This document shows positions 1 to 64,000 of a stretch of DNA of 64,000 nt, piece after piece. The position numbers and the translations under genes were made by a program. This DNA is from Eledone cirrhosa (taxonomy: Eukaryota). The stretch is from the NCBI GenBank assembly GCA_964016885.1, contig OZ024741.1:177134001-177198000 (forward strand). Direction: 5' to 3'. Positions within the stretch are counted from its first letter, which is position 1; every line of letters starts with the position of its first letter. A model generated the notes under the pieces. That model was given only the letters and a program-made list of their open reading frames with translations, made no database searches and was not told the origin of the DNA.

Positions 1-36
1 ATTTCTATATTTTCATTTATATATATATATATAAGA

Positions 37-450
37 CGAAACATAAGTCAGTTGCATGAACTCATAATCCTTTATTTACTGCTATATATATTTCGATGAT
101 AGCCATTGAATGGCTATGACCTCATCAGGCATTTAGTCAGTTCTTAGATATGCCAGCTTTGTGTATATAGTGTTGATGGTATCAGAGCTTTGTGACATAT
201 GTCCCAAGGCTCTGATACCATGCACACTATAAACACAGAGCTGGCATATCTAAGAACTGACTAAATGCCTGATGAGGTAATAGCCATTCAATGGCTATCA
301 TCGAAATATATATAGCAGTAAATAAAGGATTATGAGTTCATGCAATTGACTTATGTTTCCTCACTATTATAACTCCGGAACATATATCTTCGTTGAGTGC
401 TCCCTATCCGCATACTGAAGTACTGGATTTTACCAACACTTACTTTCTTG
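37..450 (+). mobile_element. Non-coding PLE pLTR-like fold-back element (arms ~37-197 / 198-359, unique tail to ~450) next to (TA)n
   Basis: Near-perfect inverted repeat centred on GACATATGTC (~193-202) with a hammerhead motif in each arm; a second copy of the sense arm lies at ~17540-17705. Confidence 0.75.
266..317 (+). ncRNA. Type I minimal hammerhead ribozyme motif (mirror copy 80-131 on -)
   Basis: TGC-CTGATGA-[stem II ATAGCCAT/ATGGCTAT]-GAAA-TATATATA-GCA: intact core, pairable stem I, palindromic stem III. Confidence 0.75.
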
Positions 451-1036
451 CTTATATATATATGAAATATAGACAACCTATGTATTTCTGGGGTTACCTA
501 GTACCCTTAGACATATTAACTTTATTCATTATACTCCGTTATGTAGAGAACAAATCTGTTGTTCTATTTAGCTGCTATTTTTTTAGTAGCAACTATAGAC
601 AACAAGTCTTTGGTTTCCCGCCTTCACTTCAGTCCGGCGTACATACAGGTCACTTTTACGACCTTTCAGGCCTGTGTGAGCTGGCGAAGAGGTCATATAT
701 TTTATCGTTCCTAGGTTTTTAACCCTAGGAAAGGAAAATGCTTCTCTGATTATCTTTGTTTTTCCATTATTATCCATAGGATATTAATGCAAAGTGAAAC
801 TGTACAGAAAGGGCCATCTGAGTAGGTAAATATTTATATTATATTTTTTAATTTTAATTAATTTTAATTTTAAATTAATTTTGATTTATTTTGAAAAATT
901 GTTTGAATTTTACTTGTTCTGCTTATCTTGATATATATATATATATATTTCTATATATATATTTCTATATTTTCATTTATATATATATATAATGAAAAGA
1001 TGAAAAATATAAGTTTTCGCCCGTAACTTTTATTTT

Positions 1037-1566
1037 TCATTTTTTCATTATACTTAATTGCAACCACACGGCTTGCCATTTTATTCATATAAGCTTCATT
1101 CGCCGCTGTAATCCGTCTCTTTTCTCTCCTCTTGTTGCTATCCTATCTCTCTCCCTTCTCTCTCATTCTCCCTCTTACTTTCGCTCACCCCCTGTGCTAG
1201 TCACCTTCTCTCGGCTAGCCTGCCACTATAACTATCTCTTTCTCGCTACCTCTTACTTTCACCCACTCCCTCTCTGGTAGTCATCCTCTCTCCGATAGCT
1301 CACTTCCTCCCTCGCCCGCCATTGTAAGCAGTCTCTACTCTCGCTAACAGGTCTATAGTGAAGACGTGTCTTTTTTCTCTCGTCAAACTCGCCAGTTCTT
1401 ATGTTCGAAATGAGTTGTTGACTTGATACTTTTCCTATTTTTCCTCTCTTTACGTTGCTTCACCCATCGTGTCTGTTTACATACCCACCCCCCTTTTTAT
1501 CCCAATAATGTATTTTCATTATTTTTATTATACTTAAATGCAGCCACACATCTCGCCATTTTATTC

Positions 1567-1570
<4 letters not shown>
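1037..1570. repeat. Terminally redundant non-coding unit (~480 bp period), PLE pLTR-like
   Basis: ATTATACTTAAxTGCAxCCACAC...GCCATTTTATTCATAT occurs at ~1037-1090 and ~1515-1570; flanked by (TA)n. Confidence 0.5.
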
Positions 1571-1598
<28 letters not shown>

Positions 1599-1609
1599 AT
1601 ATTATTAGA

Positions 1610-2494
1610 TTTAACATCGTTCTAGCGGGTCCGGGTGAGTTTTTTACATTCATTTAAATTATTAAATTATTCATATTGTATTTGAGTGACCCGAATCTTC
1701 CTGGTCGTACTTTTTCGGCTGCATGGGTGATTTTAGGCATGATCTCTATGTGTTTGTATTTTAACGATAGTTATAGCTCTGATTTTTCCAAATTATTGAG
1801 CCCTCTGCCACATATATCGGATATTGTTTATCGTGATTTCGTGAGCTGATATTCCGATTCTCGATTATTCTACTATATTTAGCTCTAGACCCTAGCTATT
1901 GACCAGTTAATTTTATTGATGATTTTTTTGTTGATCTTATTGACTGATGAATAGCTCTTGTTTATTTTAACATGTCTGTTGAGCACTCTGATTCGATATG
2001 TGATAATTTGTATTCTTACATAATTTACACATCACCGAATTCTTTCGCTAATATAAGGGTCCCCTCCTTTGCTGAATACCATGTGCGTTGTTTGGCTTCG
2101 GGTCCCTTCTGTATTATGGAACGAAATACTCGTTGAAGAAGCCTTTCCTCGTTCGTCTCTTCTCTAGAAGTCTTATATATTTTTTATGTGGGCTGATCGG
2201 ATTAAGGAATTGCAGAAACCCAAGAAGCTAGCTTTAACATCGTTCTAGCGGGTCCGGGTGAGTTTTTTACATTCATTTAAATTATTAAATTATTGATATT
2301 TTATTTGAGTGACCCGAATCTTCCTGGTCGTTCTTTTTCGGCTGCATGGATGATTTTAGGCATGATCTCTATGTGTTGGTATTTTAACGATAGTTATAGC
2401 TTTGATTTTTTCCAAATTATTGAGCCCCCTGCCACATATATCGGATATTGTTTATCGTGATTTCATGGGCTGATATTCCGATTCTCGATTATTC

Positions 2495-2499
<5 letters not shown>
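1610..2499. repeat. Partial tandem repeat, 623 bp period (1610-1876 repeated at 2233-2499), flanked by (TA)n
   Basis: Direct ~267 bp repeat beginning TTTAACATCGTTCTAGCGGGTCCGGG and ending TCGATTATTCTACTAT. Confidence 0.85.
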
Positions 2500-2532
<33 letters not shown>

Positions 2533-2918
2533 GAGTGAGTGAGTTAGTGGGTGAGATGTGTGGTTGAGTTGGTGTCTTTGTGTGTCTGTGTGTGGTGGGG
2601 TCCATTGCGGCACACGAGAGAAACAGAGGGTAAACGAACAAAAGTATATATTTTCCTCGTCAACCAACCTTCTATTAGAATTTAATACTACAAACATACA
2701 CATATTTATTTTTAACTTAGGTATTTGTTGCTATTCTCTGCCCAAATTCTGCAAATGCACAACACCTTCAAAGTCCAATAAATTAATTGCCACTCTGGGA
2801 CAACAAACTCATTGCGTGTTTCATTGAGTATTGATCGGGGTTTACTCAAGTCGATCTATGTGTTCTCACTTCATACAAGTATCTCTTCGATAAACTCCTA
2901 TATATATATATACATACA

Positions 2919-3002
<84 letters not shown>

Positions 3003-3091
3003 GTAAAAAATTGAACGGGAACAAAACAGAGAGGCAGTACGAACAAAGGTTTATTAGTGTCACGCTCTTGAGAGTGGGGTGGTGGTGGGGA

Positions 3092-3123
3092 ACGACGTTT
3101 CGGGCATAATCCCTTCTTCAGGT
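3092..3123 (-). ncRNA. Minimal hammerhead ribozyme motif at the PLE 3' end
   Basis: Minus strand reads AC-CTGAAGA-AGGG-ATTATG-CCC-GAAA-CGTC-GT, the typical PLE minimal form. Confidence 0.8.
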
Positions 3124-4579
3124 GAAAAGTGTGTGGGAAGAGAGTTCGAAGGGTGGGTAGGGGAGTGGTGGAGAGACATATAGAACAAATGGGATGAGAA
3201 GAAACGGTACAAATGAAATTAAATATAAAAGCATAATAAAAATAAAAATAAACATGAAGTAAAACAGGTGGAGGAAGGGTGTGGGTCGTGTAGGGGTGGT
3301 GGCTGGTGGAATGGAGAGAGGAAGGCGGGGTGTCCGAGCGGGGAGAGCTGAAGATGGTGTGTGTGTGTGTAGGTGTACGTGTGTGTGTATGTGAAAGTAA
3401 GCGTTGGGGGAAGAACGGTGTTGCATGTTCAGGAAGAGGTGTGTGTGTGCGTGTGTGTAGGTCAGTGTGTGTGTGCGTGTGTGGATGGGGAGGGGTCAGA
3501 GGGGTGGGGGGAGAGGAGTCCGGAGGCTGAGTGTGTAAATATGTGGTGGTACGCACGTGTGTGTGGTCTTTATGCGTGTTGTGGATGTAGGTGGCGTGTG
3601 GGAAACAAAATTTGTTGAGTGTATGTCAGTGGGTGAGTCCTTAAGGTAGTTCCGTAGACGATGTGGTGGAATGCTGGGTAATATCCTTGGGATGTGGTTG
3701 ATTCTAGGGATCGATTTCCAATATGTGTAATCCGTGGTTGGGTTGGTCGGAAGAGGGGAGATGTGGGGTACACACGCAACAGGAAGTGGTCAGAGGGTCA
3801 AGGCAAGAGGAGGGTAGTGTGTCTGTGTGTGCGGGGTGGTGGTCAGAGATAAGGGCATAGCAGCAGTCGGTGTGTCAGTGTGTGTGGAGGTGCGGTGGAC
3901 GGAGGAGAGGATGGGTAGGTGTGAAAGTTGGAGTGAGGAGGGTGTGTGTGTGTATTAGTAGAGGTGTTAGTGGGATGTGTGTGTGTGAGAAAGGGTGTGG
4001 GTGGAGCGGCGAGAGAATGGTGTGGGGGCCGGAGGAGGGAGTGTAGTTTACTGGTGTGTGTGTGCGTGTTTGGATGAGTGTGGGTGTGGTGAAGGGGGTG
4101 TTAGTGGGTGTTAGTATATTGGTGGTGGGGAAAGGATTGAATGCGGGTGTGAGTGGGGGTCAGTGGTGGTAGGGTGTGTAGAGTGGGTGGTGTAAGTGGG
4201 TGTCTGTGTTGGTGTGCGTAGGGTTGCGGGGTGTTAGTGATGTTAGTTGCGTGTAGAGTGGGTGGTGTAAGTGGGTGTGTGTGTTCGTGTGCGGGGGTTT
4301 TAGTGATGTTAGTTGCGGGGTGGTGGGGTGGATGTGTGGGGGTGAGGGTTAGTGGTGGTAGTAGGGTGTGTGTTTAGTGTGAGTGCGTCTATATATGTAC
4401 GGGTGGGTGTGTGCGTGTGATAAGGGGAGGGGGACAGAAGAAGGGAGGGATGTTAGTATGTTAGTTGGGGAAGGGTGGTCGGGTGTGGGGTGGAGGTGTT
4501 AGTATTGTTAGTTGTGGGGTGGGCGGTGAAAAGGAGGGGTGTATAGGTGGTGTTAGTGGGGGATATGTGTGGGGGGAGG

Positions 4580-6445
4580 GGGGCGTTCGAAGGCTAAAGG
4601 AATAAGGGTGCCGAGTCAGGCCGGGGGAGTGTGGGTCTGTAGGGTGAAGATGGTTCGTTGTTCGACCCTGAGGAGAGTGGCGGGTGTTCCGTGGCATTGG
4701 AGTAGGCCACAGACTGTGAGGTGGTACGCGGAATGTCCAGGGGCACCAAAGTGGCGGGTGATGGGGAACTACCACCGAGACGAATATCTCGGAGGTGTTC
4801 GGTAAACCGCTCCGCCAGGCGATAACCAGTCTGTCCGACGTAGGTTGCGAAGTCCGTAGACTAGGTTGGAGGAGGTGCAGCGGAAGGCATGCCTGACAGA
4901 GAGAGAGTGGCCGTTGGGGCCCTGGAAGGTGGTGGTGTTGGTGATGTGGGGACAGGTGTTGCAAAGGGGTCTGGAACAGGGAAGGGAACCGGGGGGTTGG
5001 GGGTAGGGAGCTGTGGACGAGGAGGGTGCGGATATTGCGTGCGCGTTTGAAGGAGGGATGTGGTTGGACTGGGAATATGTGGGAGGTGGAGGGGTCGGAC
5101 TGGAGGCGTCGGAAGAGGCGGAGGATGGTGCGGTGGATGGGTATGGTGGAGGGGTGGTAGGTGATGGGGAAGAGGAGCCGGTGGGTGTGTGTGCGGTGGC
5201 GTAAGGTGAGGGTGGTGGAGCTGTGGACAGCACGGGCGCGGGTGAGAGCGGTGTGGACGAGAGAGGGGGGGTCTGGGAACCTCTGCGGATGAAATCGCTG
5301 ACTAGGGAAAAGGCCTGGGACTCAAAGTCAGCATCTCGGCTACAGAGGCGGCGGATCCTGAGGAGTTGGGAGTAGGGAATAGAGTGTTTAGTGTGTGTAG
5401 GTGGGAAGAGGTGAAATCGAGGTAGGAGTGGGAGTCGGTGGGTTTGAAGAAGGCGGAGGTGACGAGGGAGTGTTGGGAGGGATAGAAGGCGACGGAGATG
5501 TCTAAGAAGTAGACGTGGATGGTGGAGATAGAGGTGGTGAAGTGGAGGGAGGGGTGGAATGAGCAGAAGAAGGAGAGAAAGGAGTCGAGCTGTTCTCGGG
5601 TGAGGGTCGTGGCTCCGATACAGTCGTCGATGTAACGACCGTACAATTCGGGCGTGGGGCCGGTGTACTGGGAAAAGATTTGGGCCTCAACATGTCCAAC
5701 AAAAAGGTTGGCATAGTTTGGGCCCATTCTTGTACCCATGGCTACCAGCGTGACCTGTTGGTAAAACACACCCGAGAAGGAGAAACAGTTGAGGGTGAGG
5801 ACCAGCTCGGCGAGGCGAAGGAGGGTGGGGTGGAGGGGATGGGGGAGGGGCGAAGGTCGAGGTAGTGCTTGAGGGCACGTAGGCCATCGGCCTGGGGAAT
5901 GAGGGTATAGAGGGTCTTGATATCTAGGGTGAAGAGTAAGGGCTGTGGGCCGGGTGGATAGGTGAAGGAGTCGAAAAGGCGCAGGGCATGGTTGGTGTCG
6001 GAGATGTGGGAGGGGAGGTTGGTGACAAGGGGGGCGAGGATGGAGTGAAGAAAGGCGGAGATGAGTTCGGTGGGGCAGTTGCAAGCGGAGACGATGGGGT
6101 GGCCGGGGTTGTCGGGTTTGTGGTGCTTGGGGAGGAGGTAGATGGTGTGGGTGCGGGGGTGCGGACGATGAGGTGGGAAGCGGTGGGGGGGGAACAAGGT
6201 GTTGGATGGTGGAGGAATCTTGATGTTGGTAGAGGGGTGTGGGATCGGAGGGTAGAGGGCGGTAGAAGAGGCGGTTAAGGAGCTGCCTGAGGGCCTCGGC
6301 CGTGTAGAGGTCCGCGGGCCACACCACCACGGCGCCTTCCTTGTCCGCCGGTTTGATGACGATGTCATCTCGGCTACGGAGGGAGCGGAGAGCGAGGAGT
6401 TCGCCCCGTGAGATGTTATTCCGTTTGGAACGGTGGCGGAAGTCG

Positions 6446-6446
<1 letters not shown>
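4580..6446 (-). pseudogene. Frameshifted PLE reverse transcriptase + GIY-YIG endonuclease
   Basis: IYLLPKHHKPDNPGHPIVSACNCPTELIS, LDIKTLYTLIP, AMGTRMGPNYANLFVG, GRYIDD, FLDISV, KPTDSHSYL, CNTCPHI and FRCTSSNLVY are spread over ORFs 5742-6659, 5302-6330 and 4769-5233. Confidence 0.9.
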
Positions 6447-6485
<39 letters not shown>

Positions 6486-6504
6486 GTATGTGTGTGTGTG
6501 TGTG

Positions 6505-7180
6505 TAAGGCATTGGATATGCGGTATCGTCGGATCCTAAGCCAAAATGATTTGCGATTTTGGTAATGGATCTTGTCGTTCTGAGGTTAAGTAAAGCGGAT
6601 GTCCATTTTAGCATTTCTCTTTTGATTCGGGATAAAATAAAATATTCGAGGATTTGCATCGTACAAAATAATTCAATATATTGGTTCTGTATAATTGTGT
6701 TTTCTGTTCAAATTGTCTACTCGGTAGTGAATGACTATTCCATATTCCATAACCATTCTCGAAAGGTTTTCTCTTCCAGTTTACAGTGATCAATAATCAA
6801 CCACATCGCCAAGGAAATTTGCACATTTTTACATGATTACCAGTAGTAAATTTTTAGTTATTGATCCCTGGTCAAACAGTAGTGTGGATGGATGATGTTT
6901 TCTCCAAGCATAAGGACCTCTTCGACCTCTGAATGCAGATAGGGTGGAAGAGCCTGGACGTGTGTGTGTGAAGATAATCTGAGAGGTTACTGCCGTTACA
7001 ATCTCCATTGCGCTATGTGGTTGTACGTAAAACTTCTCATGGGTAGATGTGATGGTATGTGTTCTGTAGTGGGGAGTTAGGAAACAACATTTTGGGAAAT
7101 GGGAAGTTATGGTGAAGAGGAATATTGCAAACGTTTTTAAACAGTTTGGAGGCATAGGAAAATCGTATTTGTTATGCTTC
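6505..7180 (-). pseudogene. Possible highly decayed PLE GIY-YIG region
   Basis: Weak traces only: RTNILNYFVRCKSSNILF...SKREML...KIANHF. Confidence 0.3.
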
Positions 7181-7800
7181 ATAAAAGAGGATGGTAAAAT
7201 AAAATTAATTAAGAAACAGTCTAATGAAGAGAGGTTAGATGACGGAGAGTGGGAGAAAGAGAAAAAGAGGACGTTTTAGTATTTTTTTACTCGTAGATAG
7301 TTTACAGACATACTTCAAGCGTATTTACAATGTTTTGCAGAGGATAGAGATAGAGAGGGCAAAATGAAATCATATATTTACAGAGGAAGAGAAAGAAAGA
7401 GAGGGAGAGAAAGAGACAGCCTGGAGGACAGAGAGAGAGAATGAGAGATATAGATAGATAGAAAGAGATGGGTCTTGAGAACAAGAGGAAGTGACAGAAG
7501 GCATATAAAAGTTGAATTTTGTATTTCTTTTGTTTCGATCGTTCAGTGACATAGTCTCATCATACGGACAAAAAGAAGATGAGAAAAGTAATAAAACAAA
7601 TTAAATAGTAAGAAAATAAACAGAAGAGACAGCGATATATATGATTTTAAAATAGATGTTTTAGATAGTTCCATGAGGTAGGTAACATTTTATTTTCCGT
7701 TGATGTATTTAACAGCATGGTGACCTCCCATTTACGAGCTGTATGGGAATATGAACAGAGCAACGGAGGGGATTAGAGTGCAATAAGGAGAGAGAGGAAG

Positions 7801-7831
<31 letters not shown>

Positions 7832-8014
7832 TAGTTAGAGAGAGAGATAGAGAAAGAGAGGCATAGAGAAAGAGAGGTGGAGAGAGAGAAAAGAGAAAGA
7901 GAGAGAGAGTGAGAAAGAAGAGGTTCTTTAGATAGTTCAGACATATTGTTAAACACATTATGATGGTTATATATACATATACACATACATATATGCAGAC
8001 ATATACGTACCCAA

Positions 8015-8062
<48 letters not shown>

Positions 8063-8066
<4 letters not shown>

Positions 8067-9261
8067 TAAGTTAAAGTGTACATCTACATATGTATACGGA
8101 AGTATTAGTATGCATATAAATACACACATGTATACATATGTACATGTACTCAGTTTTTCACTAGACACTTTACAGTGAGTGTCAGCTAGTCTGTATGTAA
8201 CCACACAGACGGACCGGGTTTTAGAGTCATACGAGTTTTCAAGGAAACACATTTCCTCTATTCTCCAGAGGGCCAGACAGGAATATTGGACTAGTTTCGA
8301 TGTTATTACATCTCATCAGCAATATTTACCCATCTTCCGGCTTCTCTGGAGAATTGTAAAAGCACATATCGTTATATGCTTTTTCTATGAAAATTAGTAG
8401 TGGGTAGACTAATTTGCATAGAACGTGAGTCATTGTACGCACCGGTTCAGCGGAAACGATAAAAACAAATAACGAAACGAAATTAAATTTCGTTTCGCTT
8501 CTAACTCACTTTTGTATGACTGACGCTTAAACAATTAAGTTAAAGTGTACATCTACATATGTATACGGAAGTATTAGTATGCATATAAATACACACAGAC
8601 TAGCTGACACTCACTGTAAAGTGTCTAGTGAAAAACTGAGTACATGTACATATGTATACATGTGTGTATTTATATGCATACTAATACTTCCGTATACATA
8701 TGTAGATGTACACTTTAACTTAATTGTTTAAGCGTCAGTCATACAAAAGTGAGTTAGAAGCGAAACGAAATTTAATTTCGTTTCGTTATTTGTTTTTATC
8801 GTTTCCGCTGAACCGGTGCGTACAATGACTCACGTTCTATGCAAATTAGTCTACCCACTACTAATTTTCATAGAAAAAGCATATAACGATATGTGCTTTT
8901 ACAATTCTCCAGAGAAGCCGGAAGATGGGTAAATATTGCTGATGAGATGTAATAACATCGAAACTAGTCCAATATTCCTGTCTGGCCCTCTGGAGAATAG
9001 AGGAAATATGTTTCCTTGAAATCTCGTATGACTCTAAAACCCGGTCCGTCTGTGTGGTTACATACAGACTAGCTGACACTCACTGTAAAGTGTCTAGTGA
9101 AAAACTGAGTACATGTACATATGTATACATGTGTGTATTTATATGCATACTAATACTTTCGTATACATATCTAGATGTACACTTTAACTTAATTGTTTAA
9201 GCGTCAGTCATACAAAAGTGAGTTAGAAGCGAAACGAAATTTAATTTCGTTTCGTTATTTG

Positions 9262-9268
<7 letters not shown>
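8063..9268 (+). mobile_element. Non-coding 469-bp hammerhead-bearing unit: ~1.4 monomers sense (8596-9268) preceded by ~1.1 monomers inverted (8063-8596), in (TA)n
   Basis: CAATTAAGTT at 8063 and 8532; CAGACTAGCTG at 8596 and 9065 (both period 469); mirror ORFs 8179-8397 / 8861-9079 confirm the inversion. Confidence 0.85.
8932..8976 (+). ncRNA. Type I minimal hammerhead ribozyme (mirror copy 8282-8326 on -)
   Basis: AATATTG-CTGATGA-GATGT-AATA-ACATC-GAAA-CTAG-TC-CAATATT: 7-bp stem I, 5-bp stem II, palindromic ACTAGT stem III, GUC cleavage triplet. Confidence 0.92.
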
Positions 9269-9320
<52 letters not shown>

Positions 9321-9324
<4 letters not shown>

Positions 9325-9649
9325 AGATGAAATCGAAAATGCAACTGGAGTCTTATTTTTTTTTTAAATATACATATTTATTTGGTTCCTTTACCGATTT
9401 CGCTGTTCCTCTGCTTTTCAAAAGGTGAGTTGAGATGGAGGGTCTGTGGTTTTTCTCACAGACCCTCCATCTCAACTCACCTTTTGAAAAGCAGAAGAAC
9501 TGCGAAACCGGTAAAGGAACCAAATAAATATATATATTTTTAAAAAAAATAAGACTCTAGTTGCATTTTCGATCTCATCTCTTTTTCTTTATACTTTCAG
9601 TCGTGTAGGACACCTCGGTTATTTTTCATTTTGTAAAAAAAAACCTCAC

Positions 9650-9655
<6 letters not shown>
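9321..9655 (+). mobile_element. Fold-back element (arms ~9321-9449 / 9456-9583) with hammerhead-like variant at 9480-9517
   Basis: Inverted repeat between (TA)n tracts; CCTT-TTGAAAA-GCAG..CTGC-GAAA-CCGGTA-AAGG has hammerhead geometry but a non-canonical core. Confidence 0.7.
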
Positions 9656-9722
<67 letters not shown>

Positions 9723-9764
9723 TCGTGTACGTATATGTATGCATATATGTATGTGTATATGTAT

Positions 9765-10039
9765 CTATCCAGGAGACTCCAACAGTGATGATTGCATTTT
9801 TCATGGTATGTCAATATTTATTTATAAAAGTAATCTATATTATACTTTATCTGATGAAAGCGCACCATAATCTGCCTTGGTGGCCCTTGAAATATGTATA
9901 ATGAAATAAATATGATTTTATAGATAGTGTTTCAATTTGTTAATATATTGTATATTTACTCCAATTAATTTGTTGAGTGCTTTATATCAGTTATACAAAT
10001 ATTTTGCTTGTTGTATCCCAACAAATTAAATATAACCTC

Positions 10040-10042
<3 letters not shown>
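9765..10042 (+). mobile_element. Short PLE-derived repeat family 'F', copy 1, with hammerhead motif at 9847-9904
   Basis: TTAT-CTGATGA-AAG..CACCA..TGGTG..CTT-GAAA-TATGTATA-ATGA; homologous to 16230-16500, 17820-18235, 22097-22245 and 60520-60780. Confidence 0.75.
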
Positions 10043-10117
<75 letters not shown>

Positions 10118-11459
10118 TATATATATACATATAAATGCATACACGGGCACATATATACATGAATAAATCATACCTATATATTTATATATTCATAGCAACA
10201 TTTGTAAATACACATGCACACTTACATACGCACACTTAAATACTATATATGGAATGGGATTAAAAGTACAGTGAATGTTTCCAAGGGCTTCCAAACATTC
10301 TCAATTTGAGTTACCTACAATGAACACATTGAGACATGTCCAATTATAAGATGACAGCAAATACAGAAGCATACCTATATGCACATGCTGACTTAGTTAT
10401 TTAAAAAAATTCCCGAACTGTCTTAATCAAACAAAGTGATGTTAGTTTGTTAGTGATCGACTTCAATTCTTTGAAGAAGAATGGGAATATATTTGTAACA
10501 AAATATGTATTCTGCAGTAGGTTCCAGGCATTATAGAGTCCACTTCGATCACATTCGACTATAGGATTGCATCTGGAAATATAGTTTCCAAAGAGGCAAT
10601 CCTGAGAAAGGTGATTTTGTGAAAGAGCAGGAGTCGAACATGTAATGACTTCTCTTTTATTCACACCAGCAGTGATGATCAAGGAAAAAGTAAAGGCCTA
10701 TGTGTCTTGGCAGCAATGAATTTGCAGCACATTCTTCCTTCTGAATGGAGTGGAGACATTTAAATAGAGTGTCTTGCTCGTGGTCATATGGGACATTTGC
10801 TTTGAGAATCTAAATCGCGATCTTATGATCATGAGCTTATTACTAACCACTAATCTAGATTCCTTCATACAAAACGCCAGTATACCAGGTATAAAACCTG
10901 CATTATCTCTTGATCCCCAGGAGTGTGGTGTTCGTAAATGGTTAAGTATGATCATGAAGCTCTTGCTGGCGTCATAGAGCCGCTCTCATGGTTTGCTATA
11001 CGCTGTTTCGTTGACATCTTAAACCTAGTGGATTCCTTCCCATTCAAAGTCAGAACACTGCTATTTTCACCCAGAAAGGAAATAGAGTCAAAATGATTCA
11101 TGGTAAATGAGAAATAAATATAGAAGAAGAATCGACCTCTGTACTTCTCTGGCGCAGTTTCACTGATCTAGAAAAAGGAAATGCGAATGTGACATCAGTG
11201 GTATTTGAACTCAAAGCGTGGTGAGTCGGAATGAATACTGCAAAGAATTCCATCTGACGATCTGATAACGCTGCCAATGTTCTGCATTTTGAGTAAATAA
11301 GGCATACAGCAGAGTGTTCAAAATGTCTGTATACTATCTTAAGTTTATATATGTTACATAATATTTCTTGAATTAAAAACTTCTGCATGCTAATGAAAAT
11401 CGAAGAAGCAATATATGCTGTTAGTCTGTGATGAGAAATATCGAGTTGTGAATGAAGTC

Positions 11460-11660
11460 ACGCAGCCTCGTGATTATGGTACTGGATCACTCAAGAATGA
11501 AATTTCATAGGATCTATGCTTAGACTGTCTTGCAGATTGTCCTTGGGAACGACTCCCCATTTCACGCTGTCTCAGTTTATACACCTGAAAAATGACAATC
11601 GTCTGACTAGGTCTTAATACCGTGTTGGACTGGCGTTACATCCAAGAGAGAGGATTCTTC
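11460..11660 (+). mobile_element. Decayed tRNA-derived SINE (CORE-like body)
   Basis: TGTCCTTGGG..ATTTCAC..TCAG..CTGAAAATG and TGGACTGGCGT..ATCCA resemble SINE core and tail motifs. Confidence 0.4.
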
Positions 11661-14049
11661 CAATCTCAATATTTAGCACCAATGAAGTCGTATTCAGCTC
11701 TGGCTTCTGTATTGGGGGACACTAATTTAAATTAGGGCCTTAAAACATATAACCTTTAGAATTCTTCCCAATATATACGATCAACATTTGTATTAATCCT
11801 GGGATTAAAGAAGCTGTTCTTCTAAAATTGTAAAATATGCCGAATTGTTTTTGTAAGTGTTTTATTATGAATGTGTGTAATCGCCGATGTATGCTTTGGT
11901 TGTTATCATACTATGGTCGTCAATTGGAATGAAATAGGTCTTGAGAGTCTGCATCATGCTTTCCCGAAGGACTTTCGCTACCAGGACATAGAATATGTCA
12001 TAGTTTTAAGAATACAGCGCTGCCCCAGCACTGATCTGGTGATATCTTGAACGACCCCGATTGGATAAAGTGGGCCACGTTGGAATTTGACCGTACACCA
12101 CATAGAGCTGTAACATGCACTAACAAATATCCCATGCCAAATTGACCAGTCTAGTTATTTTGTGTTAATAATAACATGAAAACTTATCTTAGTCAATGGC
12201 CAATGATATTCGTAACTAAAATCCCAATGACCGCCACTACCTAACAATCTACAAGCATTTTTAATTACTGGACTTAATTACAAAATTTGAGGTCGTTAAT
12301 TATGAAATTATTAAAGCAACTAGCGGTTTGTCAAAACTCCAGTGTTTAATATTTTCTGCAGAGGCTATTTATTATTAGAATCAATTATTCAGTCAATGAG
12401 CAGATTGTTAAATCAGTAAACCGAATGATTAAAATTTTACTGGTCAGTGCCTCATTCACATATTTTATTCTACTGGTTTTCTGTAAAAAGTATTATTATT
12501 TAGACATTTAGATTGACGAGGGAGAGTACTATCTATAATATGTGCAGGCTCTCTTAGACGGTAGATGTCTATGGAGATAATTTTAGAACCAATTTGGATT
12601 GATATCAATTCCAGTTGGTTGCACTTTGAAGCGGGTGGATTGGGAAAGTAGTTAGGGTAATGTGTGTGTGTGTCAAGGGAACGAAGGGGGAGAGACAAGA
12701 CGAGTAGAATTAGGTCTATCGGGTCAGCATGGAAAATGGTGATGGTAGGAAAGTGTTCATAAAGCGGGACGAAACATTGTGCTACACAGGACAAAATATA
12801 GAAAAAAGAGGTAAAATGTTTGAGGGAAGTTGTTGAGATAATATTCGTCAATAATCTGGATAATGCTTAAAATGATTTGTTAGTAGCAACATAAGCAAAC
12901 AGTAGAATCCTATGGGCTGCAAATTAAAGTTATAGCTGCTTATCAAATATTTATGTCTTGCATATTTTCTACTGGCATTGAAGAGAAATATCTTAGGATG
13001 TTTGTTTGAAGAGGAAGACCTTAGGATCTATATTATGGATGTGTTGCTGCGACATAAAATACTCACGTGTTAGATGTATTTAATTGTGAGGTTTTCTAGG
13101 ACTTAATTTAAATAAATTGCAAAATCTAATCATTGCTATGTGTATTGATTTTACTAACAGTGTCATAGCTGCTCAGTCTCTTTTACAAGATCCATGATCA
13201 TTGATATAGAATACATCATGGTTGCATATACATATCATCGTCTGAATCATGACATTGCTAGGATGAGGTAGGGCTGTATTGTTTACAGTCATAATGATAC
13301 AAGGCCATCAGTATACAGAATATATCATATATGTTACCTAATCAGATTATAGATCACGCCTTTGCTAAAATAATTTGTGGAATAAGTCAGGGAAATGATT
13401 GGGTAGACATTAAATTTTGGAAAGACATTAACCTGTTATCAAGGTGTCAATTGTAACGTCTATATATATCTGCATTGTTTTGAGTAATATATGTAAGTAT
13501 CTATCCAGATGATAGAGGTGATACTGAAGAGAGATTTGTCATTATAAGTGATAGTATTATTTCCATGGAAATATTAACGTTAGAAGTGACAGAATTTAGT
13601 ATAGTAAAACATAGTGATTTTTTGTGTCGATGGGGCTGAGTGACATATAAACATAATTTTATATATATACAGCTCTCCACCCAAAACTAATATCGGAGTG
13701 TTTTGGTGAGGATAGCGGACATACACTGACAAGTAATTGTAGGCGACAGAAGAAATGTTTTCTACATACTTTGTTAGTTAAACATGATGTGAATTCAGAA
13801 ACATTTATATGTTAAGATTGTGGGTGCTAAATAAAGATATTAGAGACAATTATCTAATGTCAAACTCACATATTGATAATAACATAATGGGATAAATATA
13901 TCAGAGATACAAAATTAAAGTTAGATGGTATCTGTGAAGTCTTAGTACTCGAAGGTCAGATCTTAGAATTAAAGGCATAAAAATTTATTTGCATTTACTC
14001 CTAAATGTAGACAAAAAACACGCAAAAACAAAGCAATGATGAAAAGAAA

Positions 14050-14500
14050 TATGTTAAAAAACATTAATTATAACATACCAAGAGAACCACACTCCAGTAA
14101 TGAAATAGTGATGTGATAACCTCGTTTAAATTATTAATAATAAACAGGAACCACGTTTACCCAAAGTCATTGAAGCATCTATCATTTGAGAATCATATTT
14201 GCTAAATAAATATATTCTAGTTTGTCGTATATTCTGATGACATCTTGGGGTCTAGAGAGCAGGGTTTCTGAGACAAAGGATAGAAATTTACAACACGCGA
14301 CAGATTTTGACATTAAATTGAAATTTCTCGAGCCTTGTAGACAGTATGCAATCTGCACGAACAAATTAAACTTTGCACCTATGTAAGCATACATCATATT
14401 AAGAACAAAAATACCAATTCCATAGTGTTCCGAAATACTAGATCTTAAATCATCAGAAGTCGTGCCCACGTATATAAAGTTGACATTCTTAAATAATCTC
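14050..14500 (+). pseudogene. Possible highly decayed PLE RT fragment
   Basis: Ordered traces FENHI, VVYSDDIL, KLKFLE, TYIKLT. Confidence 0.3.
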
Positions 14501-15666
14501 CAAATTTTAAACTAATTTATATACAACAATCAAACACCAGACCCATTTTGCCTACTTCAATTAATATTTTACTTTCCTTTTTCTTTTTTACATTTACAGA
14601 ATGTGGTCACATCTAAAGACAACACATGTTTATCAAAAACATCATATCCGGTGACATTTCTTGCGATAAACACAAGGTAAAAATTGGAAACCTATTTCTC
14701 ATAGAAACTGATTACTGCGATTTATTGCATGTGATTTCTGTATCCCCAGTTACTTATTGATCGATGGTATAATATAGAATTACTTGCATCTATTTCCCAC
14801 CTAAGCTCTATTTCATTTCCACCACCACAAGGCTGTTTTCATAGTCCCTTATATATTACATCTGCTCCAACACGGAATGAACTGGTGGTTTTTTTGTTTT
14901 TTTTCTCCAAATAGTCGCAAGAATTAGATTAAAAGAATAAGTAAACACGTAACATATCAGTGAACAAAACCAAACTACCATTATATTTCTTTTACACAAA
15001 AAGGCTAGTCATTTTTCGCTATGTTGCTACCTTATCTAACCAACCTCAGTGCACATGGGTGCAATATTCGAAAACGTTAATTCAAAATGTATTTAAGTAT
15101 TGTAGAATCTGGAGCTGTTTGGCCTTAAATTTCTTGCATGGCAAAGACTTCACGAGTATGTACATAAAAGGAATCGTTTGCCGGTGTGCCCCCATAGTAT
15201 AGAACTCATCTTTTGATGGGATACATGTCTCGTGGAGCTCTGATATACGTAGATATAGTCTACATAGTGAGTTGATCCTGTATGCTGTACATCAACATTT
15301 GAAAGACATGTTACATGGTATATAACGATTTTCGTGATAAGGGTTGAACTGAAACGCAATCAACTATAAAATTACATAATATATCACACGATTTTTAAAC
15401 ATTCCCAGTGATAATTCAAATACATATCGATGTACACCGACACCGACACAGAGTCAAACTGCATACAATTAATAATTATACTGGTGACTGAGATAAGATC
15501 AATAGAATATTATCCGCTGTATAGATAAACTACACATAAAATACATATAGTTCAGTACTAATGTTAATTTAACCCCACTGACATATATTTTCCGAATCAT
15601 TGAACCAAACCACTCATTTCTAGGAATGGTAATGACAAATATTCAGATAAAATGATATATCCTCAC

Positions 15667-15716
<50 letters not shown>

Positions 15717-15744
15717 GTAAGTACGCATGTATGTACATACATTT

Positions 15745-16580
<836 letters not shown>

Positions 16581-16660
16581 TAAGTATGTACACGTACATA
16601 CATATATGTATACAGACGTACAGTAGTATGTATATATATATACATACATGGTCACATATA

Positions 16661-16878
16661 TATATGTACGTATGGATTCACTGAACATTTATTATAATGC
16701 TCGGTGTGTTTGTAAACAAACATCCCGTATTAAGCCGTAGTGTCTAGCAACCATCGTTGATCGTTTGTTCAACACTGACAAAGGAACGCTGTAGTAGTTT
16801 CAAGCTTATTAGCTATCGTCAGTTTACAAACACACCGAGCATTATAATAAATGTTCGGTGAATCTATACGTACATATA
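16661..16878 (-). mobile_element. Small inverted-repeat element (~56 bp arms) with internal hammerhead core at 16789-16822
   Basis: Arms 16661-16716 / 16822-16878; minus strand CTGACGA-TAGCT-AATA-AGCTT-GAAA-CTACTA. Confidence 0.6.
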
Positions 16879-16954
16879 TATAGGTGTGCATGTATGTATA
16901 TATATATAAATACTACTGTACGTCTGTATACATATATGTATGTACGTGTACATA

Positions 16955-17239
<285 letters not shown>

Positions 17240-17342
17240 GACCGAATGTTAAACAAGTTTTAAAAGTTTAACAAGTTCAAACAAGTTTAAAAAGTTGAAC
17301 CATCAGCACAGTTGAGGTATGTCATACATCAATTTATATATG

Positions 17343-17400
17343 TTATCTGATGAGGACGTACTGAAAAAACAGCACAGTTCTTCCGAAATATATATAATAA
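17343..17400 (+). ncRNA. Minimal hammerhead motif in a short (TA)n-flanked element
   Basis: TTAT-CTGATGA-GGA...TCC-GAAA-TATATATA-ATAA. Confidence 0.65.
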
Positions 17401-17448
17401 AAAATATATTTTGATTACGTGTATGTCTACATTTACTAGTATTTTGAA

Positions 17449-17483
<35 letters not shown>

Positions 17484-17539
17484 CCAATGAGAATCAAGAC
17501 TATTCCTGCTGACAACATCAAAGTTTTCCTAACAAGCTG

Positions 17540-17815
<276 letters not shown>

Positions 17816-17819
17816 AAAA

Positions 17820-18230
17820 TTTATATTTAAATTGTTGGGTTACAACTAGTAAATATTTATAACTGATATAAAAGCACTCGACAACTATTTGGAGTATATT
17901 TACAATATTAAATAAATGGAAACTATATTTATAAAACCATATTTATTTCATTATATATATTTCAGGGATATCATATTAACAATAAGCTATGCCTTCCTCA
18001 GACAAAATACAATATGAACAGTTTTATAGATAAATAGATTCGACATACCGTAACAACATCGACTTGTATACAAGTCGATGTTGTTACGGTATGTCGAATC
18101 TATTTATCTATAAAACTGTTTATATTGTATTTTGTCTGAGGAAAGCATAGCATATTGTTAATATGATATCCCTGAAATATATATAATGAAATAAATATGG
18201 TTTTATAAATATAGTTTCCATTTATTTAAT

Positions 18231-18235
<5 letters not shown>
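17820..18235 (-). mobile_element. Family F copy 3 as a loop-less fold-back (centre ~18068), hammerhead motifs 17948-18005 (-) and 18132-18189 (+)
   Basis: CATCGACTTGTA|TACAAGTCGATG centre; CTGAGGA...GAAA-TATATATA-ATGA. Confidence 0.8.
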
Positions 18236-18285
<50 letters not shown>

Positions 18286-19026
18286 AGATTTGAATGGATA
18301 CAGTTTAGTTGAAAGGAATTTATTGACACGTGTTTCTATAACAGTTACATAACCTAAAACAGCTATCTACAAACTTTTAGTTATGCAGACATTCAATATT
18401 TCAATGTTATTATTTACTGTCATTTCATCAGAATAATATTACTGAGGACCTATTTAGTTTTTATAGAGAATATTAGGAGGAAGGGGTGAAGTTGTTAGAA
18501 GAATAGTTGAAGGAGTGGTTTTTCGATAGCAGTGAGAATTCTTGGTGGCAGTGATTAATTAGATTCCCATCTGTTGTTTTGACATTTTTATAGAATATAT
18601 TATTGGTTATTTTTCTAAATCTATAGAAGGATTAGAGATAGTAAAGATATGCGTGGTTGGTTTTGTGTTTGCACTTAACATTCAGACTTAAATTTTTCTT
18701 TCAAGTGTACGTATTCTTTCACCCACGCATTCACACACAAATATATTTGCACACCTCTACAAAAATACATATACTCACAATTCACATATTCATACTTACA
18801 TATATATACACATGCATACACATATATATACACACATGTATTCATGTACATACATACGCGCTCATGTGTATACATTTTCATACTCAACTTATCTTTATAT
18901 ATACACACGTATAGACACACACATATATACATACATACTCTAGTCCATGTGTACACACATACACATACATACACATCCATATACACATACATACATACAC
19001 ACATATATATACATATATACATATAC

Positions 19027-19059
<33 letters not shown>

Positions 19060-19082
19060 CACATACATATATACACACATAT

Positions 19083-19117
<35 letters not shown>

Positions 19118-20039
19118 AGCACTTTAATACATGAATACACTTACATCTAACTATACACATCAAACATATATATATATTTACTTATTTATATACATTTTCA
19201 CATATATATACACATACTTATGGACGTTTTTAGACACATTCATTATCGCATATTTGTACCTATTCTCATCAGCATATCTTTTCATTTTTAGTATGGTAAT
19301 TTAAGGTTATTAATATATGTTGAAAAGAGATTGTTTTTATATTTTTCTAACTAGATTAAGGTTTATATAGTTGGGGGATGTCCCTCTTTTATGTAATATT
19401 CGGCTTGTAGTGGGAAAAAAGGGTTTTAGTTCTGTGACGGCAGAATAATGTTCGTTCAATTCTGTTATTCAGCAGTTTCTTCTTGTGTGTGATTATGTAA
19501 TAAATCTCAAGATTACACAATTTGCAGAAATTTTGGCTCCTGGAAAAGCTTTGGGTTTTAGCTAATTTTTCCCATTTTAGGGTAAACTTTTGATTGCTAT
19601 CCCTGAGCGTCCAAGCTTTCTCTGCTAAAGTTGTTACATTTCTTTGGCTCTGGTGTTTTATTGAGTAAGAATGCCTATACAATCGAGATTTAAACGATGT
19701 TGCCGTTGATCCCACGTAATACCACTCGTTGCCTCCGGATTTAATGGTACACTTATAAATAATATTTTTTTCCAGGCAGTTATTGCCGAGGGGGCAGTTG
19801 TCAGGATAGGTGCAGTTACAGTTGTGTACGTTGGGTTTTCTCTGGAGTAGTATTGCGGACGAACTTAGGTGTGGTTTATTTATGTTCTGTAGTGTATTGT
19901 CTACTGTTTTTTGGGGGTTCTTTGTACTTAAGTTCTTAGTGTTTTCGTTTAACCTTCTAGTATTGATCTTTTTTATGTGTTGTTCAAGGTTTAACGCTGT
20001 AGAGTATGACAGTCTTATAGTGGTAGGGTTTAGGATTTA

Positions 20040-20744
20040 GTACTCTTCTTTAAAATAATTAAAAGACATTTTCCCACATCACACAAATACCACAAAATCC
20101 TAAACCCTACCACTATAAGACTGTCATACTCTACAGCGTTAAACCTTGAACAACACATAAAAAAGATCAATACTAGAAGGTTAAACGAAAACACTAAGAA
20201 CTTAAGTACAAAGAACCCCCAAAAAACAGTAGACAATACACTACAGAACATAAATAAACCACACCTAAGTTCGTCCGCAATACTACTCCAGAGAAAACCC
20301 AACGTACACAACTGTAACTGCACCTATCCTGACAACTGCCCCCTCGGCAATAACTGCCTGGAAAAAAATATTATTTATAAGTGTACCATTAAATCCGGAG
20401 GCAACGAGTGGTATTACGTGGGATCAACGGCAACATCGTTTAAATCTCGATTGTATAGGCATTCTTACTCAATAAAACACCAGAGCCAAAGAAATGTAAC
20501 AACTTTAGCAGAGAAAGCTTGGACGCTCAGGGATAGCAATCAAAAGTTTACCCTAAAATGGGAAAAATTAGCTAAAACCCAAAGCTTTTCCAGGAGCCAA
20601 AATTTCTGCAAATTGTGTAATCTTGAGATTTATTACATAATCACACACAAGAAGAAACTGCTGAATAACAGAATTGAACGAACATTATTCTGCCGTCACA
20701 GAACTAAAACCCTTTTTTCCCACTACAAGCCGAATATTACATAA
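20040..20744 (+). pseudogene. C-terminal PLE fragment: linker + Cys-rich GIY-YIG endonuclease (mirror copy 19389-20038 on -)
   Basis: Uninterrupted frame RHFPTSHKYHKILNPTTIRLSYS...CNCTYPDNCPLGNNCLEKNIIYKC...WYYVGSTATSFKSRLYRH...CKLCNLEIYYI...LLNNRIE...CRH; RT part absent. Confidence 0.88.
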
Positions 20745-21015
20745 AAGAGGGACATCCCCCAACTATATAAACCTTAATCTAGTTAGAAAAATATAAAAAC
20801 AATCTCTTTTCAACATATATTAATAACCTTAAATTACCATACTAAAAATGAAAAGATATGCTGATGAGAATAGGTACAAATATGCGATAATGAATGTGTC
20901 TAAAAACGTCCATAAGTATGTGTATATATATGTGAAAATGTATATAAATAAGTAAATATATATATATGTTTGATGTGTATAGTTAGATGTAAGTGTATTC
21001 ATGTATTAAAGTGCT

Positions 21016-21050
<35 letters not shown>

Positions 21051-21073
21051 ATATGTGTGTATATATGTATGTG

Positions 21074-21106
<33 letters not shown>

Positions 21107-21696
21107 GTATATGTATATATGTATATATATGTGTGTATGTATGTATGTGTATATGGATGTGTATGTATGTGTATGTGTGTACACATGGACTAGAGTATGT
21201 ATGTATATATGTGTGTGTCTATACGTGTGTATATATAAAGATAAGTTGAGTATGAAAATGTATACACATGAGCGCGTATGTATGTACATGAATACATGTG
21301 TGTATATATATGTGTATGCATGTGTATATATATGTAAGTATGAATATGTGAATTGTGAGTATATGTATTTTTGTAGAGGTGTGCAAATATATTTGTGTGT
21401 GAATGCGTGGGTGAAAGAATACGTACACTTGAAAGAAAAATTTAAGTCTGAATGTTAAGTGCAAACACAAAACCAACCACGCATATCTTTACTATCTCTA
21501 ATCCTTCTATAGATTTAGAAAAATAACCAATAATATATTCTATAAAAATGTCAAAACAACAGATGGGAATCTAATTAATCACTGCCACCAAGAATTCTCA
21601 CTGCTATCGAAAAACCACTCCTTCAACTATTCTTCTAACAACTTCACCCCTTCCTCCTAATATTCTCTATAAAAACTAAATAGGTCCTCAGTAATA

Positions 21697-21813
21697 TTAT
21701 TCTGATGAAATGACAGTAAATAATAACATTGAAATATTGAATGTCTGCATAACTAAAAGTTTGTAGATAGCTGTTTTAGGTTATGTAACTGTTATAGAAA
21801 CACGTGTCAATAA
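21697..21813 (+). ncRNA. Hammerhead motif with ~88-nt extended stem II (mirror 18320-18436 on -)
   Basis: TTATT-CTGATGA-A-ATGACAGT...ACTGTTAT-A-GAAA-CACGTG-TC-AATAA. Confidence 0.75.
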
Positions 21814-21960
21814 ATTCCTTTCAACTAAACTGTATCCATTCAAATCTTTCTATTTTTCTCCGGATTACTTTTGGAACTACAACTGGAACCGTCGAGCAAA
21901 CTCTACGTGAGCTGATAATCTACTGTGTGTAATATTTATATTACAACACAACGGAAAATA

Positions 21961-22299
<339 letters not shown>

Positions 22300-22476
22300 A
22301 ATATACACTTATATACATATATACATATATATATAAATAGATATGCATACATAAAAGGCGTACACACACGAATATACATCCACCATATATAAATATACAT
22401 GTACTTTTGTGATTTAACTCTGATTTCATGAGACCATGTAAAGATATAAAATCTCTAAATATGAAAAGAATATTGG

Positions 22477-22550
<74 letters not shown>

Positions 22551-22628
22551 CTTATATATATACACACACATATATATATGTATATATACATGTATATGTG
22601 TGTGTATAAATGCATATATATGTATGTG

Positions 22629-22703
<75 letters not shown>

Positions 22704-23567
22704 ATATACATATGCATACATGTATGAAAATGAGACAGATTAAAAAAATAGAAAGTGAAATCAAATAATTAGGGTAGGAATTTACATAGGAAAAAAATGA
22801 TTGGTTGAAAGAGATGATATGCACTAATGAAGGGGATAATTAGGAAAAGAAAGTTCATGAGAAAAACTTTAACTACCGAATGCTGATTGCAAGTGTGATT
22901 AGATGAATTGTTGAATTTAGTTCTTTTTACTCAGTTATTTTATTAGACGGTAATCATACTCTACTAACGTTTACATGGGATATATTTGATAATATTTCTT
23001 CATGTTTGGTCATGATTTTCTTTATCATTATTTGTTCAGTGTACAAGGTTCACAACATAAATAAAGATTAAACGGATACTTCGAGCACTCATACACACAT
23101 AGACACACAAACACACACGGACACAGGCTCACACACACACATACGCTCACGCACACACATACGCTCACACACACACACACACACACACGCATACATACAT
23201 ACACACACACACACATATATATATATGTGCGTTTATCCGTCTGTATGTGTATGTGTGGGTATGTGTGTGTGTATTAAATAATGAAGATAAAACAAAAGTC
23301 GAATATGGGTTTTTTATTAGTTCATTATTTTCCGATCGTTTCAGAGGTTTGATTGATGATGGTCGAAAAAAATGTGTCTGAGGAAGATGGTATGATGTAT
23401 TTAGGATATTGAGACTAGAAATGGCTGCAAACATCAATATCTATCAATCAATATATTGATCTACCATGATTAATCAAGCCTCTTAATCAATCGTAAAACC
23501 TTGAAATATTTTAGAACGTATTTCCGTCATTTGTTTTACTTAAGTTGAAACACGGTCCCAAACATCA

Positions 23568-23599
<32 letters not shown>

Positions 23600-23975
23600 A
23601 CACACACACATATGTATATATATATATATATATACGCACACACACATGGGCACACACACACACGAAACTGTTGCTCACAACATCAATATATATGTATCTA
23701 TATTATTGATCAGTTGAATAGGAGGTTGATTACATGTACAAACATTGATAATGCACCGATGCTTCCAAATAAGAGTTTGGAAGAAACGATTGTCAGCTAT
23801 TAAATGATTTGAAAACAACTTTGATAATCGTCTACTCTATTTATTTCCTGCTCTGTAAAACAACTGATGTTCTTATATTGAGCTATTTCTCTTACTGGTA
23901 ATAAGGTAGTAGGAAATTACTGACCTTCCTGATTATAGTTGTTAATACTATATACATAACTATAAATAGTATTAT

Positions 23976-24018
<43 letters not shown>

Positions 24019-24023
<5 letters not shown>

Positions 24024-24485
24024 ATACATAGGGAGGGTCATATTTGTGTAATATTGCCAGAATTAATAACAGAACACACTCACTGTTGGTTGGTTTTCGC
24101 TTTTCGCTTCTGTGTCTTTTATATAAATAAATAAATAAATAAATAAATAAATATATAAACAGACTAAATAAAGATGGCGTAGACATACAATGTAACGGGA
24201 GGAAACAATAGCACCACTGACGATGTTGCAGATGTACAACGAAAGAACTTTGATAAACCATATATATGTGTTTGTGTCTATATTGTATCTGTATTATTTT
24301 TGACCGTTGGTCAGTCAATGGCAACATTGAGGACCGAATAAATTAGATTACGATATAAAAGACACAGAAGCGAAAAGCGAAAACCAACCAAACAGTGAGT
24401 GTGTTCTGTTATTAATTCTGGCAATATTACACAAATATGACCCTCCCCAAGTATAATAATATTTGTTTCGACACACGATTTCATA
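24019..24485 (+). mobile_element. Inverted-repeat element (arms ~24019-24125 / 24353-24460) with internal hammerhead core at 24215-24252
   Basis: CA-CTGACGA-TGTTG..CAAC-GAAA-GAACTT-TG; related fragments at ~25160-25290. Confidence 0.65.
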
Positions 24486-24555
24486 TAAAAAACCTCGCAA
24501 AACTAATTCATCGCCGTTATGTAGAGGGTCGGACGCCATGCTTTCCAGCATAGTT

Positions 24556-24660
24556 ACATCCCTTTACGATCTGAGTTCAAATCCCGCCGAGGTTGACTTT
24601 GCCTTTCATCCTTACGGGGTCGATAAAATAAAGTACCAGTAATGCACTGGGTAATTGATG
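24556..24660 (+). mobile_element. SINE fragment (B-box + Nin-like domain)
   Basis: GAGTTCAAATCCCGCCGAGGTTGACTTTGCCTTTCATCCTTACGGGGTCGATAAAATAAAGTACCAG; homologous copy at 58008-58170. Confidence 0.75.
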
Positions 24661-25006
24661 GCCTTCTGCCTAAAGTAGAAACAGTTATATATATATATAT
24701 ACGTTTCCCTGTATATATGGTGGTAAAACCCGGGGTTATACGTGAAGTTGGTAGAGCACTCAGTCCAAGAGTTCGATATTGAATTAGTTCAACAACAAAT
24801 TTGCCTACCAAATTCGATAACACACGTTTCACCTGATTCCGCCTTGGCCGTTCCTCCAATCTTCTCATTCTTTCTTCTGGTGAAAGTCTAGCGTCCAAAA
24901 CCTAAGTACCCGTTTCCTGCTATTTCAAGCATTAGCCTAATGTATTCTTTACATACACCCTACCGTCTGTGTTGGTATGTATGTTAACATTTTACACACA
25001 CACACG

Positions 25007-25123
<117 letters not shown>

Positions 25124-25321
25124 TTCGTTTCTGAATTTGTTTAGCAAGATTCTTTATCTGAAATCGTGTGTTGAAACCGATATTGTTATACTATTGTAAA
25201 TTTATAAATATATAATAAATTAAATTGAAGTGAAAGCAACTGGTGCGTGTGTTTCTTATTGGCAACATGACCCTCCCAAAGTATAACAATATATATTTAT
25301 ATATAATGTTTAATATAGGAA

Positions 25322-25415
25322 TGACTTCTACAGGACTAGAACTGTTTCATTCGAAGGAAATCAACAGGCTTTCCTGATGATTTCTTTCGAATGGAACAAT
25401 GCTAGTCCTGTACAA
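25322..25415. repeat. Small imperfect hairpin with degenerate hammerhead cores in both arms
   Basis: TACAGGACTAG...TCAACAGG / CCTGATGA...CTAGTCCTGTA. Confidence 0.5.
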
Positions 25416-25997
25416 TCGCACACTCATCTAACTACACATATACACTAGAGGTTTATTATATGTATCCATCATAAGATACAATTTCATGTTACAACCTTTT
25501 CACACTTTTAAATTTTTAACCAAATATTCTTGCCTACGTGTGTCCTCTGATCTGCATAAAAAAACACTTTTTCTGTCTCAAATACATCTTTTTCTTTTGA
25601 GTAACCGACTTCTTAACATATATTTGTTTCTTCCTGTTCATTTTAGGTTTTGTCTAGAGAAAGAAGAAGCATTTTCCCACTTACGTACCAAACACAAACA
25701 TAAATAAGGCTAAATTCTAAATGTGAACACATACAGCACACACAAAGGTGGTTTTAACATTTTATATAGTTATACCACATAACACAACCTCATACATTGC
25801 TTCCCTCCTATTTTCATCAATAGCAAACCAACCGCAAATATTGGTGCCAATAGGTTGTTCTACTTCAGTTTTAATCAGAATGTAGAATTTACACTGTGGT
25901 AGTATAATTTTAACCATTCAAAACAAGAACAAAAGTGGAATGTCACTTCATACATATCATATATTTCTTCGTGTAATAATTAAAGACATTGTTTGTT

Positions 25998-27320
25998 TAT
26001 TCCTGTCCTCCAAATATCTGACCTTACATCGCCCCAAAACTACCGGGATATATCACTGATGCCCATTGCTGCCAAGATCTACAACAAGCTAATCTTCCAC
26101 CGTTTCGTTCCGTATGCTGATCCGATCCTTCGCATCAACCAAAGCAGTTTTAGGTGTGGTAGATCTGCACTTGCATATATTTTGGCCTTGAAAGAGTAGT
26201 AGAAGAGATGAGAAACTCCAACTGACAAATGGCTCTAGTTTTTGTTGACTTTAGAAAAGCTTTTGACAGCATAAATAGAGACATTGTGTTTGAAATTCTA
26301 CCCTTGTATGGCATCACAGCAAGACCAGTGGAATCAATTAAGGCTCTGTATCTCAACACAAATGCCCCTATCATCCACCCTGATGGCCTAACAAAGTTCT
26401 TTGAGATCTCAGCAGGAGTGGTGTATTGTGATACTCTTGCCCCATTCATTTTTATCATTGCACTAGACTACGCCCTGTGACTCTCAATTGACAGAAACAA
26501 TTGCAAATGTATAACCATCAAACCGTGCATGAACTCTAGTCACCCCTCTAAACATCTCAGTGACCTTGACTTTGGAATGACATTGCACTTCTTGCAGATT
26601 GCCTAGAAAATGGCAACAACTTTTGACATCTCTCCAGGAAGCAGCCGGCCCCGTTGGCCTTCATATCAACGAGGGTAAAACAGAGTACATATAAAACTGT
26701 ACAGGCAACATCATCAAAGCAATAAACGGCAATGATATCAAGCAAGTCAGGTATTTCAAGTATCTTGGGTCATTGACCATGGAATTTGTGAAGGATTTTA
26801 CCAACTGAAAGTCCCAGGCATGGTCAGCTTGCAACAAGATGGACCGTGTTTGACAATCGAATATTTCCAACCACACCAAAGTCAGACTCTTTCAAGTAAC
26901 AATTCAACAAATCTTGCTATATGGAAGTGAAACACGGAGCCTTCATCCAAACAACAAAAGCGCCTTGATGGCACCTACACTCACCTACTTCGACGCATTC
27001 AGAACATAAACTGACGACATCTGACTTTGAAAGAAATATATATGCCGGACTCCGAAGCATATTGTCGTTGTACGTAAAAGGAGAGTAAGATCGGCTGGTC
27101 ACTGCCATCATGCCACCTATCAGGTTATGTCCCCATTAGTGCTTTGGAAACAACAGCAGTAACTAATAACAGGTTGGCGCAGGCTCTTCTATCCCGATGT
27201 CATCTCCAGAGATGCTGGTGTTTAAATACAGGATTTGGCTACGGCAATGAAAGACAGACCCCACGTGGAGATCAGTTGTTGACTCGATTTCGGCTGAGAC
27301 CGCCAGATGATGATGATGAA
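25998..27320 (+). mobile_element. Decayed 5'-truncated RTE-clade LINE (RT pseudogene)
   Basis: NYRDISLMPIAAKIYNK, QSSFRCGRS, FVDFRKAFDSI, GVVYCDTLAPFIF, DLDFG.DIALL, FKYLGS; ends in (GAT)n at ~27306-27320. Confidence 0.85.
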
Positions 27321-27984
27321 TCATTAAAATAATTCTCTCTCATGGGTGTAACTGCTTTAGCTTTAACACACGGTTGTCAAATTATCTACAAGAGAAGTAT
27401 CATTCAAAATTCTGACAATATGAAGAAATTACACTTTCTAGGGGAAGTAGAAAATAGAACGGTTATCTTCCAATGTGACACATTTTCACCAATATTATTT
27501 GTCATTAATGTTACACATATATGATTGAGACTTAGGTCAAAATGAGTTCCCAATGAGTTACCAAAGCTGCTTTTTATGGATGACCGAAAAATATTTGGAA
27601 TATCCGAGAACCAGATAGATATGAATATGACCTCCAGACTAAATGTATTTTCTTTTGCTTTCTAACACAATTTCTGATTAATTAAAGAGGTAAGAGACAG
27701 TTAGTTGCCATAAAGCTCGTCATCAGATATTTTGTACTGTTAAATTTCAGCTTTAATAAACGGCTTCAATAACTTAGCTTGCTTTCAGTCAGAATCTAAA
27801 TAATAATTTCGCATAAACGGCTTAAAATAAAAAATATAATTTAGAGATAGAGTAATATTCGTATTTTGTGCTTTGGCAAATCTCTCTATAATTATATGTC
27901 TGTATTCTCCGGCATATCTACGTTTATGGATTAGGACAATGGGATTGATGAGTTAATATCTGTATACAACAACTACAATGGTAC

Positions 27985-28880
27985 GCGATGGGGCCCACCC
28001 ACAGCTCCGCGGATAAAATGGAGAAGGCGTTTCGCCGGAGGACGGCAGGGGAAACGCGCTGGAAATGACACGCCAACTCGCCGGTCTCACACCTGCGGAT
28101 GGCCAGCTCCGCGCCTATGGCGGTGAGTAAGGAGGTATCTCTGGGGCAGAGGAGACCAGACGTCTCCACTGCCATGGGTATGACCGCAAACCTGTCGAAG
28201 AGCGACCGGTATTTGAGGAGTTTGGCCCCCTCAGACATACGTGACGCAGAACCTGGGGCAGTCGCAGACTGCACCAGATTGCGGCTGCAGAAAGTGTAGG
28301 TGCAAGTGTCATCCCAGACGAGGGGTTTGCCACTGCAGAACGGGAAGATGGTCATGACATCTGGCCTTTTGCCGTCCCCTCGGCCCAGCCCCACCGGCTC
28401 GCGCTGGGAAGGAAATCCTGCAGCGTCCAAGCCATGCTTAATGACCTCGTTGAGGGCAACATGGCGTGGAATGCGGCCGGCTCTGTGGCGACAGGAAAAC
28501 GGGTGGAGGCCGATGGAGTACACAGTGGAACCGCAGCGACTGTTGTGTGGCTACAGATCCGGAGGCGGAGCCTTAGGGAAACGCCGATTCGCAGGCTATG
28601 GTTGTCTAGCTGCGTGCCAGTGGAGCAGGAGGTGTGGTGTTTGGAGGCCGCACTGTGGTGTTTGGAGGCCGCACGAAAACATGCAAGGCGGTGCTGGTCG
28701 AGCTGGCGCGTGAGCCTGTCTGAAGCCATGCTTCACTGGATGGAATCCCAAGCGTGTTGGGGGGACTTGACGTCAACACGGGGAGAAGGAGGAGGGACGT
28801 CTACTCGGCTAAGTCCCAGCCGGTCCCACATCTCACAGGCGGCCTCAATAGTCGCGATATGTAGCAGTGATATCAGTATT
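27985..28880 (-). mobile_element. 3' fragment of a CRE-clade non-LTR element (CCHC + restriction-like endonuclease)
   Basis: GC-rich island; CRCGSTV..GLHPFSC, RHVALN, REPVGL..DGKRPD, LVWD, KLLKY, PMAVETSG, QRVSPAVLRRNA. Confidence 0.8.
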
Positions 28881-28909
28881 GAATTTGGGATCACCAAATA
28901 ATCTCTCCT

Positions 28910-29290
28910 CAAAATGAAAAGTGGTAAGAAAGCAACGTGTAGTGGATTAAAACAGCCATCAGGGGAATTGATAGTGGAACCGGAAGATAGTGGATACAAG
29001 TATTTCAGGATTTTTGAACTAGATTTCATTTTACCTCCAGTCATATGTTTAAAGAATAAAACTGAATTTAAAATCGAACTTGAATGCGAGAAATCTAGTG
29101 ACTGCGATGAATATTTTGGGCAGTTGAGGTGGTTAGATATAGTCCTCCCATTCTCAGTTGGAGTGAAGAAAAAATAGAAAAGTTAAATCGAAAGACGAAC
29201 AAAATTGATAAAATTGTACGACCCCCTAAAGCAGATATAAATAATTTACACAAAGAGAAAGAGTGATGGTAGAGGACTAATCTAACCGGT
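28910..29290 (+). pseudogene. Old R4-clade RT thumb remnant
   Basis: MKSGK..PSGELI..SGYKYF.I.ELD, then PKADIN..RKSDGRGLI, colinear with the R4 ORFs in the nest. Confidence 0.5.
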
Positions 29291-30000
29291 ATCGATTATT
29301 GTATGAGGATTAAAGGACAACGCTTGCAGACTATTTGGTAAACAGTGTCGAAAAATTCTTTCATTATGCAGCAGAAGATATGGGGATAATGCAGAAGAAT
29401 TGACTGGTAAGGAAGTATTTTGCCAGAAAGTTAAAGAGAAGAGAAAATATTTAGTAGAAATTTGAATGCAGAGAGGGGATGTCATTGATAAACCATACCA
29501 TGAACATGGCTTAAGCAAGGTTACTTTGCTTTTAAATTCGTGTACGATTTTCCTGTATGAGTTTATATTTTTTATGTACATGGGTGGTGCGAATGTTTGG
29601 GGCGTAATGTGATGTGTTTCTGAAAGGCTATGTTGTATGGTTGCGGGGTTGTTAGTATTGATGATGGTTGTGATAGTGGTTGTGGTAGTGCTGGTGCTGG
29701 TGACGTTGGTGTTGCTGTTGGTAATAGCTGCTGGTGGTGCTATTGCTTCAGTCTCTGTCGCGTTTGTTGCTGTTGCTGCTCATTTTCTTGCTTCTTTTTC
29801 TTGGTGTCGTTGTACATGGATTTGCTGTTGTTGGCGATGTTACTGCAGCGGGTTGGGCTATGGTTATGGTGCAGGTTTACATTCTTTTATTCTATATTTA
29901 GATGGGTGCAAGCCCCACATATGTAACATCAGGGCCGCCTCTTTGGTTGTGTGCCATTTGGCAGTTCAATTATATAAATAATCCTTCGTAGCTTTTCCTG

Positions 30001-30050
30001 ATAATAATAATAATAATAATAATAATAATAGCAATAATAATAATAATAAT
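30001..30050. repeat. (AAT)n tract, left boundary of the retrotransposon nest; other tracts at 36003-36032, 39297-39362, 41761-41838, 47865-47890, 51139-51159, 57168-57190
   Basis: Directly visible; every element junction in 30001-57201 is an (AAT)n tract. Confidence 0.97.
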
Positions 30051-33000
30051 GTTTTCTTTATTAACCACAAGGGTTCACATAAAGTAGACATTAAGGACAG
30101 TACAGGACAATACAGGACGGTACAAATGGGCATTTCTGCGTGTAAAAAAACAGAGGTTGAAATAAAATAACAAAGAAAAATTCCCCAATAGGGGGGAGAC
30201 TTCCAAGGGACATTTGTGGAGAAAGCCCATTAAAAGACCACAGTGGCCCTGACCACCAGGGCAAGTGCCCTCTCCCAGTTTTCCACCTTTAATTTACAGA
30301 CACATACTCAGAGAAGGCCCATTCATTCGGGCTATACTTGCTTCTCTCACCCATCTTTCAACAAAATGCTGGGAAGAGAGCACTTCCCTCTCTACCCTTA
30401 TTTTCCTTTTCAAATGAAATTTGAAAAAGTTAATCAGGGCATCACCGAAGAGGTAAGTGCTCGTCTTCAGCCCTTTCAAACGTGTCCACCATACTATCTC
30501 TTTCGCCATGGCCACCAGACAGATAAAAACTGCCTGCCCTTCCAGGCTAAAGGAAGGGGGCGGGGCAATCCTCACGATGGACACAGCTGATAGCTGGATA
30601 GGTCCTACACGTGACAGCAGGTGTTCGACATAAACCCACAAGTCAGCAATGCTCGGACAATGGACGAGTGCGTGCAGGACGGTTTCGTCGCCCTGCGCGC
30701 ATCTCGGACATGCCCGGCTGACGGCACCACCATGCCTGTAGAGTTTATCCCGAACTGGCAAAGCTCCTCGGTAGCACTGCCAGGCCAGGGATTTCTGGAA
30801 GTTGTCCATAGGCCCCGGCCAGAAAGTCCTTCCGAAGAGATTGGCTAGTTGATTTTCGTCGACGCCTAGAGTTTCTCCAAGTACGTCGTCGCTCTTCCCC
30901 TCCACTAATCCCCTATAGAACGCCAAGGTGGAGTTTCCACCGATCACATTGCCCGATTGGTCGAGGGCTGTGAGCGCCTGAAGACATTCCAGTCTCCAAG
31001 CGCTCCCTCTCGGTCTTCGCTTGACCCAGGACTGCAGCTCCGTCAAGGAGACGAGCTAGGGAAAAACGTGTCTTGCAAACGGCGACCACACCTGATCACC
31101 GTCGAGGAAAATGTGGAGATGTCGTAGCCTGAGCGCGTGTCTGCGCATCATCAGCCACGGCATGCCCAGCCCTCCACGTAGCGGGTGTTGACAGCAGATG
31201 GACCGCCTGACCATCGGAGCGCGTCCCTTCCACAAGAAGCGAAAGAGCAAACGCTCCAGCACAGTCAGGCGGGGCTTAGGACAAGGTACGACGGTCAGGC
31301 GGTAGTAGATGACGGATGCGATGTACGCATTCGCCACCTCCGCTCGACCTTTCAGGGATAGCTTCCTCTCGGCCCATTTCTGGGTGAGAGAAGCCACCCT
31401 GCTCGTCACCTCGTCCCAGTTTTTGTCCGTCTGGAGGTCTGGACCGAACCAGACCCCTAGCAATTTAACCGGTCCGTCCGTCCAGCGCCCGACTACGCTG
31501 TTGGACGGCATGGACCTGCCTCTCCAGGTGCCGAGCTGCAGGCCCACTGACTTTTCCTGGTTGATCATTGCTCCTGTCACCGCTTCGTATTCTCTTAGTG
31601 TAGTGCCGATCGCCTCGATGTGTTTGGCTTTCGACACCACTACGGTGACATCGTCGGCATATGCTGACACGGATCTTCCGCATCCTAGTTCGCGCGGGAC
31701 CCCCTCAACGTCTCCAGTTTGTGCAGTAATGGTTCGAGAGTCAATACGTACAATAGGGACGAGAGGGGACATCCTTGGCAGACCGAGCGCATGATGTTGA
31801 ACGGTTCCGAAAGGTGACCGTTCACTCTCACTACAGAGCAGATGTCGCTGTGCATGGCAGCGATCCAGCCTCTGAAGACGGGCCCAAAGCCAGCCGCCCT
31901 CAGGACTGCCGTTAGGTAACGATGGTCGACCCTATCGAAAGCTTTCGACTGATCTAAATTGATCAAAGACCCACCCGTGCCAGGTTCTTTAGCTACCCTC
32001 TCTATGATGTAGCGCATGAGGTGAAGGTTGTCGTGGATGGATCTGTCGGGAATGGCGCATGTCTGCGCCTCTCCCACCAGACCACCAACGACAAGCGCCA
32101 ACCTCTTTGCTAGCACCTTGGCCAAAATCTTGAACTCTGTGTTTAGCAGAGTTATGGGCCGGAAATTGTCTATGTTATCCCCCTTGTTCGGATCCTTTCT
32201 CAGCAGTGCCACCGCTCCTCGGCTCACAGAACTGGGAAATCTCCCGTTCTGTTGCCAGTTGCAGTAGACGTCCGCCAAGAGGCCTCCGAACAAGTCTAGG
32301 GCAGACCATCCAAACCAGGCGATTTACCCCTTGTGCAGCCAGTCATTGCCTCCCTTACTTCGGCTCAGTGGCCGAGATCCGCGGCAGTCCGTCGAGGTAG
32401 ACACTAAAGTCCATCCCTCTACCCGGCCCCCCGCTGCCCCCGAACAGCTGAGCGAAGTGTCGCTGAAAAGCTTCACACATTTGCACGGGATCGAGTAGCA
32501 TGCGCCCGTCGTGGTCCACCAAAGACCGGATCGTGGCTTTGTTGCCACGACGCGCCTCCGCCACTCGGGCCCATTGAACGGCTTTCGTCCCCTCGTGTCT
32601 GAGAGCACGCAGACTAGCTCTGACAACGCAGCCTTCGTGCTTTGCCTTGAAGAATTGGTCAAGGGCCAATTTCGCCGCAAGCACGTCGGTCGCAATGCCT
32701 TTGCTAAGCGCCTCGTCTAAATGTAAAACTAGTTCTCCCTCTGCTCTATTTTTCTCTATTGCTAAAGCCTTACTAAACCTAATCGATTCTATTCTAATCG
32801 CTCTTTTCAGAGCAAACCACCACTTGTTGTTGACGATGGCCCCCGTCAACGCCCGCTTAACTAGTTCGCTAATCCGGTCTCTGTAGGCCTTGCGCGCTGG
32901 TAAGGACGCGTTTAGCTTCCAGTAGCCGGGTCCTCGTCTATGAAGCCTATCTAAGTCAAGCACACAGGTCACGAATTTGTGGTCCGTGTAGCTGACTATC

Positions 33001-36000
33001 TTGAATTGTGGACAGCCTATGCTAGACCTATCTATTTCCCTACAAAATACTCTATCTAGATATGATCTGGATGACCCTATGCGGTTTGTCCAAGTCCACA
33101 TTGGCACTTTCGGGAAATCCAATCGGTACCTGTCAGACAGTTCAAAACGCTGAGCAGGTTGGTGAGGCTCTTGCACCCTCCACCCCTATCCGCTAATCCC
33201 ACACAGTCCCAGCGTGCATCTAAGATCCCGTTCCAGTCGCCCACTAACACTAAAGAGTGGGACGTTCCAAGAAAGGTCTCCAGACGCCGGAAGAAATCAG
33301 GCCGCCCTGCTCCTGTCGGGGCATAGACGGCCACTAGCCTGAAAGCTTGCCCGTCTCCGCTGGTCACGTCCAGCAGCACCAGCTTACCCTCTGGGTCCAG
33401 GAAGATGGCCCGTATGGCGAGATCCAAACCTCTCCGAAAAAGCACAGCAACTCCTCCACCCGATCCAGGACGGCTGGGAGATGCGTACACATCGTAGCCG
33501 CCGAAGATCGGTGCGAAGGCCCGTGCTTCGGAGATTCTGGTCTCGCTGATGGCCACTACATCTATGTTTAGTGACCTGAGGTCGTTGAGCAGGTGACCCT
33601 GCTTCCATGACGACCCCAAGCCACGCGCATTTATGCTGCCTATTCTGAGTGAGGTCATGTTTAAAATAGAGTGGAAAAGATGGGAAAGACCACTTACCGT
33701 ACTTTTGGTAGAGGAGGGATGGTTTTTACATCCCTTTTCACTTGATCGTCTGGTGAAGGGACCGTTGAATCGTCCCTTCGGCTGGTCGTCGGCTCTTCTA
33801 AGAGAATGTCTGAATATACTCTTCGATTGATGGTTCCTCCTAGGTCCCTGAAATGACCAACTGCGTTGGGGAATTTCGTTTTAATGTTTGTGTATTGTTT
33901 CTGTGCTATTTTTAGCAGTCTTATGTTAGTTGGCGTTTTGATTGGTGCTGGTATTATGTAGTCCTGTTGTGAAATGTCTGTGTGTTCAATTATGTAAGTC
34001 ATTAGTTTCTTGTTGTGTGTTTATTGCCGTGCATTTGTTTTTCTGGGGGTGGGGTATGGTTCTGCTATTTTCTTGTCGTTGTTGCTGGGTGTGTGTGTTT
34101 TGTTGTTGTGTTTGCGATGTTGGTGCTTGTGGTGGTGGTGTTGAAGGTGTTGTTGGCAGTGGGGTTGTCGCCGGTGGTGATGGTGGTGCTAGTGTGGGTG
34201 GTGATGGTGTTGGTGGTGTTGCTGCTGTGGGTCTCTTTGCAGTAGACTTTACCCTTTTCTCATTTCTTTCCTCCCTTTTCAAAGGCGACGATGCGCTGCT
34301 TCTGCGTTTGTGCCTTCTTGCGACCTTTTGCCATCCCTCTCCCACCTCACACTCCATGTCTGATTCTGTGAGGTCGGGGAGGGGTACCAGCTCCACTCTT
34401 TCACTTGTTGTTGTTGGTGATGTTTGCACTGGAGTCTCTGTTGCAGCTGCATTTGGTATTGCTGTTGTTGTTGTTAATATTTCCATTGCTGCTGCTTTTT
34501 TGATTTCCGTGGAGTGGGTATGGGTGCCACGGACCTATCGTTCCTGGTTGCCGCTTGTTCTGTTGCTGGTAGCCGTGGAGCCGGATTCGGAAGGAGAGGG
34601 GTTTTCTCCTTTCTCAGGGTCTTCTCGTTGCAGAAGGCCCTGAGGTGAGTCTTCGATCCACAGCGAAAGCATTTCGGGCGTTTGCCCTCAACACTTATGG
34701 GCAGTTGAGTGCCGTTATCGAAGTCTATCATATCCGGGATAGCTTCGATGCACTCCTGGTTGGTTTGGATTAGCATCTCAATGGAGGAGCCGACCCAATC
34801 TTCTCTTACTTTTTTCTGTACTTGCAGTACAGTTCTTTTGTCCTCGATTCCGACGAGGACAGACGCGGCCAGCCAAGAAGGGGTCATTCCGGGGGTGACG
34901 TGGGTCAGTTTGACCCTCACAATTTTTTGCCCGCAGTAGGAGGGCACCAACACCATTTCCTCGCTCCTTAGGGTCACTACTGATTGGGCCTTTGCCTCCT
35001 GGGGTTTGGCAAAAAGTACGTCTACGGTGGCATATTTTTTGCCTCGGGTGATGTGCGTTTTCCGCTGCCACACAGACCCCAAGGCTTTTTGTATTTGGGC
35101 CTCTGTGGCTCTTTCCACCCTACGGGATTTTGTACTTACTGTACGGTACGTGACCGTACAGTGCTGTTGGTTTTCGAAAAATGTTTCCGCTGCCTTGCAG
35201 ATTGCTCGGTGTCCGTTCTTTGTCACCATCTTCTTCGCTTCCTCTAATTCCTCATTTGTTATGAGGATTGTTTCCAAGTTTTTCGCAATACCTGCAAATG
35301 AGATTGGTTTTTCTCTGCTGTTGTTGTTGTCGTCAGAGCTGCTGGTACTTGTGTTGTTGCTGCAGGTACTACGACTACTGCCTCCGCCGCTGTTGCTGTG
35401 GTTGTTGTTGGTGTTGCTGCTGCTAATGCTGTTGTTGTTTATGCTGCTGGTGATGCTGTTGCGGCTGCTACTGTTGTTTTCATTGTCACTGTTGCTGTTG
35501 TTATTACGGCTGCTACTGCTATTATTCCTGACGTCAGACGAATGAACTGGGTTTTCGTATTTCCCGAACACCTGTTTCGTCGCTGTCGTCGTCGTCGTGG
35601 AGAAACCTTGCACGCTTTGCACGAGACTTTTCTTTTCTTTCGTCACTTGCAAAAGAGAAGGGAGGGAGAGAGACACATTTAAAGAAGGGAGGGAGAGAGA
35701 CAATCTTCTCTCTGCTGTAGTGATGATTGAGGAAGAAGAAGACGGAATGAGTGGGAGTGACGTATGAAATTTCTTTTTCGTAGCTTTGTTGTTTTTTGTT
35801 CAAAATGAAATTTTGGGTACAAAACCCCAACAACTGGTTATTTAACCCCGAAGGGCCAAATAACGGACAGAAAGACCCCTCTCACGAGGAGGAGGGTGTC
35901 TTTATCAACAATTTGGTTCAAGTTTTAAACAATTTACAATTGTTTTAACGGTTAAAAATTACTATACCTTACAGAGCCGAGCCTCCGTCAACCATGGCAT

Positions 36001-36002
36001 TC
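30051..36002 (-). mobile_element. Full-length Tx1/L1-clade non-LTR retrotransposon, copy A (ORF1 and ORF2 disrupted)
   Basis: Colinear with copy B; ORF2 split into 33077-33658, 32355-33176, 31685-32293, 31056-31772 and 30294-31046; two small deletions near 32297 and 32360. Confidence 0.93.
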
Positions 36003-36032
<30 letters not shown>

Positions 36033-36033
<1 letters not shown>

Positions 36034-39000
36034 TATTGATCAGATCAAGTTATTAGCACTAAGTCAGCGAAGGCAAAATGAAACATGTGTCAGTGAAAAC
36101 GAGGTAAATTGTAACACTTTGAATCCCAGGGTTGGGGCAGAATCACTGGCAACAGAACAAATTAAAGAAAGGATCGAACAAGTGGAGGGAGTGCATGCTC
36201 AAGATGAAACTCCAAATGGAAATAATGAGATCGTAAATGATAAAGAAATGAATGAGAATAAACTTGCCAACTTGAAGGATGAAATTATGATCGAATGGAT
36301 GAAAATGAAAGAATCTGACATGGGGCAACGAGACACCCTCCCTAAGATCCAGAACTCCAAACAGAACCAAAAGATAATACACAAGACTGACATAATTCTC
36401 AAAAACATTATCATCACAAACAAACTAAACATTACTTATTTAAATCATCTCTATTATGCATCGGCTAAAGTCACCACTCACTTATGTGGAGTGAAGATGA
36501 AAAAACAAAGGAATTCCCACAAGAAATCTACTTGGCAAAGAGAACATCAATCGCCAAATAAACCTTCTCCGATCTGACATAGAAATTTTAACAAACTATA
36601 AAGTAGGTGAACATGTTAAATAAACTAAACTTAGAAAATTGAAAAAAAGTACAGTATAAAATCAACAAGTGACATAGACATGCTGATAGAAATAATCAAG
36701 CAAAAAGTGTCGGTCAAAGCTGCTCGTATAAGGCGCTAAATCAATACCACCCAAGGAGGAAGTGCAAGAATTCTGGGAAAAGATCTGGGCCGAAGAAAAA
36801 GTTCATAACATACATGCCCCATGGATAGACAGACAAATGAAAGATACAGCTCACCTTGAGGAACAAATATGGGAAAATATAACAGTTGAACAGTTGCGCT
36901 TGGCTCTAAGAAAAACCAGCAAATGGAAATCCCCAGGAAAAGACAAAATACAAAACTTTTGGATAAATGCCTTCACAGAGTCTCATGAGCTGTTAGCCCA
37001 ACTTTACAATGAAATAGTTAAGGAGCCAGAAAAGATACCATCATGGCTAGTTAACGGATTACATTCCTGCTTCCGAAGAATGATGAGACAAACAATCCCA
37101 AAAATTACAGATCGATAACTTGCTTGACCACAATGTATAAAATTTTAACATCAGTCCTAACTGAATACACATATGACCACCTGATAACAAATGACCTATT
37201 TCCCATTGAGCAGAAAGGGTGTAAACGAGGCTCATATGGCTGTAACGATCAGCTTCTGGTTAACAAATTGATACTGGAAGATTTTCATAATAGACACAAC
37301 AATCTATCGATTGCTTGGATAGATTATAAAAATGCATTCGATAGTTTGCCACACAGTTGGATTGAAAAATGGTTGGAGATTTTCAAAATATCCCCCGTTG
37401 TCAGGAGGTTTTTGTCATTCAGTATGAAGACATGGAAAACGACACTCCTTTTGAATAGTGAAACAAAATCACTGGAAGCTGGAGAAGTTAATATTAATTG
37501 TGGAATTTTTCAGGGTGACTCTTTATCACCGCTTTTATTCTGCATCGCACTTATACCATTAAGTAAAATGCTCAATGATGACAAAACCATTAATCACTTG
37601 TTCTACATGGATGACCTGAAACTATTTGCAAAAAATGATGAACAATTGCAAGGGCTATTATCCACTGTGAAGCAGTTCAGTGATGACATTAAAATGGGTT
37701 TGGACTAGATAAATACGCCAAAGCAACGTTCACCAGATGCAGGCTGCTGAAGAGTTCAGACATTAATCTTGATCGGGGGAACGTGATAAGAGAACTTGAT
37801 CAAGAAAAAGCTTACAGATATCTAGGTGTTTGTGAAGGAGACGGAATCAAGCACTCGACAATGAGGGAAAGGATAAGGAAGGAATGTTACCGCAGAGTAA
37901 GAGCAATCTTAAGAACGGAATTGAATGCAAGGAATAGGATCGATGCCATAAACACGCTTGCCATACCTGTAGTAAACTACAGTTACAATGTCATCAACTG
38001 GTCAAGCACACAGATCCGTAGGCTCGATACAACAATTCGAAAATTCTTAACCATGCACAGAATGCATCACCCTAAGGCAGATATAGATAAAATATATCTC
38101 CCTAGGAAAGAAGGAGGACGTGGGTTAATGCAGTTAGACATTGCGTTGAAAACTGCAACAATTGGATTATCTACATATCTAAGGGAATCACATGATTGGA
38201 TGATCAAACTCGTTTTGAAACACGAAAGCATCAAAAGATCCTATTCAATTACAAAAGATGCACAAAGATACAGTAATGGACTACAAATTTCAGAAGTCCT
38301 ATTTACTGCTGAAATGGAAAACACAGAAAAAGCAAAGCAGGTAAAAGTAACTGCAAAGAAAGAACTGCTACAGAAACTGGCTAAGAAATGGCAAGAAAAG
38401 CCTTTGCATGGAAAATACCCAGAGCGAGCTAACAATCCTGATGTTGACAAAACTTTAACCCATCAGTGGTTGGCATCCTCTGGACTGAAATCGGAGACTG
38501 AAGGACTGATTATATCAGCACAAGATCAGTGTCTGCCCACAAAAAATTACCAAGCCAACATAATAAAAAATGGATGCAGCCCATTATGCTGTGTATGCAA
38601 AAAACAACCAGAGACCATTGACCATATAATTTCAATGTGCAGTCCTATAGCTCCAACCGAATACCTAAACAGGCATGACAGAGCTACACAATACATACAT
38701 TGGATAATGTGTAAGCATTTTGACCTGCCCCATCAAAAGAATTGGTGGGAGCATCAACCACCTCCCATACATGAAAAAGATCACATCCCAATCTTGTGAA
38801 ACTTTAGCATCCAAACAGACCGAAAAATAGATGCAAATAGACCTGATATAATATTGAAGGACTTTAACAATAGGGTATGCCTGCTAATTGATATGTCTGT
38901 TCCAATAGACAAGAATGTATCTATAAATAATTTGAAAAATTGAGCAAGTATAAGGACCTGGAGATAGAAATTGGAAAAATGTGGAAATTGAGAACTAAAA

Positions 39001-39295
39001 CAATACAAGTGGTTGTAGGCGCTCTGGGAATGATACCTAAGGGGTCTAATGAATACTTATCGCAAATCCCAGGAAACCCGCGTATAGGAGAAATACAAAA
39101 GATAGTACTAATGGGAACTGCCCATATACTAAGGAAGATTCTGTCAATATAAGTACATTACAAGTCCAAACACTAAAGATGCATGTGTGAGTATGTATGT
39201 TCTTTCTTGAACATGGCGGACCTTGTTGTCTCTTGATGTCAATGGTTGTGACTTGGTGATAACTCGTATGAACATAAAGACAGATAAATGCAACT

Positions 39296-39296
<1 letters not shown>
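36033..39296 (+). mobile_element. R4/Dong-clade RT-RLE element, family 1 copy 1 (5'-truncated, disrupted)
   Basis: FQGDSLSPLLF, YMDD, HPKADID..LPRKEGGRGL, CCHC, RHD, NRPD, KYKDL, VVGALG in broken frames; (TAA)n at the 3' end. Confidence 0.92.
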
Positions 39297-39362
<66 letters not shown>

Positions 39363-39365
<3 letters not shown>

Positions 39366-41755
39366 GAAAGATCAGAACCTTGGTGGAAGAAACGACTGAA
39401 GGGAAAGAAAGAGGCAACGACTAAGACATTCTGGAGAGGAATATTGGAGGAGAATGTTTAACATAATGACCAGGCAGTGTGGATTGAGACTGTACAAAAG
39501 GAGATTAGTGAACAGGAACACCAACAAACTGATTTGAGTATGATAGATGAAACTCTTAAGGAGCAGGCCAAAAAACTAACCAACTGGAAACCATCAGGCC
39601 CAGATGGTGTGCAGGGGTATTGGATTAAAAATATAACATCCCCCCCCCCCCCGAAACTGACAACAATGTTCAATGACTGCTTGATGTCAGGTGAGGTACC
39701 AGAGTGGTTGACAAAAGATACCACAGTTCTGGTAATGAAAAACCGAATCAAGCTTAATGATGTTACCAACTATAGACCTTTCACATGTCCCTATTGTGGA
39801 AACTGTTGACAAGCATTGTGTCTGAGGAAATCTACCATCACCCCCACATAAACAACTTGTTCACGGACGAACAGAAATGATGCCGAAAGAAGCCCCGTGG
39901 TACAAAGGACCACTTACTTATTGATAAGATGGTAATGAGGAAATGCAAGGAAATGCCATGTGATGGATAGACTACAAAAAGGCATTTGGTGCCCCATTCT
40001 TGGATCACCAAATGCCTAGAGATCTTCAAGGAGGCAGATAACATCAGACAGTTGTTGAGCAAGAGTATGAACTCCTGGAAAACAGAGTTAACATCAGCTG
40101 GAGAATCCTTTGGAGGTGTGAAGATCAAGAGAGGTATCTTCCAGGGAGATAGTCTGTCCCCGCTGTTGCTTGTCGTTGCCCTGATGCCCCTGACCATTAT
40201 ACTGCGAACAGTGAGAGCAGGATACAATTTGGGAAAGGGAGAGCTTACCATCAATCACCTCTTCTTCATGGACGATCTTAAGCTCTCCGGGAAGAGTGAG
40301 AAGGAGTTGGATGTGCTTGGTGACACTGTCCGTATTTTCAGCAATGATATATGTATGCAATTTGGTATTAGTAAGTGTGGAGTCATTGTGATGAAGAGGG
40401 GTAAATTGAGCAGAAGCAATGGAATCTAGGTCGCAACAGGTAAGATGATAAAGGAAATTGACACTGAAGAAAGATACTAGTATTTGGGGGTTCTGGAGGC
40501 TGATGACATCAAGAACAAAAAAACGAAGATCTGAATCCATTCGGAGAGTAAGGAGCGTATTAAAGTCACATCTGAACAGTAGGAATGCCATAAGTGCAAT
40601 AAATTCCGGAGCTGTGTCTATTATTAGGTACAGTGCGGGAATTCTGAGATGGAATGTTGCTGAACAAAAATAAATGCATAGGAAGACTAGGAAGCTATTG
40701 ACTATCTACATGTTCCACAAGAGGAGTGATGTCGATAGACTCTACTTAAGGAGATCTGAAGGTGGAAGAGGTCTTATCAGTATAGAGGACTGTGTTCAGA
40801 TGGAGAAAAACAACCTACACAAATACGTGACTGATACTAAGGAGCCAATGCTCAGAATTGTATTGAAGGAGACGACAATAGACCAGGGGATGTCCAAGGA
40901 GGAAATAACAACAAGGAGAAAGAGCAGCCTTCATGAAAAATCCCTTCATAGTACCTTCTTTGAGAAAACTGAATTCGAAGATCCACAGACATGGAACTGG
41001 TTGAAAAGAGGAGAACTTAAAAAGGCTACAGAAGGAATGCTAATAGCTGCGCAAGAGCAGGACCTCAAAACGAAGTTTGTGAAACACCATATTTACAAGG
41101 AGAGGCTGGCCCACTGTGCAGGATCTGTGGAGAGAGGAGATTGTGGTTCACATTGTATCCGAGTGTAAACACCTAGCCCAGACTCACTATAAAGGCTGGA
41201 GACATGATGTGATGGGCCTGGTGATCCATTGGCACCTATGCAAAGTAAAAAGTTTACCACATTCTGAGAAGTGGTATGAGCATAAGCCAGAGTCGGTGAT
41301 GCAAAATGATCAGGTGAAGGTGCTGTGGGATTTTAGGATACACACGGACAATAAACTGGAACACAATTGACCTGACCTGGAGGTTTTGGACAAAGACAAA
41401 GATCGTGCCTGATTGTAGATGTAGCCTGCCCATTTGCCACGAGATTGCAAGAAAAGGAGAGGGAGAAAATTAACCGATACCAGGACTTAAAGTGGGAGGT
41501 AAAAAGGATTTGGAACTGCCATGAAGTCAAAGTGGTCCCGATTGTCATAGGCGCACTAGGTACTATCTCAAGGAGTTTCCAGGGATGGTTAAAGAAGATT
41601 ATTCCAGCCCGCTTTTTGGAACACTTCAAAAGGCATGCTTGCTGGGGTCAGCAAGAACCCACCGATACGTCCTGAATATCTGACGCTGCAGGTAGCAGCT
41701 TAATATTCATTTCAACAAACTTTCCAGTTAACCAACATCAATGACTGAGACTCAA
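39363..41755 (+). mobile_element. R4/Dong-clade element, family 2 (5'-truncated, more decayed)
   Basis: GPDGVQGYWIK, FQGDSLSPLL, FMDD, HKRSDVDRLYLRRSEGGRGL, RHD, KINRYQDL, VVPIVIGALG; (AAT)n at the 3' end. Confidence 0.9.
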
Positions 41756-41760
41756 ACAAC

Positions 41761-41840
<80 letters not shown>

Positions 41841-42100
41841 TTTCTTTATTAACCACAAGGGTTTACATAAAGTAGACATTAAGGACAGTGCAGGACAATG
41901 CAGGACGGTACAAATGGGCATTTCTGCGTGTAAAAAAACAAAAACAGAGGATGTAACAAAAATAACAATGAAAATAACAATGAAAAATTCCCCAATAGGG
42001 GGGAGACTTCGGAGGGACATTTGTGGAGAAAGCCCAGTAAAAAGCCACAATGACCCTGACCACCAAGGCAAGTGCCCTCTCCCAGTTTTCCACCTTTAGT

Positions 42101-45100
42101 TTACAGATATATACTCAGAGTCGGCCCATTCACTCGGGCCATTCTTGCTTCTCTCACCCATCTTTCAACAAAATGCTGGGAAGAGAGCACTTCCTTCTCT
42201 ACTCTGATTTTCCTTTTCAAATGAAATTTGAAAAAGTCAATCAGAGCATCACCGAAGAGGTAAGTGCTCGTCTTCAGCCCTTTCAAACGTGTCCACCATA
42301 CTATCTCTTTCGCCATGGCCACCAGACAGATAAAAACTGCCTGCCCTTCCCGGCTAAAGGAGGAGGGCGGGGCAATCCTCACGATAGACTCAGATGATAG
42401 CTGGATCCGTCCTAAACGCGACAGCAGGTGTTCGACATAAACCCACAAGTCAGCAATTTTCGGACACTGGACGAGTGCGTGCAGGACGGTTTCGTCGCCC
42501 TGCGCGCATCTCGGACATGCCCGGCTGACGGCACCTCCATGCCTGTAGAGTTTATCCCGAACTGGCAAGGCTCCTCGGTAGCACTGCCAGGCCAGAGATT
42601 TCTGGAAGTTGTCCATAGGCCCTGGCCCGAAAGTTCTTCCGAAGAGATTGGCTAGTTGATTTTCGTCGACGCCTAGAGTTTCCCCAAGTACGTCGTCGCT
42701 CTTCCCCTCCACTAATCCTCTATAGAACGCCGAGGTGGAGTTTCCACCGATCACATTGCCCGATTGGTCGAGGGCTGTGAGCGCCTGAAGACATTCCAGT
42801 CTCCAGGCGCTCCCTCTCGGTCTTCGCTTGACCCAGGACTGCAGCTCCGTCAAGGAAACGAGCTGGGGAAAAACGCGTCTAGCAAACGGCGACCACACCT
42901 GATCACCGTCGAGGAAGAGGTGGAGATGTCGTAGCCTGAGCGCGTGCCTGCGCATCATCAGCCACGGCATGCCCAGCCCTCCACGTAGCGGGTGTTGACA
43001 ACAGATGGACCGCCTGACCATCGGAGCACGTCCCTTCCACAAAAAGCGAAAGAGCAAACGCTCCAGCGCAGTCAGGCGAGGCTTAGGACAAGGTACGACG
43101 GTTAGGCGGTAGCAGATGACAGACGCGATGTACGCGTTAGCCACCTCCGCTCGACCTTTCAGGGATAGCTTCCTCTCCGCCCATTTCTGGGTGAGAGAAG
43201 CCACCCTGCTCGTCACCTCGTCCCAGTTTTTGTCCGTCTGGAGGTCCGGACCGAACCAGACCCCTAGCAATTTAACCGGTCCGTCCGTCCAGCGCCCGAC
43301 GACGCTGTTGGACGGCATGGACCTGCCTCTCCAGGTGCCGAGCTGCAGGCCCACTGACTTTTCCTGGTTGATCATTGCTCCTGTCACCGCTTCGTATTCT
43401 CTTAGTGTAGTGCCGATCGCCTCGATGTGTTTGGCGTTCGACACCACTACGGTGACATCGTCCGCATATGCTGACACGGATCTTCCGCATCCTAGTTCGC
43501 GCGGGACTCCCCTCAACGTCTCCAGTTTGTGCAGTAATGGCTCGAGAGTCAATACGTACAAGAGGGACGAGAGGGGACATCCTTGGCGGACCGAGCGCAT
43601 GATGTTGAACGGTTCCGACAGGTGACCGTTCACTCTCACCACAGAGCAGATGTCGCTGTGCATGGCAGCGATCCAGCCTCTGAAGACGGGCCCAAAGCCA
43701 GCCGCCCTCAGGACTGCCGCTAGGTAACGATGGTCGACCCTATCGAAAGCTTTCGACTGATCTAAATTGATCAAGGACCCACCCGTGCCAGGTTCCCTAG
43801 CTACCCTCTCTACGATGTATCGCATGAGGTGGAGGTTGTCGTGGATGGATCTGTCGGGAATGGCGCATGTCTGCGCCTCTCCCACCAGACCACCAACGAC
43901 AAGCGCCAACCTCTTTGCTAGCACCTTGGCCAAAATCTTAAACTCTGTGTTTAGCAGAGTTATGGGCCGGAAATTGTCTATGTTATCCCCCTTGTTCGGA
44001 TCCTTTCTCAGCAGTGCCACCGCTCCTCGGCTCACAGAACTGGGAATTCTCCCGTTCTGTTGCCAGTTGCAGTAGACGTCCGCCAAGAGGCCTCCGAACA
44101 AGTCTGGCATCTGTACGTAAAGTTCATAGGGCAGACCATCCAAACCAGGCGATTTACCCCTTGTGCAGCCAGTCATTGCCTCCCGTACTTCAGCGGCTGT
44201 TATCGGCTTTTCGCAACACCTCGCCTCAGTGGCCGAGAGCCGCGGCAGCCCGTCGAGGTAGACACTAAAGTCCATCCCTCTACCCGGCCCCCCGCTGCCC
44301 CCGAACAGCTGAGCGAAGTGTCGCTGAAAAGCTTCACACATTTGCCCGGGATCGAGTAGCATGCGCCCGTCGTGGTCCACCAAAGACCGGATCGTGGCTT
44401 TGTTGCCACGACGCGCCTCCGCCACTCGGGCCCATTGAACGGCTTTCGTCCCCTCGTGTCTGAGAGCACGCACCCTAGCTCTGACAACGCAGCCTTCGTG
44501 CTTTGCATTGAAGAATTGGTCAAGGGCCAATTTCGCCGCAAGCACGTCGGTCGCAATGCCTTTGCTAAGCGCCTCGTCTAATTTTTTAACTAGTTCTCCC
44601 TCTGCTCTATTTTTCTCTATTGCTAAAGCCTTACTAAACCTAATCGATTCTATTCTAATCGCTCTTTTCAGAGCAAACCACCACTTGTTGTTGACGATGG
44701 CCCCCGTCAACGCCCGCTTAACTAGTTCGCTAATCCGGTCTCTGTAGGCCTTGCGCGCTGGTAAGGACGCGTTTAGCTTCCAGTAGCCGGGTCCTCGTCT
44801 ATGAAGCCTATCTAAGTCAAGCACACAGGTCACGAATTTGTGGTCCGTGTAGCTGACTATCTTGAATTGTGGACAGCCTATGCTAGACCTATCTATTTCC
44901 CTACAAAATACTCTATCTAGATATGATCTGGATGACCCTATGCGGTTTGTCCAAGTCCACATTGGCACATTCGGGAAATCCAATCGGTACCTGTCAGACA
45001 GTTCAAAACGCCTGAGCAGGTTGGTGAGGCTCTTGCACCCTCCACCCCTATCCGCTAATCCCACACAGTCCCAGCGTGCATCTAAGATCCCGTTCCAGTC

Positions 45101-45520
45101 GCCCACTAACACTAAAGAGCGGGACGTTCCAAGAAAGGTCTCCAGACGCCGGAAGAAATCAGGCCGCCCTGCTCCTGTCGGGGCATAGACGGCCACTAGC
45201 CTGAAAGCTTGCCCGTCTCCGCTGGTCACGTCCAGCACCACCAGCTTACCCTCTGGGTCCAGGAAGATGGCCCGTATGGCGAGATCCAAACCTCTCCGAA
45301 AAAGTACAGCAACTCCTCCACCGGATCCAGGACGGCTGGGAGATGCGTACACATCGTAGCCGCCGAAGATCGGTGCGAAGGCCCGTGCTTCGGAGATTCT
45401 GGTCTCGCTGATGGCCACTACATCTATGTTTAGTGACCTGAGGTCGTTGAGCAGGTGACCCTGCTTCCATGACGACCCCAAGCCACGCGCATTTATGCTG
45501 CCTATTCTGAGTGAGGTCAT
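42101..45520 (-). CDS. Tx1-clade ORF2: APE endonuclease + reverse transcriptase + C-terminal zinc knuckle (1139 aa, intact)
   Basis: GSINARGL, SETR, VYAP, VGDWN, SYLDR, TDHK, GPGYWKLN, KSPGLDGL, FRPITLLN, DQSKAFDRV, QGCPLS, AYADD, GGLGMP, CPRC..ETVLHALVQC. Confidence 0.96.
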   Translation of the reverse strand: MTSLRIGSINARGLGSSWKQGHLLNDLRSLNIDVVAISETRISEARAFAPIFGGYDVYASPSRPGSGGGVAVLFRRGLDLAIRAIFLDPEGKLVVLDVTSGDGQAFRLVAVYAPTGAGRPDFFRRLETFLGTSRSLVLVGDWNGILDARWDCVGLADRGGGCKSLTNLLRRFELSDRYRLDFPNVPMWTWTNRIGSSRSYLDRVFCREIDRSSIGCPQFKIVSYTDHKFVTCVLDLDRLHRRGPGYWKLNASLPARKAYRDRISELVKRALTGAIVNNKWWFALKRAIRIESIRFSKALAIEKNRAEGELVKKLDEALSKGIATDVLAAKLALDQFFNAKHEGCVVRARVRALRHEGTKAVQWARVAEARRGNKATIRSLVDHDGRMLLDPGQMCEAFQRHFAQLFGGSGGPGRGMDFSVYLDGLPRLSATEARCCEKPITAAEVREAMTGCTRGKSPGLDGLPYELYVQMPDLFGGLLADVYCNWQQNGRIPSSVSRGAVALLRKDPNKGDNIDNFRPITLLNTEFKILAKVLAKRLALVVGGLVGEAQTCAIPDRSIHDNLHLMRYIVERVAREPGTGGSLINLDQSKAFDRVDHRYLAAVLRAAGFGPVFRGWIAAMHSDICSVVRVNGHLSEPFNIMRSVRQGCPLSSLLYVLTLEPLLHKLETLRGVPRELGCGRSVSAYADDVTVVVSNAKHIEAIGTTLREYEAVTGAMINQEKSVGLQLGTWRGRSMPSNSVVGRWTDGPVKLLGVWFGPDLQTDKNWDEVTSRVASLTQKWAERKLSLKGRAEVANAYIASVICYRLTVVPCPKPRLTALERLLFRFLWKGRAPMVRRSICCQHPLRGGLGMPWLMMRRHALRLRHLHLFLDGDQVWSPFARRVFPQLVSLTELQSWVKRRPRGSAWRLECLQALTALDQSGNVIGGNSTSAFYRGLVEGKSDDVLGETLGVDENQLANLFGRTFGPGPMDNFQKSLAWQCYRGALPVRDKLYRHGGAVSRACPRCAQGDETVLHALVQCPKIADLWVYVEHLLSRLGRIQLSSESIVRIAPPSSFSREGQAVFICLVAMAKEIVWWTRLKGLKTSTYLFGDALIDFFKFHLKRKIRVEKEVLSSQHFVERWVREARMARVNGPTLSIYL

Positions 45521-45555
45521 GTTTAAAATAGAGTGGAAAAGATGGGAAAGACCAC

Positions 45556-47651
45556 TTACCGTACTTTTGGTAGAGGAGGGATGGTTTTTACATCCCTTTT
45601 CACTTGATCGTCTGGTGAAGGGACCGTTGAATCGTCCCTTCGGCTGGGCGTCGGCTCTTCTAAGAGAATGTCTGAGTATACTCTTCGATTGATGGTTCCT
45701 CCTAGGTCCCTGAAATCACCAACTGCGTTGGGGAATTTCGTTTTAATATTTGTGTATTGTTTCTGTGCTATTTTTAGCAGTCTTATGTTAGTTGGCGTTT
45801 TGATTGGTGCTGGTATTATGTAGTCCTGTTGTGAAATGTCTGTGTGTTCAATTATGTAAGTCATTAGTTTCTTGTTGTGTGTATTTATTGCCGTGCATTT
45901 GTTTTTCTGGGGGTGGGGTGTGGTTCTGCTATTTTCTTGTCGTTGTTGCTGGGTGTGTGTGTTTTGTTGTTGTGTTTGCGATGTTGGTGCTTGTGGTGGT
46001 GGTGTTGAAGGTGTTGTTGGCGGTGGGGTTGTCGCCGGTGGTGATGGTGGCGCTAGTGTGGGTGGTGATGGTGTTGGTGTTGTTGCTGCTGTGGGTCTCT
46101 TTGCAGTAGACTTTACCCTTTTCTCATTTCTTTCCTCCCTTTTCAAAGGCGACGATGCGCTGCTTCTGCGTTTGTGCCTTCTTACGACCTTTTGCCATCT
46201 CTCTCCCACCTCACACTCCATGTCTGATTCTGTGAGGTCGGGGAGGGGTACCAACTCCACTCTTTCACTTGTTGTTGTTGGTGATGTTTGCACTGGAGTC
46301 TCTGTTGCAGCTGCATTTGGTATTGCTGTTGTTGTTGTTAGTATTTCCACTGCTGCTGCTGTTTTTGATTTCCGTGGAGTGGGTATGGGTGCCACGGGCC
46401 TATCGTTCCTGGTTGCCGCTTGTCCTGTTGCTGGTAGCCGTGGAGCCGGATTCGGAAGGAGGGGGGTTTTCTCCTTTCTCAGGGTCTTCTCGTTGCAGAA
46501 GGCCCTGAGGTGAGTCTTCGATCCACAGCGAAAGCATTTCGGGCGTTTGCCCTCAACACTTATGGGCAGTTGAGTGCCGTTATCGAAGTCTATCACATCC
46601 GGGATAGCTTCGATGCACTCCTGGTTGGTTTGGATTAGCATCTCAATGGAGGAGCCGACCCAATCTTCTCTTACTTTTTTCTGTACTTGCAGTACAGTTG
46701 TTTTGTCCTCGTTTCCGACGAGGACAGACGCGGCCAGCCAAGAAGGGGTCATTCCGGGGGGGACGTGGGTCAGTTTGACCCTCACAATTTTTTGCCCGCA
46801 GTAGGAGGGCACCAACACCATTTCCTCGCTCCTTAGGGTCACTACTGATTGGGCCTTTGCCTCCTGGGGTGTGGCAAAAAGTACGTCTACGGTGGCGTAT
46901 TTTTTGCCTCGGGTGATGTGCGTTTTCCTCTGCCACACAGACCCCAAGGCTTTTTGTATTTGGGCCTCTGTGGCTCTTTCCACCCTACGGGATTTTGTAC
47001 TTACTGTACGGTACGTGACCGTACAGTGCTCTTGGGTTTCGAAAAAGTTTTTCGCTGCCTTGCAGATTGCTCGGTGTCCGTTCTTTGTCACCATCTTCTT
47101 CGCTTCCTCTAATTCCTCATTTGTTATGAGGATTGTTTCCAAGTTTTTCGCAATACCTGCAAATGAGATTGGTTTTTCTCTGCTGTTGTTGTTGTCGTCA
47201 GAGCTGCTGGTACTTTTGTTGTTGCTGCAGGTACTACGACTACTGCCTCCGCGCTGTTGCTGTGGTTGTTGTTGGTGTTGCTGCTGCTAATGCTGTTGTT
47301 GTTTATGCTGCTGGTGATGCTGTTGCGGCTGCTACTGTTGTTTTCATTGTCACTGTTGCTGTTGTTATTACGGCTGCTACTGCTATTATTCCTGACGTCA
47401 GACGAATGAACTGGGTTTTCGTATTTCCCGCACACCTGTTTCGTCGCTGTCGTCGTCGTCGTGGAGAAACCTTGCACGCTTTGCACGAGACTTTTCTTTT
47501 CTTTCGTCGCTTGCGAAAGAGAAGGGAGGGAGAGAGACACATTTAAAGAAGGGAGGGAGAGAGACAATCTTCTCTCTGCTGTAGTGATGATTGAGGAAGA
47601 AGAAGACGGAATGAGTGGGAGTGACGTATGAAATTTCTTTTTCGTAGCCAT
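45556..47651 (-). CDS. Tx1-clade ORF1 (gag-like; Ser/Asn-rich N-terminus, CCHC knuckle, Pro/Thr-rich tail) with one 1-bp frameshift at ~47251
   Basis: ATG at 47651 (MATKKK, also in copy C); CFRCGSKTHLRAFC; copies A and C read GCCTCCGCCGCTG where B has GCCTCCGCGCTG. Confidence 0.85.
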
Positions 47652-47698
47652 GTTTTTTTGTTTAAAATGAAATTTTGGGTACAAAACCCCAATAACTG

Positions 47699-47726
47699 GT
47701 TATTTAACCCCGAAGGGCCAAATAAC
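47699..47726 (-). promoter_or_regulatory. 12-bp stem with C(UUCG)G tetraloop in the Tx1 5'UTR
   Basis: GTTATTTGGCCC-TTCG-GGGTTAAATAAC; loop and most of the stem retained in copies A and C. Confidence 0.55.
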
Positions 47727-47889
47727 GGACAGAAAGACCCCTCTCACGAGGAGGAGGGTGTCTTTATCAACAATTTGGTTCAAGTTTTAAACAATTTACA
47801 ATTGTTTTAACGGTTAAAAATTACTATACCTTACAGAGCCGAGCCTCCGTCAACCATGGCATTCAATAATAATAATAATAATAATAATA

Positions 47890-50800
47890 AAGAAAGGAGT
47901 GAAAAAGTGGAGGGAGTGCATGCTCAGGATGAAACTCCAAATGAAAATAATGAGATCGTAAATGATAAAGAAATGAATGAGAATGAACTTGCCAACTTGA
48001 AGGATGAAATTATGATCGAATGGATGAAAATGAAAGAATCTGACATGGGGGAACGAGACACCCTCCCTAAGATCCAGAACTCCAAACAGAACCAAAAGAT
48101 AATACACAAGACTAACATAATTCTCAAAAACATTATCATCACAAACAAAATAAACATTACTGACTTAAATCATCTCTATTATGCATCGGCTAAAGTCACC
48201 ACTCACTTATGTGGAGTGAAGATGAAAAAACAAAGGAATTCCCACAAGAAATCTACTTGGCAAGATAACATCAATCGCCAAATAAACCTTCTCCGATCTG
48301 ACATAGAAATTTTAACAAACTATAAAGTAGGTGAACATGTTAAACAAACTAAACTTAGAAAATTGAAAAAAAAGTACAGTATAAGATTAACATGTGACAT
48401 AGACATGCTGATAGAAACAATCAAGCAAAAAGTGTCGGCCAAAGCTGCTCGTATAAGGCGCTTTGAAAAACGATCTAGACTCTATAAGGACAATAATATG
48501 TTCAAAAACAACCAAAGAAACTTCTACAGAAAAATTGGTAAGTCAACAATAACTGCTAAATCAATACCACCCAAGGGGGAAGTGCAAGAATTCTGGGAAA
48601 AGATCTGGGCCGAAGAAAAAGTTCATAACATACATGCCCCATGGATAGACAGACAAATGAAAGATACAGCTCACCTTGAGGAACAAATATGGGAAAATAT
48701 AACAGTTGAACAGTTGCGCTTGGCTCTAAGAAAAACCAGCAAATGGAAATCCCCAGGAAAAGACAAAATACAAAACTTTTGGATAAATGCCTTCACAGAG
48801 TCTCATGAGCTGTTAGCCCAACTTTACAATGAAATAGTTAAGGAGCCAGAAAAGATACCATCATGGCTAGTTAACGGATTACATTCCTGCTTCCGAAGAA
48901 TGATGAGACAAACAATCCCAAAAATTACAGATCGATAACTTGCTTGACCACAATGTATAAAATCTTAACATCAGTCCTAACTGAATACACATATGACCAC
49001 CTGATAACAAATGACCTATTTCCCATTGAGCAGAAAGGGTGTAAACGAGGCTCATATGGCTGTAAGGATCAGCTTCTGGTTAACAAAATGATACTGGAAG
49101 ATTGTCATAATAGACACAAAAATCTATCGATTGCTTGGATAGATTATAAAAAAGCATTTGATAGTTTGCCACACAGTTGGATTGAAAAATGTTTAGAGAT
49201 TTTCAAAATATCCCCCGTTGTCAGGAGGTTTTTGTCATTCAGTATGAGGACATGGAAAACGACACTCCTTTTGAATAGTGAAACAAAATCACTGGAAGCT
49301 GGAGAAGTTAACATTAATTGTGGAATTTTTCAGGGTGACTCTTTATCACCGCTTTTATTCTGCATCGCACTTATACCATTAAGTAAAATGCTCAATGAAA
49401 CAAAACATGGATATAGAGTCTATGACAAAACCATTAATCACCTGTTCTACATGGATGACCTGAAACTATTCGCAAAAAATGATGAACAATTGCAAGGGCT
49501 ATTATCCACTGTGAAGCAGTTCAGTGATGACATTAAAATGGAGTTTGGACTGGATAAATGCGCCAAAGCAACGTTCACCAGAGGAAAGCTGCTGAAGAGT
49601 TCAGACATTAATCTTGATCGGGGGAACGTGATAAGAGAGCTTGATCAAGAACAAACTTACAAATATCTAGGTGTTTGTGAAGGAGACGGAATCAAGCACT
49701 CGACAATGAGGGAAAGGATAAGGAAGGAATGTTACCGCAGAGTCAGAGCAATCTTAAGAACGGAATTGAATGCAAGGAATAGGATCGATGCCATAAACAC
49801 GCTTGCCATACCAGTAGTAACCTATAGTTACAATGTCATCAACTGGTCAAGCACAGAGATCCGTAGGCTCGATACAAAAATCCGAAAATTCTTAACCATG
49901 CACAGAATGCATCACCCTAAGGCAGACATAGATAGAATATATCTCCCTAGGAAAGAAGGAGGACGTGGGTTAATCCAGTTAGACATTGCGTTGAAAACTG
50001 CAACAATTGGATTATCCACATATCTAAGGGAATCACATGATTGGATGATCAAACTCGTTTTGAAACACGAAAGCACCAAAAGATCATATTCCATTACAAA
50101 AGATGCACAAAGATACAGTAATGGACTACAAATTTCAGAAGTCCCATTTACTGCTGAAATGGAAAACACAGAAAAAGCAAAGCAGGTAAAAGTAACTGCA
50201 AAGAAAGAACTGCTACAGAAACTGGCTAAGAAATGGCAAGAAAAGCCTCTGTATGGAAAATACCCAGAGCGAGCTAACAATCCTGATGTTGACAAAACTT
50301 TAACCCATCAGTGGTTGGCATCCTCTGGACTGAAATCGGAGACTGAAGGACTGATTATATCCGCACAAGATCAGTGTCTGCCAACAAAAAATTACCAATC
50401 CAATATAATAAAAAATGGGTGCAGCCCATTATGCCGTGTATGCAAAAAACAACCAGAGACCATTGACCATATAATTTCAATGTGCAGTCCTATAGCTCCA
50501 ACCGAATACCTAAACAGGCATGACAGAGCTGCACAATACATACATTGGATAATGTGTAAGCATTTTGACCTGCCCCATCAAAAGAATTGGTGGGAGCATC
50601 AACCACCTCCCATACTTGAAAAAGATCACATCTCAATCTTGTGGAACTTTAGCATCCAAACAGACCGAAAAATAGATGCAAATAGACCTGATATAATATT
50701 GAAGGACTTTCAAAGGAGGGTATGCCTGCTAATTGATATGTCTGTTCCAATAGACAAGAATGTATCTATAAAAACATTTGAAAAATTGAGCAAGTATAAG

Positions 50801-50998
50801 GACCTGGAGATAGAAATTGGAAAAATGTGGAAATTGAGAACTAAAACAATACCAGTGGTTGTAGGCGCTCTGGGAATGATACCTAAGGGGTCTAACGACT
50901 ACTTATCGCAAATCCCAGGAAACCCGCGTATAGGAGAAATACAAAAGATAGTACTAATGGGAACTGCCCATATACTAAGGAAGATCCTGTCAATATAA
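47890..50998 (+). pseudogene. R4-clade RT + CCHC + RLE reading frame, open except for one frameshift at ~48878
   Basis: ORFs 47856-48938 and 48944-50998 join as WLVNG/ITFLLPKNDETNNPKNYRSITCLTTMYKILTS; YMDD; CRVCKKQPETIDHIISMC; NRPDIILKD..LIDMSVP..KLSKYKDL. Confidence 0.92.
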
Positions 50999-51138
50999 GT
51001 ACATCACAAGTCTAAACACTAAGGATGCATGTGTGAATATGTGTGTTCTTTCTTGAACATGGCGGACCTTGTTGTCTCTTGAGGTCACTGGTTGTGACTT
51101 GGTGATAACTCGTATAAACATAAAGCAAGATAAATGCA
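47890..51138 (+). mobile_element. R4/Dong-clade element, family 1 copy 2 (5'-truncated)
   Basis: Highly similar to 36160-39296; bounded by (AAT)n. Confidence 0.94.
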
Positions 51139-51159
51139 AATAATAATAATAATAATAAT

Positions 51160-54100
51160 GAATTCTTTATTAACCACAAGGGTTTACATAAAGTAGACAT
51201 TAATGACAGTGCAAGACAATACAGGACGGTACAAATGGGCATTTCTGCGTGTAAAAAACAAAAACAGAGGATGTAACAAAAAATAACAATGAATGATTCC
51301 CCAATAGGGGGAGACTTCGGAGGGACATTTGTGGAGAAAGCCCAGTAAAAGGCCACAATGACCCTGACCACCAAGGCAAGTGCCCTCTCCCAGTTTTCCA
51401 CCTTTAATTTACAGATATATACTCAGAGTAGGCCCATTCACTCGGGCCATTCTTGCTTCTCTCACCCATCTTTCAACAAAATGCTGGGAAGAGAACACTT
51501 CCCTCTCTACTCTGAGTTTCATTTTCAAATGAAATTTGAAAAGGTCAATTAGATCATCACCGAAGAGGTAAGTGCTCGTCTTCAGCCCTTTCAATCGTGT
51601 CCTCCATACTATCTCTTTCGCCATGTCCACCAGACAGATAAAAACTGCCTGCCCTTCCGGGCTAAAGGAGGAGGGCGGGGCAATCCTCACGATGGACTCA
51701 GATGATAGCCGGATCCGTCCTAAACGCGACAGCAGGTGTTCGACATAAACCCACAAGTCAGCAATTTTCGGACACTGGACGAGTGCGTGCAGGACGGTTT
51801 CGTCGCCCTGCGCGCATCTCGGACATGCCCGACTGACGGCACCTCCATGCCTGTAGAGTTTATCCCGAACTGGCAAGGCTCCTGTAGCACTGCCAGGCCA
51901 GAGATTTTTGGAAGTTGTCCATAGGCCCCGGCCCGAAAGTTCTTCCGAAGAGATTGGCTAGTTGATTTTCGTCGACGCCTAGAGTTTCCCCAAGTACGTC
52001 GTCGCTCTTCCCCTCCACTAATCCTCTATAGAACGCCAAGGTGGAGTTTCCACCGATCACATTGCCCGATTGGTCGAGGGCTGTGAGCGCCTGAAGACAT
52101 TCCAGTCTCCAGGCGCTCCCTCTCGGTCTTCGCTTGACCCAGGACTGCAGCTCCGTCAAGGAAACGAGCTGGGGAATTACGTGTCTAGCAAACGGCGACC
52201 ACACCTGATCACCGTCGAGGAAGAGGTGGAGATGTCGTAGCCTGAGCGCGTGCCTCAGCATCATCAGCCACGGCATGCCCAGCCCTCGACGTAGCGGGTG
52301 TTGACAACAGATGGACCGCCTGACCATCGGAGCGCGTCCCTTCGACAAAAAGCGAAAGAGCAAACGCTCCAGCGCAGTCAGGCGAGGCTTAGGACAAGGT
52401 ACGACGGTCAGGCGGTAGCAGATGACAGACGCAATGTACGCCTTAGCCACCTTCGCTCGACCTTTCAGTGATAGCTTCCTCTCCGCCCATTTCTGGGTGA
52501 GAGAAGCCACCCTGCTCGTCACCGCGTCCCAGTTTTTGTCCGTCTGGAGGTCCGGACCGAACCAGACCCCTAGCAATTTAACCGGTCCGTCCGTCCAGCG
52601 TCCGATGATGCTGTTGGACGGCATGAACCTGCCCTTCAGGTGCCGAGCTGCAGGCCCACTGACTTTTCCTGGTTGATCATTGCTCCTGTCACCGCTTCGT
52701 ATTCTCTTATTGTAGTGCCGATCGCCTCGATGTGTTTGGCGTTCGACACCACTACAGTGACATCGTCCGCATATGCTGACACGGAACTTCCGCATCCTTG
52801 TTCGCGCGGGACGCCCCTCAACGTCTCCAGTTTGTGCAGTAATGGCTCAAGAGTCAATACGTACAAGAGGGACGAGAGGGGACATCCTTGGCGGACCGAG
52901 CGCATGATGTTGAACGGTTCCGACAGGTGACCGTTCACTCTCACCACAGAGCAGATGTCGCTGTGCATGGCAGCGATCCAGCCTCTGAAGACGGGCCCAA
53001 AGCCAGCCGCCCTTAGGACTGCCGCTAGGTAACGCTGGTCGACCCTATCGAAAGCTTTCGACTGATCTAAATTGATCAAGGACCCACCCGAACCAGGTTC
53101 CCTAGCTACCCTCTCTACGATGTATCGCATGAGGTGGAGGTTGTCGTGGATGGATCTGTCGGGAATGGCGCATGTCTGCGCCTCTCCCACCAGACCACCA
53201 ACGACAAGCGCCAACCTCTTTGCTAGCACCTTGGCCAAAATCTCGAACTCTGTGTTTAGCAGAGTTATGGGCCTAAAATTATCTATGTTATCCCCCTTGT
53301 TCGGATCCTTCCTCAGCAGTGCCACCGCTCCTCGCTCACAGAACTGGGAATTCTCCCGTTCTGTTGCAGTTGCAGTAGACGTCCGCCAAGAGGCCTCCGA
53401 ACAAGTCTGGCATCTGTACGTAAATTACATAGGGCAGACCATCCAACCAGGCGATTTACACCTTGTGCAGCCAGTCATTGCCTCCCTTACTTCAGCGGCT
53501 GTTGTCGGCTTTTAGCAACACTTCCCCTCAGTGGCCGAGAGCCGCGGCATTCCGTCGAGGTAGACACTAAAGTCCATCCCTCGACCCGGCTCACCGCTGC
53601 CCACGAACAACTGAGCGAAGTGTCGCTGAAAAGCTTCACACATTTGCCCGGGATCGAGTAGCATGCGCCCGTCGTGGTCCACCAAAGACCGGATCGTGGC
53701 TTTGTTGCCACGACGCGCCTCCGCCACTAGGGCCCATTGAACGGCTTTCGTCCCCTCGTGTCTGAGAGCACGCACCATTGCTCTGACAACTCAGCCTTCG
53801 TGCTTTGCATTGAAGAATTGGTCAAGGGCCAATTTCGCCGCAAGCACGTCGGTCGCAATGCCTTTGCTAAGCGCCTCGTCTAAATGTAAAACTAGTACAC
53901 ACTCTGCTCTATTTTTCTCTATTGCTAAAGCCTTACTAAACCTAATGGATTCTATTCTAATCGCTCTTTTCAGAGCAAACCACCACTTGTTGTTGACGAT
54001 GGCCCCCGTCAACGCCCGCTTAACTAGTTCGCTAATCCGGTCTCTGTAGCCCTTGCGCGCTGGTAAGGACGCGTTTAGCTTCCAGTAGCCGGGACCTCGT

Positions 54101-57100
54101 CTATGAAGCCTATCTAAGTCAAACACACAGATCACGAATGTGTGGTCCGTGTAGCTGACTATCTTGAATTGTGGACAGCCTATGCTAGACCTATCTTTTT
54201 CCCTACAAAATACTCTATCTAGATATGATCTGGATGACCCCATTGCGATTTGTCCGAGTCCGCATTGGCACATTCGGGAAATCCAATCGGTACCTGTCAG
54301 ACAGTTCAAAACGCCTGAGCAGGTTGGTGAGGCTCTTGCACCCTCCACCCCTATCCGCTAATCCCACACGGTCCCAGCGTGCATCTAAGATCCCGTTCCA
54401 ATCGCCCACTAACACTAAAGAGCGGGACATTCCAAGAAAGGTCTCCAGACGCAGAAGAAATCAGGCCGCCCTGCTCCTGTCGGGGCATAGACGGCCACTA
54501 GCCTGAAAGCTTGCCCGTCTCCGCTGGTCACGTCCAGCATCACCAGCTTACGCTCTGGGTCCAGGAAGAGGGCCCGTATGGCGAGATCCAAACCTCTCCG
54601 AAAAAGCACAGCAACTCCTCTCCCCGATCCGGGACGGCTGGGAGATGCGTACACATCGTAGCCGCCGAAGATCGGTGCGAAGGCCCGTGCTTCGGAGATT
54701 CTGGTCTCGATGATGGCCACTACATCTATGTTTAGTGACCTGAGGTCTTTGAGCAGGTGACCCTGCTTCCATGACGACCCCAAGCCACGCGCATTTATGC
54801 TGCCTATTCTGAGTGAGGTTATGTTTAAAATAGAGTGGACAGATGGGAAAGACCACTTACCGTACTTTTCGTAGAGGAGGGATGGTTTTTACATCCCTTT
54901 TCACTTGATCGTCTGGTGAAGGGACCGTTGAATCGTCCCTTCGGCTGGTCGTCGGCTCTTCTATGAGTATGTCCGAATATACTCTTCGATTGATAGTTCC
55001 TCCTAGGACCCTGAAATCACCAACTGCGTCGGGAATTTCGTTTTAATGGTTGTGTATTGTTTCTGTGCTATTTTTAGCAGTCTTATGTTAGTTGGCGTTT
55101 TGATTGGTGCTGGTATTATGTAGTCGTGTTGTGAAATGTCTGTGTGTTCAATTATGTAAGTCATTAGTTTCTTGTTGTGTGTATTTATTGCAGTGCATTT
55201 GTTTTTCTGGGGCTGGGGTGTGGTTCTGCTATATTCTTGTCGTTGTTGCTGGGTGTGTGTGTTTTGTTGTTGTGTTTGCGATGTTGGTGCTTGTGGTGGT
55301 GGTGTTGAAGCTGTTGTTGGCGGTGGGGCTTTCGCCAGTGGTGATGGTGGTGCTAGTGTGGGTGGTGATGGTGTTGGTGGTGTTGCTGCTGTGAGTCTCT
55401 TTGCTGTAGACTTTACCCTTTTCTCATTTCTTTTCAAAGGCGACGATGCGCTGCTTCTGCGTTTGTGCCTTCTTACGACATTTTGCCTTCCCTCTCCCAC
55501 CTCACACACCCTGTCTGATTCTGTGAGGTCGGGGAGGGGTACCAGCTCCACTCTTTCACTTGTTGTTGTTGGTGATGTTTGCACTGGAGTCTCTGTTGCA
55601 GCTGCATTTGGTATTGCTGTTGTTGTTGTTAATATTTCCACTGCTGCTGCTGTTTTTGATTTCCGTGGCGTGGGTATGGGTGCCACGGACCTATCGTTCC
55701 TGGTTGCCGCTTGTACTGTTGCTGGTAGCCGTGGAGCCGGTTTCCGAAGGAGGGGGGTTTTCTCCTTTCTCAGGGTCTTCTCGTTGCAGAAGGCCCTGAG
55801 GTGAGTCTTCGATCCACAGCGAAAGCATTTCGGGCGTTTGCACTCAACAATTATGGGCAGTTGAGTGCCGTTATCGAAGTCTATCACATCCGGGATAGCT
55901 TCGATGCACTCCTGGTTGGTTTGGATTAACATCTCAATGGAGGTGCCGACCCAATCTTCTCTTACTTTTTTCTGTACTTGCAGTACAGTTGTTTTGTCCT
56001 CGATTCCGACGAGGACAGACGCGACCAGCCAAGAAGGGGCCATCCCGGGGGGGGGGGGGGGGTCAGTTTGACCCTCACAATTTTTTGCCCGCAGTAGGAG
56101 GGCACCAACACCATTTCATCGCTTTTTAGGGTCACTACGGATTGAGCCTTTGCCTCCTGGGGCGTGGCAAAAAGTACGTCTACGGTGGCATATTTTTTGC
56201 CTCGGGTGATGTGCGTTTTCCGCTGCCACACAGACCCCAAGGCTTTTTGTATTTGAACCTCTGTGGCTCTTTCAACCCTACGGGATTTTGTACTTACTGT
56301 ACGGTACGTGACTGTACAGTGCTGTTGGGTTTCGAAAAATGTTTCCGCTGCCTTGCAGATTGCTCGGTGTCCACTTTTTGTCACCATCTTCTTCGCTTCC
56401 TCTAATTCCTCATTTGTTATGAGGATTGTTTCCAGGTTCTTCGCGATACCTGCAAACGAGATTGGTTTTTCTTTGCTGCTGTTGTTGTTGTTGTCGTCAG
56501 AGCTGCTGTTACTTTTGTTGTTGCTGCTGGTACTACGACTACTGCCTCCGCCGCTGTTGCTGTGGTTGTTGCTGGTGTTGCTGCTGCTAATGCTGTTGTT
56601 GTTTATGCTGCTGCTGCTGCTGCTGCTGTTGCGGCTGATACTGTTGTTTTCATTGTCACTGTTGCTGTTGTTATTACGGCTGCTACTGCTATTATTCCTG
56701 ACGTCAGACGAATGAAATGGGTTTTCGTATTTCCCGCACACCTGTTTCGTCGTTGTCGTCGTGGAGAAAACTTGCACGCTTTGCACGAGACTTTTCTTTT
56801 CTGTCTTCGCTTGCGAAAGAGAAGGGAGGGAGAGAGACACATTTAAAGAAGGGAGGGAGTGAGACAATCTTCTCTCTGCTGTAGTGACGATTGAGGAAGA
56901 AGAAGACAGAATGAGTGGGAGTGACCTATGAACATTCTTTTTCGTAGCCATGTTGTTTTTTTGGTTTAAAATAAATATTGGGTACAAAACCCCAATAAGC
57001 AGATATTTAACCCCGAAGGGCCAAATAACGGGCAGAAAGACCCCTCTCACGAGGAGGAGGGTGTTTTTGTCTACAAGTTGGTAAAAGTTTTAAACAATTT

Positions 57101-57167
57101 ACAATTGTTATAGTGTTCAAAATTTACAATACCTTACAGAGCCGAGCCTCCGTCAACCATAACATTC
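51160..57167 (-). mobile_element. Full-length Tx1/L1-clade retrotransposon, copy C (multiple indels)
   Basis: Colinear with copy B from 5' end to 3' end; ORF2 in many pieces; followed by (AAT)n(GAA)n to ~57201. Confidence 0.93.
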
Positions 57168-58007
57168 AATAATAATAATAATAATAATAAGAAGAAGAAG
57201 ATATCTAGTGTTTTCAGCTGAGTAATTTCTGTGATCCGTAATTCTTCAGATCTCTATTCAAAACAACACAAATTTGTTCCTCAAAACGCGCAACTAATCA
57301 TATATGAACACTTTTTTCACAAGAATCCTCAAATTAACTATTCATTCCCTTTATTTCTGTTAAACCCCTCAACACTTCTCGTCTTGTAACATGCTACTCA
57401 CTCAAATTCAATCTGTACTCTAAAATACTTGCTAAATTTTTTTAAGGCATACTGTTCCTCATGACTTCCTCGTCGCATTGTTGCTGTTATTATTAGAATA
57501 GACTTTGAAGCCACAAGTGTATCATCTATTCCTGTTCAAGATTTAGTCTATTGTCCAACATGTTAGTACTTTTGTTTTCAGATTGGAGGTCATAATTATT
57601 TAGTATTTCTAGCTTTTAGAAATTCCACGTGCATAATGACTCTTAAGATCATCTATATATCTGGTGAGGTTGTTTAATTTGAAATATTCCAGTGACTTCA
57701 GTAGATATATTTCTAACGTAAATAATATTAACAATTTCTCCTCGCATGCAAGCATCTACTAAGGATCATCGAAATGAAGTAGCTGCAGATTTATCCACTA
57801 CATTGTGTTTTTCTTACAGCTTTACTTAGAGAAAATTTGCAACGGAAGAGAGAGAAAAATAAAAACAACGAACTATAATAACAACTATTACGAACAGAAA
57901 CTCTACTGTTTGAACCCTTATTGATTCTACGCATACTATACATTGCAATAAATAAATGCACATTGCGTCCGACTATACGAATCATTATATTTCTCTCTCA
58001 CATAGAG

Positions 58008-58170
58008 TTACGCCCCTTTATGATCTGAGTTCAAATCCTGCTGAGGTTAAATTTGCCTTTCATCCTTATGGGGTCAATGACATAAAGTATCAGTCACGTA
58101 CTGGGGTTGATTTGAACGGCTATTCCCTCCCCGAAAATTGCTGCCCTTGTGCCTATGTAAGAAACCATTA
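58008..58170 (+). mobile_element. SINE fragment (B-box + Nin-like domain)
   Basis: GAGTTCAAATCCTGCTGAGGTTAAATTTGCCTTTCATCCTTATGGGGTC; homologous to 24556-24660. Confidence 0.75.
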
Positions 58171-58215
58171 TATTTCCCTCTCACTCTCTTTCTTATACTC
58201 TCTCTCTCTCTCTCT

Positions 58216-59408
<1,193 letters not shown>

Positions 59409-60036
59409 GAATATAAAATGAAAGTGCTTTTTTTAAAAAAAAGGAATTTATTAGGTATTGACATATGATTCTGTAACAGACGGAATACCTATGTATCGCT
59501 GCTTGCGTAATCATATAATGTTAGCAAGTATTCGATAGCAAATGTATAATCAGTTGTCACTTCTTCAGAGATTTTGGATAAATTGGAAACAATCAGAAAA
59601 ATTGAAGTATTTATATTAGTTGTAATAGAGGAAGAAGAGAGGGGATAGTATATGACAGATGGTAATTCAATTTATTGCTAAACAAGTATATAAAGGATTT
59701 CTAATGACAATACAATGAGTAAATGGTTTATTTTATCTAGATAAGAATTTTTGGGAGGGCCTATTTTAATCTATAATTGACCAATTGAACAATGGACAGG
59801 GCTGGTCATTTGGTGTAGTAGTATTAATTATAAAGTGTCATGTAAGGAAGGGGGAGATTTCGACTGCTACTGAATAACATCAATGCTAGTAGCCAGCTGG
59901 TATATGCATTAGGGAATTGAATTAAGAAATCTCATTTTATCTATAGCAGTTTATATTAAATGTTAAATAATAGAAGAGTTGATAGAATTAAGACTAATAG
60001 AGAATGTTAATATGTATAAGGTATTACTCTAGGTAT

Positions 60037-60067
<31 letters not shown>

Positions 60068-60164
60068 ATATATAGAGATATACATATATCGGCCTAGGAA
60101 ACAATGTTGGTCTTTCCAATTGCTAATATTACATTATCTATCGGTGGCAACTCCAAGTAGAAGG

Positions 60165-60262
60165 AACAACGGGAAATAAAGTGTCTTGCCCAAAGATATA
60201 ATGCATCACCCGGTCCCGGAATAGAATCCAATTCTCTAGTCACTCAGCCCTGCGCCTTCACA
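60165..60262 (-). mobile_element. Decayed tRNA/CORE-type SINE 5' part
   Basis: AAGTGTCTTGCCCAAAG...CCCGGAATAGAATCC is the reverse complement of a B-box plus core start. Confidence 0.55.
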
Positions 60263-60313
60263 CACATCCATACCCCCTCCCCAAGTATATATATATATAT
60301 ATAATTAATATTA

Positions 60314-60775
60314 ATACAATATATATACAGTTTTATAAATAATTTTGACGTATTATAAATATTGAGCAACCGTTATGTAAGAAGCTGGTTTGGTAGTGAG
60401 ATGTTTATATATATTTAGTGTTAAGCACAGTTAAAAAGAAAGACGGAGAAAAAGAAGAAATGTATGTAAAGATAAACAGAGAGAAATAGAGAGAGATAGG
60501 GGAGAGAGAAATAGTGAGCCACATAACGGTTGCTCAATATTTATGGTACGTCAAAATTATTTATAAAACTGTTTATATATTGTATTTTATCTGAAGAAGG
60601 CATGCCATATGTTTAATATGGTATCCCCGAAATATGTATAATGAAATAAATATGGTTTTATAAATATAGTTTCCATTTGTTTAATATCGTATATCTACTC
60701 AAAAACTTGTCGAGTGCTTTATATCAGTTATAAAATATTTACTTGTTGTAACCCAACAATTTTAAATAAAACTTT

Positions 60776-60780
<5 letters not shown>
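60314..60780 (+). mobile_element. Family F copy 5 with 5' inversion (60314-60378 / 60522-60588) and hammerhead motif at 60587-60644
   Basis: TTAT-CTGAAGA-AGG-CATGCCATAT..ATATGGTAT-CCCC-GAAA-TATGTATA-ATGA. Confidence 0.78.
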
Positions 60781-60848
<68 letters not shown>

Positions 60849-61403
60849 TATATACATATGTATGATTTATATATATATATATATGCATGTATCTCTATAC
60901 ATGAATAATGACAAATTATGAATTACATAATGTTGTTTTATCGTGACGTTTCAATTTTCATCGTCCAATTGTGTTGAACATTTACAACACCATACATTCG
61001 TCTTATTTTAGATGTGCGTTCTTTGCGAGATAAATGACTGTTGTGCTTAACCGAAAGCGCTATGCATGTATGAGTGCTGTACAGAAGAATCAACGAAGGA
61101 TGATTTGTAAGATTATTACACCAGCTAGAAATATCAGACGATTCAATTCTATGATTCAGCCTGTTATAGGATATATAACTAGCATCCATCGGTTACGACG
61201 ACGTGTGTTCCAGTTTATACGATCAACGGTACATCGTGCTCTTGAAATTAACGTGAATGTGGTTGATCATTCCAAATACAGCTGCATTCTTATCGTAGTT
61301 CTCAGTGAGATCTAGCCCGACACAACGTAAAAATGCTGACATTTTGAATTAAAGGTACAACACATGTTGCCACCTGAGTGGCCTGTAGTAAGCGAAATAA
61401 ATT

Positions 61404-61465
61404 GCCGGGAATCGAACTCACGAGTTTACGATCGTGAGCTTAATACCCTGCCTGCTAAGCCACGT
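61404..61465 (-). mobile_element. tRNA-derived SINE head
   Basis: Minus strand TGGCTTAGCAGG (A-box like) ... GAGTTCGATTCCCGG (B-box); no acceptor stem or full cloverleaf. Confidence 0.65.
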
Positions 61466-62639
61466 ACATTCCTATCATATAACATAAAGAAGTTTAAATT
61501 GTCAAATCTATCAGCACATTTACAATTATATGACATGACAGAGACTAAAATGTGTTTTAGCAGATATCTTCCCGGTCATGTCTAAACTGAATATTCACAA
61601 ATTTACTAACATCACTACCAACAACAACGTAACAGCGACATTTACAATAAAATGTAATGTATGCGGAACATTTTACCTTACAATTAACTCTCATTCTGAA
61701 ACACCGCTCATACGTCATCATTACTCTGCTATATCTGGCACAAAACCTAATTTACTTCTATTTATTTTATTACTTTTCTTTATACATTTTTAATAAGCTA
61801 AAGGTTTGCTCATAGCCCCGGGTCAACTGAGATATTTCTAGTATTATATAGCTGTTGGACAAACTGTCATCCAGATTGTTTATCAAAAATAATTTTTAAC
61901 ATTTTTGTTTCTGAAATGAGATATCTCCTGAAACGATATGTAGTAAAATAATAATAAATCGCAAACCATGAAAAAGTATACAAATCACCTTCAGTAAATT
62001 AGAAAATAAAATAGTGCATAAAAAAATGGCGTTGCGGGATTTTGATACAAGCAATGTCAGAATAGCTAAATTGCTGGAAAACTGCGTTATGGAGGATGCG
62101 TTCTAAATCCTCTGCAAATGTATAAACTGACAGTGAATTTGATATTACAGCTCAGGAGAATTGAAGGATTTTGCTACATTTCCTAAAACATCAATTCTCT
62201 AGGTATCGTTAAGGAACATTAATGAAATAATGAAACTGAATATCATTCTAAATGAAATATATTATTTGATGTGATCATCGTTCTTGCGGAATTAGAATAA
62301 TCAGAATTTTCGGTTGAATAGACAGTTGTTTACTTGATATAACATTTTATTTAAAAAATGAAATATATCTTTTATTCCCAAATATCATTTTCAATTTTAT
62401 AAAATATTTCATATATATTACCATCCAATTTCATCTTTACTTTCGAGATTATAGATTTAAAATTTCACATAAAAATAGCTGGACGGTTATTTGATTATAT
62501 TTTCCCGAGATCAGAGTTTAAAAGGAAAACCATTATATTTGAAAACGTTATCACCATATCAATATTCAGGTTTCCATGCCTTATGGAAGATAGTAAATCT
62601 TTAAACCTGTTATGTCATTTTCTCCCACGAGGACGTGTA

Positions 62640-63260
62640 TTCTTAAATATGCTCTGTCTTGCTATTCAGATTCTTTTTACCGAAGACAGTGAATGTGCTC
62701 ATCTTGTTCCCCTGAATATTTTTTCATATGAAATGTTCATATCAGAGTAATCTTCTCTCTGCCATTGTTTGCTGAGCTTTTGCGCCTTCGCTGCCTTGCT
62801 TTTCATCCAAACAATACAGTCTTCTTCTCTTACCTTCATCCTCTACAAATTTATCTTTGAATAACCATATTGCAATATACATCTCTAATACATATCTCTG
62901 ACACACATGATGGCTTTTTCACATAGAGAAAAGCTCAGATTCCAACAGAGGCAACACTACCCTTAACGTATTACATGTCTTTATGTTTATAGTTACGACA
63001 TTTATTGAGAGCCCTCTATTTAGCTTGCAGACTAGATGAGTTTTCTGTTAAATATTCCTATGCAATTACGTTTCCATTTCACACTAATAGAACATCCAAA
63101 CACGTTATTCGTAATTAAATGTTTTGCAAACGAGCAGCTTGGTAATGTTCTCTTTAGTCGTCAATTATTTTATCTCTGTATCTGGCTTGCAGATGAAAAA
63201 ATACATTTAACAATTCCTGGGAAATCTTCATACAAAGGGAAATATTATCAACACAGAATA
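62640..63260 (-). pseudogene. Possible ancient R4-clade remnant
   Basis: KAQKLSKQWQ..LNSKTE resembles QKLAKKWQEK..LKSETE of the R4 ORF; heavily decayed. Confidence 0.3.
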
Positions 63261-64000
63261 TTCTAAGAATAATCATTCCCAAAACACTATGTTACAGTAT
63301 CAACAAAGACAGCACTTATGTACATATGCAAAATATCATTGACTCGCCTTTAGCTTTAGTCATCTTAACATTAATACCCGATATGCAAATGACACATTTA
63401 TATTATTTTCAGTTATATCTAAATTGATTTATCAGTAATCATCAAAAAGTAGTTATTGTTTTTAATCGTTATACCGATAATAATGCCAAACATTACGTAT
63501 TTATATATTCAAAGTTTGGAAGTTTCAAAGAATTGATATACAAACCATCACTTACCAATATTGCTCTAAGTCTCAATAAAATATGTTTATCAAAATTAAT
63601 TATGATCTTACAAACTATATTCGTTTGCACTAACATCAGATTACATCTGAAATATATCTTCTGCACCTCAACTTTCTTCATTTTGAATTTCCAGCCAATG
63701 AATTACTGAGGGAAAAATGTTAAACAAGAAAGTTATATCATCATTATTGCTAGTATTTATATTAGGTCAGGTTATACCTACTAAGCTCATTCATAAATAA
63801 TCATGAAACTTTTTCATAAATAATCATGAAGATTCTTTTCAATGGTATTAATTTATATGAACCCAGTGACGAAACATCTACAATTTCATACTATCTGATT
63901 ACAGTCGTAGCCAAAGCTCACTAAACCAGGTCATGAATTTGTTTCCAGAGGTCATGTCTATATATAAAGGCAACATATGGAATAGCAATAAAGGGTAGCT

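What the first reader, a model, noticed from the sequence alone, without database searches (positions are those of the whole stretch)
30001..57201. 27-kb two-clade retrotransposon nest built on one (AAT)n microsatellite with strict opposite strand polarity
Seen: six elements lie end to end, each junction a pure (AAT)n tract, in the order Tx1(-), R4(+), R4(+), Tx1(-), R4(+), Tx1(-). None is inserted inside another. All APE-encoding Tx1 copies face one way and all RLE-encoding R4 copies face the other. Known: Dong (R4 clade) targets (TAA)n, and some Tx1-clade families (Kibi, Koshi) target other microsatellites. Inference: two unrelated endonucleases converge on the same duplex but nick opposite strands. 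Each insertion leaves target on both sides, so the locus is a self-renewing landing pad. I cannot confirm from sequence alone that this pairing is undescribed.
Basis: partly seen in the sequence, partly recalled or inferred. Interest (0 to 1): 0.85.

Follow-up and report, generated by a model that had tools for sequence, protein, structure and literature searches.

The report
Two retrotransposon clades share one microsatellite
In this genome, likely an octopus relative's, two unrelated kinds of jumping gene sit by the thousand in the same (AAT)n repeat, almost always facing opposite ways, likely because their enzymes cut opposite strands; the 27-kb stack here is a typical example, and the Tx1-like partner's AAT preference was not found in the papers searched.

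Summary
Confirmed. Six LINEs lie end to end between seven (AAT)n tracts: three full-length APE-type (Tx1-like) copies on the minus strand and three 5'-truncated RLE-type (Dong/R4-like) copies, from two families, on the plus strand. The polarity holds genome-wide. 2,461 of 2,552 Tx1-like 5' ends follow (ATT)3. On the forward strand, 3,847 of 4,916 Tx1-like 3' ends precede (ATT)3 and 10 precede (AAT)3; 2,251 of 2,412 Dong 3' ends precede (AAT)3 and none (ATT)3. Target-site duplications that start at ATT indicate target DNA rather than an element tail. The nest is not exceptional: 37 of 49 Dong ends in the first 44 Mb of contig C1 have a Tx1-like end within 15 kb (about 6 expected), 35 in opposite orientation. 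Each ingredient has a precedent: Dong in TAA repeats (molluscs included), Tx1 families in other microsatellites, APE/RLE convergence (Keno/Utopia), and opposite orientations in one repeat (TRAS/SART). Not found in ten literature searches: an ATT-specific Tx1-like lineage, its sharing of tracts with Dong, and a SINE with the same tail and polarity. Opposite-strand nicking is inferred, not assayed. New variant of a known kind.

The parts
29525..30002 (-). Remnant (~70% identity to paralogues) of the ORF1 region of an older Tx1-like element, ending at the first tract; likely an earlier member of the nest
   Evidence: paralogues L202/L203/L206/L207 continue past this point without an AAT tract and carry Tx1-like ORF2 nearby
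30003..30050 (+). (AAT)9 AGC (AAT)6 tract
30051..36002 (-). A1: full-length Tx1-like LINE, 5,952 nt, ORFs broken
36003..36032 (+). (AAT)10 tract, head-to-head junction A1/B1
36033..39297 (+). B1: Dong/R4-like LINE, family B, 5'-truncated at 1515 of 4,894, ORF broken
39298..39360 (+). (AAT)21 tract
39361..41760 (+). C: second Dong/R4-like family, 5'-truncated, degenerate (6.6% from the nearest fetched copy)
41761..41838 (+). (AAT)26 tract, tail-to-tail junction C/A2
41839..47864 (-). A2: full-length Tx1-like LINE, 6,026 nt; ORF2 (APE + RT + zf-RVT) open at 42101-45715; ORF1 with a CCHC knuckle, split into two frames
47865..47888 (+). (AAT)8 tract, head-to-head junction A2/B2
47889..51138 (+). 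B2: Dong/R4-like LINE, family B, 5'-truncated at 1643; RT + CCHC + PD..D..K RLE in the 707-codon frame 48875-50998
51139..51159 (+). (AAT)7 tract, tail-to-tail junction B2/A3
51160..57167 (-). A3: full-length Tx1-like LINE, 6,008 nt, ORFs broken
57168..57200 (+). (AAT)7 followed by (AAG)4; single-copy flank beyond

Best explanation
The 27-kb array is one of many nests in which an APE-type Tx1-like LINE family and RLE-type Dong/R4-like families sit in the same (AAT)n/(ATT)n microsatellite in opposite orientations, likely built by separate insertions in which the Tx1-like APE nicks the AAT strand and the Dong RLE nicks the ATT strand. Shown: the domain content, the genome-wide flanks and polarity, the fixed junction phase, short duplications starting at ATT, and clustering. 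Inferred from target-primed reverse transcription: the nicked strand primes cDNA, so an element followed by (ATT)n was primed on the AAT strand and one followed by (AAT)n on the ATT strand. Inferred: the Tx1-like nick falls at the T/A step of AAT^AAT, if its RNA carries no AUU tail. Inferred: each insertion leaves target on both sides (a roughly 11-16 bp duplication for Tx1-like copies, then slippage), so nests gain targets and grow by preferential attachment, with some local duplication or conversion on top.
For: Domains: APE residues invariant in 12 of 12 relatives; L1 ORF2p is the nearest solved protein; R2 proteins are nearest by sequence and fold; PD..D..K aligned to R2Tg. Polarity: A 5' ends 2,461 of 2,552 directly after (ATT)3; A 3' ends, forward strand, 3,847 of 4,916 before (ATT)3 against 10 before (AAT)3; B 3' ends 2,251 of 2,412 forward before (AAT)3, 0 on either strand before (ATT)3. 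Of 115 segments between same-polarity tracts, 45 had Tx1-like hits, all minus, and 46 had Dong-like hits, all plus; 25 had neither. Phase: 71 of 74 A 3' flanks begin with ATT at the same position; 34 of 34 5' ends of the sister family follow (ATT)3. Target rather than tail: a 16-bp duplication starting at ATT in L130, similar ones in L022 and L055, and 3' flanks with a single ATT (L040). Truncated Dong copies start after AAT in 30 of 41 (B) and 26 of 41 (C) rows, none after ATT. Separate insertions: A2 is 0.45% and B2 0.6% from copies on another contig but 2.4% and 2.8% from their array neighbours; B1 and B2 have different truncation points. Clustering.
Against: No biochemistry. 5'-truncated Tx1-like copies are less clean than full-length ones: the script scored 8 of 34 as ATT-flanked, 25 as neither and 1 as opposite. 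By eye, after dropping 8 rows as chain artefacts or duplicates, 12 of 26 are clearly ATT or ATT-duplication, 3 weak, 2 (CTT)n, 8 none and 1 opposite. 22% of forward A 3' ends did not match (ATT)3 within 2-8 nt. For B1 the nearest outside copy (2.78%) is no closer than B2 (2.78%), and for A1 and A3 the margin is small. A nest on C1 holds two 100% identical B pieces with the same junction, so duplication or conversion also builds nests. No spanning long read and no empty orthologous site.
Confidence: 0.85

Rival explanations
1. The Tx1-like family has a loose, L1-like T/A-step preference and an (AUU)n RNA tail or tail-target annealing. The (ATT)n at its 3' end is largely self-made, and only Dong is a true microsatellite specialist, colonising those tails.
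For: 8 of 26 curated truncated copies have no ATT at the 5' junction, 2 abut (CTT)n, and some sit in satellites with only an ATTAT motif. LINEs that end in TAA repeats are known (I element, PMC3747384 passages).
Against: 96% of full-length 5' ends follow (ATT)3. Duplications begin at the first ATT, and some 3' flanks carry one ATT only. V(AAT)5 starts number 65,958 in 3.0 Gb, so by my estimate tracts are of the order of 0.1% of the genome. Caveat: upstream ATT on full-length copies could be co-transcribed.
Confidence: 0.08
2. The array arose mainly by local tandem duplication, unequal exchange or gene conversion of an A-B unit, not by six insertions.
For: The order A-B ... A-B repeats. A2 is mosaic, its 5' half closer to A1 and its 3' part closer to A3. 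An exact A-B junction repeat exists at C1:55.44 Mb.
Against: B1 and B2 differ in truncation by about 130 nt and by 2.8%. A2 and B2 are 4-5 times closer to copies on another contig than to their neighbours. Duplication does not explain the genome-wide polarity.
Confidence: 0.05
3. The array is an assembly mis-join of high-copy repeats through short microsatellites.
For: No record in four public runs spans it (contigs only).
Against: Neighbouring copies differ by 2.4-4.8% with private indels. The same junction types recur on other contigs. The right flank is single copy.
Confidence: 0.02

Closest known systems
Dong (R4 clade): Bombyx mori Dong, DongAg, DongBg of the snail Biomphalaria, Darwinula Dong
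   Same: RT with a C-terminal CCHC and RLE in one ORF; target (TAA)n, stated to be the case in most insects, molluscs and cnidarians (PMC7998251 passages; PMC3812793 passages). Dong-R4 is the largest recently active LINE class in Octopus vulgaris (PMC13282606 Table 1).
   Different: Nothing fundamental: B and C behave as ordinary members. In the passages read, Dong is not described as sharing tracts with an APE element.
Microsatellite-specific Tx1 families: Kibi (TC)n, Koshi (TTC)n, crocodilian Tx1 in (TTCC)n/(TTTC)n
   Same: APE-type two-ORF LINEs that prefer a microsatellite (PMC4494074 passages and section 15).
   Different: The unit here is (ATT)n, not a pyrimidine tract; the host is likely a mollusc; the copy number is near 10,000. 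No ATT/TAA-specific Tx1 family appeared in the searches; Figure 3 of PMC4494074, its supplements and Repbase were not seen.
Keno (Tx1, APE) and Utopia (RLE) in U2 snRNA genes
   Same: [quoted passage not shown]
   Different: They share the same 3' flank, hence the same orientation; the target is a low-copy gene; no mixed arrays are described in the passages read.
TRAS and SART in (TTAGG)n of Bombyx
   Same: Two families insert into one simple repeat in opposite directions; TRAS1 EN nicks between T and A (PMC7265360 passages).
   Different: Both are R1-clade APE elements (clade recalled) confined to telomeric repeats. Here the partners are of different endonuclease classes and the nests are interstitial and genome-wide.

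Membership tests
APE-type L1-group LINE (family A) | ORF2 with N-terminal APE, RT and C-terminal zinc motif | tested here: met
   Pfam Exo_endo_phos 86-274, RVT_1 575-818, zf-RVT 1038-1090; L1 ORF2p best solved match, E 2e-52; catalytic N, E, Y, D-x-N, D and D-H invariant in 12 of 12 relatives (residue roles recalled)
Tx1 clade (family A) | Separate ORF1 with a CCHC knuckle upstream of ORF2 | tested here: met
   713-codon frame with C-x2-C-x4-H-x4-C in intact copy L109; no Pfam family at the curated cut-off; that this marks Tx1 is recalled
Tx1 clade (family A) | Target sequence preference (over 20% of flanks of one type, the criterion of PMC4494074) | tested here: met
   96% of 5' ends and 78% of forward 3' ends at (ATT)3; criterion
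Tx1 clade (family A) | RT phylogeny grouping with Tx1, Keno, Kibi and Koshi rather than L1 | not testable with these tools
RLE-type LINE, R4/Dong (families B, C) | Single ORF with RT, C-terminal CCHC and PD-(D/E)xK RLE, no APE | tested here: met
   1,216-codon ORF in full-length B; CCHC, PD, D, K and KY in 38-40 of 40 relatives; aligned to the R2Tg RLE (weak domain score of 11.5 bits); model matches R2 proteins best, E 6e-26, TM 0.66; no APE Pfam hit. C was judged from frame translations only
Dong lineage | Insertion in (TAA)n | tested here: met
   2,251 of 2,412 forward B 3' ends; truncated 5' ends 30 of 41 for B and 26 of 41 for C, uncurated rows
Dong lineage | Divergent N-terminal Myb/SANT-like domain without zinc fingers (PMC7998251) | tested here: inconclusive
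   No Pfam hit in the N-terminal region; the paper needed HHpred; no N-terminal zinc finger seen by eye
Dong lineage | HDV-like ribozyme at the 5' end (Bombyx Dong, PMC3774820) | tested here: inconclusive
   No credible Rfam hit; an uncalibrated pattern search found none
R4 clade | RT phylogeny grouping with R4, Dong and Rex6 rather than R2, NeSL or HERO | not testable with these tools
   No named reference among the homologues

The most novel reading that the evidence does not exclude
Octopod (AAT)n tracts are the shared niche of a strand-partitioned guild: at least three Tx1-like subfamilies and a SINE that borrows their 3' tail on one strand, two Dong families on the other, both enzymes cutting the same TpA step from opposite sides. 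The guild flanks most of the genome's ~66,000 longer tracts and builds self-renewing nests of 30-40 kb that could underlie the unexplained TE hotspots of octopus genomes. The Tx1-like APE would be a new trinucleotide-repeat-specific nickase.
Probability: 0.4. Interest if true: 0.62.

Novelty: new variant of a known kind. Interest (0 to 1): 0.45.

Why it matters
It adds a target, (ATT)n, to the Tx1-like repertoire and gives a high-copy natural case of an APE and an RLE sharing one 3-bp repeat from opposite strands, with intact young copies of both available for biochemistry. It offers a testable mechanism, targets renewed at each insertion, for LINE clustering in octopod genomes, where Dong-R4 and L1-Tx1 are both recently active and hotspots are reported without a targeting analysis (PMC13282606: no occurrence of 'target' or 'nested' in the main text). 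It also suggests that AAT microsatellite markers in these animals often lie against mobile elements. It does not introduce a new kind of element or chemistry.

Tried and rejected
A DNA search with the A 3' end found nothing because common words are skipped; patterns were used instead. The family C pattern matched only a minority variant (59 hits), so there is no genome-wide count for C; its 30 loci served only as extra junction samples. Variable-gap patterns double-count on the reverse strand, so only forward counts are used. Relatives in metagenome contigs were distant (mostly 22-33% identity) and their flanks were not analysed. Atlas and cluster look-ups gave no clade names. Contigs of four public runs did not span a tract or show an empty site. 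Ribozyme searches were negative and uncalibrated. Two look-ups of earlier findings were empty. Rejected: a special, unique locus; three copies of one R4 family; pure tandem duplication of this array. Fifteen segments between tracts of opposite polarity were set aside from the polarity count; several contain inverted SINE pairs or long unrelated DNA.
Full report
Observation. The window holds seven runs of (AAT)n between 30003 and 57188 and no run of four or more units elsewhere. Between them lie A1(-) 30051-36002, B1(+) 36033-39297, C(+) 39361-41760, A2(-) 41839-47864, B2(+) 47889-51138 and A3(-) 51160-57167. The five internal junctions are pure tracts of 10, 21, 26, 8 and 7 units. The left tract has one AGC interruption and the right one runs into (AAG)4. 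The A copies share both ends and differ by 2.4-4.8%. B1 and B2 differ by 2.8% and start about 130 nt apart. C has no nucleotide match to B in the window.

What the elements are. A2 carries an open ORF2 with APE, RT and zf-RVT domains. Human L1 ORF2p is its closest solved relative and the usual APE catalytic positions are invariant in 12 of 12 aligned relatives (roles recalled). Intact copies elsewhere have a 713-codon ORF1 with a CCHC knuckle. Full-length B is 4.9 kb with one 1,216-codon ORF. R2 proteins are its closest solved relatives by sequence, profile and predicted fold, and its C-terminal PD..D..K motif aligns with the R2Tg RLE. C is a second, degenerate family of the same build. The names Tx1 and Dong/R4 rest on architecture and target; no named reference was available for a tree. 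The genome is 3.0 Gb in 1,796 contigs. The closest named homologue of A ORF2 is from Argonauta hians, at 73% identity over 48% of the query, so the host is likely an octopod.

Genome-wide polarity. A 20-mer at the A 3' end occurs 9,555 times (4,916 forward, 4,639 reverse). Of the forward matches 3,847 are followed within 2-8 nt by (ATT)3 and 10 by (AAT)3 (reverse counts are inflated by the variable gap and are not used). The A 5' end occurs 2,552 times, 2,461 of them directly after (ATT)3. The B 3' end occurs 2,412 times forward, 2,251 followed by (AAT)3; none on either strand is followed by (ATT)3. In 80 fetched 10-kb loci, chosen around A and B ends, 115 distinct segments lay between tracts of the same polarity. 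45 had Tx1-like protein hits, all antisense to AAT; 46 had Dong-like hits, all sense; one segment had both and 25 had neither. 15 mixed-polarity segments were set aside. A sister family shares 96% of the ORF2 region but has a different 5' end and ORF1, and a third is 82% identical; both follow the same polarity.

Target or tail. Truncated Dong copies start after AAT in 30 of 41 (B) and 26 of 41 (C) rows and never after ATT (rows uncurated, some C copies appear twice, and part of the listing was cut while the tallies were shown). Full-length Tx1-like copies follow ATT in 28 of 28 rows. Truncated ones are weaker: 8 of 34 by script. By eye I dropped 8 rows (L111, L136, L098, L042, L048, L124, L148, L133: chain breaks, recombinants with a diverged relative, an internal deletion, duplicates or no intact 3' end). 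That leaves 12 of 26 clearly ATT or an ATT-starting duplication, 3 weak, 2 (CTT)n, 8 none and 1 opposite. The best single case is L130, where the same 16 bases starting with ATT stand on both sides; L022 and L055 are similar. Some 3' flanks hold only one ATT, which a fixed long tail would not give. The 3' flank begins with ATT in the same phase in 71 of 74 junctions.

Nesting. In the first 44 Mb of contig C1, 62 of 100 A ends have another within 15 kb (6.5 expected if uniform), and 34 of 37 adjacent pairs are on the same strand. 37 of 49 B ends have an A end within 15 kb (3.2 expected if uniform; mean 5.7, maximum 14 in 2,000 local shuffles), 35 of them in opposite orientation. Nests as long as this one or longer were read at C1:37.10-37.14 Mb and C1:55.42-55.46 Mb. 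Of the first 30 V(AAT)5 sites on C1 (65,958 in the genome), 6 lie within 120 nt of an A, B or C family match and 14 of a SINE match (one shared). By eye one more abuts a Tx1-like tail and three another recurring tail; 7 showed nothing.

How this array formed. A2 is 0.45% and B2 0.6% from copies on another contig, against 2.4% and 2.8% from their neighbours. A1 (1.65-2.2%) and A3 (3.3%) are only slightly closer to outside copies, B1 ties, and C is 6.6% from its nearest. With the different truncation points this favours separate insertions over time, C early and A2 and B2 late. Duplication or conversion does occur in other nests: two B pieces at C1:55.44 Mb are identical over 815 nt with the same junction. 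The left flank is a remnant of an older Tx1-like ORF1 region on the minus strand, ending at the first tract, and is probably an earlier member. The right flank is single copy. Public contigs could not span the array or show an empty site.

Mechanism. From established target-primed reverse transcription, the nicked strand primes cDNA, so elements followed by (ATT)n were primed on the AAT strand and those followed by (AAT)n on the ATT strand. Opposite-strand nicking is therefore a corollary of the orientation, not an independent observation. The fixed phase would put the Tx1-like nick at the T/A step if its RNA has no AUU tail. TRAS1 EN cuts a T/A step and L1 EN does too (recalled). Target left on both sides of each insertion would let nests grow by preferential attachment. 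Weaker selection against insertions next to existing elements may add to this and was not tested.

Comparison with the literature. Dong in (TAA)n is known, molluscs included (PMC3812793 passages; PMC7998251 passages). Tx1 families target (TC)n, (TTC)n, (TTCC)n and (TTTC)n (PMC4494074 passages and section 15). Keno (APE) and Utopia (RLE) converged on one U2 site (PMC4640811 passages). TRAS and SART enter (TTAGG)n in opposite directions (PMC7265360 passages). Dong-R4 and L1-Tx1 are abundant or recently active in octopods (PMC13282606, first third of the text and passages; PMC8967140 passages), without a target analysis in what I read. Passages of PMC3747384, PMC3774820 and PMC4758252 were also read. 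Ten searches returned no report of an ATT/TAA-specific Tx1 family or of mixed Tx1/Dong arrays. The library lacks most subscription papers. Kojima and Fujiwara 2004 was seen only as a citation, and Repbase, Figure 3 of PMC4494074 and all supplements were not seen; any of these could hold such a family.

Verdict. The Dong half is known, and the two conceptual points have precedents. The likely new parts are the ATT-specific Tx1-like lineage at about 10,000 copies, its strand-partitioned sharing of tracts with Dong, and a SINE with a matching tail. New variant of a known kind; interest 0.45.

Noticed in passing
L130:7577-7762, L128:7571-7757; related pieces at window 24521-24683 and 58001-58105: An abundant ~185-nt SINE-like element (tRNA-like head by eye; no Rfam test on it) whose last ~22 nt resemble the Tx1-like 3' end and which sits in (ATT)n with the Tx1 polarity, often on both sides. 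Candidate non-autonomous partner of family A; near 14 of the first 30 tracts on C1.
   Followed up: partly
L095:2476-8345 against window 41839-47864: Sister family with a different 5' UTR and ORF1 (about 55% protein identity in the conserved part) joined to a 96% identical ORF2 region: an ORF1/5' swap like those of L1.
   Followed up: partly
L176, L182, L189, L198, L129: Another recurring sequence directly after AAT tracts (starting GAAATTATTGTGTACAG), likely the 3' end of a further element with the Tx1 polarity.
   Followed up: no
L157, L161, L150, L158, L160 (about 1 kb upstream of the B and C ORFs): The long 5' regions of families B and C are mosaics that share pieces; a self-complementary stretch lies just before the B start codon.
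   Followed up: partly
L165, L150, L139, L008, L119, L114, L117; window 57189-57200: (AAG)n/(CTT)n runs often lie between the AAT tract and a 5' junction; full-length B itself begins with an AAG-rich motif.
   Followed up: no
L138, 5' junction of a truncated Tx1-like copy: Flanked by two CCCTAA-type telomere-like units.
   Followed up: no
G000:C1:55.436-55.456 Mb (L286, L287): A-B junction repeated with a 100% identical 815-nt B piece while the A copies differ by 1.1%: local duplication or conversion inside a nest.
   Followed up: partly
L107:2235-2442, L134:3792-3963, L144:1268-1440, L060: Polarity switches within nests sit at inverted SINE-tail pairs; L060 is the one Tx1-like 5' junction on (AAT)n.
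   Followed up: no
window 18675-21458 and 3400-6700: A long inverted arrangement (mirror-image ORFs and microsatellites around ~20035) and a strongly G-skewed GC-rich stretch with long frames but no Pfam hit.
   Followed up: no

Follow-up and report, generated by a model that had tools for sequence, protein, structure and literature searches.

Full-length copies of a Tx1-like LINE family share an (ATT)n microsatellite nest with Dong/R4-type elements in Eledone cirrhosa

In a 64,000-nucleotide stretch of Eledone cirrhosa DNA (hereafter the window), three minus-strand copies of an L1-group LINE, each of about 6 kb and named A, B and C, are interleaved with three Dong/R4-type elements of opposite orientation in a single 27-kb (AAT)n nest. 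The explanation that we consider probable is that these full-length copies were inserted independently, by an endonuclease predicted to nick T|A on both strands (the bar marks a nick or a join), and that their common 5' end corresponds to a fixed transcription start rather than to a special way of joining. The features of the nest are as follows.

29890–30000 (−): possible related ORF1 knuckle remnant, decayed, starting at the edge of the repeat run (weak match, iE 0.028)
30002–30050 (+): (AAT)n run with one interruption, at the 3' end of A
30051–36002 (−): Tx1-like copy A, decayed though full length; the 5' ~4 kb resemble B, the 3' ~2 kb are more divergent
36003–36032 (+): (AAT)10, separating the 5' ends of A and R4-1, the 3' tail of neither
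36033–39296 (+): R4-1, Dong/R4-type, decayed, probably 5'-truncated
39297–39362 (+): (TAA)22 repeat run
39363–41760 (+): older Dong/R4-type element of another family, 5'-truncated, with ~30-43% amino acid identity to R4-2
41761–41838 (+): (AAT)26, at the 3' end of B
41839–47864 (−): Tx1-like copy B, full length, youngest of the three
41839–42100 (−): 3' UTR of B, 262 nt, AATAAA 6 nt from the end, no poly(A)
42101–45520 (−): ORF2 of B, 1139 aa, intact, with APE endonuclease, RT and C-terminal CCHC; begins 35 nt past the ORF1 stop
45556–47651 (−): ORF1 of B, ~698 codons from an ATG at 47651, with low-complexity ends, a CCHC zinc knuckle and a 1-bp deletion found in B only
47652–47864 (−): 5' UTR of B, 213 nt, beginning GAATG
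47699–47726 (−): predicted 5' UTR hairpin, 12-bp stem with a C-UUCG-G loop
47865–47888 (+): (AAT)8, separating the 5' ends of B and R4-2
47889–51138 (+): R4-2, Dong/R4-type, with RT YMDD, CCHC, RHD and PD..D..K motifs
48578–48963 (+): 386-bp tract identical in R4-2 and R4-1, including a common frameshift; local conversion or assembly polishing
51139–51159 (+): (AAT)7, separating the 3' ends of R4-2 and C
51160–57167 (−): Tx1-like copy C, full length, most decayed; its 5' UTR is 11.7% off B, with the same first base
57168–57197 (+): (AAT)7(AAG)3, at the 5' end of C, with unique flank beyond

Judged by domain features, the copies likely represent a two-ORF L1-group retrotransposon family of the Tx1 clade, the trees holding unlabelled relatives only. 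Pfam, a PDB comparison and a motif check found APE, RT (YADD) and CCHC motifs in ORF2 of B, the arrangement of an L1-group Tx1 ORF2 with its C-terminal CCHC; the closest solved structure is L1 ORF2 (E 2e-52, versus 1e-21 for R2), which places the family in the L1 group. An Atlas search with ORF2 returned no clade name. In the Tx1 clade, ORF1 carries a CCHC knuckle in place of the mammalian L1 ORF1, and such a knuckle is found in the motifs of the window copies, in homologs and in Atlas clusters: ORF1 resembles clusters of the zf-CCHC and ZCCHC3-RBD types, and 12 of 20 ORF1 homologs scanned gave a zinc-knuckle match (E up to 0.1). A Pfam scan of the window ORF1 itself gave no significant match, nor any match to L1 ORF1. 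An exhaustive search with ORF1 recovered 282 relatives and a word-index search none. The nearest named homolog to the region searched for the host comes from Argonauta hians, at 74% over 41% of that region, in keeping with an octopod.

The copies measure 5952 (A), 6026 (B) and 6008 bp (C) and diverge by 2.47% (A-B), 3.77% (B-C) and 4.89% (A-C). The preliminary description had credited B with an intact ORF2 and a single 1-bp lesion in ORF1, placed at 47251; both are borne out, the deletion lying at ~47253. Its view of the family as young fits B best and suits the other two poorly, since these carry many lesions: the ORF1 ATG is lost in A, which has six frameshifting deletions and one nonsense codon, and C has ten frameshifts and three nonsense codons. 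Both ORFs are intact in none of the three copies of the window, and the state of B supports a lineage active until recently.

The 5' UTR of B folds better than its shuffles (z -2.3; -2.5 for copy C); the three copies, all close relatives, show covariation at one of 60 pairs and no compensatory changes in the hairpin. Folding of the 3' UTR gave no signal against shuffles (z -0.1). A splice-donor-like AAG|GTA, with no conserved acceptor, occurs at +35 of the 5' UTR.

All three copies start at the same base (36002, 47864 and 57167), directly after (ATT)10, (ATT)8 and (ATT)7, in the phase ATT|GAATG, and end AATAAAGAA-AA/AT/TT-C|ATT, that is AATAAAGAAxxC|ATT, exactly as originally noted. The two nucleotides before the final C are different in every copy, which makes the 3' end more variable than the 5' end, and the poly(A) typical of mammalian-type L1 is found at none of the three. 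All six Tx1-like termini abut runs of at least six units, all eight such runs lie at array junctions, and the remaining nine runs in the window have 3-4 units each. The association with the repeat is thus beyond chance within the window. Any target-site duplication would lie concealed in the repeat itself. That these runs are mere 3' tails is ruled out because three of them face 5' ends, which makes them a target. The proposed site specificity is therefore supported as (ATT)n targeting, at six of six ends of one locus, where target-specific Tx1 families have been recognised by more than 20% of flanks with one common target (PMC4494074). The target is not the (TC)n or (TTC)n of Kibi and Koshi, only three CTT units occurring beyond the run of C. 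In the literature searched, whose scope excluded Repbase and the 2004 family-defining survey, this repeat appears for Dong/R4 only, and we found (ATT)n unreported as a target of APE-type, Tx1-like elements.

From the anatomy, the junction phases, the (ATT)n at six ends and the selection signatures given below, all directly observed, we infer the following steps. The APE domain would nick the (AAT)n strand at T|A, and the RNA, ending by cleavage or read-through a small number of AUU units beyond the AAUAAA lying 6 nt from the element end, would pair with the nicked strand, so that reverse transcription would begin inside the repeat and poly(A) would not be copied. The RT would usually copy the element through to its first base, a capacity likely common to the wider lineage. 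Nicking of the (ATT)n strand, again at T|A, would then leave ...ATT joined to that first base, hence ATT|GAATG in each full-length copy. With repeat kept on both sides of each insertion the site would remain a target, and Dong/R4, in opposite orientation, would use the same repeat, the two clades together building the nest. Both junction phases fit simple T|A nicks, a reading that presupposes L1-like chemistry, and the T|A phase agrees with the L1 nick consensus 5'-TTTT/AA-3' (PMC1950540). A special 5'-joining mechanism is unneeded to explain the copies.

Three full-length copies out of three are unremarkable. The preliminary description held that LINE copies are usually 5'-truncated, as the neighbouring R4 copies are. 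This varies by clade: among polymorphic insertions in Anolis, 43% of L1 and 41% of R4 are complete (PMC5389967). At a rate of 0.43, the chance of three full-length copies in three is 0.08, and the comparison with the R4 neighbours (3/3 versus 0/3) gives a Fisher p of 0.10. Truncation of the neighbours is supported indirectly, their span of ~3.3 kb comparing with an average of 4.19 kb among Octopus vulgaris Dong-R4 elements that are young and near full length (4,732,901 bp in 1129 copies; PMC13282606). These neighbours carry the Dong/R4 features (RT, CCHC and restriction-like endonuclease, within (TAA)n, from motifs and junctions), their frames are open from the first base, and the only longer R4 homolog found begins downstream of their starts. 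All three join the target in differing ways, the start of R4-2, at a microhomology of 3 nt, lying 131 bp inside that of R4-1.

A sister lineage, supported at 100 in the RT tree, was found in contigs CAXXMW01 (loci L001-L037 and L044); its ORF1 is homologous to that of the octopod family (E 4e-10) and its ORF2 is ~41% identical. Its copies, in arrays chosen via RT motifs, lie head to tail with no microsatellite and end shortly after AATAAA: of 48 downstream copies, 45 are full-length and all lack poly(A), and ATT runs are absent from 365 kb. The three odd units were considered as internal deletions, which is ruled out by a boundary at the second AATAAA that shows them to be 5'-truncated copies. 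The joins are of 32 types among 48, and the arrays may have been amplified at the DNA level. Conservation between the 5' UTRs, suggested by a common TTGAATG and a similar-looking hairpin, was rejected, as the scores were reached by 3-97 of 100 shuffles over 24 comparisons; 3' UTR alignment scores were reached by 1-20 of 100 shuffles over 12 comparisons.

A possible, if rather doubtful, alternative to a fixed transcription start is that transcripts start in the upstream (ATT)n and that repeat units at the cDNA end, by annealing to the target, allow the second strand to be primed precisely, the other steps being as above. In 28S rDNA, full-length R1 and R2 copies have precise 5' joins on record, and such joins are known with and without upstream pairing: co-transcribed upstream 28S sequence gives R2 uniform junctions, more than 80% being precise with it and none without (PMC3774820), and melanogaster-type R1 offers a like precedent, whereas ancestral-type R1 joins precisely without such pairing (PMC2718515). 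All three octopod joins lack visible extra bases, and their uniformity, set against the varied joins of the R4 neighbours and of the sister lineage, would be compatible with some pairing at the 5' end of the octopod elements. However, the ...ATT| side is already predicted by the T|A phase, the DNA would show no trace of a handful of ATT units carried at the start of the RNA, the flanks, R4 copies excepted, have no common upstream non-repeat sequence, and the sister lineage reaches its high full-length proportion free of any microsatellite.

A broader proposition, which we consider unlikely, is that 5' truncation hardly ever happens in a Tx1-like group made up of the octopod family and the sister lineage, integration completing only once the RT reaches the structured 5' UTR or a 5' repeat tag. 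If true, Dong/R4 truncating at the same (ATT)n in the same genome would form a natural matched pair on why LINEs truncate, and the family would offer an APE-based means of placing complete copies precisely within a dispensable microsatellite. Were truncation avoided genome-wide, the family would likewise serve as a clean comparison on why LINEs lose their 5' ends, and as a candidate tool for targeted insertion.

The three copies are probably separate insertions, judging from private selection, the mosaic structure of A, and the 5' UTR and own flank of C; the earlier concern that they might be DNA-level duplicates of one insertion was examined on these grounds. Coding changes private to B (17 synonymous, 16 nonsynonymous; omega 0.30, p=0.0006) indicate purifying selection, as do those in the 3' part of A (31 and 29; omega 0.30, p=4.5e-6), and the signal in C is weak under a conservative count (omega 0.74, p=0.058). 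The private rate of A leaps from 0.7% to 4.0% at one point, near window position 32020 (0/500 permutations), a pattern that marks A as a mosaic of two lineages. The divergence of the C 5' UTR contrasts with 2.7% elsewhere.

It is improbable that a single insertion gave rise, by DNA-level duplication or conversion, to both A and B together with the R4 elements beside them, in which case only two 5' junctions would be independent. The pairs A+R4-1 and B+R4-2 do form direct repeats in register, ~11.8 kb apart, and the R4 pair has in common the identical tract and frameshift (a tract length reached in 1/5000 trials), from which exchange or polishing does happen in this nest. No excess identical tract was found among the Tx1 copies with the two segments of A split (557 and 535 of 5000). 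Taken together, the A-versus-B differences across the 5' 4 kb cannot be told from neutral (14/51 synonymous, p=0.32), but splitting them by branch (heterogeneity p=0.0016) makes selection on B visible (12 synonymous, 13 nonsynonymous; p=0.007). Similarly, the first ~970 bp of the R4 pair look neutral (3 synonymous, 16 nonsynonymous). For R4-1 versus R4-2 omega is 0.47 (p=0.002) and the starts lie 131 bp apart, both in favour of separate insertion. Adjoining blocks are moreover unequal in divergence (1.38% for A-B versus 2.78% for R4-1/R4-2, p=4e-5), the first 812 nt hold eight private substitutions in A as against none in B, the repeat lengths are unequal, the 3' 2 kb of A come from another lineage, and C is independent either way.

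That the array or mosaic features are assembly artefacts is very improbable: collapsed or mis-polished repeats could yield the identical R4 tract and the abrupt switch in A, and C has many 1-bp deletions, but the differences between the copies, at 2.5-4.9%, are rich in synonymous changes, a pattern that errors do not yield, and recombinant Tx1 families are known, such as stickleback family A (PMC3381678). Equally hard to credit is a self-cleaving 5' ribozyme that would cut read-through RNA back to G1 in the manner of Drosophila R2, R4 and Dong, the last of which carries one (PMC3774820), for although the element starts with G after T and its 5' UTR is structured, Rfam gave nothing at gathering level over the window and chance-level matches only at the 5' end, none to a ribozyme, and an HDV-like descriptor found no strict match at or upstream of the 5' end, its relaxed match beginning at +26 rather than +1 and occurring in 37/200 shuffles too.

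On present evidence the family is probably a new member, and a well-formed example, of the target-specific Tx1 kind, which is already known. Kibi, Koshi and the crocodilian microsatellite-targeting Tx1 elements are likewise APE-type L1-group LINEs with a simple repeat on both sides; their reported targets are (TC)n, (TTC)n, (TTCC)n and (TTTC)n in fish and crocodilians, compared with (ATT)n in a likely octopod here (PMC4494074, PMC3812793). Dong of B. mori, DongAg and DongBg, all of the R4 clade, use the same TAA/ATT target, and the R4 neighbours are of that type. Dong has a restriction-like endonuclease and a 5' HDV-like ribozyme, and its relatives in the window have the (TAA)n strand as sense; in contrast, the Tx1-like family has APE, the opposite orientation and no ribozyme seen. 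Like the Tx1-like and R4 elements here, TRAS1 and SART1 occupy one repeated target, the telomeric repeats, in opposite directions; unlike these two and R1/R2, the present elements pair APE with RLE on a dispersed microsatellite, and SART1 retains poly(A). Mammalian-type L1 has the same ORF2 layout, catalytic residues and T|A nick phase, whereas the window family lacks poly(A), apparently targets a repeat, and has a short 5' UTR and an ORF1 of the knuckle type. For Octopus vulgaris, 80 L1-Tx1 families are described, 13 of which account for 421 young, near-full-length insertions averaging 5.4 kb, and the window family or a relative may figure among them; targets, junctions, truncation rates and sequences are absent from the passages, section 7 and supplement of that account (PMC13282606).

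The present family adds (ATT)n to the targets of APE-type, Tx1-like elements and is a case in which endonucleases of two unrelated types have converged on a single microsatellite and enlarged it to a nest of 27 kb, such nest building being a plausible contributor to the repeat load of octopod genomes. Evidence for the family in the window comes from three copies in one nest, and its wider placement from quick RT trees with unlabelled relatives, one holding 43 of 102 RT rows and one 25 rows. Target-specific Tx1 elements sit in multicopy RNA genes, and one relative in the RT trees (L038) is inserted in a U1 gene.

Three Tx1-like LINE copies of about 6 kb, designated A, B and C, lie among three Dong/R4-type elements (copies A to C from window self-comparison):

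30051-36002, minus strand, Tx1-like copy A
36033-39296, plus strand, R4-1
39363-41760, plus strand, older R4
41839-47864, minus strand, Tx1-like copy B
47889-51138, plus strand, R4-2
51160-57167, minus strand, Tx1-like copy C

Every Tx1-like copy starts at the junction ATT|GAATG, preceded by 10, 8 and 7 repeat units in A, B and C, respectively, and finishes as AATAAAGAAxxC|ATT without poly(A), the two bases ahead of the last C varying among all three; the common start directly after (ATT)n and the 3' ends without poly(A) given in the preliminary description are thus borne out in 3/3 copies. Its account of copy B, with an intact ORF2 and a single 1-bp lesion in ORF1, also holds: ORF2 encodes 1139 aa, in which the APE, RT and zf-RVT domains and 10/10 motifs checked are present, and ORF1, starting at 47651, carries a deletion near 47253 that is absent from A and C. 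In copy A the ORF1 ATG is gone, and there are six frameshifting deletions and one nonsense codon; copy C has ten frameshifts and three nonsense codons, and none of the three is fully intact. The 5' UTR shows structure (z -2.3 in B and -2.5 in C). In B, private changes form two dense clusters (44582-44587 and 47030-47052), perhaps patches of another subfamily.

All six elements occupy a 27-kb nest (30002-57197), ordered A(-), R4-1(+), older R4(+), B(-), R4-2(+), C(-), with repeat between neighbours and at both ends. The claimed (ATT)n association stands within the window, where 8/8 runs of at least six (AAT)n units sit at nest junctions, the other nine runs having 3-4 units. Three of these runs face 5' ends and are therefore target, not tail. 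The R4 neighbours display RT and restriction-like endonuclease motifs, and insertion into TAA repeats is known for Dong elements, with one case described in a snail (PMC3812793); the Tx1-like family and Dong/R4 use one common target. Both groups are reported in O. vulgaris, with 80 L1-Tx1 and 51 Dong-R4 families and 421 and 1129 young near-full-length copies, respectively (PMC13282606). A possible old ORF1 remnant (29890-30000, minus strand, iE 0.028) starts at a repeat-run edge in the orientation of the Tx1-like copies, and could be an old truncated relative.

Among solved structures the nearest relative of ORF2 is L1, its best named homolog comes from Argonauta hians, which makes an octopod host likely, and ORF1 contains a CCHC knuckle resembling knuckle and ZCCHC3-RBD-type clusters. 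Because these ORF features coincide with repeat targeting and absent poly(A), the family likely belongs to the Tx1 clade, a placement made by features. Within that clade, insertion has been described into U2 genes, into transposons and into (TC)n, (TTC)n or (TTCC)n repeats (PMC4494074). An (ATT)n-targeting Tx1 was not found in the open-access papers searched, which is weak evidence of novelty; the family is a well-formed and probably new addition to the target-specific Tx1 kind.

All enzymatic steps are inferred here. Transcripts are usually cleaved 10-30 nt past AATAAA; here the signal lies 6 nt from the element end, and a cut that far on would land in the downstream repeat. The AUU units left on the RNA could then pair with the nicked strand, which would account for the absent poly(A). 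Nicking of the (AAT)n strand at T|A would make the 3' flank begin with ATT, and nicking of the (ATT)n strand at T|A would make the 5' flank finish with ATT; both expected flanks are present in 3/3 copies. The varied two bases at the 3' ends may be a trace of separate priming events. For comparison, the L1 endonuclease nicks 5'-TTTT/AA-3' (PMC1950540), and annealing of target-like RNA, similar to the AUU pairing suggested here, has been proposed for SART1 (PMC7265360).

The preliminary description instead suggested that pairing of co-transcribed upstream (ATT)n might give precise 5' joining. This is possible and has good precedent in R1 (PMC2718515) and R2 (PMC3774820), and the varied joins of a sister lineage add a little to it, but co-transcribed (ATT)n cannot be shown from DNA and is not needed for the junctions seen. 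A 5' self-cleaving ribozyme was unsupported by Rfam and HDV-like scans.

That all three copies are full-length, set in the preliminary description against the usual 5' truncation of LINEs, is not very surprising: the count allows a full-length fraction as low as 0.37 (one-sided 95% bound), the comparison with 0/3 R4 copies gives p=0.10, and complete copies among polymorphic Anolis insertions reach 43% for L1, 41% for R4 and 62% for RTE1 (PMC5389967). Stickleback L1/Tx1 point in the contrary direction, with 9/406 copies full-length (PMC3381678). A reading in which the family and its sister lineage almost never 5'-truncate, completion needing RT at the structured 5' UTR or repeat tag, seems unlikely to us. 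A genome contig scan yielded 44 loci, 38 of them (L001-L037, L044) from the LINE-array contigs (CAXXMW01) of one bacterial MAG, which are probably host-animal DNA and whose elements group as sister to the octopod family. Their head-to-tail arrays span at least 365 kb, with no (ATT)n in 365 kb; copies stop shortly past AATAAA without poly(A), 45/48 downstream copies (30/32 distinct junction types) are full-length, and 40/40 complete ORF2 matches are free of stops. Such a yield without the microsatellite points to a lineage trait, but the loci were selected via RT motifs and one truncated junction was seen twice, so DNA-level amplification inflates the counts.

These Tx1-like sister LINEs are very young and intact (period 6.4-6.9 kb, adjacent ORF2s 0-0.4% apart), and their arrays mix several ORF1/5' UTR subfamilies with no spacer. 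Their 3' end holds a conserved block of ~250 nt with a TATA-like motif between two AATAAA signals, which might drive the next copy. A distant relative (L038:3036-10166, 28% ORF2 identity) lies between complete and partial U1 snRNA genes, with a 157-bp duplicated stretch and short poly(A), and is read as a U1-targeted or U1-headed element.

Whether the copies are DNA-level duplicates, the refutation named beforehand, is answered mostly in favour of independent insertions, the A/B pair being less clear-cut. Private coding changes in B (17 synonymous, 16 nonsynonymous, omega 0.30, p=0.0006) imply rounds of retrotransposition since its split from A. The last third of A shows 31/29 such changes (p=4.5e-6) and its first 4 kb 2/24, matching ordinary decay of about 0.7%; the switch is sharp (0/500 permutations), making A a mosaic, and recombinant Tx1 families are already known (PMC3381678). 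Copy C stands in a flank of its own, and its 5' UTR is 11.7% different from that of B, versus 2.7% private change elsewhere; its selection signal is p~0.015 in one count and p=0.058 in a stricter one. The starts of R4-1 and R4-2 are offset by 131 bp, and the differences between these two copies have omega 0.47. Derivation of A and B from one junction, which we judge very improbable, would fit the register of A+R4-1 with B+R4-2, the neutral-like A-B differences pooled across the 5' 4 kb (14/51, p=0.32) and an R4-1/R4-2 tract including a common frameshift (1/5000 permutations), but no comparable identical tract stands out within segments of the Tx1 copies:

48578-48963 and about 36760-37145, identical R4 tract, 386 bp, conversion or polishing artefact

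Elsewhere in the window, a decayed element (2846-6707, minus strand) with RT-like and GIY-YIG-like pieces is Penelope-like by eye, with no Pfam support; a fragment at 27924-28901 (minus strand) has a restriction-like endonuclease-type motif by eye and no significant Pfam match; and decayed RT fragments at 25984-27330 (plus strand; RVT_1 E 3e-5 and 3e-3) are RTE-like by eye. Direct local duplications, 210-280 bp long and 96-99% identical, occur amid (TA)n-rich sequence at 1606-2505, 8590-9268 and 58334-59242. A palindrome of ~2.8 kb (18675-21458) has mirror-image ORFs and (TA)n-rich arms, and weakly matches ORF1 at its low-complexity end over 43 bp.
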